64,000 nt of DNA from Lytechinus pictus (lineage: Eukaryota): contig NC_087245.1 of the NCBI RefSeq assembly GCF_037042905.1, forward strand, positions 38,440,001 through 38,504,000, written 5' to 3'. Shown here piece after piece: positions 1-64,000 of this stretch; position 1 is the stretch's first letter; the number at the start of each line of letters is the position of its first letter. A model generated the notes under the pieces. That model did not search any database and was not told the origin of the DNA. It saw only the letters and a list, made by a program, of their open reading frames with translations. Made by a program: the position numbers and the translations under genes.

Positions 1-333
1 CAGGTCCCTCTGTTAGTGAAGAAGGCATTTAATGGACAATGCTATTTTATCCTGCATTCAAATAAAATGATTAAAATGCTTTACACATTATTGGTAACTA
101 GGTGCGCACTTGTTTTCTTAAAAAAAAAACACACATTCTAATCTTATTTACTCCGTATACTGCTATAGGGCATAAGAATGCATATTATTAATAAGAATAG
201 TGACTTGTAATATTGCTGTTATAAAACATACACGGTAATTGAATGAATATAAACTTCACAAAAGAGAAGCCCATTTGATGACAAAGTATAGATCTATTCA
301 TAGTTGTGGTATAAAATTGCCTCGACACCGCTA

Positions 334-1551
334 TTAATAACTCAATTTTTTTGAAACAGTTTTCCGGCATTCTTGTTTAGTTCTGACTTTTTGTGGTTTA
401 TGTGGGCACTCATTGTCAGATTTTCTGCTATTTCTTAATGGTGTCATTTCAATTTGTTTATTTTTATCCTCGGATGATTCGATTTCACTTACATTTAACT
501 CATTGGCTATGGTTAAAAGGCTACTGGGATGTTGAGAACTGTATTGATCCTCGTCACAACTTGAGTCATTAAAGTTTGGTGTGCCGGGATGGGTAGGACT
601 GCTCGATATATTTTTTCGACGCACTACCAAAAGGATTGCTATGATAGGTATTATTAGTATAATCAATGCTACTATAACCCCAAGAATAATAATTATGGTC
701 AACGATCTGGTACTAGTTTTCCCAGTTTTATAGTTCGTTGTAGCGTACTGGTCCCATCTGATAGCATCCGTATCAAGTTTAAAGACGTTTACTGTCGAAG
801 TTTCTGTAATAGGCCTACTTACTGCTATCTCCATACAAAGAGACACGTCAAGGTGATTTATAGTGTGATTTGCCAATTCGCTCGGGTATGAACATACTGG
901 ATTATCAAACCTGACGTATTTCTCGTTGCTTATGGATAGTTGATGATACCACTGACGCAATGGCTCCATGCTGCAGTCGCAATTCAAAGGATTGCCTTTC
1001 AGAAACAGAATTTTGGTGTTGTCTGTCAACACCTCCAAATTCAAATTGTCAAGTTGATGAAGTTTGTTCCATCTCAAATCTAAACGAATGTTCTGAAGAT
1101 AAAGAACATTGCCAATAGAAACCAAACTGTTTCCAGAGAGATTTATGTTCTTTAGGTAATCCATATGTGAAAAGAGATCAATGGATAGAGTTGTGAGAGA
1201 ATTGCTAGAAAGGTCCAGATTGACCAAGGATGAAAGGTCTTTGAAGATATCCTCAGGAAGATTAACCAGTTTGTTCATGCCGAGGAAAAGAAGCTCGAGT
1301 TTCTTTAAATGTTGGAAGACACCGGAAGTGAGTTGGGAAAGACGGTTCTGGTACAGGTCAATGACCTCGAGCTTTGGGACGAGTTGGAAGGTTCCGTTCT
1401 CGATGGCCCTCAGTGAGTTCCTACTCAAGTAGATGTTTTGGAGTCGGTTTTCTGTTCCGTTTAGTGCGTACCGATCGAACACCTGAAGATTGTTGTAGAG
1501 CAGCTTGATCGACTTGAGTTGAGGTGCCCCGATGAATGTATTTGCTTCGAT
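334..1551 (-). CDS. LRR transmembrane receptor copy 1, coding exon 2 (LRR2 end to LRRCT, S/T stalk, TM, cytoplasmic tail)
   Basis: Open frame with LxxLxLxxNxL repeats, NPLNCDC...CSYP...C LRRCT, hydrophobic TM IIIILGVIVALIILIIPIIAILLVV then RRK; acceptor tctttacag|ATC at 1552-1554, stop TAA 334-336; joins exon 3487-3774 in phase 0 (NISH|IEAN), giving about 501 aa. Confidence 0.93.
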   Translation of the reverse strand: MEANTFIGAPQLKSIKLLYNNLQVFDRYALNGTENRLQNIYLSRNSLRAIENGTFQLVPKLEVIDLYQNRLSQLTSGVFQHLKKLELLFLGMNKLVNLPEDIFKDLSSLVNLDLSSNSLTTLSIDLFSHMDYLKNINLSGNSLVSIGNVLYLQNIRLDLRWNKLHQLDNLNLEVLTDNTKILFLKGNPLNCDCSMEPLRQWYHQLSISNEKYVRFDNPVCSYPSELANHTINHLDVSLCMEIAVSRPITETSTVNVFKLDTDAIRWDQYATTNYKTGKTSTRSLTIIIILGVIVALIILIIPIIAILLVVRRKNISSSPTHPGTPNFNDSSCDEDQYSSQHPSSLLTIANELNVSEIESSEDKNKQIEMTPLRNSRKSDNECPHKPQKVRTKQECRKTVSKKLSY

Positions 1552-1984
1552 CTGTAAAGATAGAGTGAGACACATTTGTTCAAAATATATATGTATATAT
1601 GATTTTTATATAAAATAAAAGTGGCATGAAAGACTTTGTAACAAATAACACTATTGTGACGAAATTGCCTGGTTCGAACCAATACCAGAATTGAGTAGGT
1701 TTGAACAAACACTTGGCGCCTGAAAAAAATAATCAGATGGAGTCAAAGAGAAAATGTTAAAGAATAAAGAGAAGAGAAGATGGGAGATGGGTGAGAAGAG
1801 AGAGGGGGGAGGGAAGATGATGGAGGAGAGCATGGAGAGAGAGAAAGGGGGAGGAGGGAGAGAGATCATAATGTGAGCGTTTGCCATTAATCAATTAATT
1901 GGGGGAAATGGTTTCATTTACACAATCTAATACAAAATACAAAGTGGAATATAAGTTTTCAAGGAAAAAAAAACTAAAATAGGA

Positions 1985-2210
1985 ACACTCTTAAAATAGT
2001 TGGGCAAAATATGCCAACTTTTAACCAACCCTCGGCAACATACTGTCCATACAACTATTGGTTAAAATCTGCCTATATTGGGTAATATAAACTAATAATT
2101 GGGTAATAAATTTGCTCAATTTGATAATAATTGCCCAGAATATATAATATAATTTTTACTAACATACATTACCCAACACAGTGGACAGTATGTTGCCCAA
2201 CATTTTAAGT
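1985..2210. mobile_element. Palindromic MITE family (acactcttaaaa..ttgggca)
   Basis: Inverted arms ttgggcaa...ggcaacatactgtcca / tggacagtatgttgcccaac; related copies at 17603-17826, 35209-35435 and more distantly 55001-55200. Confidence 0.75.
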
Positions 2211-3486
2211 TTGTATGCTTATGAGATGTCAAAGTGGAATGAATTCACAAGATAATGCTAGTAGGCCTACACTTCAAATTTCACGTATTTTAAGTTTCTT
2301 TATGTATCCTCTGATCTCCTGTAAATAGTGACTATCAGAACTCTGGATCTAGATCCAAATCAATTTGAATTTAGATTTGAATATGAAATCTTTGTGATTT
2401 AGATATCACTAAAACTATCTGTAGTCAACTTTATTTTGAATCTCAGAATTTCATATCACAAAGATTTGATTTGGGATCAAGACCATAACACAAAATGTTG
2501 GCGATTAATCGCTAAGTGGTGATGGCCAATCCAGATCAATGTTACATTTGTGTTTTGTTCAAAACACTCACTAGAAACCAATCACAGGTGTCCTTTCATA
2601 TTTTGTATTCATCATAAACCCTTGTGTTACTGGGCCCTGATAAAGTAAGGGGAATACCCGGTCATTGTTAACGGTCGTTAATAATAACAATAATGACAGT
2701 TTCATTCTCATTGGTTGCAGTCATTTGAAACCATGCAGTCTCTCGGCGTTCATTGTTGTCTTATGATTAGTCAAATAACGAATGTATTTGAGATTGTTGT
2801 GTTCGAACCAAAAAGGAGTCTGGGTCAAAAAGAAAAATTCTGGTAAATATTTTTACCAACAATTTGGTCAGTTTTTAACAACATTTTGTAGGTTATTCTC
2901 CTGATTTTGTAGCCTCGCACTTCAGGAGAACTACCTGTAATTTTTGCCTATATTGTGTTTATTTTATTGGGGGGGGGCAAATTTCGTGGTAGAAAATTTG
3001 TAAAGAGAAAAAGTTACTTTTATCAGGTTTGTTGTCATTCTGTTGGCATAAATCATAAAATGACATGAACATAGAGCTGCATTTTGGAACCATGGTTTGA
3101 ATAGTCTTGTTATTTATAAGGATTTAATCGATCAGAAAGTTACATAGCACACATTCCATTTAAGTGTTTCCAGATTGGATTATAGCTACAAAATATCACA
3201 TTGTTTTCTGCGGATTACAATCCTATAAGATCAGATGTCATTTCAATATAAACTTATACAGTACAATACGTATCTTAATATGGATGAACGCTCACAATCA
3301 TACAACACAATCATATTTCAAAGTCCATATTTTAAAATGTTTGTTTTTTCCAAACTTATATCATGTAGATATAGGCCTACTTCGCCAAAGATTTAGAAAA
3401 GTCGAGGCACTATAAAATGCATGTTCCTACAAAACATTATACACTTTATAGTTATTCATTCTCTCTTATATAAAGTTTATACTTAC

Positions 3487-3774
3487 ATGTGAGATGTTGT
3501 TGTTTGACAGTAAGAGGTATTTTAGGAAATGAAAACCTCTAAAAATCTCAGGTCGTATTTTTGTGATGTGGTTGTAACGAAGCGATAGATATGAAGCAGC
3601 ATTGCATTCGATTGGTATGGTATCCAATGATCTGTGTTCACAGTTCGCCTGTTGTAAAGCCTCCACGTAAGAGCATTTACGATGACATGGCGAAGAACGT
3701 TGAGTTTCGGTGCTACGGCACATGAATAGTATGATCAAGATTAGTAAAAACTTTTTCAAAGATTGAACTTCCAT
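3487..3774 (-). CDS. LRR transmembrane receptor copy 1, coding exon 1 (signal peptide, LRRNT, LRR1-2)
   Basis: MEVQSLKKFLLILIILFMC signal peptide, CHRKC...C...LDTIP..C cap, LSLRYNHI and LLLSNNNISH; donor GTAAGT at 3486-3481. Confidence 0.92.
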
Positions 3775-4192
3775 TTTAGATATTTCTTGTCCTGAAAATA
3801 ACGATACGTATAAATTCAGCTTTCAAGAGCGTACAAACGCTTAGTTTGATGAAGCACGCTGTGTGTCAAGTAATTGAACTAATTCAAATCTCCCACTCTA
3901 GCACGATTAGTATACATATTCATTACAAGTACAATTCTGCCTGTCTTGTGATTGGCTGTAACCATGTGTCATTCATCTTGTGATCGGGGAAGTGGGAGGT
4001 AACTTTCTTGGGAACTCATTCACTTCGTAGACGAGCACATCATTAATCGTTATCATATTCAATTACATTTAAATCGTAACCGAAATTTGCAACGGTGAAG
4101 CAACCTTTGATTAAGCTTTAACGGTTTTTTCCCAAAGATTCCACACCTTACAAAATACACCCGAAAGCTCTTATTTCTTACTCTCTCAAGAG

Positions 4193-4455
4193 CATTAGCG
4201 GCGGAAGCCCCAAAATTTAGGGGGGTCCACCCGAAATTTTGTGATGGACACAGGTAAAAAATTAAAAAAATTGACAAGCAAAAAAAAAAGGTTATCAACC
4301 AAAATTTTAGGGGGGGGACGCAGGAAACAAAATTGACAAGCAAAAAAAAAAGTTATCAACAAAAAATTTAGGGGGGACCGTCCCCCCCCCCACCTCAAAT
4401 TTAGGGGGGACCTGTCCCCCCGTCCCCTCCCCCCCCCCCGCTTCCGCCGCCTATG
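4193..4455. mobile_element. hAT-like MITE with 8-bp TSD
   Basis: TIR cat(t)agcggcggaagc / gcttccgccgcctatg; TSD ctcaagag at 4185-4192 and 4456-4463; empty site in paralog at about 22973. Confidence 0.9.
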
Positions 4456-4922
4456 CTCAAGAGCATATTGATTGAAATAATGCATATATAGTTCAATCAT
4501 GGCGAAAGAAAATTGTTCAGTTTTCAGATAATTCGTTACTTGATCTATGCCACATTCTTCCAACATCATTAGAAAAGAAAAAAATAATGCATGTACGATT
4601 ACAAGAATAAAACTATAGCCCAGTTTGTCAGTATAGGCCTACTCTCTGTTGTCGTGATATTTTTGTGGTAATTGTTGATAATTCTAGTTCTATTCCGTCG
4701 TTTTGAAGAGAATAATTTTCCGATCATAATCCCGATTCAGAATTATGTGAACCAATAAAGATAAAATTCAGTATTATATCTCTTGGACCACAACATGGCG
4801 AACATCAAAAATTATGTAGTGGGGATAAATAGGTTCGATATTGTAATTTACTTTCTGTCGTTGCTGTTGATGATTACCTTCACCACTTTTCAGAAAATTG
4901 TAAAGAAACGGATACACCTTGT

Positions 4923-5164
4923 CACTAGCGTACCTACGGGGGGGGGGGGCACTCTGCCCCCCTGACGAGTCTCAACCCATGCAAAAACGTATCTTTGCCC
5001 CCCTGACGGGCTTGAAAAACCTTTTTTGCCCCCCCCCCTGACGAGCTTTAAGACCTTTAATGCCCCCCTGACGAGCTTGAAGACCTTTTTTTTTTTTTTT
5101 TGCTTGTAAATTTTTTTGGCGGACGGTTTTGCCCCCCCTGTGGAAAATCCTAGGTACGCCACTG
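4923..5164. mobile_element. hAT-like MITE with 8-bp TSD
   Basis: Ends cactagcgtaccta / taggtacgccactg; TSD caccttgt at 4915-4922 and 5165-5172; empty site at about 23425. Confidence 0.9.
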
Positions 5165-8100
5165 CACCTTGTGCCCCGCCAGAAACCCTGGGTCATCTGC
5201 TTAGAAAAAAGCAAAACTGGGTGTTGCATGAAGATAAATGAAAATATAAGAGCATATTACAAAATCCTCCCTGCTGCTCGCATGACTGGGAGTTCAATGT
5301 TTACAAACGATCATTATTTTTGGCGCAGAGCCAGATACGGTAACCATGGTAATTCCATAAATGAGTGCGTTCATTAATTCAGTCAAGGATTTACAGTTCA
5401 CATTTTCACACAATGGTTCGAAAAGCATCAAATCATGCCTGAAACAGGCTAATACCAGCTTCTATCGGCTCAAATAAAGCATTTAATGATTATCAACCCA
5501 TAAGAAAGGCGTGGTTACTTCGGGCAAAGGGTCATGCATGATCCAACTATTAATTGCAAGATGAAACCTCTCTGGTCTTACACTTTTTCTTTGACTCGGG
5601 CTCTAACTTCTCTCTTTGTTAAATGTAATGTTAGCTTTATTTTTACAATGTTGCTCAACTTAGTTATTAAAAGAGATTTTTATTTATATCAATTACATTA
5701 TTATCAATGATGAAAACAACAGTATGATAATAATAATAAAGGAAGTGAAATATAAGTGAGCATGTGCATGGTGGGAAAATGCCTAATGTATACATATTTT
5801 ATAACATGAATAATTGTTTGCCAGAGTTTTTCTTCATTTTCCGGAGTTTTTTGGTAAAGTTTTATGCAATGGGCCCCTGGTATATTCATACGCAGTAAGG
5901 CTGATTTACCTAAATCAGAAGTTTTCTCGTCATGGATTAGAAAGTTAAAGCTCCATGTTATCGTCATCATCATTATCGTCATCATCATCACCACCATCAT
6001 CGTCATCATTATCGTCATCATCATCAATCCCTTTATCATAAATATCAAAATTATTAGCATTCCTTTTGGCGGATTGAATAACATACCTCTTTGAAAAGTT
6101 GCATATAAAAAATTCCACTAGGATTAAAATCATAGTATTGTATTCTTCATTTATCAATTTTAATTGAAATTTCCTTGATTATCTCACTAAAAATAAGTAA
6201 TAATAATTAAAGAAATCGTTTAGACAGAAATATTGTATATTTAAGTTTTTATTTAAATAACACAACAAAATCACAATTTTTAAAGGATTTACAAGATTAA
6301 AACATAAAATCAAGGATCATACAAGTAAAAAAGAGAGCAGTTTAAAAATAAACAAGATAAATCTTTCAAAGATGAGACTCCGAGAACTACTTACGGATCT
6401 ACCTACTGAAAACAAATATCAAGAACTCAGATCTCTAAAAATGTTTGTTTCCTTATTGTGTTACTACTATTCCCTTAGGGGTGAATAGCTTAATAGAACA
6501 GAAAAAAAAACTTTCCCCATCCACCGTGCCATATACCAGGCATATACTTAGTAAACATGAGTAGGCTATATAAACGGGTCAGCAAGGTGAACTAGTATTG
6601 AATATCTAAAAGCAAGCTAAAATTCGACTTTAACACATTCACTGATGACTCGATTCGAACAGAGTGAAGTATAAATGTAAGTTTTCATGACATTTGCTCC
6701 GGCGACAATTGCTCCAATGGAAAATCTGCTCGTTAAGCCAAACATAAAAGCTTAACTCCAAAAACTAAATGAACCCTAATCCTTATAGTTCCATTGCTCT
6801 GAACCAAAAACTCTATTACTATCCTAAATGTACAATGCCCTCTAAAATATTAAGACCGGAGAAAATAGGCCTACAAAAATCCAACTGACCACTCATTGTT
6901 AGAATGTAACACCACTGGTCACTAAGGATGTATGGATGCATGCAGGTCTGTTTATACAATAACTATACTTGGTTTGAGAGGTGGATGCGGAGACCAATGA
7001 GGATGCGTGTGTGGACGTGTGGGTGTGTATGTGTGTGTCTGTACGTGGTATGAAATGATGTGTAAGAGTTTGTGTGTGGGTGTATGTGTGTGTGTGAAAT
7101 TGGGTGAAGATGTGTGTGTGTGTGGAGTGTGGTTGGTGAACAGGGATGTATTGTGTCAATATAGCTCGACTTGGCACCGGTATCAAATATTAATTCTAGA
7201 AAACCTAATATTTTTCAGTTAAAATCACGGCAATACATTTCAATTCCAATTTTAAAAATACATCAAAATGTCCATTTCGTTTTCATTCTGTAGTTATATG
7301 ACTATGAATAAATAATGCAATGAAAAACAGTCCAAAACGTCAATGAAAACAAAGTTTAGCAGAAATAATAACTGATAAAATCTCTTGATACTTTTGTTCG
7401 GACACGTTAGAGCAATAGTTTGTATTTTTTTTAAGTAAAAAGGTGAAATTTCACTACAAATTTGGAAAATTCTTTATATATCATGAAAATTTAGTAAACA
7501 TTCTTCTTTATACCTGATACTGCACTGTAAATTTATTCAACATAATGTCGACAGTTATGACAGTGTAACTTCAGCCAACAGGTTTTCAGCCTATCAAATG
7601 TTTTGAAGTCCATGTACGCCTTATGTTAAACATTTAAAATATAACATCCTATATAGTACAAAATATTCGCCAGCAATGAAATTACCGTTTCTTCCATATC
7701 ACTACATAATTATTTACACTAATGGAATTTTTTTGTGCCATGAGGGTATAGATTTGTGGATTAAATACTTTCATATTGCTTATTATTTTTCTGTATATAT
7801 TTATGTCTAATCTACTCCCAACCGTGCATACAAAAAAATATTTTCAAACAATATTATTGTGATATTTACAATTATACATTTATACAGAGAAAGGAAGGCG
7901 TGTATTCTCTGAAAGGCTTAAAAGGTATAAATACATTGCACATCATAATTGAAGGTGAAGAGAACATTGAAGAGTAATGATAGGAAAAGGCACTTGGAAG
8001 AAAGTAGAGAAGGCTGAATCACCCATAGACTAATTGCAACAAAATAAGATATTGGCAGGATTTTAGTTCCAATATATAAATACATGTATATTTACAACCG

Positions 8101-8270
8101 TGTTATACTGGAAATATTTTAACTAAAATAATAGTAGATGAAAGTTCAGCCACTGGGAAGTGTAATTATAACAAAATATCAATTGTGTTGTTGCGAGTTT
8201 ATTTTTAAAACACTTTGTATTCATATTTAAATATCCATTATGTATTGAGAACCACAAAATTGCAATCTGT

Positions 8271-8355
8271 TTAAGAGTCTAAATCGTTGAAAGAGTCGTT
8301 CAAATATCTCTAACACTTATTTATTTCGAGTTGTGTCCCATTTAAACGTTTGTTG
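8271..8355 (-). pseudogene. 3' remnant of a fifth LRR receptor gene (copy-4 type)
   Basis: Aligns to 27100-27184; translates NKRLNGTQLEINKC*RYLNDSFNDLDS* with in-frame TAG at 8312-8310; homology stops abruptly at 8355. Confidence 0.85.
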
Positions 8356-8625
8356 TCGATACGACAGTTTGGCTGACCGCGCGCATCGAAATCGCGGTCA
8401 GTCAAAACGTCGTATCGCTCTGCTACAGTGCACGTTTCCAATGGGATTTGCGCATTTTATTAAAAATTTGTATGGCATCCCCGTGAAAATCCCTTCATAT
8501 CTCAGAAACTGAAATAAATTGCTGCCTAGAAATTCAGTTATGACTAGAATAGGACTTATACATTCATTTTTTCAAACATCTCAATTTTTTTTTAGCCAAA
8601 ATTGACTAAGACGACGGTTCTGATG

Positions 8626-8812
8626 NNNNNNNNNNNNNNNNNNNNNNNNNNNNNNNNNNNNNNNNNNNNNNNNNNNNNNNNNNNNNNNNNNNNNNNNNNN
8701 NNNNNNNNNNNNNNNNNNNNNNNNNNNNNNNNNNNNNNNNNNNNNNNNNNNNNNNNNNNNNNNNNNNNNNNNNNNNNNNNNNNNNNNNNNNNNNNNNNNN
8801 NNNNNNNNNNNN
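8626..8812. other. Assembly gap (N run)
   Basis: 187 N bases. Confidence 1.
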
Positions 8813-8920
8813 GTGTATGTGTATATAAGAATAGAAAACTCAATTTTGTCCCCAACCTTTGAGGAGAGATTTCAGCTCTCCACTGAAAAAATCGTTCCCA
8901 GGGCCCTGATTACACCGCTA

Positions 8921-10138
8921 TTAAAAACTCAATTTTCTTCGTGTGCTTTCCCTGCTCTCTTGTTTAGTTCTGTCTTTTTGTGGTTTATTTGGACACTCAT
9001 TGTCAGAGTTACTGCTATTTCTTAATGGTGTCATTTCAATTGGTTCAGTTTTGTCCTCGGATGATTCGAGTACACTTAACCCGTTGCCCATGAATACAAG
9101 GCTATTAGGATCTTGTAAACTGAATTGGACCTCGTCACTCTTTGAGTTATTAGAGTCTGCTGTGCTTCGGTGGGGATTCTGGGGAGGACTGCCCGAATTG
9201 TTTTTTCGAAATACTACATAACAAATTACTATGATGATAGATACTAGTATAACCAGTGCTACTGCAACCCCAGGAATAATTTTAGACAATGATTTAGTAT
9301 TTGTTTTCCCAGTTTCATAGCTCGTTGTAACGTATTGGTCCGTTCCAATGTCATTCGTACCAAATTCAGCATTATAGACGCTTTCTTTCGATGTTTCTGT
9401 ACTGCTTACTGCTATCTCCACGCACAAAGACACATTGATGAAATTTATCGTGTAATTTGCCAATTCGCTCGGGTATGAACATACTGGATTATCAATCTTG
9501 ACGTCCTTCTCGTTGCTTATGGATAGTTGTTGATACCATTGACGCAATGGCTCCATGCTACAACCGCAATGCCACGGATTGCCTTTCAGAAACAGAATTT
9601 CGGCGTTGTCTGACAAGACCTCCAAAGACAAATTGTCAAGTTGATGTAGGTCGTTCCATCTCAAATCTAAACGAATATTCGGAAGATGAAGAACATTGCC
9701 AATAGAAACCAATCGGTTTCTAGAAAGATCAATGATCATTAGGTAATCCATATGTGCAAAGAGATCGCTGGAAAGAGTCGTCAGATAATTGTTGGACAGC
9801 TCTAGGTAGACCAAGGATGAAAGGTCTTTGAAGATATCCTCAGGAAGATTAACCAGTTTGTTCATGCCAAGGAACAGATGTTCGAGGTTCTTTAAATGTT
9901 GGAAGACACCGGAAGTGAGTTGAGAAAGGCGGTTCTGGTACAGGTCGATGACCTCGAGCTTTGGTACGAGTTGGAAGGTTCCGTTCTCGATGACTCTCAG
10001 TGAGTTCCTGCTCAAGTAGATGTTTCGGAGTCGGTTTCCTGTTCCGTTTAGCGCGTACCGATCGAACACCTGAAGATTATTGTTGAGTAGCTTGATTGAT
10101 TTGAGTTGGGGTGCCCCGATGAATGTATTTGCTTCAAT
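8921..10138 (-). CDS. LRR transmembrane receptor copy 2, coding exon 2
   Basis: Paralog of copy 1 exon 2; acceptor tctgtatag|ATT at 10139-10141, frame open to TAA at 8921; LRRCT NPWHCGC, TM IIPGVAVALVILVSIIIVICYVVF, tail ends RRKLSF. Confidence 0.93.
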   Translation of the reverse strand: MEANTFIGAPQLKSIKLLNNNLQVFDRYALNGTGNRLRNIYLSRNSLRVIENGTFQLVPKLEVIDLYQNRLSQLTSGVFQHLKNLEHLFLGMNKLVNLPEDIFKDLSSLVYLELSNNYLTTLSSDLFAHMDYLMIIDLSRNRLVSIGNVLHLPNIRLDLRWNDLHQLDNLSLEVLSDNAEILFLKGNPWHCGCSMEPLRQWYQQLSISNEKDVKIDNPVCSYPSELANYTINFINVSLCVEIAVSSTETSKESVYNAEFGTNDIGTDQYVTTSYETGKTNTKSLSKIIPGVAVALVILVSIIIVICYVVFRKNNSGSPPQNPHRSTADSNNSKSDEVQFSLQDPNSLVFMGNGLSVLESSEDKTEPIEMTPLRNSSNSDNECPNKPQKDRTKQESRESTRRKLSF

Positions 10139-11552
10139 CTATACAGATATGAAGATATAAATTTGTTTAAAATAATGATCGTAATACAAAATGAACTGAC
10201 ATGAGAGACTTTGTAACAATCTACAAAGCTACATAATTGCCTGTTGAAATTAATTTTGTGGCGAAATTGCCTGGTTTGATCCAATAACAAATTGGTAAGT
10301 TATTGAACAAAACAGTTAAAGGAATGCTTGACGCCTCATAAAATAAACAGATGGAGTAAGGAGAAAGTATTAAAGAATAGACGAAATGCGAAGAGGATGA
10401 GGAAAGAGAGAGGTGGGGAGGGGAGATGATGGAGGAGAGCATGGAGAGAGAGAGAGTTGGTTAATTGGGGTAATGGTTTCACTGACACAATCTTATACAA
10501 AATACAATGTGGAATATAATTTTTGAAGAAAACATTTAAATATAGGTATGCTTATGAATTCGCAAAGTTCTTAAATGCTTTTATTCATTTTCTGATCTGC
10601 TGTTATAGTGAAAATCCGAACTCTCGATTTAGATCCAAATCAATTTCAATCTAAATAATGTTAGATTTAATAATGAATTCTTCTCATGATTAAGATCTTA
10701 ATCCAGCGTTCAAAAAGTCATTATGCACATATCTGTAGTCAATTTGGATTCATTTTGAATCTCAGAATTTCATATCACAGAGGGTTGATCTGCGCTCCAT
10801 AACAAATGTTGGCGATTAATGGCTAACTGTGGATGACCAATCCAGATCAATGTTACATTTGTGTTTTGTTCAAAACACTGTCTAGAAACCAATCAGAGGT
10901 GTTCTTTCATATTTTGTATCCATCGTAAACCTTTGTGTTACAGTGCCCTGATAGAGTAATACCCGGCCATCGTTAATGATAACAATGATTACATTATCAT
11001 TTGGTTGCTCGTCCTTCGAAACCAGTCCCCGTTCATGGTCAGTTGGCTTTTATGATTTTCTGGCTTGGATAATTATATTCATTCTTAAAAAATAATTAAT
11101 CAAATAACCATAGCACTCTATAGTCAAAATCATCAACGTTAAATTCGGGTACAAGTTTTTTAACCAAAAAATTGGAGTAACATTATAAATATTTTATAAA
11201 TATATATACACACTATTCACCAATGCATTAGTTCTTTTAAATTAGTATTTTAAGAGTATGTTTAGGCCTACATGTAATTGTATTGCATATGACAATGTTT
11301 GGTAGGAAAATTGTAACGAGAATAAAGTTTTGTCAGGTTTGTTGTCATTCAGAGCATAAATCATGAAACTAGATAGATAGATAGATATATGGATGGATCT
11401 TAATATAAAATATTTCCTTCCGTGCTTACGTTCACATTAGTGGATTGGTGATCCCGGGTTGGTGATATACGTCTGCTTTTCATGAAATCCTAAAATCAGT
11501 CTTTAAAATGTCCCTTTTTATGATCTGAGCACATATATATCTATAGACACAT

Positions 11553-11670
11553 TGTAAACTCCTGAAGAAGACGGAGGACCGTTGAAAATTCGAGTAAACA
11601 ATAAATTATTTATTGGCAATCAAAGCATTATCTTCATCATTATTTTGTTACCTTACAGAAGCCAATACGT
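11553..11670 (+). mobile_element. Penelope-like element terminal remnant with hammerhead-like core
   Basis: actc-CTGAAGA-a-gacgg(agga)ccgtt-GAAA-attc-gagt followed by AATAAA; flanked by a 28-bp inverted repeat (11504-11531 / 11709-11736). Confidence 0.5.
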
Positions 11671-11675
11671 GAAAC

Positions 11676-11706
<31 letters not shown>

Positions 11707-11802
11707 TATGCTCAGATCATAAAAAGGGACATTTTAGGTTTCATGATTGTACTGCACACATTACTCACATTCAGTCTCTCTTATAATTAGGTTTATACTT
11801 AC

Positions 11803-12081
11803 ATGTGAAATGTTGTTGTTTGATAGTAAGAGGTATTTTAGGAAAGGAAACCCTCTAAAAACACCAGGTCGTATTCTTGTGATGTGGTTGTAACGAAGCG
11901 ATAGATACGAAGCAGCATTGCATTCGATTGGTATAGTATCCAATGATCTGTATTCACAGTTCGCCTGTTGAGAAGCCTCAACGTATGAACATTTACGATG
12001 ACATGGCGAAGAACGTTGAGTTTCGGTGCTACGGCACATGAAAAGTATTAGTAAAAACTTATTCAAAGATTGAACCTCCAT
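11803..12081 (-). CDS. LRR transmembrane receptor copy 2, coding exon 1
   Basis: MEVQSLNKFLLILFMC...LLLSNNNISH, 93 codons, donor GTAAGT at 11802-11797; spliced product about 498 aa. Confidence 0.92.
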
Positions 12082-12352
12082 TTTAGATATCTGTTTTCCT
12101 GGAAATGACTATTTATATGAACTTATTACGGACATGGGAGCTAATTTCGAGGGGCTTACGATCCGGCAAACGAGCGTTTCGTTTGACCCACCACGATAAA
12201 GAGTGATACATGTCCCGCTGAGTTTGCTTTGCAAACATTATTTCGGTAACGATTGTTATCTGAGATTGGTTCATGCTATTTGTCGTTCGTCATGTGATCA
12301 AAATACGTATGCGATTAATCAATATCACATTTAATTGCATTTAAAATACAAC

Positions 12353-12949
12353 TTAAGGGTCAAGTTCACCTCAGAAAAATGTTAATTTGAATCAATAGAG
12401 AATATTCAGACATGCATAATGCTGAAAATTTATCAAAATCGGATGTAAAATAAGAAAGTTATGACAGTTTAAAGTTTCGCTTATTTTTCACAAAATAGTT
12501 ATATACACAAGCTAGTCACATGCAAACGAGAGAATCAATGATGCACCTCACTCACTATTTCTTTTGTTTTTTTATTGTTTTAAATATACAATATTTCAAT
12601 TTTTACAGATTTGAAAATTAAGACCAATTTGACTGAACCATAAAATGTTAAACAATGGTAATTCCACATGTTCAGGGAGATATAAAACTTTGTCTCGCAG
12701 GACAATGAGGAGAAACTAAGAATAATTCTATAATAAAATACAGAATAGTGAGTTAGTGATGTCATCAATTCCCTCATTTGCATACCGACCGGATGTGCAT
12801 ATAACTATTTTGTGAATGAAGAGAAACTTAAAAATATCATAACTTTCTTATTTTACATCCGATTTTGAAGAAATTTTCAGTGTTATGCTTGTTGGATTTT
12901 TCTCTTTTTATTCACATCAATTTTTTGTTGGGTTGGAATTGTCCTTTAA
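12353..12949. mobile_element. TTAA-flanked long-TIR foldback element (Kolobok-like non-autonomous)
   Basis: ttaaggg...cctttaa ends; arms atcaaaatcggatgtaaaataagaaagttatgac / cataactttcttattttacatccgattttg; same family as 56945-57541. Confidence 0.82.
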
Positions 12950-13479
12950 TTGGCAGTATATATGAGAAGCAGCGACCACCCTGCTTTGATAAAGCCAAAT
13001 GTGAACTTGTTGTCAATGTACATGTAATAGTGAAAAAAATCACCTAATAATCTGAATGGTCCCACTCTTTTTCTTATAGTCTCAAGAGCATATGATCCAG
13101 GCATATGATTCAGACTGCTGAGTTATACTCATTCTGGTCTTCAAAGATCTTCCCCGATATCTTGTCTACTTTTTTCTGTTATTTGCCTTGTACCCGATAC
13201 TCATTTCAGCATTCTTATACTCTTGATAACCTACAATGGAACTTCTGCAATGAATCTTTAAACAATAATCAAGTTTTGCAGGTTTTTTTAATAAAAGTGT
13301 ACAAATATTTACATTGAATGAGTTATGAAAATTATTGCTCATAAAGTATAAAGTATGTCATTTTGGGCAATCAAAATACATGTATACAATGCACAGGAAA
13401 AATGAAAGCTCGTGCATAGATAACATGGATACAAAGTCCAAGTAAACTTGTAAAAACTTTTCAGTAAATAGACAAATAG

Positions 13480-14030
13480 TTCCCACGTACTCGTACGTTA
13501 TTTGCTCAAAGAACAATTGTATTCGAAGGACCAAGGCTTTGGAATAATCTTCCAAACGAAATAACTAGCTGTTTATCCCTAAGTATGTTTAAATGTAAAC
13601 TGAAATCATTTCTTTTGTCCAGTTATGGACACCGTTAAGACGCACTGGCTGAATACATATAATGTATTTGATTTGTACCTTTTAAAGGTATTCTGTGATA
13701 TAGTTTTTTTTTTTTTTCATTCTTCGCTCATTCCCCTCCTATATTTCACATTGTCCACTTCTCCTCTAATTCTTTACCCCGTGATTTTGCGCTAATCTTT
13801 GGTTTTTCCTTTGTAGTCTGATTTTTATTTAGTGTCCGATCTCCTTACGAACTTCATAATTACTTTAAGGAACCTGCAGACTTTACAAGCTCTGCTTTTT
13901 ATGCAGGTTCCTTCATATTTCACTTTATTTACTGCCATTATCTTTGTATTTCCTATGTAATCAAATGTATTTCTTGTATTATGTTATTATTTTGTTATCT
14001 TGTGAAGTATGAAAATAAATTCAATTCAGT
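13480..14030 (+). mobile_element. 3' fragment of CR1/L2-group LINE
   Basis: FPRTRTLFAQRTIVFEGPRLWNNLPNEITSCLSLSMFKCKLKSFLL aligns with end of the 38026 ORF; hairpin aggaacctgca...tgcaggttcct; AATAAA ttcaattca tail. Confidence 0.8.
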
Positions 14031-15515
14031 ATGAAAGCAGATTGCAAATTTTTCTTTAGCAAAATATTAATATTGATCTGCCATTATATCACTGTTAAAA
14101 TGAATACAACGTTAATCTGCTCAGTGTGGTTGCCTTTTAGTGTCCTCATTCATTAAACCACCAATGATTAAACCAAGATTTAATCTAGAGATAGTTAGAA
14201 TGATAATAATATATACAGATCACAAAATTATCCCAGTAGTAATTAGGAGACGAATCATTAGAAGTATAATGACACTTTAAATCTATATACAAGCTAAAAG
14301 TGGAAACTCGATTCCGCATTATCAATTTTAAAAACACATTTTCTCCATGACAACAATTCGACTTGCACACAAGCGTTCCACTTTGATGGACACAAAATAA
14401 AATACAAACAAAAACTAAAAAAGGCACCCGAGGCAATTATGATTTGACACATATCTAAATCAAATGGAAAAAAAAAATCAGGCTACTACAGCTAGGAGTA
14501 TTGCACATTACCCCCAAGAAGGAACATTCATGTTAAGGCTTTTCGTTTTTAGACGAAAGTTTCAAGGACTAAAGATGTATGAAAGAATGAGAACACGCCG
14601 CGGCAATATAATAGTGTTTTTATCGCAATCATATTTGTATGTGGAATTTATGGTGTAGCATTTGTCGCCAGAGCAAATGTCATATAACCGATAGAAGAGA
14701 CCGATGCCTAAGAATATAAAAAAAATATCTCTATATTGTAAACTTTGAAAATTCCAGCTCTTTGTGACTGCAAAGTCTTTACTGCATGACACGCAGTATC
14801 TTTTTACCACAGAACCAATAATATAGATGAAAAATCTGAAGAAGAAAAAAATGGCCTAGCTCAATGACAAATAAATGCGTTGCGAACTTCTTGCTGAAAA
14901 TCCGAATGGGTGCTAAATCAGTCCTCCAGTTTTATAGAGCTTTGTGGAAAAAAGAGAACTATGATTAATATCATTGCTCTGTGACGGCTATCTTGATGCA
15001 GTCTGGGAGTACATCTTCTCAATATAATTGTATTCGATGTAATCTGTAATCTCCAGACCAAGAAGGCTAGGACATAAACATGATAAAGGGAAAGGGAGAA
15101 ACTGATTGAAATAATTTCTTAGCTCCCACTCACAGTATAATATCGGAATACATTCATAGATCAATAATAAATCAAGTTATAATTACATACAGCTGCAAAT
15201 GAGTCAATAACATAAAAAAATCTAAATAATTTTGATATTAAGCGATGTTAACCCAAACCGTAACTTGATCAAGGATACTAATCCCCATTTTCTTTATTTC
15301 AATAGCTTTTTCTAATAACATTTGGCTTTGATGAAATATTTCACAATTTTGGCCTACACGATGAAGTATTATAGCCTATAATGTTCTCAAGGAAACCCAT
15401 TAAATAACAAAGAAGATGAAATTGTCCGACTGATCGATAGTACCATTATTTTCTTCTTGTTCTTTATCCTCAGAGTTATTTTTGTATGTTATATTGAATT
15501 AAATCCGCATAATTA

Positions 15516-15761
15516 CACTGCAAAAACGCCGGTGCTAATTTAACAACATCCCGGAATTTATTATGTCCATACCAGAGAACTATTAAAACAACACTATCAG
15601 TTTGGAATCAAACCGATGCTGTTTTAATACTACTTGGTGTTGTATAAACACCTATCTGGTGCTAGACCAAAACCAAACTGGTGTTGTTTAACACTTCTCT
15701 GGTGTGGACATGTATAGATTCCGGGCTGGTGTTGATTTAACACCGGCATTTTTGCAGTGTA
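15516..15761. mobile_element. Palindromic MITE
   Basis: acactgcaaaaacgccggtg / caccggcatttttgcagtgt with extended inverted arms, TA flanks. Confidence 0.8.
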
Positions 15762-15859
15762 CTTTACAAGTAATCATTATTATTTACAGGAAAGGAATGA
15801 TTCAAAATAAATACAAAAATTAAAGAAATAATAATGAAAAGAGGCAGTAGCTTTAAGGA

Positions 15860-16987
15860 TCAGCAGATAGATTCTGAAGGTATAAAGTTGAGTTTTTTGC
15901 TACACCTTTCAACATTTTTTTCTTTGTTCAGAATTTCTTTCTCTGGTGTTAACATTTTGCCTCCATGAGACGTATTGTCGAATTGTTCGCGAGGCTTTAA
16001 AGGTATGCTTACATTTAGCTCATCACTGCCTGTTTCATCCGAATGTCTCTTTCGAAACTTTATCACAATGATTACTATAACCACAATCAGAATGGTAAAT
16101 GCTACTACAACTCCAACGATCACAATCAATAATTTATCATCTCTTTTTCCACTTTCAGCTCTCTCTGTGACAGAATCTTGGTACTTTGATACGTTCTTGT
16201 CAATTCCAACATTATCATTATTATGGAATTCATTGTTAGAAGTCAAGGGAAGGGAAGTTGATGTAGAAGTGCACAAAGATACGTTAAGGTAATTGATAGT
16301 GTGATCTGCTAATTCGCTCGGGTACGAACACACTGGATCATCAATCTTGACGTCCTTATTGTTGCTTATGGATAGTTGTTGAAACCATTGACGCAATGGC
16401 TCCATACTACAGTCGCAAAGCCAAGGATTGTCTTTCAGAAACAGAATTTCGGCGTTACTTGTCAAGATCTCCAAGGTCAAATTGTCAAGTTGATGAAGTT
16501 TGTTCCATCTTAAATCCAAACGAATATTCGGAAGATGAAGAACATTGCCAATAGAAATCAATCGATTACCAGAGAGATCAATGGTCATTAGGTAATCCAT
16601 ATGTGCAAAAACATTAATGTAAAGAGTTGTGAGAGAATTGTTGGACAGGTCTAAGTAGACCAAGGAAGATAGGTCTTTGAAGACATCCTCAGGAAGATCA
16701 ACCAGTTTGTTCATGCCGAGGAAAAGACGCTCGAGGTTTTTTAAATGTTGGAAGACACCGGAAGTGAGTTGAGAAAGACGGTTCTGGTACAGATCAATAA
16801 CTTCCAGCTTTGGTACGAGTTGGAAGGTTCCGTTCTCGATGACTCTAAGTGAGTTCCTACTCAAGTAGATGTTTCGGAGTCGGTTTTCTGTTCCGTTTAG
16901 TGCGTACCGATCGAACACCTGAAGATTGTTGTAGAGCAGTTTGATAGACTTAAGTTGAGGTGCCCCGATGAATGCATTTGCTTCGAT
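15860..16987 (-). CDS. LRR transmembrane receptor copy 3, coding exon 2
   Basis: Acceptor tctttacag|ATC at 16988-16990; IEANAFIGAPQ... LRRs, NPWLCDC LRRCT, different stalk, TM LLIVIVGVVVAFTILIVVIVIIVI, tail ends KKLNFIPSESIC. Confidence 0.93.
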   Translation of the reverse strand: MEANAFIGAPQLKSIKLLYNNLQVFDRYALNGTENRLRNIYLSRNSLRVIENGTFQLVPKLEVIDLYQNRLSQLTSGVFQHLKNLERLFLGMNKLVDLPEDVFKDLSSLVYLDLSNNSLTTLYINVFAHMDYLMTIDLSGNRLISIGNVLHLPNIRLDLRWNKLHQLDNLTLEILTSNAEILFLKDNPWLCDCSMEPLRQWFQQLSISNNKDVKIDDPVCSYPSELADHTINYLNVSLCTSTSTSLPLTSNNEFHNNDNVGIDKNVSKYQDSVTERAESGKRDDKLLIVIVGVVVAFTILIVVIVIIVIKFRKRHSDETGSDELNVSIPLKPREQFDNTSHGGKMLTPEKEILNKEKNVERCSKKLNFIPSESIC

Positions 16988-17160
16988 CTGTAAAGATAGA
17001 ATGATATACTATTTGTTCAAAACACATGTATAAAATACAACTGACATGAGAGACTTTGTAACAACTTACATAATTGCCTGTTGTAGTTAATTTTGTAACA
17101 AAATTACCGGGTTCGAACCAATAACAAAATTGAGTAGGTTGGAAAAAAACACTTGGCGCC

Positions 17161-17333
17161 CACTAGCGTACCTACGGGGGGGGGGGGGGGGGGTGGGGGG
17201 CAGAGGGGCAGTCTACCCCCCCCCTGACGAGCCACCACCCATGCATGTATCCCTGCCCCCCTGACGAGCTTGAAAGACCTTTTTGCCCCCCCCCCCCCGA
17301 CGAAAATCCTGGAAAATCCTAGGTACGCCACTG
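17161..17333. mobile_element. hAT-like MITE, same family as 4923-5164
   Basis: Same termini; TSD ttggcgcc at 17153-17160 and 17334-17341; empty site at about 1713. Confidence 0.9.
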
Positions 17334-17961
17334 TTGGCGCCTGAAACAAAATAATCAGATGGAGTAAGGAGAAAATGTTAAAGAATAAAGAGAAGAGAAG
17401 ATGGGTGAGAAGAGAGAGAGGGAGAGGGAGGGGGGAGATGATGGAGAGAGAGGGGGAGGGAGAGATATCATAATGTGAGCGGCCACCGCTCACAATGTTT
17501 GCCATTAATCAGTTAATTGGGGGAAATGGTTTCATTTACACAATTTAATACAAAATACAAAGTGGAATATAAGTTTTCAAGGAAAAAAAACTAAAATAGG
17601 TACACTCTTAAAATAGTTGGGCAAAATATGCCAACTTTTAACCAACCCTCGGCAACATACTGTCCATACAACTATTGGTTAAAATCTGCCTATATTGAGA
17701 AATAAAAACTAACAATTGGGTAATAAATTTGCTCAATTTGATATAATTGCCCAAAATATATAATATATTTTTTAATAACATACATTACCCAACACAGTGG
17801 ACAGTATGTTGCCCAACATTTTAAGTATGCTTATGAGATGTCAAAGTGGAATGAATTCATAAGATAATGCTAGTTACACTCTAAATTTCACGTCTTTAAG
17901 TTCTTTTATGTATCCTCTGATCTCCTGTAAATAGTGACTATCAGAACTCTGGATTTAGACC

Positions 17962-19371
17962 CAGGGGCGGAAATCCCAGGGGGGACGTGTCCCCCCTACT
18001 CAAAATAGTAGGGTGGACACAATATCAAATGTCCCCCTACTATTTGTGGTCTTTTACGATGGTAAGATATACATCATTCAAAATCGAAATAAAACATGTA
18101 TTTCAGGACGAGATGGCCTTACTTTTGGGATGATTTTTTGTTTGCTTGTCAAACTTTTTGTTGTGCAGAGGTCAGCAGGTCAAAATAGGGAACTTAGTCT
18201 CGAATGTTCGTGTCACCAGCACTGGTGTACCACAGGGCTGCGTACTATCCCCAGTGCTTTTTTCAGTTTATACAAATGACTGTGTATGCGCAGGTGACAA
18301 CTGTGTAATGATAAAATACGCGGACGACACAGTCATAACGGGGTATATCCGATCGAACGATAATGCCGACTCTTACTTTTCAACTATTCAACGGTTCGTT
18401 GATTGGTGCGATAACCACCATTTACAACTAAATGTAGCCAAAACGAAAGAAATGGTGATACATTTTCATAAGAACACCCATATAGATCACGTGCCCCTTT
18501 GTATCAAGGGCACTGCTGTCGAGCAGGTTAGTGAGTATAAATACCTTGGCACTACCTTATCATCTAAGTTAGACTGGTCAAGTAATGTTAGTGTTATACA
18601 GAAGAAATGTAACCAAAGGCTCTTTTTCCTCAGACAACTAAGGAAAATACGTGTTGATAGCACTCTCCTTGTCTTGTTTTACAAGTCAATTGTTCAGTCA
18701 ATCTTAATATTTAATTTCATTTGTTTCTTTGGTAATTTGACATCTGCTAGCAAGAAAAGACTAGAAAGAATAAGGAAAACTGCTCAACGTATCATCGGGA
18801 AAGAATTGCCAAGCATTGAAGATACATATGTTGATCGAGTCCTCCTGAAGACCCTACACACCCCTTTTTTATTTATTACAACTACAATCGATCGGGAATT
18901 CGTTTGTGCGTCCCTCGCACTAAGCGAAGTCGATATAGATTCTCATTTGTACCAGACTCAATTCACATATTTAACAGTAGGGCAAGATGAGGTCAAACTG
19001 CCTTGTAGGCTGATGTATCTTAGATGGGAGGGGTTGGGGATCAGTCCCCTGGGAACAGCATGTTACTTATTTAATTCATGTTTATATAACCATTAAAATA
19101 TTTATTTAGTCATAACGCCATTTTGCTGTTATATACTGTCAATTATCATTTATTGGTATACATTGTATTTGTTTTTGTAAATTTGTTGGTAACCAGCGAG
19201 CACCAAATTTCCATTTGATTGGACAATAAATGAATTCAATTCAATTCAATTCAAATTTATTTTCGTCGAAATGACTTTAAATCTTAAATTTGGGGTGATA
19301 ACTTCTTTTTTTGCTCGTCAAATTTTCCAGCCTCTTGTCCCCCTACCTTTTGGGATAAATTTCCGCCCCTG
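17962..19371. mobile_element. hAT-like MITE carrying a nested LINE
   Basis: TIR caggggcggaaat / atttccgcccctg; TSD tttagacc at 17954-17961 and 19372-19379; empty site at about 2348. Confidence 0.88.
18149..19253 (+). mobile_element. 5'-truncated non-LTR retrotransposon (Rex1/Babar-like), RT C-terminal part
   Basis: GVPQGCVLSPVLF, KYADDT, LNVAKTKEM, YKYLG, QRLFFLRQL; frameshift near 18855-18870 with true end RSGIRLCVPRTKRSRYRFSFVPDSIHIFN; AATAAA then (AATTC)n tail; clade is an inference from motif style. Confidence 0.88.
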
Positions 19372-20278
19372 TTTAGACCCAAATCAATTTGAATTTAGAT
19401 TTGAATATGAAATCTTTATGATTTAGATCTCACTAAAATTATCCGTAGTCAACTTGTATTTATTTTGAATATCAGAATTTCATATCAGAAAGATTTGATT
19501 TGGGATCCAGACCATAACACAAATGTTGGCGATTAATCCCTAAATGGCCAATCCAGATCGATGTTACATTTGCGTTTGTTCAAAATACTCGCTCGAAACC
19601 AATCAGAGGTGTCGTTTCATATTTTGTATTCATCATAAACCTTTGTGTTACTGGGCCCTGATAAAATAAGGGGAATACCCATTGTTAACGGTCGTTAATA
19701 ATAATAATGGCAGTATCATTCTCATTGGTTGCACGTCATTTGAAACCAGTCTCCCGGCGTTCATTGTTAGTTGTCTTATGATTAGTCAAATAACGAACAT
19801 GTGTTGGAGATCATTGTGTTCGACCCAAAATGGAGTCTAGGTCAAAAAGGAAAAATTCTGGTAAATATTTTTACCAACACTTTGGTCAATTTGTAGGAAC
19901 ATTTTGTCGGTTATTCACCAGCACATGAGTTATTTTGTCTAATTCTTTTAAGAATGTGCATTCATGATTGTATAACACTCGCACTTCAGGAGAACAACCT
20001 ATAAGTTTTGCCTATTTATTGTTTACTTGCAAATTTTGTGGTAGAAAACTTGTATAGAGAATAAAGTTACTCTTTTCAGGGTTGTTGTCATTCTGTGGGC
20101 ACAAATCATAAAAAAAGGACATACATAATGTTGCATTTTGGATATGGAACCATGATTTGAACAGTCTTAAGGATTTGAACTAAATGCAGTTGCCATTTAA
20201 GTGTTCCCGATTGGATTATAGCTACAAAATGTAATATTGTTTTTCTGCGGATTACAGTCCTATCAGATGTCATTTCAC

Positions 20279-22075
20279 TTACCTTGCCTCCCTTTATGGC
20301 CATGCGTTTTGAGTTGGGCCCATTTCCGTTATAACTCAAATTTTCCTCCAAACTCGCATCGTTTCATACAATTGTATTTGTTCTTATGTTTTACATCCTA
20401 TACTTATACCCATAAAAATATATATATTCTGAAAGAAAATTGTCTGAGGAATTCAAAAATGCAATCAGAAAAGGCACAGGGTAATGTCTTTAAAAGTTAG
20501 AGGTAAAAATATGTGGAAAACTGTGAAAAAATATACTTCCCAATATACCTTATGAGAAAAACTTTACACTCCATAGGAAAATAACATGCATATTTCAACT
20601 CTTGAGAGTGAGACTTTTCCAATGATATATCACTTGTTAGGGATAACTCTAACCAAAATAATTGCGCAATCATCTTTTAAGACAAAATTTCACATCACAA
20701 TTGTTTTGGTACATATGTAAAAATGTCTGATTTACCCCCAAATTATGTAGTCTTGCCTTTAGTTGCATGAATATACTTGCAAACACTAACAATTATATTA
20801 TAATATATTTACTGTGGTTATTATGAATAAAATATGATTTGACTCAAATCGTGAGATTTGTCATCTCTTGGCTCAAAGACCGGTGGACGAAAGGTTGACA
20901 ACTGAGAGTCAGGTTTAACATACACGCAAATGTAGGAAAAATGTGAAAGTACAATGAAAAATTCTCAGAAGTGCTTTAGCTTAAACTTGGTGTGAGCAAA
21001 AACAACTAACATATTATAAATAAATTCATTTATCTTACAGCTGGCAAAATTACTTCGATTGTGTTATTTTATAGTGTTATGTTTTAAATATACCCTCTTG
21101 CTCGACATTCTGCAGGACATGGTATCTTGGTACTGGGTCAATTGAATGTCAATGCCAATACAAAAGGCATTCTATGGGTACAATTGAATTGCCTCTGTTT
21201 TAGTGTAATATCAGTGTCGTTCTCAAGTAGTTTTTTGATAAATGGGAAAATATTCACTGAACACCTTTGTGCCAGCCAAATAAGTGTCGTCAAATTGTAA
21301 TGTGTCACCTACTGATTCATAAACGCAATGTAATGTAACATTAAGAAAAAAGAATAAATGACATTAGATGAGGGCTTTATTGCTACAAACAAGTTTTCAG
21401 CAATCACAATTGCATAAAAGGTGCACTGGCTATTTGTTGTTACCAGAATAATCTGAAGATTCGGACACATGAAAGTCATCATTGTCAGTCTACACTCTCA
21501 AAATTGAAACCATGATGTCATAATTAACAATAGATTGATTTCTCTCTTAAGTCTTTAATTTTAATTTGTGCTTTTAAAATTTTTGCAGCTTCTAAATTTT
21601 GTTGAAGGTGTAACCCACATCTAGGCCCTATATTTTATCTCTCCTCATTTTCTTTACATCAGACAGTACTATTTTCATTCGTGGTAATTTCATGATTTAC
21701 ATCAATTAATTATAGTAATTAGCTTAATTAGGTATCTTTTGAACTTCAGTTCAAATTTGACTCACTTATCATTAAAAAATAAGCCAGGGAGCCCCAAAAC
21801 TATTACATATTTAGGTACTGTGATGTTATATATTAAGTTTCTTAATGAAATAAAGATTCATGCTCCCCTCGTCTACCACCATGCAAAACTGGCCAATTGA
21901 TTTAAATAATTGGTAAATACTGGTTAATGAAGTAATGTCAGATCTTTAAAGTAATTGGTATGAAGATTCCCTTTGATGTGATACCAAATGTAGCACATGT
22001 TTTTAAAGTTTTATACCATTCTGTGCTTGTCGCGCAAATGTAACGAACACAACGCATGGTGTTAAACAGTTAATG
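20279..22075. mobile_element. About 1.8-kb insertion in copy 3 intron, probable non-autonomous DNA transposon
   Basis: Absent from paralogous intron (about 3245-3280); degenerate inverted ends ccatgcgtt / aacgcatgg, right end at TTAA; no ORF. Confidence 0.55.
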
Positions 22076-22269
22076 GGGATGAACGCTCACAATCATACAA
22101 CACAATCATATTTCAAAGTCCATATTTTAAAATGTTTGTTTCCAATCTTATATGATGTAGGCATACTTCGCCAATGAATTATACAAGTCGAGGCACTATA
22201 TACTGCACGTATCTACAAAACATTATACCCTTCACATTCATTTTCTCTTATACCAAGGTTAATACTTAC

Positions 22270-22557
22270 ATGTGAGATGTTGTTGTTTGATAGTAAGAGG
22301 TATTTCAGGAAAGGAAAACCTCTAAAAATCTCAGGTCGTATTTTTGCGATGTTATTGTAACGGAGCGATAGATACGAAGCAGCATTGCATTCGATTGGTA
22401 TAGTATCCAATGATCTGTATTCACAGTTCGCCTGCTGAAAAGCCTCGACGTAAGAGCATTTACGATGACATGGCGAAGAACGTTGAGTTTCGGTGCCACG
22501 GCACATGAATAGTATGATCAAGACTTGAAAAAACTTATTAAAAGATTGAACTTCCAT
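22270..22557 (-). CDS. LRR transmembrane receptor copy 3, coding exon 1
   Basis: MEVQSFNKFFQVLIILFMC...LLLSNNNISH, 96 codons, donor GTAAGT at 22269-22264; intron 16988-22269 expanded by TE insertions; product about 471 aa. Confidence 0.92.
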
Positions 22558-24361
22558 TTTAGATATTTCTTGTCCTGAAAATAACGATACGTAGAAATTC
22601 AGCTTTCAAGAGCGTACAAACGCTTAGTTTGATGAAGCAAGCTGTGTGTCAAGCAATTGAATTAACTCAAATCTCCCACTCTTGCATGATTAGTATACAT
22701 ATTCATTACAAGTACGATTCTGTATGTCTTGTGATTGGCTGTAACTATGCGTCATTCATCTTGTGATCGGGAAGTGGGAGGTAACTTTCTTGATGCTCAT
22801 TCACTAATTCGTAGAGGGGCAAATATCATTAATCGCTATAATATATTCATTTACATTTAAATCGTAACCGAAATTCGCAAAGGTGAAGCAGCGCTTTGAT
22901 GAAGCTTTAACGGTTTTTTCCAAAGATTCCACACCTTACAAAATAAACCCGAAAGCTCTCATTTCTTATTCTCTCAAGAGCATATTGATTGAAATAATGC
23001 ATTTATAGTTCTATCATGGTGAAAGAAAATTGTTTAGTTTCAGATAATTCGTTACTTGATCTATGCCACATTCTTCCAACACCATTAGGAAAGAAAAAAA
23101 AATACATGTACGATTAATACAATAAAACTATACCCTAGTTTGTCAGTATAGGCCTACTCTCTGTTATCGTGATATTTTGTTGGTAATTATTGATAATTCT
23201 AGTTCTATTCCGTCATTTTGAAGAGAATAATTTTGCGATCATAATCCCGATTCAGAATTATGTGAACCAATAAAGTTTAGTATTATATCTCTTGGACCAC
23301 AACATGGCGAACATTAAAAATTATGGAGTGGGGATAAATAGGTTCGATATTGTAAATTTACTTTCTGTCGTTGCTGTTGATGATTACCTTCACCACTTTT
23401 CAGAAAATTGTAATGAAACGGATACACCTTGTGCCCCGCCAGAAACCCTGGGTCATCTGCTTAGAAAAAAGCAAAACTGGGTGTTGCATGAAGATAAATG
23501 AAAATATAAGAGCATATTACAAAATCCTCCCTGCTGCTCGCATGACTGGGAGTTCAATGTTCACAAACGATCATTATTTTTGGCGCAGAGCCAGATACGG
23601 TAACGGGACGGTAACCATGGTAATTCCATAAATGAGTAAGTTCATTCGTTCAGTAAAGGGTTTACAGTTCATATTTTCACACAATGGTTCGAAAAGCATC
23701 AAATCATGTCTGAAACAGGCTAATACCAGCTTCTATCGGCTCAAATAAAGCATTTAATAATTATCAACCCATAAGAAAGGCGTGGTTACTTCGGGCAAAG
23801 GGTCATGATCCAACTATCAATTGCAAAATGAAACCTTTCTGGTCTTACACTTTTTCTCTGACTCGGGCTCTAAATTCTCTCTTTGTTAAATGTAATGCTA
23901 GCTTTATTTTCACAATGTTGCTCAACTTAGTTATTAAAAGAGATTTTTATTTATATCAATTACATTATTATCAATTATGAAAACAACAGTATGGTAATAA
24001 TAATAAAGGAAGGGAAATATAAGTGAGCATGTGCATGATGGGAAAATGCCTAATGTATACAAATCTTATACCATGAATAATCCTTTCGAAACGTAGTAGT
24101 ATCATTATAATATTAAAACTAAATAACAATAGTGTCATTTTGTCGTATAAATATAAGAATAAAAAAAATTATCCATCCCAAGAAAGGAATTACGGGGCAG
24201 TAATAATTGTTGGTACTATATATGTACTTGGTAATGTATGTCATTTTGATATAATTATGAATATTAAAATAAATTATTCGCATTGCATCAGCGCCGTTCT
24301 CATGATTTGGGAGCTCACAGCCTACTAGCCCACGGCGCAGAATTTTGAACTTCGCGTTCTT

Positions 24362-24498
24362 CTGGGGCCCGTTGCATAAAACTTTTGCCATAACGAACTC
24401 TTTTTAATATGTAATTTTCAATGGCATAATTTTTGCCAGTTTTTTTTTTTCATTTTCCAGATTTTTATTGGCAAAAGTTTTATGCAACGGGCCCCTGG
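24362..24498. mobile_element. Palindromic MITE (gggcccgtt..cataaa type)
   Basis: ggggcccgttgcataaaactttt / aaaagttttatgcaacgggcccc; only the right arm survives in paralog at about 5820-5880. Confidence 0.75.
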
Positions 24499-27099
24499 TA
24501 TATTCATACGCAGTAAGGCTGATTTACCTAAATCAGAAGTTTCCTCGTCATGGATTAGAAAGTTAAAGCTCTTTGTTATCGTTCTCATCATTATCGTCAT
24601 CATCATCATCATCACCACCACCATCATCGTCATCACCACCCTCATCATTATCATCATTCCCTTTATCATAAATATCAAAATCATTAGCATTCCTTTTGGC
24701 GGATAGAATAACATACCTCTTTGAAAAGTTGCATATAAAAAGTTTTAAAATTCCACTAGGATTAAAATCATAGTATTGTATTTTTATTTATCAATTTCAA
24801 TTGATATTTCCTTGATTATCTAACTAAAAATAAGGAATAATAATAAAAGAAATCGTTTAGACAGAAGTTTTGTATATTTAAGTTTTTATTCAAAAAACAC
24901 AACAAAAATTACAATATTTATTAAGGATTTACAAGATCAAAACATAAAATCAAGGAACATACAAGAAAAAAAGGGCAGTTTAAAAGTAAACAAGATAAAA
25001 CTTTCAAATGAGACTCCGAGACGGAATTACTTACGGATCTACCTACTGAAAAAAATTATTAAGAACTCAGATCTCTAAAAATATATTTTTATCCTTATCG
25101 TGTTACTACTATTCCTTTAGGGGTGAATAGCTTAATAGAACAGAAAAAAACTTTCCCCTCCCACCGTGCCATATACCAGGCATATACTTATTTCTACTTC
25201 ACTTACTTTTACTTTTATCCAACGATGCTTATTGTAGGACTGTCACTATGCCTGTTCATCGGTCCTAGGGAATAAACTGTATGCTCCACACTATCAGTTT
25301 CAATTAGTTGCATGTGGCAAGATATAAAATCCATTACTCAAAGTCATACACAAAAGCAATATCCTTAAACATAATAGTAGGCTATATAAAAAGGTCAGCA
25401 AGGCGATCTAGTATTGAATATCTTATAGTAAGCTAAAATGCAACTTTAACACATTCACTGATGACTCGAATCGAACAGGGTAAAGTATAAATGCAAGGTT
25501 TCATGACATTTACTCCGGCGACAATTGCTCCAATGGAAAATCTGCTCGTAAAACATAAAAGCCTAACTCCAAAAACTAAATAAACCCTCATCCTTATAGT
25601 TACATCGTTCTGAACCAAAAACTCTATTACTATCCTAAATGTACAATGCCCTCTAAAATATTAAGGCCGGAGAAAATAGACCTACAAAAATCCAACTGAC
25701 CACTCATTGTTAGAATGTAACACCACTTGTCACTAAGGATGGATGGATGCATGCAGGTCTGTTTATACAATAACTATACTTGGTTTGAGAGGTGGATGCG
25801 GGGACCAATGAGGATGTGTGTGTGGACGTGCGGGTGTGTATGTGTGTGTCTGTACGTGGTATGAAAGGATGTGTAAGAGTTTGTGTGTGGGTGTATGTGT
25901 GTGTGAAATTGGGTGAGGATGTGTGTGTGTGTGGAGTGTATGGTGTGGTTGGTGAACAGGGATGTATTGTGTCAATATAGCTCGACTTGGCACCGGTATA
26001 AAATATTAATTATAGAAAACCTAATATTTTTCAGTTAAAATCACAGCAATACATTTCAATTCCAATTTAAAAAATACATAAAAATGTCCATTATTATGAC
26101 ATGTAAAACATTTTATTTTCATTCTGTAGTTATATGACTATAAATAAATAATGCAATGAAAAACAGTCCAAAACGTCAATGAAAACAAAGTTTTGCAGAA
26201 ATAATAACTGATAAAATCTCTTGATACTTTTGTTGGGACACGTTAGAGCAATAGTTTGTATTTTTTTTAAGTAAAAAGGTGAAATTTCACTACAAATTTG
26301 GAAAATTCTTTATATCATGAAAATTTAGTAAACATTCTTCTTTATACCTGATACTGCACTGTAAATTTATTCAACATAATGTCGACAGTTATGACAGTAT
26401 AACTTCAGCCAACAGGTTTTCAGCCTATCAAATGTTTTGAAGTCCATGTACGCCTTATCTTAAACATTTCAAATATATGATATGATAATATAATACAATC
26501 CTATATAGTACAAAATATTCACCAGCAATGAAATAACTGTTTTTTCCATATCACTACATATTTATTTAAACTAATGACATTTTTGTGCCATTGGGGTATA
26601 GATTTGTGGATTAAATACTTTCATATTGCTTATTATTTTTCTGTATACATTTATGTCTAATCTACTCCCAACCGTGCATACAAAAAAATATTTTCAAACA
26701 ATATTATTGTGATATTTACAATATTATTATACATTTATACAGAGAACGGAAGGCGTGTATTCTCTGAAAGGCTACATTGCACATCATAATTGAAGGTGAA
26801 GAGAACATTGAAGAGTAATGATGAGAAAAGGGACTTGGTAGAAAGTAGAGAAGGCTGAATCACCCATAGACTTATTGCAACAAAATAAGATATTGGCAGG
26901 ATATTAGTTACAATGTATAAATACATGTATATTTACAACCGTGTTATACTGGAAACATTTTAACTGAAATAATAGTAGATGAAGGTTCCGCCCCTAGGAA
27001 CAGTGTAATGATAACAAAATATCAATTGTGTTGTGGCGACACCTTGTATTCATATTTAAATATCCATTATGTATTGAGAACCACCAAACTGATATCTGT

Positions 27100-28245
27100 T
27101 TAAGAGTCTGAATCGTCGAAAAAGCAGTTCAAATTTCTCTTACACTTGTTTATTTCGAGTTGTGTCCCACTTAAACGTTTGTTGCTTTTCTTTGAAGGTG
27201 TGGTTGGTGGGTTGGGTCTTTGGGACGGGAACTTACTTGGGGTGCTATCCCCACGATCACAGTGCACTTTTATGGCAGGTTCTTTAAAAGGCACTACAGG
27301 TTGTTCATTGTTTGAATTTCGAAAAGGTAAGGCATTATTTATTTTTCTAAGAGCTCTGAGCGAATAATAAACGTAGGCAAAAAGAATACACAAAGGCACC
27401 AAAACCACAAATACGTAATATGAGGAGCTCGGTATTACACTAATATTGTCATCTCGTCGCGTTATATACGAATTATTTTTATTATTTGGCTTTTTATCGT
27501 CAGTTAGATTCCTAACCATGATAACCTTGTTTTGAAGATCCTGACATGTCTGATTGATGAACCCTTTCATAGGATGGCTAGTTAGATCACTAGGACTGGT
27601 ACAGACTGGAGAATCGATGATGTTACAGAATGGGGACACTCGGAGACATCCTGAACGAAAAGGCTGTAAAGAACAATCACACACCCATGGATTACCCTCT
27701 AAGTACAACATCTCAACATGACTGAACCAGGTTTCATTGCCGAGATGCTGTAACCCGTTCTCACGTAAATCCAACCTCTCAATATGTGGAAGAGAAAAAA
27801 CATTGCCATGAATGTCCATCAACCTGTTCCCAGACAAATCAAGTTTTCTCAATTCTAACAGATTGATAAAATGGTTGGATTCAACGGTTTCTAACAAATT
27901 GTCCGATAAATCTAAGAAGATCAACGATGACTCGTCCATGAATATGTCTCTGGGTAGAGTCACTAGTTTGTTCATGCGGAGGTTAAGATATGTAAGATTC
28001 CATAAATGTTGGAAGGTGGTATTGCTTAAGTTAACAAGGTAATTCCACGAAAGATCGATGCGCCTTAGTGCCGGTGCTTGTTGAAATGTTGTCTCTTCTA
28101 CAGCTACCAGGTAGTTCCGTCCAAGGTAGATGTTCTGGAGGTTATCTGAGCCATTGAGTGCAAACTGGCTTAAGGTATTTATGTTGTTATACATCAAGTC
28201 TATGGTCTCCAGTTGTGGTGCTCCAGTAAAAGTGTTTGCACTTAC
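27100..28245 (-). CDS. LRR transmembrane receptor copy 4 (divergent paralog), coding exon 2
   Basis: Acceptor ccttttcgtag|GTA at 28246-28248; VSANTFTGAPQLETIDLMYNN aligns to IEANTFIGAPQLKSIKLLYNN; LRRCT NPWVCDC...VCTSP...C; TM YYVFVVLVPLCILFAYVYY; stop TAA 27100. Confidence 0.9.
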   Translation of the reverse strand, partial: VSANTFTGAPQLETIDLMYNNINTLSQFALNGSDNLQNIYLGRNYLVAVEETTFQQAPALRRIDLSWNYLVNLSNTTFQHLWNLTYLNLRMNKLVTLPRDIFMDESSLIFLDLSDNLLETVESNHFINLLELRKLDLSGNRLMDIHGNVFSLPHIERLDLRENGLQHLGNETWFSHVEMLYLEGNPWVCDCSLQPFRSGCLRVSPFCNIIDSPVCTSPSDLTSHPMKGFINQTCQDLQNKVIMVRNLTDDKKPNNKNNSYITRRDDNISVIPSSSYYVFVVLVPLCILFAYVYYSLRALRKINNALPFRNSNNEQPVVPFKEPAIKVHCDRGDSTPSKFPSQRPNPPTTPSKKSNKRLSGTQLEINKCKRNLNCFFDDSDS

Positions 28246-28915
28246 CTACGAAAAGGACAATAAAATAATACAAAAACAGTCATATTTTCACTGCAAATGG
28301 ACAGGGCAGGTAGACATACTTAGTCCACCGTGTTTAGTTAACACATGGCTTAACGTAATCCCGGTATAGCTTTAGTCCCCTTTTGTGAATTCGGGCCACT
28401 AGTATAAAAAATAGATGTATTGAATTTCAATTGATTTACTCAATATCTTTCATATCTCGGACTTCGACAAAGCTAATTATCACGTATGACATATCAATTT
28501 GACGTAAATATTAAAATTAAAATTATCAAAACTTCTGTGAGCTTTAATCTTTCATTACAATAACTGTTTGACTTACAGTATGTCAGTAACAATCTAAAGC
28601 CTCAAGTCTCTGTAATTGCATGTATCACATTAACGTAATGAGCTGAAATGTAGAGGGGCAGACAAATGGGGTAGGGGGAAGTTTCTAAAATGTTGCGAGC
28701 GAAGCGAGCGAGTACATTTTTTGAAATCTTTTCAAAACAAAAAATAATTTGTCTAAACTATACACAAACATTTCTTTGTGAGTTGTGGGGGTAATTAAAA
28801 TTGCATCACGAAATGCATGTATTTGTTTTAAAGCCACATTGTATGAACCTTATTTTGCTAAAATAATTTTGCCTTGTTTAACTTCTTGATGTCGTATGAT
28901 TTAGTTTGAACTTAC

Positions 28916-29233
28916 TTTGGATATCTGGTTATGAGATAGAACGAGCTTCGTCAATAATGTAAAGCCTACAAATGTAGCTGGTGTTAGCTCGGTAATCAAA
29001 CGTTCACGAAGCGACAGGTTCCTCACTTGCTTGCATCCATTAGGAATAGATATCGGAAGTGTCTCCCTACAGTTTGGAATCTGGTGGAGGTACGAACACT
29101 CCTCAGCCCACGTCAGCAGTATCCCATTTGAAAACAAGAGAAGTATAAGCAATACTCTGGTCAGGATAGTCAATGAAAACTCAGCAAATGTAGCCCTGTA
29201 CATCGTCATGATTTCTGGAATATTTTTGTCCAT
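28916..29233 (-). CDS. LRR transmembrane receptor copy 4, coding exon 1 (start codon uncertain: 29233, 29209 or 29203)
   Basis: Hydrophobic leader VLLILLLFSNGILLTWA, shortened Cys cap, LSLRERLI and LVLSHNQISK; donor GTAAGT at 28915-28910, same LRR position and phase as the other copies. Confidence 0.82.
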
Positions 29234-31542
29234 TTCCTCGCTGACTTGTACGGATCGAAACCAGGAGAACACTATTTCGATTGGCAAAATTGCATGATCA
29301 ATAATGTAACTTTATTGCCGCGCGTGCGATATTCGCATTTCTTAGCGGAGTTCGTATTTCGCGGTATTGCCATTTCGCGGGGAAAAGGCATATCGATAGC
29401 CCGTTTATTGTCATAAGTGTCTTTTGCGATTGGTTCATATTAATAGTAACCAATCACGTTGCAGAACTGATAAACGGTACAAAGTTCATTCTACAAGCAC
29501 GTCATTCAGGACTGGTGTGCAGGAGGTGAATTCCATGAGGGGTGAATTGCCATGTTCCAGATGTTGACATCCATTTTAAAAAAAAGACTTATTGTATCAT
29601 AACCATTGTTGTGACATTGATTTATTTCATTTACCATTAACATAATAGTAGGAATATACATGAACATGTAAACGGTATTGGGCTTGACTTCATTCATCAA
29701 AATCGTTAAACGATAACAAATAAAATCAATCTATAAGCCATACAGTCTTAGCGACTGTATATACAGTCTTAGCGACTGTATACTGAATCTTATTTAAAAC
29801 TCAATCGTATCATTGGTAACCCAATAATTTTTTTTTCACTTCTGTATGCGATATTGATGGCCTTAAAATAATTGTTATTAAGTAATCTTGAGTCACGAGT
29901 CTGGAGCGTCACCGAACAATATGAGCGCGACCTCTAAATAATTATAATGATTTATTATCATTAAGTTGGTAGAATCTCGAAAAGGATTGTTCAAATTAAC
30001 CAGTCTGTTTGGTGAATTTGTCTCCGACAGAAAAAAAGGCCAAAATCAACCTAAAATCAGATTGCTTTCTATGTTGTTGGTATTATCATTATTACATCGA
30101 ACAATATAGCTTCATTCTTTTTATTGTAGACAGGTTAACTATCCCACATTGCACTATGTATAAAGAGAAAGAGCGCCACTTCACGTTGTAGGGCAGCGCC
30201 AATGAGAATCGCACTTCTGTTTACAACTAGAGTATATAGATATAACCAAGGGTGGTTATACAGGGGAGGGGCAGGGGGGACCGCACCTATGTTTCCTCAA
30301 GTAATAACAAAAAACAATAAGGTGAGGAAAGGAAAAGGGGGAAAAAGACCCCCTTTCTCACTTTCAAGGGAGAGATGGAATACAGGAATGATAGAGAAAG
30401 GCGTCTATTTACTTAATATTATCTCTACAATACACCTATTTCTGCGCCCCTCTATACACAAAGTACCCTGATCTCACCCTTGGTTTTAATCAAGACCCCC
30501 CCCCCCCCCATGCAGTCATCTTTGTCACAACAATGCGTCTTTTGACATGTAAGGACGGAAACCACCTATATCAGCCAAATCAATAAAAAGATGTTAACCA
30601 GCTGTATTATAAAATTTTCATCAATATTGTCAACAAGTTGATAGGCCTAAATACAACCACAGGTGCAGCATCGTATGGGAGTTGGAGGGTACCGCCCGTA
30701 TGATTTTTTTTCAAGTATTGAAAAATAGAGAAAATGAGGCCTTAAACTAGGGGCAGCAACACAGAGAAAATGGAGGGTACTTGCCGGTATGATTTTTTAA
30801 GTAATGAAAAAGGGGGATAAAATGGAAGAATAACAGAAAGAATAGTAACAAAAAAAGAGGTCTGTGCCTTATAACTAGCAAATCAATTTAATATTATAAT
30901 TCTATTGAGCAAAATATAAATTATGACGTAATCATTCTGTCGTCTTGCCCCCCCCCAAAAAAAAAAAATATCCTGGCGCTGCCCCTACTTGCAATGGAAA
31001 TATCACTGGTTATCTTCACAAACAACACACACTACCAACATCTACAAAATGTCAATTCATTACGAAGATAGAAAACATTTCATATTCAAAACTTTTATAC
31101 ACCTGTATACACCAATAAGAATCCCAACTTTAAATTTCAAAAGTATAAAAGCACAAATTCACCTCCCAAACGTTTTATTTCACATTTAGCGTAGTTATAT
31201 ACAGTAGAGGCAATTAGTTTGCGCACTATCCTCAAAGTTACCGCAAAGAACCCCAATCTATAATATAAACGTGATTAATATTAATGCATTACAACCACAG
31301 CTGAATCGCATTTGATAAATCACATTTGAAAAAAAATCATTGAAACTCCTTTATTTATTTACAACGCTATGGTACACAGCGATCCATAATTTAGAGGTAG
31401 TACACCGTGTTGGAAATTGAAAATTTATTCTGAGAATGTTTTGTTTTCCATTTCAAATAATTCCTCTAATTAAAAGCTAATTTCGAATTCGTAAAATGTC
31501 GATAATAACAAACAATGAATCGAAATTTACGCAAACCTCAAT

Positions 31543-31856
31543 GGCCCGTATTCTGATAGCAGGTTTATCTTAAACTCAGCTTTAAGGTTGTGGTTTAAGT
31601 ATGGATAGCCAATTGTTACATAAATCACTAACAGTATAGAGGTATCATACTTCAGCTCACTTGGCTCTCAAATCATTCATGATCGTCTAGGAAGTATAAA
31701 TAGATGATTGTCTTCACCATCGATGAATCAGGAAAGAGCACAGTAAACACAAGAAACATACAACTTAATAAAAATTATGATACTTTTGGCTTCCCATACT
31801 TAAACTACAACTTTAAACCTGAGTTTAAGTTAAACCTGACTTCAGAATACGGGCCA
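31543..31856. mobile_element. MITE (ggcccgtattctga family)
   Basis: TIR ggcccgtattctga / tcagaatacgggcc; second copy at 41428-41738. Confidence 0.85.
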
Positions 31857-32470
31857 ATAAGTTCAAACTGCCAAACTGAAACACCCGTGTTTTTCAACAC
31901 ATCAAAACCAAGGAAAGCTGTGAGATGTCAATGATAAAACACCTCTCTGATATTTGTCAGGTTCTTCTCACAAAACACCAATCAACGCCCCGAATGCGTT
32001 TCTCAATAAACTTGCAAAAATGTCTTCCTTTTCCAACACCGTGCAATACCCAACGAATAAGAATTATCATGATTATTGTCTCTAAGCTTCGACTCCCTAT
32101 TATATCAAGGTGAGAAAAACACAGTCAAAGCAAAAACTTATTAACACTTTACAAGTATCTTTTGATAATCATATGAGAAAACCCTTGCAAGGTGATGTAA
32201 GTGTTTTTTTTTTGAGGGGGGGGGGGGGCGTTTAGGAGCAATTTCAATTTATTTAAAATTCCAGTAATAAAATCACCTTTTCACACTTATTGAATAGAAA
32301 TGTTCGGCAAATATTACATTACCTTTAAGGGTTTGTTTTGATAAGAAATAAACCAAAATTCACACTCAAGTATAAATACACCACTATCCCATTAAAACCT
32401 ATTATGACACACATCCACAAAATCCACTTCACGCGTGCACACACACACACACACAAGCCCTCACTCCACA

Positions 32471-32506
<36 letters not shown>

Positions 32507-32599
32507 GCACGCACGTACATTCGTTGCAATTTTTTGTCTTAGTCCTATCTGAACCTGTCACAGCTCTACGGAATAATGAAACAAATGTTTAACGAACCC

Positions 32600-32768
32600 T
32601 AATATCTCAGTCAGATTTGCTCTACGGCGGCGGCTGTACGGAGAGTCGAAAACAGCCGTTTTATTCATTTTTCTTCAAACCACCTAAATGAAGCTATACA
32701 AAAAATGTTAAAACGCCTGTTTTCGACTCGCCATGCGGCTGCCGTAGAGCAACCGTGACTGAGGTATT
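32600..32768. mobile_element. Palindromic MITE
   Basis: aatatctcagtcagatttgctctacggc / gccgtagagcaaccgtgactgaggtatt. Confidence 0.7.
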
Positions 32769-33807
32769 AGAATGCTCGTCACACCAGCGAATCCAATTTC
32801 AATCCGATCGATAATAACCCATTCGAAATAATTTAGTTAAGCTTTCACATGTGTCAATGGTTTCGTTGGACTGGCTGTATAACGTTAAAAAAATGTCCAC
32901 GCTGATGCTCTCTCTGTTGGTAAAAAAGGAAAAAGAAATGTCCGCTTGAATGTCTAATGCTTTACGACGACACTATGGCACAAGAATGAAGTTGAGTTGA
33001 AATTGCACTTGCCAGAAAGCGAATTGAATTGGAAAAAAAACTCTCCGGTCAGATTTAACTCGAAAATCATCCGTTGGGGGGGGGAACTCCTTTTCCAATG
33101 GCGAGTTGAATAATGACGGAATTATGTCCGGGAATAAGGTCCGATGTTACCATCTCCGCATCAGATCTGCTCCTTTCGGGGTCACATCAGGCGATGTTTC
33201 ATGAAAGTTGTCAGCACTGATTAAATTGTTAACGCTGACAGTTTCAGTAAAATCCTTGGTGTTGATTGGCTCAGAAGCATTGCCCTCTGAGACTGTTCCA
33301 ATTGTCACTGTCTTATAAGTGCTTACAACTTTCATGAGTCCCAAGACCTCATTCCGGGCCAGAGTGTGGCCTCAACCGATTAATAAAATATAATGTTTAG
33401 AGCCATATAGGATACCGATCCGACCCCGTGATCAATATAAGACTGGCTTGCTATACTGACTTATCAACCCAAAAACAACGACATATGCGATGCTGTTCAC
33501 ATTCAGAAGTAGACATAAAGTCGAACGAAAAGATATTGAGCACAGACAAAAAAATCTGTATATAAAAAATCAAAAGGTCAAGGGAAATATCAGAAGAAAG
33601 CATCATCAAGAGCAAATTGTCCATCAGGTATACACAGGTTCATACAGCCTCTTAAGCAAAACACGCACACATCTTCAGGAAACGGTGCCCTGAGGCAGTG
33701 CTGGACTAGGATGCAGAGTACGAAAATGTACTGGACCTTCATCCTGGATATAAGCCCTGGATTTAATCATGGACCTTGAAGGTTAGCGGGAACTCATGGA
33801 TGTTTTT

Positions 33808-34294
33808 TCAGAGGGTGTTGACTATATCATTAGGTTCATGGTCCCTGACCTTGTAGAACTTGACCCGGCCATGGGGAAAGTATATCTTGTACAGGTAATA
33901 GGCATCGACGATGAGGAGGATGATGAGGACGGGAATAGCCAGGAACTGCACGTACCACCAGAAGGATCGTCCACGATGAGGGCGCCTTCGGACGTGGTCA
34001 TTCCGGTCGCGAGAACCACCACCGTCGCCTTTCCCGTGGTTGTTATCGATGACGTTGTTATTGGTGTCATCGCCGGTGTCGAAGTCGTCTATCTCATTGG
34101 AGTCTGTGACGAACTCCGTCGTGTTCTCGTAAGTGACCTCGTGAACGTAATCCGTTTCTGTTTCTGTTGGTTCCGGTTTGAAGATGTCGAGTACCCCGAC
34201 GAGGAAGATGATGTCCGTCTTAGGCGGGATGACACCCCCAGCACCGGCGTCACCGTACCCGAGACGATAAGGAACAAAAATTCGTCGTGTTTGT
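33808..34294 (-). CDS. FKBP-type peptidyl-prolyl isomerase, membrane anchored; last exon
   Basis: (G)QTRRIFVPYRLGYGDAGAGGVIPPKTDIIFLVGVLDI is the FKBP C-terminal half; then acidic T/D/E/N stalk, basic patch, TM FWWYVQFLAIPVLIILLIV, short tail; acceptor tttgcag at 34297-34295, phase 2. Confidence 0.88.
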
Positions 34295-34697
34295 CTGCAA
34301 ATCAAGCACCAGAATAATTGGTCAGTCTCGTATTACAAATTTGTCATAGGCTTATATTATATTTGATGGGAGAAAAAAATGATGATACAAATAATAATGA
34401 AAAACTAAAGATAATAATGGAGATAGCGATGATGATGTTCCTACGACTACTACTAATATTAATATTAATAATGATATGATTGTTACTATTATTTGTAATA
34501 ATGACCATAACAATAATGATAATAATAATAATGACAATAATAATAATCATATTGATGATAATTACAGCCGCACCGCCCGTGAATTGACTAACCAATCACA
34601 GTAAGAAATAAATATTATCTTTTTCATGATCTTCGTTTATGCGTCTTAAAATTCCCAAGAACCCCAATTCCCCATGATCTTGTAATCAGATTCTTAC

Positions 34698-34816
34698 CCG
34701 ATACAGGCGCCGAACAATCCGAGGTTGAATCCCTGGATCAGAGAAGGACCTAGGGTCAGATTCATCGAGGTACCGGGTCTGGTTGCATCAAACGAAACGC
34801 CATCTTCAAAGGTACC
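34698..34816 (-). CDS. FKBP-type PPIase, internal exon
   Basis: GTFEDGVSFDATRPGTSMNLTLGPSLIQGFNLGLFGACIG; acceptor ttttag, donor GTAAGA at 34697; 119 nt, phases match both neighbours. Confidence 0.88.
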
Positions 34817-35208
34817 CTAAAATCATACAGAATAAAGTGACAATGACATTTTAGCGAGTTTTCGCCGCAATTACGACGGAGGTGGATTCTACAACAAAGT
34901 AAATCTATTGAAAACGCTTGTCAAATCACAATGCAAAGCTGAAAGGTCTTCGTCGAAAATTGATGATTTGGAGCAGCAGTTTCGTCCGACATTACGGAGC
35001 TGACGAAAAATTGAAAATATGTCGTTTGTCCAGAGTCACGGACGACACTGCAGTTTTGATTTACCGATTTTCGACAAAGTCTGCTTTGTCAGGAAGGGCG
35101 TTTGACAGTATATTTTCAACTTTCCGGAAAGCGTCTGCCTAGTGGTTGGGAAACTCCGTAATAGTAGCACCTTTAGCTTCGATTAAGCTTTCTGTAAGTA
35201 AGATATAC

Positions 35209-35435
35209 ACACTTAAAATGTTGGGCAATATTCTGTCCACTGTGTTGGGTAATGTATGTTGGAAAATAACATGTATATATTCTGGGCAATTGTTATCCAA
35301 TTGAGCAAATTTATTACCCAATTATTAGTTTTTATTACCCAATTTGGCAGATTTTAACCAATACTGTGTGGACAGTATGTTGCCCAGGGTTGGTTAAAAG
35401 TTGGGCATTTTTTGCCCAACAATGTTAAGAGTGTA
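35209..35435. mobile_element. Palindromic MITE, inverted relative to 1985-2210, in FKBP intron
   Basis: acacttaaaatgttgggcaa ... ttgcccaacaatgttaagagtgt. Confidence 0.75.
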
Positions 35436-35993
35436 GGCAAGCATCGCGTAGGTCTCATTAAAAATATCCTGAACTTTGATCGATGTCATACTTTTAGTAT
35501 TTAATATTGTTTGTATTGATATATTGATGAAAAACACCAAGCAAAAAATGAATAAATTCTTACAGACACTTTAAAGGGGAAAACATCTGAAAAATCATGA
35601 TCTCCTGGAGCGAATAATTAAACGCATGTTAGTGTACGGGATGAAATTATTTACGGTACCTTTGTTTCACTTTTTAAAGCACTAGGTAATGATTTCAGGA
35701 GCGATTTTTTTTTTCTGGGTTTCAATTTTATAACACATGACAGACACAGGTGACAATTTGGACCTTGCAGCTCAGATTTTTAAAAGGGAAATCAATATTA
35801 AACTATGCATTTAATTCCAAGCGCCTGGCTAAAAGAAGACATTGGTGAATAACCAAATTCAGAGAAAAACTAATTGAAAAAAATATATAACAAATGTGCG
35901 GTTACATTTTGTTTTAAATCATACTGAGGTTGAAACAAAAACATTGATATTTAATCTGCCCCAAAACCCAATAGTACTTCTTTGTGTGCTTAC

Positions 35994-36056
35994 GTTGTAT
36001 GTGAGAAGTATTGTGTCGCCCTCTTCTGCTCGCTGTGTACAATTGATGACGTCAAC
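35994..36056 (-). CDS. FKBP-type PPIase, internal exon (upstream exon(s) not located)
   Basis: VDVINCTQRAEEGDTILLTYN matches the C...GD.l...Y.G start of ER-type FKBP domains; acceptor cccttctccattacag, donor GTAAGC, 63 nt phase 0. Confidence 0.85.
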
Positions 36057-36474
36057 CTGTAATGGAGAAGGGATAAGTTGCACTCCGAATTAATAAAAAT
36101 TAAATTATTCTGTCCTTGGGTTCTCCACCTCATTTATACTCATTTGCCATCATTTTCTACAAAGCCAGCAAACTGAGAATTTCAATACATCGCAACTGAT
36201 ATTGGGAGGGACTTTGTGAGAGGGTTAGACAGTCCCGCTCACGCATGTGTGTGGGTGTGTGTGTGAGTGAATGTGTGTGTAACTGAATTGTTATAGAAGT
36301 ATATCAGTTACATATGATACGCTCTTTTGTTTTAAATGATAGTTTATTTCTTCCTCTTGATTCATGAAAACTATTGCAATAGATAATACACACCTGAAAA
36401 AAAAAAGCAATTACGCACAGACACGCATGCACCCAAATACACCCTTTTGTATTTTTAAACACACGCACACGTTG

Positions 36475-36622
36475 GTTTCAACATTGCATATGACATTATC
36501 ATTGATGAAAGATGAAAGAGCAATGTAGACAAAATGCCCTGTTCAGCTAGGCCATGTCTGCAATCGAACCCAAGACTTCCATGGTAGAGTCGTGCGCCTT
36601 AGACCACTTGGCCACGGCGCTC
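36475..36622 (-). mobile_element. tRNA-derived SINE head
   Basis: A box TGGCCAAGTGG, B box GGTTCGATTGC at tRNA-like spacing; anticodon and T arms do not pair properly. Confidence 0.6.
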
Positions 36623-37227
36623 CGAGGCCGGCCCCACACACTTACAGCCTGTCTCCCTCCCTCACACCCACCTTCACAAGTTCACACACATGTGATGGGA
36701 GCGTTCCGTTTGAGAATGATTTGCGATCGAAATTAATGCGCCTCCAAAAATCAAACGCTTCTTGTTTTTCAACCAATGAGGTACGCGTATACACAGGTAA
36801 AACCTTGTTTAAAATGTCATACAACGCTGTTTACTATTCAATTTCAATTTTAATTTATTTCACTCAAAATTAAAAACAATTACAATGTAAAAGTATATAT
36901 TACAATAAAATAGAATGTGGAGACAGCTTGGAAGAACATTGAAGTCTTATGAAATGCTGCCACCAATGATACAAACAATTAAAACCAAGTAATACTATAT
37001 GAAACGTACAGTACCCGTTTTGATGGTTTAAACAAGTGCTTAAAACCTTCAACAACATTATTTAAGTCTCAATAGATTAAGTATGGTTTTTAAGCTTTTA
37101 AACAATTACTGTTACTGTAAGTTTCATAGCGTTTTTTAATCCTCAAACACCGTTTTTACTGTATTTAACGTTCAATAAAGCCACCATCAGGCCATAAAAT
37201 CTATCACGTTTTCTTTATCTTTAATGC

Positions 37228-37535
37228 TACACTGTTAAAAAAAACCTGATTTTACAGGGGAAAAGGAAGATTTTAGCAGAAAACAATAACAGAATCATTC
37301 TGTAATTTCATAAAACAGGATTTTTTTCTGCAATTTAACAGAACAGGCCTGTTTAAAAAGGGGAAAAGGGTGTTTTATTTAAGGAAATTTGTGAGGTTCC
37401 ATACACCAAATACCAATTTCCTGTAATTTTACATGATGTAATGTAAGATTACGCAATCTGGTAAGATTACAGGTGTTCTCGAGACTCTGCGGCAGGAACT
37501 TCTTTTATTTTAAGGATAAATTTTCTAACAGTGTA
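37228..37535. mobile_element. MITE (tacactgtta...taacagtgta family)
   Basis: Short TIR; near-identical copy at 58644-58955. Confidence 0.82.
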
Positions 37536-37615
37536 TGCAAATATATCAATCGTATAAGTATAACATATCTGTATCATTAAAGGTACTTCATTCACTATTT
37601 TAACACAAAAAGGGG

Positions 37616-40200
37616 TTTGATTTGATTTGATTTATTGATTTCCGTTTCACAACATAAGCATGATAAGTATAACAAAACAAGGTCGAAAATAATGCAAGAC
37701 GTAATAAAATATACATAACATAATCTTAGATTTAAGGAACACAATTCAATAAATAAAATTACCTTGTATGACAATTGTATTTTAAAGTAAAACGGAGGGT
37801 CTTGCCGAAAAAAGCAAAGCTTGTACAAAAGGCAAGCCCCTAAATAAACTTAGTTACATTACAAAAAAAATAGCATTAGGGAGAGAGGGGGAATGTGAGG
37901 GGGAGAAGAGGGGAGGGACAGAGAAGTGCAGGGTACATAACATAGAAAGAAAGCGGGCAGCAGGAGCAGGTACTTTGGCTAGTTGCAATTTTAAGAAGAA
38001 AACAGTAATAACAAATAATATTCAGTTATTCAGCATGATCTGCTTGCAACGAGTATTGCAATATTAACATTTTTTTCAGTTTGCGTTTAAAAATATTTAT
38101 ATTAGGGGATTCTTTAAAATCTTGAGGCAGAGAGTTCCAGTAGGCAGGCCCGGAAAAGACAAATGAATTCTTTGCAAATAGAGTTCTTGTTAATGGGAGA
38201 TGATAATATTGTCGTTGCCTTGTTGGGTAACAGTGTACGGATGCATTTTTATGGAACATATTTGAGAAAATAGTGGGGAGATCGTCCTTGCTTAATTTGA
38301 ACATAAATTGACTTAGTTCGAAGAGATATATGTCACTTACTTTGAGGATGTTATTTTCAAAAAATAAGATATCAGTATGTGATCTAAAGTGTGTTTGAAA
38401 AATTATTCTTAGAGCTTTTTTCTGGAGAAGTAATATTCTATTTAGTTGTGTTTGTATTGCACATCCCCAGGCAATTATTCCGTAATTTATATATGGTAGA
38501 ATAAGTGTGTAGTATAGTGTTAACAAAGTTCGAGAAGGGAGAAAATGTTTGAGTTTATTAATAATTCCAATATTTCTAGAAATTGTTTTACATGTACTAT
38601 CGATATGAGGCTTCCAGGATAATTTGTTGTCGATAAGGACACCCAAGAATCTGGTAGTGGAAACATTATTAAGAACGAAATTATCAAAGAAAATACTGTC
38701 TGGTAGAGTATTGATTTTATTACTAAAAAGCATGTAGTTTGTTTTCTGGTGATTAAGCAAAAGTTTGTTGGCCTTGATCCAATCTGTAACATTTGTTAGT
38801 TCAGAATTTATGATTCTAACGAGTTGGTTAATATCATCATGGGAAAAGAAAATATTGGAGTCGTCAGCAAAAAGTATAAATGAAAGTAAATCTGATGTAT
38901 TTTTTATATCATTGATATAAGTAATAAAAAGAAGTGGGCCTAGTAGGCTACCCTGGGGGACACCGCAAGTAATTGGAAGAGTAGATGAAATGTTATTATT
39001 TACTGATACAAATTGGGTCCTATCAGTGAGGTAGCTCCTGAACCACTCCAAGGCCTTCCCTCTAACTCCATAATGACGTAGTTTATGAAGAAGAATTTCA
39101 TGGTTTATAGTGTCGAAGGCCTTGGAGAAGTCCAGGAAAATACCGACAGTATGACAACTATTATCGATGGAAGTGGTGACTTTATTAATAAATGATAAAA
39201 TTGCATGGGAAGTACTATGGTTTTCACGGAATCCAAATTGGAAGTTTGAAAAAATTTTGTGTAATTTGAAAAAAGCACTTGTTCTGGTATGGACAAGTTT
39301 TTCTAGAATTTTAGAAAGTGAGGTTAGTAAGGATATCGGACGATAGTTGGAAACGAGTTGGCTATCACCCTTTTTGAACAGTGGGATGACTTTGGAGATT
39401 TTCATGTTATTGGGGACCCGTCCAGTGCTAAGAGATGTGTTAAAGATATGTACTAATGGGTCAACGATGGCTGCAATAATTTTTTTTAGTAGAAAGTTAG
39501 GTATACCATCGTACCCCGGGCTTTTCTTATTCTGTAGATTGCTAACTATATTTAATATTTCCATCGAATTAGTAGGATTAAAAAACATGGAATTGGGGTT
39601 AGGGTCGTCGAGGAAATCGGAAAAAGATTTGTTAGTTCGAGGAATATTTTTAGCCAAGTTGTTGCCAACATTTGAAAAATACGAATTGAACTCTCTTGTG
39701 ATTATATCAGTGTCGTCTGTGATAGTATTGTTTGATTTTATTTTTGTGATTGTAGAGCTTTTTTTCTTTTTGTTCAGTACATTATTGATAATCTTCCATG
39801 TATTTTTCATATCATTTTTGTAGATGTTTAATTTAGAAGTGTAGTATTCCCTTTTGGCAATACGTAATAATGTGGTAAGGGTGTTTTTATAACAAGTGTA
39901 CTTAGAGCGAGAGTTTTTGCTTGGTTTAGAGATATATTTGTAATAAAGGTTATTTTTACGGTTAATAGATCGTAAGAGAGATTTAGTAATCCAGGGATGT
40001 ATTGGGATCTTTTTATAATTTGATTTTCGGTTGGTAATAAGAGGAACATGGGTATCTAAAGAAGACGTTAATTTGGTTATAAAAGAATCGTAAGCTACAT
40101 CAACGTCTGTGGAGTCAAAAATGGTCGACCAGTCTGTATTGTCTAAATCATTAATTAAATGGGAAATGCTATCATCGGTGAATCGGGTTATAGTGGGAGA
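37616..40200 (-). mobile_element. 5'-truncated CR1/L2-group LINE with uninterrupted ORF2 fragment (38026-40200)
   Basis: PWITKS, SPGYDGI, NYRPISLL, FLDFSKAFDTINH, GVPQGSLLGPLLF, LFADDS, RFLGV; frame stays open 130 codons upstream of the listed Met; 3' UTR hairpin and (AAATC)n tail. Confidence 0.93.
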
Positions 40201-41427
40201 ATCTATAATATTTCACTTACTCTGTCAAATTTTACGTTCCAGATAAAATACAGCTGAAGTATACAATTTGTATTATGTCATGAATATAAACGAATCTAAT
40301 AATTTCGATAAGACCAATTTGCACATCTTATGTTCAAGTTGTGACATGAAAAGTTCATCTGCATGAATGTATTTTCTCAATAAATTACAAATCACGAATG
40401 TTTCACAGAGATAATACAATATTTTGAAAATTCAGTAGCTTCTATTAGACTTTGATCGAAATTTCACTTGGCGGGCTTTTAAACCTTACTTTATTTATCC
40501 AAATCATATGATCATTAAGTGCACCTTTAAAATGAAAGGCAAATTTAATTTCAAACATAACATAGTTCAGGCAATATTTTTCACCAAAAAAACGGCGAGG
40601 GGGAGAAGGGCCCCCCCCCCCCAAAAAAAAAAAAAAAAAAAAAAAAATGAAATAAATAAATAAATAAAAGAAACCCTGGCTACCCCCTTACGGTCAGCCT
40701 TTCCTTCTTTATCAATTACACCTTAATTAGATTAGAATAGCTGGAAGTAGCAAGCATACAGACGATCAATTTTTCCTCCTCTTTTGGGAGGGTAACGAGC
40801 GAACAATCAATAGCTTAATGACGAGGGGAGAGAAATAGAACGCTGAAATACGTGAATTGTTGCCCTGCTCTGTATAAGTCCTTAGTCCCACTCGAAACGA
40901 CTCATGCTGGTACTTCAAATAACCCCTGGATGAACGTTTTTATTTGTAGTTAATTAATTTCGGAAGACGATCCCCTTTGCACGCTACATTTCAAAGAGAA
41001 GATAACGAAGGAATATTCAGGGGTAAAATGGGGTGAGTGGTTGAATGTATAATGGGTTGGGGTTGAGGCCGAGGAAACCGCGGCTGAAACATAAGATTAA
41101 AATAAGTTAGACAGAAGATACAAATATAATACCATGATATCAAGTGAAAACATATAGAGAAGATAGGCAGAGACAATGAAGACAGAGGGTGTGTGTGTGG
41201 GTGGGTGTGCGGGGTGGATGTGTGTGCGTGTGGGTGAAGGTATATGTGTTTTGTGGTTATATTATGTTATACATGCATGGAGTGTCAGCATACCAATGAC
41301 ATATTCTTATTATTATTTCACTTCAGAAGCTTCCTTCTTATTTTTTCTCTCCTCTCTGACTCTATTTTCACCCCTCCTTCTCATTCCCGTCATAGACCGG
41401 TATTCTGAAAACGAAGATGAGCACTAT

Positions 41428-41738
41428 GGCCCGTATTCTGAAGTCGGGTTTAACTTAAACTCAGGTTTAAAGTTGTGGTTTAAGTATGGCGAGCCAATTG
41501 TTACATAAATCACTAACAGTAGAGATATCATACTTCAGCTCATTTGGCTCTCAAATCATTCATAATTGTCTAGGAAGTATAAAAAGATTATTGGCTTCTC
41601 CATCGATGAATCAGGAAAGAGCACAGTAAACATAAGAAACATACAACTTAATAACAAATTTGATACTTTTGGCTTCCCATACTTAAACCACAACTTTAAA
41701 CCTGAGTTTAACTTAAACCCGACTTCAGAATACGGGCC
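41428..41738. mobile_element. MITE (ggcccgtattctga family)
   Basis: Long near-perfect TIR ggcccgtattctgaagtcgggtttaacttaaactcagg; body matches 31543-31856. Confidence 0.87.
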
Positions 41739-42454
41739 TATAGGTTCGAAAATTAAAACCGCCACTCGGAACGTCCCAAAAAAATTTAGGTCAACAACAA
41801 AAATGAAAGACAAACAAGTTGCCAAAGCATTTTTGAAATATAGCACTGTGTGTGGGAACGATTCGCCATACATGCACAATCAGATACAAACGTCATTGAT
41901 AACTATTTCCCATCTTAATTTCGTGTCAAAGTCGTTTTTTTATGCACAGTGAGAAGGCATGCCGTAATGAATAGTCAGACCATGTGAATCCACCGGGGGG
42001 GGGGCAGGGTCGACATAATTTTCCTTTGATTTTCAAGTAAAATATAATAAAGAGAACCAGGAAGAAGCAAGAAAATACGATTATCCAAAAGAAAAGTCTG
42101 GATTACAATCCTGTTTCCCCATAGGCTAATCTATTAAAAATGAGATTCATTTACAAAAATAAGTTTTACAAATGACACAATGCATACCCTTGTTATTAAG
42201 TTTTTTTCCGGCGGTTTTTTTTTTCTTCTTCTTCTTTCGGTATAGGGGGTCCGTAGCCCAGAATACATCGACACTTGACTCCAGCAAAAGTGGTGATAAG
42301 CATTCTCGGGCAACTAATAATGTCCCCAAGAAATTCCAGGAGGACCAAAATCGTCCATCATTGGACTCATCTAAAGCAGCGGTAAAAGCACTAATTGAAA
42401 TGTGCTTAATTGATGACTATTTTTTAAATATGATATCAACTGGACCACACAATC

Positions 42455-42704
42455 CAGTTGGTCCAGTGGTTGGCACATTGGACTCATAATCGTAAGGTTG
42501 TGAGTTCGAATCCCCACTCTGCCATTGTCTCCGCTTTGATAAAAAGACCCGAGAATAATATATGTCGTCTATAACGTCAGCTACTATGGCTGATTAACCC
42601 GACGTAAAATGTTTCCTAGGTAATTGGTTATACCAGCTTGGCGTTAACCAGCAGAAGCTGTCCTGTCGAGTTCCTACAGGAGTTACCAGAAACAGAAACA
42701 GAAA
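42455..42704 (+). mobile_element. tRNA-derived SINE
   Basis: A box TGGTCCAGTGG (42459-42469), CTCATAA loop, B box GAGTTCGAATCC (42502-42513), about 180-nt body, (AGAAAC)n tail; acceptor stem unpaired. Confidence 0.7.
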
Positions 42705-42929
42705 GAGAATTATTATTTAAATCAAGAAAAATGGATATTACGTTTGGGATGTCTTCCTCTCCTTTCGAATTTCCTGGTTTTTTCAAACCATGTTTTGTTT
42801 CAAGTTATACATTGTTTTCACCACATTTTTTTCTGCCTGTCAATTTCGAATCATCAATCATTCAAGAACATTGCTACATGTTACATGTACTTCATTGGTT
42901 CCTGTCATCGCTACTCAGCGTTTAACTTT

Positions 42930-43175
42930 GAATGAATGAAGGAATGAATGAATGAATCTTTATTTCGTTTTAATTCCGACAACAGTTACAGTAACTCTTT
43001 GTATTACAAATAAAGTGCAAAGAACAAAAGTAAATAATTAATGAATATACTGTATATACTACATGTACTACATTATTATGTAACATTGCAACATGGATGA
43101 GATAAGATGGAAAAGAAATGCGGTGACTTACTACGAAGCTTAGCTTGTGGGTCATATAGGCCACCAGAATGTTTT
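42930..43175 (-). mobile_element. LINE 3' UTR remnant
   Basis: Minus-strand hairpin ggtggc...acaagct...gtcacc, AATAAA and (ATTC)n tail, like the other LINE 3' ends here. Confidence 0.5.
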
Positions 43176-44588
43176 AAATTAAAACAATCAATCGTTTAAA
43201 TCCTGTACGAACAACAAACAAAAATATGAAACAAATTGGAGTAAATAACCAAATTACTTAACAATAGGATTGATAATGGGATTTAACTTTGCCATGTCGC
43301 AACTTTTAAGAATGCAATTTCTATATGTATTCTAAGAAAACAAATCCCTCACATTTCCAGATGTTTCGAAAATAACATTCGATTATTGAATAAGAGACTT
43401 AAATGGTTACAATTTCATATTTGACATTCTATTTTATAATACCTATAATATTGCCTGTACAGGAATCTGACGTGATACACTATACAGGTTACATCGGTAT
43501 GGTCAAATATACTTCCAGTACCAACGGCAGATGATATCAATATGCAAAAGGCGAGATGCCAACGGACCGGTAATCGACTGGGCTATTATCTTCGATACAT
43601 CTCCTTTTTGTACCTTTCCCCCTTTCTCTCTTTCCACATCAGGTTATTCAGGGGACATCATCCGTGAAAAGAAAAACACGGGACGAGAATTTCCTCCCTA
43701 AAACGGCGACCAACAAATTTGCAAGGGGTAAACACCGCTGGAAGAGGAGGGATCTGGAGGGTAAACACCGGATGCAGAGGAGCGCTATCTCCAGGGCGAC
43801 TCTTAAGATAATATTTTCCCTCGCGCGGGAAATTCAGGCATTTTCTTATGGCATGCTGAAAAGAAATGAGTATATTTTTATCGTATCTATATGAAAAACT
43901 GGTAAGATTGCCCAACCTGTTAGCTTAACAGATTAATCTTCTGAATAAATACAATAGTGTTCTTTTAATGAAAGTCGTTGTGTATGAAATGGCACTTAAA
44001 TTGCTCATAAAAAAATGAAATATCATTTTAATCGAATAATTCGAATTGAAGCAATTAGCTCTTTTCTGTCGTGAATAGCATTACAATACTTTTAATTTCG
44101 CATTCTCACATCTTTGCATCGTATGAAATTACGATTGATTGATCAATTGTAGTTGTTTCACTGTACGATTTGATCAGAGCTAATATAAAACTTCAAATAC
44201 GCCCCACTTTATTGACTACTGTCATGATCACAATATAAACTTCATGAATAATAAATAAAGTGATTAACAATTCAACATCAATAATTTCTTAATATTTTTG
44301 TAAATAGATTCTATAACTTGGTAATTTTTAAAAAATGTAAACGCTTATTACTTTATTCATTAAATTCGACCATACCTAAAAATTTGGAAAGCTGTAAGCA
44401 AGACATTGTATAAAGGCTAATAAATACCCCCTCAAGGAAATAACAGTGTTTTTTTTTCTTTACAAAGAGAAAATGCTCCACTCCAGTAAATGTGGCAAGC
44501 TGGAACATTTTCGTACTGTGACTATGTTTAGCCTGCGTCACAATGTGTTCTTACTGCAGGGTCGTTTACATCTCCATAATCTACCAGG

Positions 44589-45542
44589 TGGGTGTTTCAT
44601 AAAGCTGTTCGTATAAGTAAAGAGCGACTTTATGAGAACGACTGGTGAACCTTTCTTATGCGCTAAACCATCGCAAATGATATCCCATTTACCACAAGAA
44701 AGGATCACCAGTCGTTCTTAAAGTCGCTCTTAACTTACGAACAGTTTTACAGGTGGGTGATTCATAAAGCTGTTCGTAAGTATAGAGCGACTTTATAAGA
44801 ATGACTGGTGAACCTTTCTTGTGGTATATGGTAGGCTTATACACCGATGTTCATTGGCGATGGTTTAGCGCGTAAGAAAGGTTCACCAGTCGTTCTTAAA
44901 GGGATGGTCCGGGCTGAAAATATTTATATCTGAATAAATAGAGTAAAATTCACAGAGCAAAATGCTGAAAATTTCATCAAAATCGGATAACAAATAACGA
45001 AGTTATTGAATTTTAAAGTTTATCAATATTTTCTGAAAAAAATATATGCACATCGCCATGAATATTCATTATGTGGGCTGATGATGTCACATCCCCACTT
45101 TCCTTTTGTTATGTTATTACATGAAATCATAAATGTTTCATTTTTTCATACACGTGTAAATTATGTGTCTCCATTATGATGAAATAAGTTGCAGCAATAA
45201 ATAACTAATGCACTTAATCAGTTTCAATCCAATTGTTTTAGTTCTCGGTAGAAATTTTTTAAATAAACCTAATTTCATATAATAAAATACAAATGAACAA
45301 GTGGGGATATGACATCATCAGCCCACCTAATGAATACTCATGGCGATTTGCATATATTTTTTTCACAAAATATTGATAAACTTTAAAATTCAATAACTTC
45401 GTTATTTGTGATCCGATTTTGATCAAATTTTCAGCATTTTGCTCTGTGAATTTTACTCTATTTATTGAGATATAAATATTTCCAGCCTGAACCATCCCTC
45501 TTAAGTCGCTCTTAACTTACGAGCATCTTTATGAAACGGCCT
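44589..45542. mobile_element. Two tandem palindromic MITEs (44589-44750 and 44754-45542, the second interrupted)
   Basis: ttcataaagctgttcgtaag...agagcgacttt...gactggtgaacc and its reverse complement, present twice. Confidence 0.75.
44896..45504. mobile_element. TTAA-flanked long-TIR element nested in a palindromic MITE
   Basis: ttaaagggatggtccgggctg / cagcctgaaccatccctcttaa; interrupts cgttcttaa^agtcgctcttaacttacga of host element. Confidence 0.85.
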
Positions 45543-46084
45543 CCTGGAATTAACACAGTGTTCCAATTCCAAAGTGTGAAGCAAGATGTGAAACAACTAT
45601 GTGTAAAACTATCTTTACAATGTCCGAATTCGATACTCTGAATCACAATCATGAATACGTTGAAAGCGAGATATCTTATAGCTGTATAGTGGATAATCGA
45701 ATATTCAGGCCAGTAGGCCACCGTGTGGTATATAACACTACTGAGGTTACCACAGTATGGTCATCATCCGTAAATTGTTCAACCAGAATGTTTTCACATG
45801 GTGATTGTAAATCAATTCGATACTGTTGACACACAATATTTCAATGCGTATTTCAGTGTGTCCACGGTGTGAGATCGTGCTCGTAATGTTGAATTCTGTA
45901 ATGTAGATATTGTGATATGGAACGTGAATGCGTTTTAAATCACACTTTGAAGGTGTCCTCGGTATGAAAGCATCTCCACATTGCTGAAGCTGGGCGTTTA
46001 ATGATCAAATGATGTGAATCAAATCTTCAGAACACATGTGAAACGTTGTGTCTGTCCAAGAGGATTATTTATAATAACACTTCG

Positions 46085-46380
46085 CTTCAAACAAAGACGC
46101 AATCACCTAAGATGATGAACTTCTATGAACATTCGATATAAGGCAGCTTCAATCTAAGATGATCCACTCAAGACACTTTGGGACAGCTTGATAGAACAGT
46201 GCATAAACCTCCCAGGCCCTTGCAGGTTCGTGCTTCAAACATAAAGACAATCACCTAAGATGATCAACTTTGATCAACAGTCGATAGTAAGGCAGTCTTA
46301 ATCTAAGATGGTCCACTCATGACACTTCGAGAACGCTTGAAAGAACAGTACAAGTACCTTGAAGCCCTTGCGGTTTCGTA
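46085..46380. repeat. Two-copy direct repeat of about 150 bp
   Basis: cttcaaaca..aagac..aatcacctaagatgat...aaggcag...aatctaagatg.tccactca.gacactt...cccttgc at about 46085-46230 and 46233-46380. Confidence 0.8.
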
Positions 46381-47929
46381 TCGTTTGTGTTGCCTCAGTC
46401 ACACAAATAAAACCGATCACCAGACCGATCAAAGCTATCACGTTATAACCAATGGCGAACTATCGATCGGTTTGTTGTTGTTCCGTGGGTGTGACTGCAG
46501 CATCAGGAATGACAGAATATCAGGTTGCTCTCTATTTCCGAAAGACAAGACATCCAATATTTGATGCCTGCGTATACACGATGCAGAAAGAGAAACACGT
46601 ATGAAGATATTCCAAGTCAAAGCTGGGTTTTCTGGAAAGAAAAGTCTACTCACCTATGGTTAATATTAGACAGGATTTATCGATTAAGAATTGTGTTTAT
46701 AAGCAGGAGAAAGTATGTTAACCTCGAAGATTATAACGCTGACGGAGAATTAAAACAGCAATGAACAAACTTATGACGGCACCAAAGTACACCGAGGAGT
46801 TCCCATCCAGTTTAAGGTAAAAACAACTCTCTCACAATTTATAACAAATGGCAAAGGAAACAGCTTACATGTTTATTCTTTATGGGCAAATACGGTGGCT
46901 ACAGCCAGTGAATACAAATAGAACTCTTCAAGTATATGACTTTATGCACTTTTTAGCCCCAGGAGTGACTCCCGGTATATGAATTTTCCCCCCTTGTGCC
47001 CGCTGGAGTTTACTCAGCTGGTTATGGTCATATTTTCAGAAATTTATGCTACAAATTTGAGCTGTGTGACGTCCGAGAAGGCATTATCTTCAATTTTGTG
47101 GCAGGGCGGTAAAGCGGGTTAGTTAATTGTGACGTAGAGTCCTTTTATTCAGTCCTCTAGACGCGGTACGATCATGGATGGGGGAGGGTGAGCCAAAATT
47201 CTTCATCTTCATTCAGACAAGGCAACGTCACATGGGTGGTTCTGAAAAACACAACTGTTGTTCTAAAATGCCAGAAGAGAAATCTGACTGGAAACACGTT
47301 GTAAGACATTGCAGGACAGGTGTGTTCGTCACTGCTCTTTCTTTACTCAACTTGTCAACATCATCAACAGGAAGACAAGACAAAGCAAGATCTTACAAGA
47401 CCGAAGGCCGCTTAAGCCGGTATTATGGGATACAGCGCTTCGAAGCATTGTATTAAGCGCTATGTTGCATATTATTCTTTTTATCATTATAAAATACATT
47501 GTGATACATTGCAGAAGAAGACAGTGTGTGTTCTTCACTGCTTAATGTAGATATAAATGATACAAATTGGGGATTTTGTCATCAAGTGGTAATGTGGATT
47601 TGATTTTTAAAAAAATGTATAATGAAAAAAGGGGAGAAGTCTAAAAGCATTAGGCTTATACTTGTCAAAATAAAGCCGAAACTAATTACATCGGATTTAT
47701 CTCCGGTCATAGAAGAGTGGGTATAGGGAGAGATCTGCTGAATTCAATCTATGCATTAATCATAATTGCATATTCGTCCCATTATACGAGCATAGAAAAA
47801 AAAAAATGAAATGCATCATACAGCGTGCTGATGAGTAACACTGAATGTAGAGGTGAATTGTATTCCAAAATTGAGTACAGAAACTTTATTGTTAATACTA
47901 TATCATTCGTGTTTTATCACCGTTGTAGA

Positions 47930-48140
47930 TATCAATATCGTCACCGTATTGTATTATTATTTTTACTATCATTTTCATTGTTATCACTATTATTATTGTA
48001 GTTGTTCTTGTTATCATTATTTTCATTATCATCATTATCATTATAATTATTGTCATTATTTCATGATCATTATTATTACTATCAATATTATTCATTATAA
48101 TTATTCTCATCATCATCCTTATTATTTTCATCTCTATCAT
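47930..48140. repeat. Degenerate (ATT/ATC)n microsatellite
   Basis: Trinucleotide low-complexity tract; similar tracts at 5960-6030, 24585-24660 and 34375-34560. Confidence 0.85.
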
Positions 48141-48339
48141 TTATGTTTGAAACCATCATCCTGTGTCGCAAGTCTGTGACTGGCACTTTCTAGTGAGTAT
48201 TTTTCACAGTATATGTATTCTTATTAAAAAGACATGATAATACTATGTTAAACACGATATTAAATGAAAAGACAACGAAAACAGCTACACGTGGCACGCG
48301 CTTCCACAATATGTGCAATTGCATTATACATTATATGGA

Positions 48340-48489
48340 GCAGGGGCGGATCCAGGATTTTACGAAAGGGGGACACACTTCTGTTTTAACGGCATTTTTA
48401 CATTACAAATTTTATTTCAATTGTGCTTCTCAAAGGGGGGGGGGGCACGGGCCGGCTGTGCCCCCCCCCCCCCTTTGGATTCGCTAGTG
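48340..48489. mobile_element. hAT-like MITE
   Basis: caggggcggatccagg ... ttggattcgctagtg with G/C homopolymer subterminal tracts as in other elements here. Confidence 0.55.
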
Positions 48490-48491
48490 AT

Positions 48492-48730
48492 ATGGAGGGA
48501 TATGGAGACTGTGCCTTTTCATCTATTGCTCCAATCTTCTGGAACTCCCTCCCTTCTTCACTCCATGAAATTGACAACATTGAACTCTTCAAATCGTCTC
48601 TCAAAACTCACTTATTTCAGCAGATGTGTAGTAATTAGCTTAATTGGATGAGCCCGCACGTTTGAATTGTTTGAACAGAAATATGGCGCAATATAAATGC
48701 TGTGGGTCACCATCATCATTATTATAATAC
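48492..48730 (+). mobile_element. 3' fragment of L2-like LINE
   Basis: GYGDCAFSSIAPIFWNSLPSSLHEIDNIELFKSSLKTHLF is a typical L2 ORF2 terminus; short UTR and (CAT/ATT)n tail. Confidence 0.75.
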
Positions 48731-50120
48731 ATTATTGATACAAAAATTTGAGTGAATCTTCTTATAATTTCCTTTTGTGGGTCATATATGGGCCTGCCGT
48801 CTGAGGGAGTAGGATACGAGTCGGTCATATTTGGGCCTGTCACGCCGGAAGGGTCAACCCTTCATTGAAATATTACAACATTATCATAAAAAATAATTAC
48901 AAAACGGATTAAGAGAAATACAATGAAGAAGAATTATTAAAAATCAATCAAATCTACATTTACAAAAATGAGGAGAAAGTTTACTTTTGTTTTTAGTGAT
49001 TTTTTTTTCAATTTGAATCTCGTATTACATTACCTTTACAATATATCGGCACGCAATATTTTTTTAATTATCGCCTCCTTTAGTTTGGACTATCATAAAT
49101 GTTCATCAAATACATTTGACATTCAAAACATTGTTTTGCCAGGAGGGATATCGATAATGTTTCGATTAAACAAGACGTTACAATCAAAATGTTTTCTCCA
49201 CCTCCCATGTGGGTTTACCATGGGGGCATTGATGACGAAAAGGTTCTAGAATGTTCATACACGATTCTCCTTCCTCTCTCACACTTCTCTATCATCCCTA
49301 CATACTCTCGTTTTCTCGTACTTTCCCCATTCTCTGTTTATCCTATTCTTTTCATATTTTCTTCCTCTCATCCTTTTCTTACTCCCCTCTACTTATCTTT
49401 CTCCCTCTCCCTCTTCATCCCCTGCCTTTCTGACTCTTTTAATCTACAGACCACAGGGGTCCGTCACACAGATGTTCGCAATCAATCATCTAAATGGTGA
49501 TGACCAATCCAGATCAATGATGCAACCGCAGCCCTTTTAAAATACTGCCCAGGAACCAATCAAAAGTGTGCTCTCACATTTGCTATCAATCCCCACACCT
49601 TGGTGGTACCGGGCCCATGCAGATGGAGGGGAAAGATGCTAAGATAATCATCCCACACCAATCACAGAACTGTCACTCGAGAAGCGAGTGATTATCGCCT
49701 ATGGTAATTGTCTGTTTTTCATGCTAACGAGGAGGTCTCAAGTTGCCCGGGTAGAAATTAACCGTCAGGTGTCAGTGACTCAAAGTGACTTGTTACCATG
49801 GCAACCACATTATCAAGACCCAATCTAACATCTTAACCCATCACCCTCACGTTGCCGTAATTCTCAATTGTAGAAGCACCTTAGTATATGTTATGTTCGT
49901 TGGGACATCCGGTGATCTCTCTTATACTTTTAACATCCCATATAACAATTTCAATTAAATATTACTCTTAGAAATTAAGTGTTAGATCAATCTCTACCTT
50001 TGTATATAAACTGGGAATAATCTTTTCTGAGCACATGTCAATAAATAAGAGATTGGTTCAATCACAGAGAGACTATAATCCCTCATATCAATTGGTTTCA
50101 GAATCCAAAGTCACAAAATA

Positions 50121-50738
50121 TATGTTATATCTACCGAAGATCGATAACAGGACACAGGGTTATATGATTATGTCATGTTAACTGAATAATTATATAACAG
50201 GACGCCGGGATACATGCCATATCTACCAAAGATCTATAACAGGACAATGGGTTATATATTCACATCTACCGAAGATTAATAACACATCGGGTTACAAATG
50301 TTATATCTACCGAAGATCTATAACAGGACATCATGTTAAATATTCGTATCTACCGAAGATCAATAATACACATCGGGATACAAATGTGATATCTACCGAA
50401 GATCTTTAACAGGACATCGGGTAATATATTCACATCTACCGGAGATCAATAATACACATCGGGATACAAATGTGATATCTACCGAAGATCTATAACAGGA
50501 CAATGGGTTATATATTCATATCTACCGAAGATCAATAACAGGGCATCCGGTTATATATGTCATATCTACCAAAGATCAATAACAGGATATCGGGTTATAT
50601 ATGTCATATCTACCAAAGATCAATAATACACATCGGGTAACTAATGTCATATCTACCGAAGATCTATATAACAGGACATTGGGTTATATATTCATATCTA
50701 CCGAAGATTAATAACAATGGGTTATTATGTCATATCAA
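50121..50738. repeat. About 43-bp minisatellite, about 14 units
   Basis: atctaccgaagatc recurs at 50221, 50264, 50305, 50348, 50391, 50434, 50477, 50520, 50564 etc. Confidence 0.92.
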
Positions 50739-52859
50739 CCGCGACTGGGGCTGTTCATAATAGTTAACTTGCACTGGCCGCGGAAACGGAGTGGGGGTCG
50801 GGACCTTCACAGTTTTTCAGTATAGGTGTGAAAAACGTGGAAATGGCCATCAAATTGTAGTTTTATATATGTTCAGCCCTCCTTACTCCTTACTAAGAAT
50901 CATTTGGCAGCCCCTGGCTTGTCCGCCAAAATAATTCCACTTATTAAGATTAAGGGGGGGGGGTCGAATAAAAAACTCGAGTCAGAAGACGGCACACAGA
51001 AATGAGTCGCATGAAACATGTTTAGCAGCACTAATGGTCATAGGAGGACATTTGGGCGTGTTTTGGTACCTTAAGCACATTGGTGTATTTATGCCAATTA
51101 CACGTGTCACGTCAAATAAGAAGTGTGTCCCGTGAAACACGAAGACAAATAATACATGTAATGCTATTCGCTTGCATGTGTCATAATTTTTACTAACAAA
51201 ATCGTGATTACTTATGAAGATAAACGGTCGTAATATTATTCTCATTGTGGGCAGTGCAAGGCCACTTAACAACGAAGTACTTGCCTAATTCATAAATTTC
51301 AAATGGATTTAAAGTTTCCATAGGTATCAAACATTGCAAATTGATGATCGACGAAGACAGAAAGCGGTGTATATCCGAATGTTTATATTTGAGTTTCACC
51401 ATTATTATTTTCATTTTATTTTGGCATTAAATTGAAATCAGATTGCAATATGTATAGCATGGAAAAAATAACAGTTAAAAAATAATTGATAACAATCATT
51501 ACATTCATAAGATTATATAAAAAATGAACATGGAGAGTACCGCGTTAATATGATTTAAACGTTTTGACGAAATGAAAAGGCAGGCAACCTATTAAAGGAT
51601 AAATTCGAATTCCCCCGCCCATTTTGAGCCCAAATTATCTTAATCGGTAACCTATCAGGTTCGATTAGGGTTGCCGTAAATTGTGTGTGTGCTCAATGAC
51701 ATCAATGCAGGCTACATGAAAATCAGTAGATGATGACGCGCGCGAGAGAGAGGGGGCCAAGGAGATAGAGAGAGAGAGAGGAAGAGAAAGAAAAAGAAAC
51801 AGCAAGAGAGAGTGAGGGAAGAACGTGTGACATAGACAAAATTTGCACGTAAGTAAGTAAAAGAGACGGTCGTAGTATACAAAGAAATGGTAAATAGACG
51901 GAAAGGGAGCGGAAGAGGGAACGAATTGAAAGGCAAGGAGAGAGAGAGAAGGGAGGAACAAATGGATGAAGCGATTAAAAGAAAGGGAGATCGAGAGAGG
52001 GGGGTAGAGTGAAAGGGGGAGCCTTTGTTTCCATGGCATGTAAAAAAAAGGAGTTCAACAAAATCAGTTCAACAAGTACAAAGAATCAATACTAATATAA
52101 AAAATGTCGTTGTCAAAAAATCTAAGATAATCATCACATAAGGATTATTTATCCTTTAAGGTGAAGCTGTTTCACCATTCTAGGAATATAAAATAAGGGC
52201 AGTTTTAGTAATGAAAATAAATAAAGACATAGACACAAAAAGGGTTTAATTGTACCCTTATCTTCTCTCAACTGCTCAAAGCCTAGAATTATACGAAATG
52301 CCCTCACAGCGTAAAACTGACAAGCAGTCCAATTCGGAGTGAGAATGACACATTTTATTGGCCTTTTTCTATCGAATCATATCTGCCCCACTGTCGTTTT
52401 CAATCGCCATCACAATGAGCGTCACGCACCATGCAAGGCGAACTCATGATAAATTTCACCTTGCAAGAACTAGTTCAAACATCATCTCGAGTTCCATATT
52501 TGCACATTTCTGTTGGCTGCTGCCAATGAAGCAAAGACAATACCGTGGCCATAGTGATGCGCCGTAATGTGATTAGATTCTAGGTGACACAGTTTATAAC
52601 TTCGGGAAAATCACTACCATTTTGTCTTTTATCAGGTTTAATTTTCTTTTCGTAACGAAATGATATTACCTCAGTTATTTAGATAGTGTTACAAGGTTAA
52701 CGTAATAACGTTTGTAAGAGGTGTTAATCGCAGGAAACTTCTTTGCAAGTTATTAGTTAATTTGTGATTCATGTATGATTAACTGTCAATGCTAACTATT
52801 TTATACTTCTTGCAAAGAACAGATCAGCCATCAATTTCGAAATTCGAAATCAAGTGTAG

Positions 52860-53017
52860 GGGCCCGTTTCATAAAGGACTTGCAACTGTTGTAACTTTGC
52901 CATAATGGCAACTACCATGGTAACAGGGCTCAGCAGCCAATCAGAATTAAGGTGACCATAGTAGTTGTCATAATGGCAAAGTTACAACAGTTGCAAATCC
53001 TTTAAGAAACGGGCCCC
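52860..53017. mobile_element. Palindromic MITE (gggcccgtt..cataaa type)
   Basis: gggcccgtttcataaaggacttgcaactgttgtaactttgcc / ggcaaagttacaacagttgcaaatcctttaagaaacgggccc. Confidence 0.8.
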
Positions 53018-56000
53018 TGGATTTTAATTCCAGGTATCTGGCAACACTGCCTTCGATAACAAACATGATGACGGATAGAGATCCAAATCAAAAGGAAAGG
53101 TAAGAAGATTAGATGATAACCGCTCATAGCTAATATATTATTATAATGATCTTGGTCAGTGATCGCAACCGATCGCAACCCCCTCCCCTCACTCCATCGA
53201 CAACGCTTCAAAACCATGTGTCATACATGCCTAAGGCAGATTTTCCACCCTAAAATAAAAGACATTCCTGCTTCCATAAGTAGGCCATCGATAAACCAAA
53301 GAAGCAAATGACAGAATACTACTCCATTTCCTTCCAAATTCCTCCAAAGATCTGGGGCATCGCAGTGATCATTTTTGTCGTTCCTACATTAGGCTCCGAC
53401 AGGATTGCCCTACTTTTTAATACTGCCCTAAATCGGCCAATAGCTTTACCTGTCTAGTGCCCCTGTGTGCTGTCGTATATAGGTGGAAACTTGTTTTCAA
53501 GGGGGAAGGACGCAATTGAGGAGCAGTCACACCGCTGACACTGACTCCAAACCGACCGATGGTATGTCATTGGAAATAGCGTTCTAGCTTTGGTCAGTGT
53601 GGAGTCGATTTCACCAAGTGGGACTGTAGCATGAAGCCAAAGCATAATTAAGATAAAATAACATTATGCTTTTTTTTTTACATAGTCTTGACAAAGTCTG
53701 TTCTTTCTTACTAAGTTCAAATTTAAACTTTCTTCTGTTTTGTTATGAATTATCATGATCGCCATGCTCTGTGATATATTTGACGTTGTAATGTTGTGTT
53801 ACCTTGTTTGATTAATGCGACCGAAAAATCAATCAATATAAATTACAAATTCTTCATATTTTTTCCGTAGATGACGAGTAGAATGTGAAATACATCAAGA
53901 GTTAATGATGAAGAAAACTCATTTGAAAAGTCATGATTGAGTTTCGAATTTTTGATCTCTTATTTTCAGATCGCATTCATGATATGATTTTTAGACGAAA
54001 CATGGGTACAAGAGGTCGAAGATCTCTAAATAAAACTTTCACACGGGGTTAAACACAAACCAAATCGATTGCAAGGGATTCGTGATACGGGGTCACTATA
54101 GTTAGCCCATGCATCAATTTCAGAACAGCATCCAACATTGGCCAAGTAAATATCTCTTTTACCAGATTGTTAGAAAAAACAATCCGTGATCAAAATAATG
54201 TACGGAATACTATTGATGCTTTCTTGCTTTCAACCCATTGTATTAGGCACAGCGAGATGACGTATACATCAAGGTATCTACAGATATACTGGAGTATTTT
54301 TTTTTGGAATCTCACTTTTAGATCTACTTATTAATCTTCATTCTTCAAAGTGCTTGGGATTCATTTCAGTTAAACATTTCTTATATTTTCTATTCCCACT
54401 AGCGGCCCTTGCTATTGTCAATTAATATCATGAAAAGGTGATCGACTGTAACAAGCCCCTTAAGATATTAACTTTGGTATGAAGCACACGAATTGTCACG
54501 AAGTCGAAATTAATTACTAGTATTCATATTCAATTATCATTTAAAGCAACGAATAACAAATGCAGTGAAGGCAATTCATATGGACACAAATTTGTCAGCA
54601 AGCATTAACATGATTGATTTTGTCACTTCACATATAGTATAGAGTTAGAATGATGAAGGTTTAACAAACAGTTCGAAAACAACCATGCGAATGCCATTTA
54701 AAATTTGTGGTTATTCTTTTTAGTGTGAATGTCAAATAGATATTGCATACCAGTAAGCGGGTGTGCTAACGTAGAATTTTTGAGATTCCTAGAATCACAT
54801 TATCTCATACACCGTGTTCATTTTTTACAGCGCCAGAAAACTTTACCATTATAATTATGTTATAGGTGGTTGGTTTTTGTATTTTGCCCATTCTCAGACA
54901 CAGAAATCCGAGCAGAAACATGTTTTCTTTTGTTGTAACAATAGTCTGTCTTCAGTACTTATATTATCATGATATCCTGTCAATTTTATTGTCAAACGTT
55001 ACACTCTTAAAAAAGTTTACCCAATATCGGGTAAAATGGGAACATGCATGTTGGTTGGGTAAAAAGATACCAAATATTGTATAAATTTTGCGCAATGTTG
55101 CGTTGAAATAGCCCAATATGGGGTTAAAAAAACAAGCAAACATGCATGTTCGCTTTCTACCCAATATTGGGTGAAGTTTTACTCAGTGTTTTTGGAGTGT
55201 AATACATCAAATGATATACATGAAGTCTCTCTGCACTATTGAGGGCAAAGCCGAATTCGTTACACCTTTTGTGACTGTGACTAGAACTATAAATCACGAT
55301 CCTAAGCATAAATTGGAATCAAAGCTTGGGAAAGGTAAGCATGAAAGTTTTGATTTCATATACTTTAATTGTTTCTATAACAAACATGATCTATCAAATT
55401 AAAAGAGGAATTTATATGTCTCTACATCAATTGGTAGTGCGGGTTGAGACAATCCGCATGATCTATAGGGATTCTGGTTTCAAACCAAGTTGATGCAGTA
55501 TTTGTCCATGAGTTAAAATTATCACCACTAAAATTGTTACTCATTGTTTATCATGTAAGTTACTAAAAGTAGACTTATGTATTCTGTATCGTGCAGAAAC
55601 CCTTTTTCTTTAAAATCAATAATCAACTCAATCAACTCAAATAAAGAACTTCGGTAAGAACATCAATAAGTGTTCAAAAAGTGTTCCACTTATAGCCACG
55701 TCTAAGAATTTACAGTTCACACAGTACCTTTAAGTGCACCATTGCACATAAATTGATTCCAATAATACCGTAGCTTCTCCATAGTTTACTTGATATTCCC
55801 GTATCCCCGTGCCCTTGTTCTCTGTCGAAAAAACAGTGTCCTCTTTTTTGCAACGCGCTCGATTTCACACGAAAAATTATTGCCGCTCAAAGAGCGTTTC
55901 ATTTTCCCTTTCTCAAGACATGTTCATTGTCTTGATAAGGAGCGTGTGCTTCGCTGATTAAAAGATCAAAAGTTCGTGACATTTTCAAAGGAAGCATCGT

Positions 56001-56944
56001 GTTTCTTCTCTCATCCACCTTTTAACTCCGCCGTGTTCGTTTAGTATTCAGGCTCTCATCTCCCTATCATTTCATACACAATGAGCTTTTTTTTTCTTGT
56101 GATGGTCGCCCATTTAGATGATCTTCATCACCATGAAGACTTGTAAACATATACCACTGGCAATAACTCTCGCTTGTTATTGCCAGGGAATGAAGTAAAG
56201 TAAACCAAAATAATTATCAAGGTCACCTTTTCAAAACTCTACCAAAAGAAAGTAGATTAAAAAAAAATCAGCAGGACTTGTAGAATATATTGTAATCGCC
56301 ATTCAAAGCAGTCACGGTGACCATCGTTCGAGAACAATTACTAAGTCTGCTTTACATGTTGACTTTATATAGCCATGCCAGCATTTGAAACATCTGATAC
56401 TTTTGTCTAGCATATTCATTTCTAGTGTGTCAAACGATACAATTTCTTATTTTCAACCCTTCGTATTATTGTAGACAAACTTCGTATACATTTTTGGTGA
56501 TGGTAAAGCTCAAATTCGACTTCTTTTCTTGTGACAAGTTGCGGCTGGAGCTGTCCCCAATTCATCATGCTTTACGACGCCGGTGGGTCACGTGAAGTCG
56601 ATGGATCAATATTATTGGTGTAATGCACGGTAAGAAAGGCGGGCGTTAGGTTTCTAGATTATGAAAACACGGCAGGGGTTACGTTACTCACGCCAATATT
56701 CAACAGAAACGAGCATTACTTCAGAGACGAAAAAGAATTTAAAAAAGAAAGAAAGAAAGAAAGAAAAGGGAGAAGAATAAATGGAGAAGAAGAATAAAAA
56801 GAAAAAGACATTGTTAAACTGTTTAGTTCACTGCATGCATGTATTATCATATCATTTCGAGGATAAGGATGGAAAGACTTAAGATTGCTGGCTCAGATCA
56901 ATCGTATGATTTCAACAACACAAAACGGTATGGGGCCGAGTTCA

Positions 56945-57541
56945 TTAAAGGACAAGTCCACCCCAACAAAAACTTGATTTGAATAAAAAGAGAAAAATTC
57001 AACAAGCATAACACTGAAAATTTCATCAAAATCGGATGTAAAATAAGAAAGTTATAATATTTTAAAGTTTCGCTTCATTTCACAAAACAGTTATATGCAC
57101 ATCTCGGTCGGTATGCAAATGAGGGAACTGGTGACATCACTCACTCACTATTTCTTTTGTATTTTATTATATGAAATATGAAATATTTTGATTTTCTCGT
57201 CATTGTCGTGTGAAATTAAGTTTCATTCCTCCCTGAACACGTGGAATTCCATTATTTTAACATTTTGTGCTTCAGGCAAGGAGGTCCTAATCATCAAATT
57301 CGTAAAAATTCAAACAGTAAAAAACAAAAGAAATAGTGAGTGAGTGACATCGTCGACTCTCTCATTTGGATGTAACTGGCTCGTTCATATAACTATTTTT
57401 GTTAAAAATAAGCGAAACTTTGAAATGTCATAACTTTCTTATTTTACATCCGATTTTGATGAAATTTTCAGCATTGTGCTTGTCTGACTTTTTCTCTATT
57501 GATTCAAATCAACATTTTACTGAGGTGGACTTGACCTTCAA
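56945..57541. mobile_element. TTAA-flanked long-TIR foldback element, same family as 12353-12949
   Basis: ttaaaggacaagtccacc / ggtggacttgaccttcaa and about 200-bp inverted arms. Confidence 0.85.
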
Positions 57542-58643
57542 CAAAATTACAGTTCATGATGGCTCGGATATTACTCTTCCTGAAATCTTCCCAAATGAAC
57601 TCACAAACGAACACAAAATTTGAAGAAATATAATAATCATGATTTTTAAAAACATGTTATTCGTGGGCTATATCCTATACCAGAATTTTACCCAAAGTCA
57701 TCGGCGATTTATTTGGTGATTTGAATTCAAAACTAAATCTGGTGTACGACTAGTTGAGAAATTATTAACTTGGAGCGATAATGTTTGAATATTTACATGC
57801 ATAGGTTTTCACCAAAAAACTCCCAACAACCCGTATATGCATATATAAAAATAAAATCGGATGAAAATACAAAGTGAAATGATTATTCAACACAAAACAT
57901 TTGGCACGCATGCAGTATACATTCAAATTGTTGAATTTATTATGAATCGATGATAAATTCATTAACAATAGAATGACTGGATCGTGATTGCAAGCAGTGT
58001 CCCTTTGTAAAGCAGCTTTTCAGCTGAATGGGCTACCATGTGAAAGTAAGCTAAATTGATAGATAATAAATCCTACTGGTGAAATTTCATCAGAATAATG
58101 ATGAATTAGACACTTTTACCCACCAATCCTTCATTATCGGCCAAAATTATTCATGCAGCCTTTTATCCTTGTGACTGATTTGCTGATAGCATGCATTGTC
58201 ATAGATCCGTGCCCGATTGCAAGATATATGGCGAGCCAATGGTGTCATGATGGCAATAAAGGTAAAGACTCGAGTTTTGCATTTCCAAAGATGCCAATTC
58301 CGCGTCCTTTGGTGTTATAACATCATTTCCCGTGGTCTTCAATGACAATCATGTACAAACTTAAATATGTAAATGGAATGAAAAACCTATGAAAACCATT
58401 TTTTTCTTTCTTGTATAATTATAAAGCTTGACAAACAGGGCGGGTATGTATCATCAGCGAATGTTTCACTTACTCTCATTTTTCATTGGGTTTTTATTAT
58501 CTTCACTCTATTTTTTGTTTATTAAACTTTTTGGGCGTGAATATTTGCGTTTCCTTTAAATTCTGTTATCTATTTAGTTACCTTTTTATTCATTTTCCGT
58601 GGCGCATACAGTAAAGCGTTAAAATTCGTGCCTGGTTGCAATC

Positions 58644-58955
58644 TACGCTGTTTAAAAAAAAACTGATTTTACAGAAAGAAAAAAAATCAAGATTTTGCAG
58701 AAAGCAATAACAGAATCATTCTGTAAATTCATAAAACATGAATTTTTCTTCAATTTAATAGAACAGGTCTGTTTAAAAAGGGGAAAATTGTGTTTTATTT
58801 AAGGAAATTTGCAAGGTTCCATACGCCAAATACCAATTTCCTGTAATTTTACATGATATAATGTAAGATAACGAAATCTGGTAAGATTACAGGTGTTCTC
58901 GGGACTCTGCTGCAAAAACTTCTTTTATTTTAATGATAAATTTTCTAACAGTGTA
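58644..58955. mobile_element. MITE (tacactgtta...taacagtgta family)
   Basis: Colinear with 37228-37535. Confidence 0.82.
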
Positions 58956-60557
58956 TGGTTGGCAAGTGATGTCATAATTATATTGAACTAAATTGGGTGT
59001 AAAGACGTTGATAATATCCATAGACTACAATGGACCGTGTTAGATATAATGGTATTGGGCAGAGAGAAGTAACATAATCAAATCATCTATCAACAGGCTG
59101 ATGTGAAAATCCATGGGATTTTGAAAGAAACCGAGAGGGGAAAGAGAAACAGGGAAAAAACAGAGACGGGGAGAGATGGATAAGAGGGAGGGAGGGTGGA
59201 GGGGAGGGGAGGCGGTCATAGAAAACAAGAATTTGTCGCCACAAAAATATGTTCAGTGTTGCGAGAAGAATATAAATTCGAGAGGACAATGTCAACCAAG
59301 TCACATTTAATGTCTCATTTAAAATGTCGACTGTAAAATCACTTTGAACCGAATTTATGATATCATACGAAAATGTATATTGTAGTTACGCTCCATTTAC
59401 AAAGAAAAGGCGATCGTTGTCTAAATCATTTTGAACGAAGTTGTGTTTTATTTAAAGTTGAATTAAGAAGACGATTCCAAATATTGAGATATTTACATTA
59501 ATAGCAACCTTACAACCCCCCAAACACTAATAGGTGATTCGACCCCCCATAGTCAAAATAGTGAATTTGAACGATTTATCCCTACCCATTTTCCCTGAGT
59601 TCGCTCCTGCAATGCCTACCGAGACGGGTGTTCTTTGAGTGTGACGTCACCGGGGGGTATTCGGTCCCGGTGTGGTAAACAAGGCAGTGCCGTTTTGTGT
59701 ATACTATGCACGTACTCCTTCATATGGAATAGGAGTTGAAGTTGTATCTGCGAGCCATAGAACTTGCAAAGAGGAAATGATTAAAATATTTGTGGCCGTA
59801 CTATTATTCCAAATATGTGAATTCCCTCAGAATGATACCATAGACCCTAAAGGAATAATTTCAAGGTGAATAATATGAAATTTGATCGAGATCTTCTCAC
59901 CAGTCGATAACGTAGCAGACGTGTTATTATGACATATTTATCCGCGTGTGACGCGGCTCTTGCAAAAAAACACAGTTGCAATGGTTGCGGAATTGCTTTG
60001 TGCCGACCGGCCGCCCGCTCCGGCGCAGCTAGCTGTCGAGCTACCGTACCGTTCTTGTTGTCTTCAACCATAGAGATGTATACTAATTACTATATATCTT
60101 TCTGTCTTCAACTCACTTCCGAATTGCGTTTGTATGTGTGACGGTGACCCCTAGCGTAATTAAATATAGAAAACAACTCAGAAGGCCGAGAAAGAATACT
60201 ATACGTTTGGTTCAGATTGTTCTGTGGAATGAGCTATGAGTGGAAATGATCCAGAGGATATAAAAGTGGAGTCAAAGACAAAAGAAAAGAAGAAAAAACG
60301 CCAGGGGATCGCTGCACGGCCATGAACTAAGTCGACATACCAGACCATAACAGTACACTCAATGCCTGGGTGTTGTGTGTACTAGTATTATGCGTTCAGC
60401 GCGCGCTGAGCTAGCCGCCGGAATTACTTTCCAGCTACTCACTTGATTGAACATCGTGATAAAATAAATGAGAAATAGTGAAAATATCATTCAATAACTC
60501 ACTGTTTGCTATCTTACATCATGATTGAAGAGTTCATGGTGGTTATTCGGGGACATC

Positions 60558-60666
60558 CCGATAGACCGCGGGTCCGATAGACCGCGGGTCCGTTAGACCG
60601 CGGGTCCGATAGACCGCGGGTCCGATAGTCCGCGGGTCCGATAGACCGCGGGTCCGATAGTCCGCA
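60558..60666. repeat. 16-bp GC-rich tandem repeat, about 7 units
   Basis: (ccgatagaccgcgggt)n. Confidence 0.92.
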
Positions 60667-60748
60667 GTGTGTGTAAAATTATGATCAGATATATCAAATG
60701 TCATCGAGAGGTCCAAAGGTCAAATGATACGAGGCCATGGGGTTCTAT

Positions 60749-63700
60749 CAGGTGCGGATCCATGGAGGGCCGAGGGGGAACTGCCTCACCCCCCCCCCCC
60801 CCACCCCCAGCTCAAAAAAAAAGAGGGGGGAAGAGGGGAAAAGGGAGAGAATAAAAAAAAGAAAGATGAAGATGGGAAAAGAAGAGAATAGAAAAGAGAG
60901 TAAGAAGGAGAAAGGAATTAAGAGAAGAAAAAGGGGAAAGGAAAGACAAAGAAAAAAGGGAGAAGAAAAGGGGAAAGAAGAGGGAAAAAAGAGGAGGGAA
61001 AAGGAAGAGAAGAAAAGAAAGGAGAAAGGAAAAGGAGGAAAAAGATGAAAAAAAAGAGGAACGAAGAGAAGAATATTTAAATAGAGAGGAAGATGGGAAG
61101 AAAGATAAGAAAAAAGAGAGAGAGAGGAAGAGGGGAAGAAGAGAAGAAAGAGAGAGAGGGAGGAAGGGGGGAGAGAGAAGAAAAAATATTAAAAGAGAAA
61201 AAAGGGAGAAGGAAAGAAAAAGAAAAAGGGAGAAGTAAAGGGGAAAAGAGAAAAAAAGTGGAAGAGGGAAAAGAAAAGAACGGAATAAGGAAAAGGGGGA
61301 AAAGAAGAGAAAAAAGAGCGAGAGTAAGTGGGAAGAGAGGAAAAACGAGAAAAGAGGGAAAGAAAAGACAGCAAAAAGAGAAGAAAAGGGGGAAAGAAAA
61401 GATGGGGGAAAGAGAAGAAAGGGGGGAAAAGAAGAGGGGGAAAGAAAGAGAAAGGAAGGAAGGGGAATGAGGATAAAAGAAAGAAAAAAGAAAGAAAAGG
61501 AGATGGGAAACGGAAGAGGGAGATGTTGACCTGGACGTCGATTTGATGGCGCCAAAATGACGTTCGAACTATGGGGCGCCGAATTGATGTTCGATCTAGC
61601 GGGGCACCAAATTGATGTTCGAACTAGGGGAGCGCTAATTTGAATTTTGACCATAATGCGACAAATACATGTTTCAGAGAGGGGAGGGAGGGCAAAGTTA
61701 TATTTCACATGATGGGGGCGCCAAGTTTATGTTCAACCGAGGGCGCCAAATTGACCTTGAACTTAGAGGGCTTCATGCAAATTCATTTTCGACCGGGGAC
61801 GCAACATTGCCTGTTTATAGTAAAATATATGTCCTGCCAAAAAACTTCAATTAATGCGGCTGAATTAAAATATCCCGTTTTTACGATAACAGAAATTTTT
61901 TTTTCGAGTTTTAAGTCTGTTTAGCGAGATAGATACCCTGTTCAGGGTCACAAAAAAGGGTTATTGTCAAATTCAGCTCGCGCTACGCGCTCGCAATATT
62001 TGATTAATGAGGTATGCATCCTCTGCTTCAATCCCACATGTAAGTGTTAGTGTTTTTCAAGTCAACATACATAGGTCGATCCAGGGGGCAAAGATTTTGC
62101 CCCCCCCCCCCCATGGTGGCGCAAAAAGGGGTAAGAAACAGAAAAAAGGAAGAGAAAAGGACAAGCAATTAGAATAGGAATTATACCTTAGTCCTTCTTA
62201 AGTCAGTATATAAATACAGCTCAATAGGCTGATATGTAGTTTAAAATATCAAGTTTTGATATCAATATACAAAACATAATTCAGCTCGGACGTCGATCTT
62301 TCATTATTTTGTTTTATTTACCAATTTATGTTTTAAGTGCTCTGAAAAATGTCCGTTTTATGGTTTGAATCAACATTTGCAACATTTTGTGCGCTCGCAC
62401 TATATGCCAAGTAGGCCTATGTATTGTCTTTTTATATTTCATATAAGATTCTCTAAATATACCTTTTCAGGTGTCTCGATTATAAAAAAAAAATAATAAA
62501 GGCCTATGAGCTAGCGCTGTGCGCTCGCGTTTTGATTGGTGAGTTATGTATACCTATATATTAATTTTATAACAAACTACTTAAATCCCCCCATTAAAAG
62601 AAAAATCCGGATCGCGATTTGCGCTCGCATTATTTGCTAAAAATATATCAACCAATGAATCCTATTCATGATTACAAAAATACTTAAAATATCCAGTTTT
62701 CAGGCCTCATGCACTGTCAACAAATTTCACACACTCATTAGGCTTAACAGATTAATAAATATGAAATAAAATTTGTATAAATTCATTATAACTAAATTGT
62801 CCCTTTTTCAGAAATAAAATTTAGGAAAACAAAGAGAAGATAGTCATCATTCTTATATGATGACAAAATGTCCTTAGGCCTAAAATGTCTCGATCCTAGG
62901 TCAAATAAATAATAAAATATCAGCTCGCGCTTCGCGCTCGCATTATTTATATAGTGCTATCAAATTTCCCTATATACACAGTGCTGTAAACAGTGCTTAA
63001 ATTGACCCTTTTCATATCGGAATTTCAAATATTATTTTCAGCTCGGGCTCTGCGCTCGCATTATTGATTTTTATGATGAAAAATGAAATGTATTCAGATT
63101 GCCAGGATTCTGTCTAACTCTAAAACACGCGCACGCATGTTTTTAGGATACAAAGCTTGATCTTATTCAAAACGTGCTAAAGTTATCCAGTTTCGAATCA
63201 GAATATCAAAAAAAATTTGCTCGCGCTTTGCGCTCGCATTATTATTGTAGGAAGATACCAAAAATTACCCATCCTTTTTCATGATTGACAAACATGAATC
63301 GAATGTCCCATTGGGGGATTTGAAATCTCATCTTTTTAGGTTGGAATATCAAAAATGTTCAGCTCGCGCTTCGCGCTCGCATTATTTAATCGTTGAAATA
63401 TGTATCGTCTTAATGGCTAACTGCAAAACATCCTTAACATGTCCCTTTTCGACAAGGCCAGAACGAATATTTAACATTTCTGCTCGGCTTCGCGCTCGTG
63501 GTAATTATCTAGTTATATACGCTGTTCAGGTTCACAAACATTGCCCAAAATGTTCAATTTTCAGGACAAAATAAATGAAATTTCATTTTTAGATATTATT
63601 ACACATTTATGTTGCTTATAAAGTAAAGCTAGGAAATGACTGTTAGGACATGGGTGTTTTGCCCCCCCCAAAAAAAAAAAAAGAAGAAGAAGAGAGAATC

Positions 63701-64000
63701 AAGACTAAGAAAAAATAGAGAGAAAATGAAAGGGATAAGGATGAAATATAATATTATTTTCCAAATATTATGTCAAAATCTATCACAACCTTGTATTTTT
63801 GTAATAAAAATGTCAGCATATTTGCTTGCTCGCTTCGCTCACTGGCAACTTCTTATTAATTTTATGCGATACACCATATCGAGCCCCCTCGAAATTGTTG
63901 GCTCATTATGGCACTGGGACAACCCCTTCAAAGAAACCAAAAAAAATCAACTTTGAGCGGCCGATCGGGGAAAATATGGGTGAAAAAATGGCCCCTCCCC
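60749..64000. repeat. Composite repeat region: TIR-like start, polypurine tract, dispersed gctcgcgcttcgcgctcgcatt units
   Basis: caggtgcggatcca at 60749; A/G tract about 60815-61520; motif copies near 61976, 62390, 62508, 62610, 62922, 63040, 63218, 63361, 63481, 63825. Confidence 0.65.

Follow-up and report, generated by a model that had tools for sequence, protein, structure and literature searches.

Within the 64,000-nucleotide stretch of Lytechinus pictus DNA analyzed here (the window), four minus-strand two-exon genes each encode a type I LRR membrane protein, and the tails of these proteins carry two conserved motifs that together look like a cyclin–CDK substrate module: TPx[KR] and a C-terminal Cys-basic-basic-x-Leu-aromatic motif. 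As judged by substitution rates, the ectodomain is under purifying selection, whereas the stalk, the transmembrane (TM) helix, and the tail drift almost freely except for these two islands. The islands may form a bipartite cyclin–CDK substrate module, a reading we put forward tentatively and rate somewhat below an even chance. According to this proposal, the C-terminal motif would dock into the MRAIL groove, the hydrophobic patch on a cyclin of the A, B, or E type, which would put the upstream Thr-Pro-x-Lys/Arg into the CDK active site; the tail would be phosphorylated, or cyclin–CDK would be held at the membrane, when the kinase is active and membrane-accessible, for example, in mitosis.

A tandem family of LRR membrane proteins

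Each product (∼500 aa) begins with a signal peptide and LRRNT, continues with ∼9 LRRs, LRRCT, and a stalk, and ends in a single TM helix followed by a disordered tail of 64–111 aa (Table 1). All splice sites were canonical, and the spliced models were identical to the NCBI proteins P0003 (copy 2, every residue matching), P0007, and P0020; no sequence identical to the 501-aa model of copy 1 was found in the protein database searched. The intron of copy 4 (28246–28915) was spliced out in a 1633-nt RNA contig (run X6). Run X8 yielded no reads, and for P0009 no encoding contig was on record. Two further copies of the family, one of them frameshifted, lie directly beyond the window edges. The intron of copy 3 is 5.3 kb long and contains a reverse-transcriptase fragment. 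The assembly gap was considered as a threat to the finding and rejected as such because it lies 3′ of the copy 2 stop codon; since it is outside all coding sequence, no claim made here needs continuity across it.

Table 1. Features of the four LRR genes, in positions counted from the first nucleotide of the window.
Feature	Position	Strand	Remarks
Copy 1 coding exon 1	3487..3774	-	Signal peptide, LRRNT, first LRR; donor CAT/GTAAGT
Copy 1 coding exon 2	334..1551	-	LRRs, LRRCT, stalk, TM 622-702, tail 337-621, stop 334-336
Copy 1 TP1 site T-P-L-R	433..444	-	Among slowest tail columns
Copy 1 C-terminal motif V-S-K-K-L-S-Y	337..357	-	Type-2 RxL-like, aromatic is Tyr
Copy 2 coding exon 1	11803..12081	-	Spliced model equals P0003
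Copy 2 coding exon 2	8921..10138	-	TM 9209-9280, tail 8924-9208, stop TAA 8921-8923
Copy 2 TP1 site T-P-L-R	9020..9031	-	Same site as in copy 1
Copy 2 C-terminal motif T-R-R-K-L-S-F	8924..8944	-	Type-2 RxLxF core; P-4 Thr, not Cys/Val
Assembly gap (N)	8626..8812	.	108 nt 3′ of copy 2 stop; no coding sequence touched
Copy 3 coding exon 1	22270..22557	-	NCBI model P0007 begins at second Met, 22506
Copy 3 coding exon 2	15860..16987	-	TM 16061-16132, tail 15863-16060
Copy 3 TP1 relic I-P-L-K	15995..16006	-	Thr lost; T-P-L-K still in paralog L003
Copy 3 TP2 site T-P-E-K	15938..15949	-	Not homologous to TP1 of copies 1/2
Copy 3 C-terminal motif C-S-K-K-L-N-F	15884..15904	-	Type-2 RxL-like, P-4 is Cys; used in complex prediction
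Copy 4 coding exon 1	28916..29233	-	Spliced RNA contig
Copy 4 coding exon 2	27100..28245	-	TM 27358-27420, tail 27103-27357
Copy 4 TP1 site T-P-S-K	27232..27243	-	Retained by L. variegatus; S. purpuratus has TPIK
Copy 4 TP2 site T-P-S-K	27190..27201	-	Thr absent from L. variegatus and S. purpuratus counterparts
Copy 4 C-terminal motif C-K-R-N-L-N-C-F-F, then D-D	27118..27144	-	Type-3 RxL-like: P-1 Asn, P+4 Phe

A Pfam search returned LRR families only (LRR_8 E-values of 1e-23 to 1e-34), and the AF2 model consisted of an LRR solenoid (pLDDT 85–97) and a TM helix (residues 382–407), both confidently predicted, plus a tail with a pLDDT of 27–33, which bears out the TIR-less LRR surface family of a preliminary description made from the same DNA. 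With a signal peptide, a Cys-capped LRR solenoid, and a single TM helix, the proteins have the features of the LRRNT-LRR-LRRCT-TM class, and this predicted topology, together with the low pLDDT of the tail, would place the motifs in an accessible, disordered, cytosolic location. The ectodomain architecture and the Pfam families (LRR_8 etc.) are shared with vertebrate LRRC15, LRRTM, LRRC32/GARP, and IGFALS-like proteins, and the best matches among solved structures were IGFALS (3.7e-65) and LGR4 and LRRC15 (2.4e-36). The vertebrate LRR-TM tails, by contrast, are unrelated to those of the urchin proteins and carry PDZ ligands or nothing comparable. The NCBI gene name is “LRRC15-like”; in a study of L. 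variegatus spines, an “LRRC15-like” gene, not necessarily one of the present family, was the top spine-type marker. Orthology to vertebrate LRRC15 was rejected, the best non-echinoid matches being generic LRR proteins ∼30% identical. Identity as a Toll-like receptor was likewise rejected, since no TIR domain was detected by Pfam and the tail is 64–111 aa long. Sea urchin Toll-like receptors resemble the present proteins in being type I LRR proteins encoded by large tandem families of the same genome (27–33% identity over the LRRs); the present family differs from them in lacking a TIR, in having its coding sequence split over two exons, and in its tail, which is short and disordered.

Database searches for distant orthologs recovered the family only from L. 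pictus, L. variegatus, and S. purpuratus, and the next-best matches beyond sea urchins were generic LRR proteins of ∼30% identity or less. By these sequence criteria, the family is echinoid-restricted and tandemly duplicated. In its nearest outgroup within the genome (C1:24.03 Mb), the tail is short and basic and contains neither motif. When PDB sequences were searched with a tail peptide, the sole match was a ribosomal protein, attributable to chance.

Selection on the cytoplasmic tail

Conservation was assessed in 13 tails, comprising the L. pictus paralogs and the orthologs from L. variegatus and S. purpuratus. The dN/dS ratio was 0.1–0.25 for the LRRs versus 0.4–0.8 for the tail, and the median site rate was 0.50 and 1.70, respectively. 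The slowest tail columns overall were those of T-P-x-[KR] and of C-[KRS]-[KR]-[KN]-L plus the aromatic residue, with rates of 0.28 (P), 0.29 (T), and 0.41 (K/R) at the first TP site (TP1) and of 0.53 (L) and 0.57 (K/N) in the C-terminal motif. At least one full CDK consensus, [ST]-P-x-[KR], was present in each of the 13 tails, and among the 12 tails aligned at TP1, Thr was found in 11, Pro in all 12, and K/R in all 12. The second island reads [C/V]-[KRS]-[KR]-[KN]-L, with the aromatic at +1, +2, or +4, and lies no more than ∼14 residues from the C-terminus; in every tail, a TPx[KR] is located 18–38 residues N-terminal of the motif Leu. Both islands were retained across the two ancient clades and the three species, the motif of the orthologs being CRKNLF and CRRNLFDDF in S. 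purpuratus and CKRNLNDSF in L. variegatus. At the conserved residues, synonymous codons differ (Leu TTG/CTC, Cys TGT/TGC, Pro CCA/CCT, and Thr ACA/ACC); constraint therefore acts at the protein level.

The preliminary description had reported both motifs in all four tails of the window, at positions that proved exact, and had considered them the sole strongly conserved cytoplasmic features, which the site rates confirm. Their presence in orthologous tails, named there as a check, was found in L. variegatus and S. purpuratus and in both ancient clades, and comparison with composition-matched shuffles was also in their favor: TPx[KR] occurred in 2–20% of shuffled tails, and [KR]xLx0-1[FY] within the last 15 residues in 0.5–1.5%. 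Three of its details have to be amended. The tails had been sorted into three barely aligning types, but they are homologous and can be aligned once P0004 and the copies from S. purpuratus are included as intermediates. The TP site had been taken as shared; every tail does contain TPx[KR], but the sites of copies 1 and 2 (TP1) and of copy 3 (TP2) occupy different alignment columns. Finally, an ending of the form basic-x-L-x-aromatic is correct for copies 1–3 but not for copy 4, which has R-N-L-x-x-F-F with aromatics at +3/+4 and does not conform to [KR]xLx[FY].

The motifs might be functionless, their similarity being a remnant of shared ancestry and gene conversion in a tandem family that is still young. 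The paralogs are indeed recent (copy 3 and L003 differ by a dS of ∼0.03–0.04 and have a retroelement fragment in common), recent pairs have tail dN/dS values close to 1, the TP1 Thr was lost in copy 3, and the aromatic residue is gone from S. purpuratus copy A. However, the motifs are shared between clades that have saturated synonymous sites and tails otherwise 20–26% identical, they are kept between species at a dS of ∼0.85, they evolve at the rates of the LRR core, and their conserved residues show the codon variation just mentioned. An absence of function is considered quite unlikely.

Candidate partners of the C-terminal motif

Cyclin-docking RxL motifs are defined by a core of a basic residue at P-2, Leu at P0, and an aromatic residue at P+1, P+2, or P+4, all three spacings having been demonstrated experimentally, with a preference of F > W/Y > L at this hydrophobic (PhiC) position (PMC12356897). 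Outside the core, A/V/I/C are preferred at P-4, K/R/V/C at P-3, and acidic residues after the motif, and motifs of the P+4 type (type 3) have Asn/Ser/Cys at P-1 (PMC12356897). The core was found in 12 of the 13 tails and the core plus P-4 in 10, compared with 1–3% and 0.1–0.4%, respectively, of shuffles. The aromatic residue is at +1 in S. purpuratus, at +2 in L. pictus types 1–3, and at +4 in Lytechinus clade 4. Of the 13 tails, 11 have Cys or Val at P-4; P-3 is basic in eight and Ser in five, and all clade-4 proteins have Asn at P-1. In S. purpuratus copy A, the motif is degenerate, its aromatic residue having been lost. The interpretation in the preliminary description is partly supported: among the SLiM classes compared, its Cy/RxL reading, judged by the experimentally derived determinants, has the best fit.

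Several points speak against a cyclin–CDK module. The strict ELM-type consensus (DOC_CYCLIN_RxL_1; PMC12356897), [^EDWNSG][^D][RK][^D]Lx0-1[FL]x0-3[EDST], was matched by only 4/13 tails; the others fail because of Tyr, the +4 spacing, or a motif that ends at the C-terminus. Even of the strict matches, <15% bound any cyclin in a human screen (PMC12356897). At P-2, copies 1 and 3 of L. pictus carry Lys, the weaker residue, and at P-3 they carry Ser; proteins of the copy-2 type show Thr as their P-4 residue, and the aromatic residue is missing from S. purpuratus copy A. Furthermore, loose SPxK-plus-RxL pairs were found in 5 of 29 other LRR-TM tails (all five from one family); loose regex pairs are, therefore, cheap.

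The preliminary description had suggested a cyclin or PP1 interface and, as a check, modeling of cyclin A with the tail. In complex predictions, a sea-urchin-like cyclin-A box and the last 40 residues of copy 3 gave an ipSAE of 0.49 versus 0.01 for the best control, a value in the “weak” band, in which a pass is more often false than true for any guess that was not probable beforehand. The predictor is not validated on peptides, and its pass may reflect memory of solved cyclin–RxL structures; the result is taken as weak support and not as evidence of binding. At least 65% of the contacts agreed between runs, and the partner pLDDT was 46–50. Whereas the cyclin half of the suggested interface is compatible with the 12 tails that have the RxL core, the PP1 half fared worse. 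The PP1-docking RVxF pattern, [RK]x0-1[VIL][^P][FW], does match copies 2 and 3 of L. pictus and the proteins closely related to them, but these are only 6/13 tails: copy 1 (because of Tyr), all S. purpuratus proteins (N-L-F), all clade-4 proteins, among them copy 4, and those of L. variegatus fail. As the motif predates the split between the two clades, RVxF is not the conserved property, and PP1 docking, contradicted by the sequences, is regarded as extremely improbable.

Other known motif classes were rejected as the common denominator on similar grounds, as none of PP1 RVxF, the MAPK D-motif, PDZ class I/II, C-terminal PKA/14-3-3, or KKxx was found in more than 6/13 tails. The ends RRKLSF and KKLSY would suit basophilic kinases, 14-3-3 mode III, and the phi-x-phi pattern of PDZ ligands, and the TP sites would suit MAPKs. 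However, a D-motif (basic cluster, spacer of 2–4 residues, phi-x-phi) occurs in 4/13 tails, a class II PDZ ligand in 3/13, and a C-terminal PKA/14-3-3 site in 3/13; elsewhere, the Ser is replaced by Asn or Ala or is missing, several tails run past the motif, and the orthologs lack these features. That any of these three readings (MAPK D-motif, class II PDZ ligand, C-terminal PKA/14-3-3 switch) applies is regarded as very unlikely.

The constant proximity of the motif to the C-terminus, from which it is never more than 1–13 residues away, is a property that trafficking and PDZ-type signals need and cyclin docking does not. Type I membrane proteins often exit the ER by C-terminal aromatic or Val signals, and Leu, Phe, Tyr, or Val is found at or close to the tail ends, which would be in line with COPII-dependent ER export via a hydrophobic/aromatic end, or with another sorting signal, the TP site then being an unrelated regulatory phosphosite. 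On the other hand, a KKxx/KxKxx retrieval signal is present in 0/13 tails, known COPII signals include neither the conserved Cys nor the dibasic positions, and four tails continue for nine residues after the aromatic. A role in trafficking is considered rather unlikely.

Conservation by itself is silent on the identity of the partner, and cyclin binding is absent from the majority of RxL consensus matches. The islands could be functional SLiMs for a different or undescribed partner, such as another proline-directed kinase (MAPK, CDK5-type, or GSK3-primed) acting on TPx[KR] in combination with an uncatalogued adaptor bound by the C-terminal motif, the more so as membrane-proximal kinases are better positioned than nuclear cyclins. 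Yet, among the classes compared, none fits as well as RxL types 1–3, and a fixed Leu/Cys combined with an aromatic that moves between +1, +2, and +4 is a trait of the cyclin groove and unusual for other pockets. We deem a different partner unlikely, though worth serious consideration; even so, the tails would be a clean case of two selected short motifs within an otherwise neutral sequence, and the partner could easily be tested for.

Relation to known cyclin–CDK substrates

The arrangement proposed for the cyclin–CDK module is that of bipartite Cy/RxL substrates and inhibitors of CDKs (p27/p21, Cdc6, E2F1, the Rb family, and GMNC), in which [ST]-P-x-[KR] is N-terminal of [RK]-x-L; the aromatic at +1/+2/+4 and the disordered context are also shared, as are, in most tails, a small non-polar residue or Cys at P-4 and a basic P-3. 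Model CDK substrates have the same order as the urchin tails, their docking motif following the SP site 20 residues downstream. C-R-R-N-L-F of S. purpuratus resembles a type 1 motif and R-N-L-x-x-x-F of Lytechinus a type 3 motif (PMC12356897); the Lytechinus clade-4 sequences RNLNCFF and RNLNDSF mirror RNLSSEF, the cyclin-A2-binding peptide of GMNC. Unlike the urchin LRR proteins, the known carriers of Cy/RxL motifs are soluble nuclear or cytoplasmic cell-cycle proteins. The putative docking motifs of the urchin proteins, which have suboptimal residues in several copies (Lys at P-2, Ser at P-3), are located C-terminally in an LRR surface protein that crosses the membrane once, and a plasma membrane LRR protein is an unusual location for a Cy motif.

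A further, fairly improbable conjecture is that the LRR proteins are membrane-tethered cyclin docks, whose p27-like C-terminal motif would recruit or sequester cyclin–CDK at the cell surface. An extracellular ligand or adhesion event could then be coupled to the cell cycle, or mitotic CDK could switch adhesion; we know of no LRR receptor described with such cell-cycle coupling. If the cyclin–CDK reading holds, this would be the first LRR surface-receptor family tied directly to a core cell-cycle kinase and a natural example of three RxL spacing types interchanging inside a single gene family, with a bearing on how the cell cycle controls the cell surface in a classic cyclin organism and on the evolution of docking motifs.

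A precedent from another receptor class is LRP6, which is phosphorylated at G2/M by membrane-tethered cyclin Y–CDK14 (PMC8473786; PMC4874687), that is, a surface receptor whose cytoplasmic tail is a cell-cycle-dependent cyclin–CDK substrate. [quoted passage not shown]

Organization and relatives of the LRR gene cluster

The four leucine-rich repeat (LRR) membrane-protein genes of the window (copies 1–4) are arranged head to tail, and each possesses two coding exons. The short exon 1 encodes the signal peptide, the LRRNT, and the first LRR, and ends at a donor CAT/GTAAGT or AAA/GTAAGT; the long exon 2, preceded by a CAG or TAG acceptor, encodes the other LRRs, the LRRCT, the stalk, one transmembrane (TM) helix, and the entire tail. 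A Pfam search of the copies returned LRR families only, and neither a TIR nor any other cytoplasmic domain, which upholds the previous description of the family as TIR-less. The ectodomain is of the common LRRNT-LRR-LRRCT class, its best solved matches being IGFALS, LGR4, and LRRC15. In the AF2 model of copy 2, the LRR solenoid (pLDDT 85–97) is accompanied by a TM helix (residues 382–407) and a tail predicted to be disordered from its low pLDDT (27–33).

The spliced models of copies 2, 3, and 4 are identical to the NCBI L. pictus proteins P0003, P0007, and P0020, respectively. For copy 4, transcription and the modeled splicing are confirmed by a 1633-nt contig of RNA run X6, which joins 27055–28239 to 28910–29357; the 670 nt left out between them have GT..AG boundaries when read on the minus strand, with a 6-nt ambiguity in where the cut falls. 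For copy 1, no identical protein was found in the protein database, and just 5–7% of its sampled words were present in public runs; it may be an unannotated, weakly expressed, or very recent copy. No coding sequence or motif relies on the content or continuity of the assembly gap beyond copy 2.

Positions of the cluster genes and neighboring features
Feature	Position (strand)	Remarks
Copy 1	334-3774 (-)	apparently intact; 501-aa model; canonical splice sites
Copy 2	8921-12081 (-)	TAA stop at 8921-8923
Copy 3	15860-22557 (-)	5.3-kb intron
Copy 4	27100-29233 (-)	
N run (assembly gap)	8626-8812	108 nt 3′ of the copy 2 stop
Paralog L003	just outside the window	further L. pictus copy; type-3 tail
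Sixth cluster member (L005/L006)	G000:C1:38414719-38415922, just outside the window	type-2 tail (..TPLR..RRKLSF), still open
S. purpuratus cluster (L035, L036)	AAGJ06000007.1, about 23.43-23.54 Mb	flanked by a thioredoxin-domain gene
Reverse-transcriptase fragment, copy 3 intron	18146-19096 (+)	RVT_1 3e-15
Same fragment beside L003	L003:3784-4140	
Non-LTR retrotransposon reverse transcriptase	38026-39810 (-)	594-aa open frame; RVT_1 2e-37
Recurrent element	4893-5192, 17107-17508, L003 (-)	translation '..AYLGFS..GGGG..KLVRG..' plus poly-Pro runs
Low-complexity tract	60812-61708	strong GC skew (0.34) and AT skew (0.37) over 60-62 kb

Database searches detected members of this family only in sea urchins (L. 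pictus members including P0004 and P0005, L. variegatus P0021, and S. purpuratus P0022) and no orthologs outside echinoids. P0004 and P0005 (source 'nr') are not encoded in the present assembly, where the best match reaches 83% and covers the ectodomain only, suggesting that the cluster varies in copy number or between haplotypes. Three more S. purpuratus tandem copies were read off loci L035 and L036. The true units there are two-exon genes, like those of L. pictus; the NCBI models P0001 and P0002 are chimeras of LRR blocks from adjacent tandem copies and fragments. The sixth L. pictus cluster member carries a frameshift in exon 2, which splits the exon over two frames within the LRRs, and represents a pseudogene or else a fault of the assembly. 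A distant L. pictus paralog 14 Mb off has a short basic tail lacking both motifs discussed below. A maximum-likelihood tree split the family into two old clades, both of them represented in Strongylocentrotus and in Lytechinus: one of copy 4 and its orthologs (clade 4), the other of all remaining members. Two L. variegatus genes that may or may not belong to this family, the 'LRRC15-like' LOC121417626 and an adjacent uncharacterised LRR gene, rank with the strongest markers that distinguish secondary from primary spines (PMC11574069).

Conservation within the cytoplasmic tail

The tails, previously sorted into three barely aligning types, are in fact homologous: P0004 (in which both TP sites are present) and the copies from S. 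purpuratus are intermediate between the types seen in L. pictus. The whole-family alignment follows one plan: a juxtamembrane basic patch, a variable and often acidic stretch, T-P-x-[KR] (TP1), and, each after a further variable stretch, x-P-x-K (TP2) and [C/V]-[KRS]-[KR]-[KN]-L plus an aromatic residue (the C-terminal motif). All motif coordinates in the preliminary description were exact, and each copy indeed has a TPx[KR], but not at one shared site: those listed for copies 1 and 2 are TP1, that of copy 3 is TP2. TP1 of copy 3 is mutated to I-P-L-K (its near-twin L003 retains T-P-L-K), and only some members have Thr at TP2 (it is Lys in copies 1 and 2, Arg in L. variegatus, and Pro in S. 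purpuratus clade 4). A TPx[KR] lies 18–38 residues N-terminal of the motif Leu in all 13 tails. In one S. purpuratus copy, the C-terminal motif has decayed through an inserted codon and the replacement of Phe by Asn.

Pairwise dN/dS was 0.1–0.25 in the LRR/LRRCT region and 0.4–0.8 in stalk/TM and tail, exceeding 1 in the youngest pairs (stalk/TM, tail), where counts are small; tail identity is just 20–33% between clades or between species. IQ-TREE site rates had a median of 0.50 in the LRRs as opposed to 1.70 in well-occupied tail columns. Within the tail, the slowest columns belonged to TP1 (Pro 0.28, Thr 0.29, Lys/Arg 0.41), TP2 (Pro 0.47, Lys 0.41), and the C-terminal motif (Leu 0.53, preceding residue 0.57). 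Synonymous codons at conserved residues differ among copies (Leu TTG/CTC, Cys TGT/TGC, Pro CCA/CCT, Thr ACA/ACC); thus, the constraint acts at the protein level. On this sequence evidence, the TP1 and C-terminal islands are taken as shown to be functional short linear motifs.

Proposed cyclin docking and its alternatives

When each tail was shuffled with its composition preserved, TPx[KR] occurred in 2–20% of shuffles, [KR]xLx0-1[FY] within the last 15 residues in 0.5–1.5%, and the ordered pair in at most 0.1%. Loose SPxK plus RxL regex pairs are generally not rare: of 29 unrelated LRR-TM tails that the searches had turned up, five, all of one family, had SPxK 15–50 residues before a loose RxL. 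None of the 29 had an extended RxL with a small non-polar residue at P-4 (numbered from the Leu, P0).

In the last 20 residues of the 13 tails, the common RxL (cyclin-docking) regex matched nine and the strict ELM-type regex four. The PP1-docking alternative was abandoned, since RVxF occurred in six tails, none of them from S. purpuratus or clade 4. A MAPK D-motif matched four tails, and a class II PDZ ligand and a C-terminal PKA/14-3-3 pattern three each; KKxx matched none. The C-terminal motif invariably lies close to the C-terminus, which hints at a trafficking signal or C-terminal recognition and counts against cyclin docking.

Fuller RxL determinants are available from about 100,000 peptides tested on 11 human cyclins at high throughput: a basic P-2 (Arg better than Lys), Leu at P0, a C-terminal hydrophobic residue (Phe > Trp/Tyr > Leu) at P+1, P+2, or P+4, not at P+3 alone, a small non-polar residue (Ala, Val, Ile, Cys) buried at P-4, and a P-3 preference for Lys/Arg/Val/Cys; acidic residues following the motif are favorable (PMC12356897). 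The core determinants are present in 12 of the urchin tails, and P-4 is Cys or Val in 11. S. purpuratus has the aromatic residue at +1 (CRKNLF, CRRNLFDDF), L. pictus types 1–3 have it at +2 (KKLSY, RKLSF, KKLNF, KKLAF), and Lytechinus clade 4 has it at +4 (RNLNCFF, RNLNDSF). The helical P+4 type favors Asn/Ser/Cys at P-1; clade 4, with Asn at P-1 and acidic residues downstream, resembles the cyclin-A2-binding GMNC peptide RNLSSEF (PMC12356897). The three-spacing pattern is no looser than its rivals: it fitted 1–3% of shuffled tails (0.1–0.4% with P-4), RVxF 1–5%, and the D-motif 3–10%. The orientation, phosphosite N-terminal of docking motif, is that of model CDK substrates, in which 20 residues separate the SP site from the docking motif that follows it (PMC7809796).

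The L. pictus cyclin A gene was located at L037, in an exon with the MRCILVDWLVEV patch; used as a query, this exon retrieved a 465-aa cyclin A (P0083), 92% identical over the exon. When the cyclin box of P0083 was modeled together with the C-terminal 40 residues of copy 3, as had been proposed, ipSAE was 0.48, 0.52, and 0.49 versus 0.00–0.01 for three controls, and the runs shared at least 65% of contacts, but partner pLDDT was only 46–50. By the predictor's calibration, passes at or below 0.60 are mistaken more often than not unless the pair is likely beforehand, and peptides lie outside its validation. The pass may stem from solved cyclin-RxL complexes memorized by the predictor, which graded the result as weak support; it raises the likelihood of docking only slightly.

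Soluble cell-cycle proteins offer well-known examples of bipartite SPxK-plus-RxL modules. That the TPx[KR] and the C-terminal motif form such a cyclin-CDK module is a tentative prediction, placed ahead of every single rival but not ahead of all rivals combined. In its favor are the conservation of both motifs, the detailed fit to measured determinants, which extends to the odd spacing changes and to the Cys, the correct order and distance, and the weak pass in complex prediction. Against it stand the low base rate (fewer than 15% of strict-consensus matches bind cyclins; PMC12356897), suboptimal residues in several L. pictus copies, the decayed S. purpuratus copy, and the unusual carrier protein. 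The LRP6 tail is a cell-cycle-dependent substrate of cyclin Y-CDK14, although its phosphosite differs and RxL docking is not described for it (PMC8473786). A CDK-site plus RxL tail of this kind was not found described for any LRR receptor.

Repeats in and around the cluster

Since they share the reverse-transcriptase fragment, copy 3 and L003 are products of a recent segmental duplication (dS about 0.03–0.04). The recurrent element lies within or beside several cluster genes and is probably a dispersed repeat. The long low-complexity tract contains pseudo-ORFs, Ser/Leu/Phe/Pro-rich and Lys/Glu/Arg/Gly-rich on opposite strands.

Follow-up and report, generated by a model that had tools for sequence, protein, structure and literature searches.

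Tandem genes that share a similar ectodomain and differ sharply in their tails raise the question of whether they form a recognition system with alternative signalling outputs or a conserved receptor family rearranged within its cluster. Such genes lie in a 64,000-nucleotide stretch of the Lytechinus pictus genome (hereafter, the window), where open reading frames and splice sites define four two-exon genes on the minus strand, g1-g4 (Table 1). The sequence-only reading of the window interpreted them as a recognition family in rapid turnover, laid out like paired receptors. We consider it probable instead that they are a sea-urchin-specific tandem family of type I membrane glycoproteins, with a receptor or adhesion role for a conserved ligand, that has been reshuffled by duplication and gene conversion.

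Table 1. Positions in the window of the gene models and associated features (strand relative to the sequence as presented).
Feature	Position	Strand	Content and support
g1 exon 1	3774..3487	-	ATG, signal peptide, LRRNT, LRR1, first half of LRR2; ORF, donor GTAAGT, phase 0; Pfam LRR_8
g1 exon 2	1551..334	-	LRR2b-LRR10, LRRCT, stalk, TM, A'-type tail, stop; acceptor TTTACAG; Pfam LRR only
g2 exon 1	12081..11803	-	spliced protein 100% identical to P0001 / XP_063961795.1; RNA-like contigs cover the exon
g2 exon 2	10138..8921	-	A-type tail and stop; joint 10138|11803 in runs X1 and X5
g3 exon 1	22557..22270	-	P0007 / XP_063960676.1 equals g3 from Met18 onward
g3 exon 2	16987..15860	-	B-type tail (~45 aa shorter) and stop
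g4 exon 1	29233..28916	-	divergent subfamily; three early Met codons, any a candidate start
g4 exon 2	28245..27100	-	C-type tail; groups with S. purpuratus P0009
assembly gap	8626..8812	.	within or just past the g2 3' UTR; outside every CDS
retroelement reverse-transcriptase fragment	18146..19096	+	RVT_1, E=3e-15; inside the 5.3 kb g3 intron
copy of g4 3' end and downstream flank	7000..8355	-	blastn 90% over 1408 nt to 27184-25811
duplicated block	841..8355	-	g4-tail relic, intergenic region, g1 5' part; homologous to 16277-27184; blastn 88-94%

The gene models are uniform. A single phase-0 intron occurs at the same LRR2 site in all four genes, after ...NNNISH/HNQISK, with GTAAGT donors in 4/4 and CAG or TAG acceptors; the intron had been described in these terms from the sequence, and the description holds. 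The products comprise 501 (g1), 498 (g2), 471 (g3) and 487 aa (g4, counted from the first ATG), and the g2 product is a RefSeq protein auto-named "LRRC15-like". The N gap starts 109 nt 3' of the g2 stop codon and no reading frame relies on it; an RNA-like contig spans g2 exon 2, the stop and the edge of the gap. The gap also separates g2 from g1, whose adjacency is as assembled only.

All four proteins have a signal peptide (called solely from the hydrophobic N-terminus), an LRRNT cap, ~10 LRRs, an LRRCT cap, a disordered stalk, one TM helix and a short tail, a layout proposed earlier and borne out by ORFs, splice sites, Pfam and an AlphaFold2 (AF2) model. The AF2 model has a capped solenoid at residues 25-333 with pLDDT >90, a disordered stalk at 335-378, a TM helix at 381-407 and a disordered tail thereafter. 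Cysteines C284, C286, C313 and C332 are invariant or nearly so. The stalk is Ser/Thr-rich with ~45 residues, and the disordered cytoplasmic tail has 60-95. Pfam returned LRR families only on all exons and P0001. By Pfam content, cysteines, AF2 and Foldseek, the proteins belong to the LRR-only extracellular LRR (eLRR) type I membrane proteins. The domains and motifs reported as missing are indeed missing: Pfam on all exons and P0001 detected no TIR domain, and no Ig or FN3 domain occurs in g1-g4; direct reading found no ITAM, ITIM ([ILV]xYxx[ILV]) or YxxL/I pair in the tails and no K/R/D/E in the core of any TM segment. Two sea-urchin TIR domains searched by tblastn against 114 kb around the cluster gave nothing significant (best E 0.6).

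Transcript reads were examined for g2 alone, in runs with coded identities and no tissue attached. The g2 splice is present in RNA-like contigs from two runs belonging to two studies. One contig passes the stop into the 3' UTR without any further joint, and with no significant TIR match in the surrounding 114 kb, splicing to a downstream TIR exon was not seen. Expression of g2 is probably restricted or low, because two deep 2026 RNA-seq runs (~6% of each sampled) contain essentially zero g2 reads. The likely functionality of g1 and g4 rests on intact ORFs and an omega of ~0.23.

The local cluster has six members, g1-g4 and two copies, g0 and gm2 (XP_063961786.1), just outside the window. A protein search returned no database protein for g1 or g4, and the REPRESENTATIVE-library search was dominated by giant multi-LRR proteins, with useful relatives only from Strongylocentrotus purpuratus and Diadema; the S. 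purpuratus proteins include XP_011662447.2, P0002, P0003 and P0008. The product of g4 matches S. purpuratus P0009 at 47% identity (E=2e-78), and the two form a clade with support of 100/100. Other clades are mostly species-specific: support is 100/100 for Diadema and only 83/74 for S. purpuratus, with an open fork, and the L. pictus copies are unresolved. The best non-echinoid database matches reach <=34% identity under mixed names. Within the searches made, the family was found only in echinoids and appears to be known only under automatic names; a literature search covering LRR-only TM families of sea urchins and immune genes of L. pictus turned up no account of it.

Copy number could be inflated by retained haplotigs or by a scaffold mis-join at the N gap. 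The gap lies directly 3' of g2, the 1-nt frameshift in g0 is possibly an assembly error, and g3 and gm2 differ by a dS of only 0.055-0.075, which is within the range expected of sea-urchin alleles, so that one of the two could be a retained haplotig. An assembly artefact in part of the cluster is nevertheless unlikely. The genes g1, g2, g3 and g4 are not alleles, because they differ by dS >=0.27 and carry distinct tails; the local order (g3, g2 ... g0, gm2) is unlike a simple tandem haplotig repeat; and tandem copies recur in S. purpuratus, which holds a tandem pair of relatives, and probably in Diadema setosum, which has four related proteins with consecutive accessions.

Evolutionary rates differ strongly along the genes. 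Between cluster copies, ectodomain dN/dS is 0.16-0.25 (dS 0.27-0.35, dN ~0.06), and the ectodomain is, on these ratios, evidently under purifying selection. The LRR domains of g2 and g3, once called near-identical, are in fact ~86% identical in DNA and ~90% in protein. Compared with its S. purpuratus counterpart, the mature L. pictus ectodomain keeps 84% identity across 311 aligned residues and has zero indels; stalk, TM and tail diverge much more, with ~33% identity. Tail omega is 0.5-0.95, and the A-versus-B tail dS (~1) derives from a poor alignment. These values bear on the idea of a rapidly diversifying immune or allorecognition family built like paired receptors, with one ectodomain on alternative signalling tails. 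A tandem multigene cluster with sharply different tails on similar ectodomains is what such a family would offer, S. purpuratus likewise has at least two tail types, and copy content is not constant between assemblies (the present one lacks P0004 and P0005, which come from an older annotation). An ectodomain omega of ~0.2 and indel-free conservation between species argue against it, and variable sites are not enriched at the concave xxLxLxx positions (13/50 versus 34/125, p=1). Rapid turnover is therefore not what the ectodomain records, and with the tail evidence below we regard the immune reading as very improbable.

The tails fall into types A (g2), A' (g1), B (g3), C (g4) and that of P0004. 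The C-termini of g1-g4 read ...KKLSY, ...RKLSF, ...IPSESIC and ...DDSDS. The tails of g2 and g3 had been taken as unrelated and interchangeable, and direct BLASTP between their stalk/TM/tail regions is indeed non-significant (E=2.6). However, each matches a third L. pictus member, P0004, over its whole length (E=2e-12 and 2e-7), and a multiple alignment recovers motifs common to all tails. Because both match the P0004 tail and share these motifs, the g2 and g3 tails are, to judge from the alignments, diverged homologues and variants of one tail. Homologous tails with the same motifs, and with neither ITAM/ITIM, charged TM residue nor TIR, present no activating/inhibitory dichotomy, and the paired-receptor organisation falls with it. 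An ESM Atlas search with the stalk/TM/tail region gave scores <=0.80 to generic type I proteins (neurexin/syndecan C-termini, opalin, TMEM154), which are leads, not evidence.

The junction between conserved ectodomain and divergent tail is also where homology between copies stops. The blastn homology of g1 and g3 (88-94%), which includes the upstream flank and the intron, ends at 841/16277, the LRRCT/stalk junction, whereas g1 and g2 align on through the tail. The block at 16277-27184 consists of the g4 tail end, the intergenic region and the g3 5' part; its counterpart downstream of g2 opens with 85 nt (8355-8271) left over from the final 28 g4-type codons, with a premature stop, and this relic marks the upper edge of a segmental duplication. 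Sliding identity between g2 and g0 is 82% in LRR3-6 and 96-98% in the tail; g0 is nearest to g1 in LRR6-9, yet 97% identical to g2 in the tail. A max-chi-square breakpoint test is significant in five triplets (p<=0.0005) and places the breakpoints around alignment columns 250-290 and 690-765. These comparisons show g1 and g0 as mosaics, g1 of a g3-like 5' part and a g2-like tail, and g0 of diverged or g1-like LRRs and a g2-like tail.

Ordinary whole-gene duplications followed by fast evolution of stalk, TM and tail under relaxed constraint would require no recombination. The high tail omega, the predicted disorder of the tail and the low tail identity between L. pictus and S. purpuratus all suit this account. 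It is improbable, since the neutral sequence of g1 and g3 (introns and 5' flank) is 88-94% identical while their tails lack any blastn similarity, from which it follows that the tail is older than the rest of the gene. The switch of nearest relative along g0, the breakpoint test and the g4-tail relic at the duplication edge argue against it as well. The sharp drop in identity at the LRRCT/stalk junction reflects mosaic evolution via segmental duplication and gene conversion. We regard it as shown, by sequence comparison, that the cluster changes by tandem or segmental duplication together with non-allelic gene conversion or unequal crossing-over. Such exchange holds the 5' flank, intron and LRR-coding part alike between copies, and conversion tracts stop where older, diverged stalk/TM/tail sequences lose homology, which leaves mosaic genes.

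A stronger version of this mechanism, which we think quite unlikely, would make the LRRCT/stalk junction a recurrent recombination boundary that repeatedly re-couples one conserved ligand-binding ectodomain to old, diverged stalk/TM/tail modules (A, A', B, P0004 type, C), so that the same ligand leads to different trafficking or signalling outputs, with copy content varying between haplotypes. If true, echinoids would have their own equivalent of paired receptors, with short linear motifs replacing ITAM/ITIM. As to function, our preferred view is that the proteins serve as receptors or in adhesion, with a conserved ligand. The conserved solenoid would bind a conserved, probably endogenous, cell-surface protein in a mode resembling the Nogo receptor/NGL/LRRTM class of adhesion and receptor proteins. 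Since catalytic and death-fold domains are both absent from the tail, output would pass via a co-receptor or short tail motifs. Candidates that survive in all tail types are a juxtamembrane basic patch, the acidic Ser cluster S[SD]E[DE], a proline-directed site TPL[K/R] and a near-C-terminal C[S/R]K[K/N]LxF; their functions are predicted from sequence alone.

This analysis documents an undescribed family of extracellular-LRR membrane proteins with an unusually conserved ectodomain and tails free to diverge, and its cluster shows cleanly how segmental duplication and gene conversion give rise to mosaic genes. One candidate is struck from the possible novel immune-receptor systems, and current ideas stand. 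L. pictus is genetically tractable, and the family is open to direct testing.

Several known systems share parts of this architecture. Sea-urchin Toll-like receptors (TLRs) have an LRR ectodomain and a single TM, and their genes are likewise tandemly expanded in echinoids. TLRs of the L. pictus genome (L012, L013) are intronless single ORFs of 880-900 aa with a TIR domain, whereas g1-g4 have a conserved phase-0 intron, ~10 LRRs and no TIR, with 29-36% identity to TLR ectodomains over partial lengths. The earlier placement as a TIR-less tandem LRR-TM family distinct from TLRs stands. Its other half, a specific resemblance to GPIb-alpha and the agnathan variable lymphocyte receptors (VLRs), does not: both, like g1-g4, have a small capped solenoid of LRRs on a stalk rich in Ser and Thr, but neither is among the top 50 Foldseek matches. 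VLR genes are incomplete in the germline, are assembled somatically from flanking LRR cassettes and encode GPI-linked proteins, whereas each of g1-g4 is already complete in the germline, in two exons, and encodes a TM helix, and the g2 spliced mRNA equals its genomic exons. GPIb-alpha has a long mucin stalk and a tail that binds filamin and 14-3-3, neither of which is seen in g1-g4.

LRRC15, IGFALS and GP5 share typical LRRs and cysteine caps with g1-g4, and IGFALS (3.7e-65) and LRRC15 (2.4e-36) are the best PDB sequence matches, with scores that are sums of repeat matches. LRRC15 further resembles g1-g4 in its type I topology and short tail, but there is no similarity between the tails, and the three proteins have 15-20 LRRs against ~10. 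The LRRC15 orthology implied by the RefSeq name was rejected, given ~10 LRRs instead of ~15 and the position of LRRC15 as one of many PDB matches behind IGFALS and LGR4; the name reflects generic LRR similarity, not orthology. A gene so named in L. variegatus, LOC121417626, heads the genes enriched in secondary spines (PMC11574069). By its LOC number it appears to neighbour a discoidin/TSP gene. It is probably a different LRR gene and not the cluster's counterpart, because no F5_F8_type_C match lies near the cluster on its chromosome, a judgement made by neighbourhood, not sequence.

In fold, the closest systems are the Nogo receptor (RTN4R/RTN4RL), NGL/LRRC4 and LRRTM proteins, with the same horseshoe of capped LRRNT, ~9-10 typical LRRs and LRRCT. 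The top Foldseek matches are the Nogo receptor, NGL-3 (TMt 0.86), LRRTM2, chondroadherin and LGR4, and values for the Nogo receptor/NGL/LRRTM class are E ~1e-15 and TMt 0.74-0.86. Sequence identity to this class is 23-29%, and the likeness is one of fold. The Nogo receptor is GPI-anchored where g1-g4 have a TM helix; NGLs carry an extra Ig domain; and LRRTM and NGL tails end in a PDZ-binding motif, whereas the g1-g4 C-termini have no ECEV- or ETQI-type ending. LRRTMs come nearest in layout, as LRR-only type I TM proteins with a short tail. The Nogo receptor, NGL-3, LRRTM2, chondroadherin, GPIb-alpha and VLRs all belong to one class of capped extracellular LRR module.

The minus strand of the window carries four two-exon genes, g1–g4, as defined by ORF listing and splice-site reading (see table). 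On the chromosome, the window spans G000:C1:38440001-38504000 in an assembly of 812 Mb. Their introns are all in phase 0 and split the second leucine-rich repeat (LRR2) at an identical residue. In 4/4 genes, a GTAAGT donor lies immediately 3' of ...NNNISH (HNQISK in g4) and a pyrimidine-rich CAG or TAG acceptor lies immediately 5' of IEANTF/VSANTF, which bears out the sequence-only reading of a single phase-0 intron at one point of LRR2 in four same-strand genes. Repeats of the g2 protein (RefSeq XP_063961795.1) start at residues 57, 81, 105, 130, 154, 178, 202, 226, ~249 and ~272. A reverse-transcriptase fragment lies inside the long g3 intron. A database protein search returned no matching protein for g1 or g4.

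Coordinates of cluster genes, related copies and neighbouring features (window positions unless a chromosome position, G000:C1, is given)
Feature	Exon 1 or span	Exon 2	Strand	Intron (nt)	Product or content
g1	3774..3487	1551..334	minus	1935	501 aa
g2	12081..11803	10138..8921	minus	1664	498 aa
g3	22557..22270	16987..15860	minus	5282	471 aa
g4	29233..28916	28245..27100	minus	670	487 aa counted from first ATG
g0	G000:C1:38414719-38416774 (window -23226..-25284)				fifth family copy, A-type tail
gm2 (XP_063961786.1)	window -30713..-37990				B-type tail
L008	G000:C1:24032326-24036015 (C1:24033826)				distant member
g1 upstream sequence	3805-6500				in common with g3
g3 upstream sequence	22588-25142				in common with g1
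N run	8626-8812				gap
RNA-like contig, run X1	8813-9512				749 nt, extends beyond gap edge
g4-relic copy	8355-7000				1.4 kb
Counterpart of relic copy	27184-25811				last 85 nt of g4 CDS and 3' flank
FKBP_C ORF	33808-34305		minus
Reverse-transcriptase ORF	38026-39810		minus		594 aa
Low-complexity tract	60812-61708

Proteins of the cluster belong to the LRR-only class of type I membrane proteins and lack a TIR domain. Pfam hits in each exon, and in the complete g2 protein, are confined to LRR families; the signal peptide was called by eye. An AlphaFold2 model built on a 15-sequence family alignment has a confident capped solenoid (residues ~25–333, pLDDT mostly >90), followed by a disordered stalk (335–378), a TM helix (381–407) and a disordered tail (409–498). 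The LRRCT cysteines C284, C286, C313 and C332 are invariant or nearly so. Top Foldseek ranks against the PDB are Nogo receptor, Nogo receptor 2, NGL-3 (TMt 0.86, rmsd 2.4), LRRTM2, chondroadherin and LGR4. The best PDB sequence matches (IGFALS, LGR4, LRRC15, a TIR-domain protein, TLR3, LRRTM and RTN4RL2) reflect generic typical-LRR similarity, not orthology. Direct reading finds no charged residue in the TM cores and no ITAM or ITIM in the tails, and tblastn queries with the TIR domains of two L. pictus TLRs (L012, L013) find no match across the 114 kb region that contains the cluster (best E 0.6); the proposed absence of all these features thus holds.

The cluster is real and tandem, and transcription is demonstrated for g2 at least, the only gene compared with reads. 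The exact splice joint 10138|11803 (GT..AG, minus strand, 1664 nt removed) occurs in contigs from two runs of two different studies. These contigs cover the exons, lack the intron and continue through the stop codon; the g2 RNA-like contigs contain no other joint. Because they pass the stop codon without a further joint, they rule out, for those samples, that g2 is spliced onto a TIR exon further downstream, an outcome that the sequence-only reading had listed as evidence against its proposal. Two deep 2026 RNA-seq runs, of which ~6% each was read, gave essentially zero g2 reads, so g2 expression is restricted or low. Similarity upstream of g2 to g1 and g3 ends ~31 nt before its ATG (12112 and upstream), and the g2 promoter region is therefore probably different from that of g1/g3, whose upstream sequences correspond over 2.7 kb or more. 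The N run starts 109 nt 3' of the g2 stop codon (8921-8923); since the run X1 contig reaches and passes the gap edge, the gap breaks the g2 3' UTR or downstream region, and it touches no reading frame.

The stalk/TM/tail regions of g2 (type A) and g3 (type B) give no significant BLASTP match to each other (E=2.6), which explains why they had been described as unrelated. That description fails: both match P0004 (XP_054760571.1), a family protein in the older L. pictus annotation along with P0005 (XP_054760641.1), at E=2e-12 and 2e-7, respectively, across stalk, TM and entire tail. The tails are homologous, not interchangeable, and diverge quickly while the ectodomain is conserved. Eleven tails from L. 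pictus and S. purpuratus, aligned together, follow a single layout: a membrane-proximal stalk that is acidic and rich in Thr; a TM helix (I/V)I.GV.VAF...; a juxtamembrane (K/R)(F)RK; an acidic serine cluster S(S/D)E(D/E); TPL(K/R); in many cases LTPxK as well; and C(S/R)K(K/N)LxF near the C-terminus. Between its juxtamembrane patch and its acidic cluster, type B is shorter by ~45 residues, and g4 (type C) retains weaker motif versions (TPSK, CKRNLNCF). No tail closely resembling the P0004 type occurs in the present L. pictus assembly (best 36% identity), which suggests that copy content differs between haplotypes or assemblies; alternatively, the missing gene could lie in unassembled sequence or be hidden in the gap.

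Cluster genes are recombination mosaics. Starting 2.7 kb or more upstream and continuing across exon 1 and the intron as far as the LRRCT end, DNA of g1 and g3 is 88–94% identical; homology then ends abruptly (g1 841 / g3 16277). The g2–g3 similarity ends at 9422/16271, and g1 (tail type A') and g2 are 81% identical across the whole of exon 2, tail included. Neutral intron and flank are ~90% identical, yet the adjoining tail lacks DNA similarity, so tail parts have an older history than 5' parts; this signature points to gene conversion or unequal crossing-over, not simply relaxed constraint. Sliding identity between g2 and g0 is just 82–83% in LRR3–6 versus 96–98% in the tail, and between g1 and g0 it is 92–98% in LRR6–9 versus 63–78% in the tail. 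Max-chi-square analysis of informative sites is significant for 5/5 triplets tried (p<=0.0005), with breakpoints near alignment columns 250–290 and 690–765, the latter being the LRRCT/stalk junction. The pair g3–gm2 is 97–100% identical almost throughout and might represent a haplotig pair. In g0, whose tail is 97% identical to that of g2, LRR7 is broken by one 1-nt frameshift; this copy would be a young pseudogene unless the shift is an assembly error. Downstream of g2, past the gap, the g4-relic copy is 90% identical to its counterpart and opens with a 28-codon g4-type relic carrying a stop. Together with g1/g3 upstream homology, it defines a segmental duplication. The source block extends from the 3' end of g4 across intergenic sequence into the 5' part of g3, and the duplicate extends from the g4 relic across intergenic sequence into the 5' part of g1; the lower edge lies at the LRRCT/stalk junction.

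Beside the cluster, the FKBP_C ORF ends in an FKBP-type peptidyl-prolyl isomerase C-terminal segment (E=3.5e-4) followed by a hydrophobic TM-like stretch, and is probably the last exon of an adjoining membrane-anchored FKBP gene. The reverse-transcriptase ORF (RVT_1, E=2e-37) is of LINE type, in a region of strong GC skew. The long strand-asymmetric low-complexity tract (GC skew 0.34, AT skew 0.37) gives a Ser/Leu/Phe/Pro-rich translation from one strand and a Lys/Glu/Arg/Gly-rich one from the opposite strand; it is probably a simple repeat rather than a gene.

The close family is restricted in the L. pictus genome to six loci of this cluster, with g4 ~50% identical to other members. The chromosome also carries a distant member, L008 (39% identity), at a distance of 14 Mb; its phase-0 intron falls at the matching position (…|VQANSF), and its layout is LRRs, TM and a short basic tail. 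In S. purpuratus the family comprises at least a tandem pair, on AAGJ06000007.1, and several gene models that are partly fused (P0002, P0003, P0008, P0031); in Diadema setosum, four proteins that share the family architecture (41–45% identity) bear consecutive accessions. Best non-echinoid matches are <=34% identical. An ML tree built from the exon-2 ectodomain places Diadema in a clade of its own (100/100) and S. purpuratus P0009 (XP_011662447.2) with g4 (100/100); main-type copies of S. purpuratus make up a weakly supported clade (83/74), and main-type L. pictus copies are unresolved, a topology compatible with lineage-specific duplication and/or concerted evolution. Lytechinus variegatus LOC121417626, auto-named 'LRRC15-like', is the top transcript enriched in secondary versus primary spines (PMC11574069); synteny suggests that it is not a member of this family.

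Nei-Gojobori estimates for the mature ectodomain of g1, g2, g3 and gm2, excluding the g3–gm2 pair, give dS 0.27–0.35, dN ~0.06 and omega 0.16–0.25. Omega is 0.70 for g1–g2 tails (dS 0.41) and ~0.5–0.6 for poorly aligned A-versus-B tails (dS ~1.0–1.2). In a set of six L. pictus sequences, concave xxLxLxx positions show no enrichment of variable residues (13/50 versus 34/125 elsewhere outside the core; Fisher p=1.0). The 311-residue mature ectodomains of gm2 and S. purpuratus P0008 are 84% identical with 0 indels, versus ~33% identity in stalk/TM/tail. Low omega, no concave excess and cross-species conservation fit a conserved ligand and argue against an arms-race receptor. The rapidly turning-over, paired-receptor-like family of the sequence-only reading is not supported by these values, and an immune, allorecognition or paired-receptor role is disfavoured, being opposed by every evolutionary test run here. 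The solenoid proteins would instead be cell-surface binders of a conserved ligand in an adhesion or co-receptor role, with signal output via a partner protein or via conserved tail motifs of putative function. The genuine TLRs of the L. pictus genome (L012, L013) are different in kind: single ORFs of 880–900 aa with a TIR domain.
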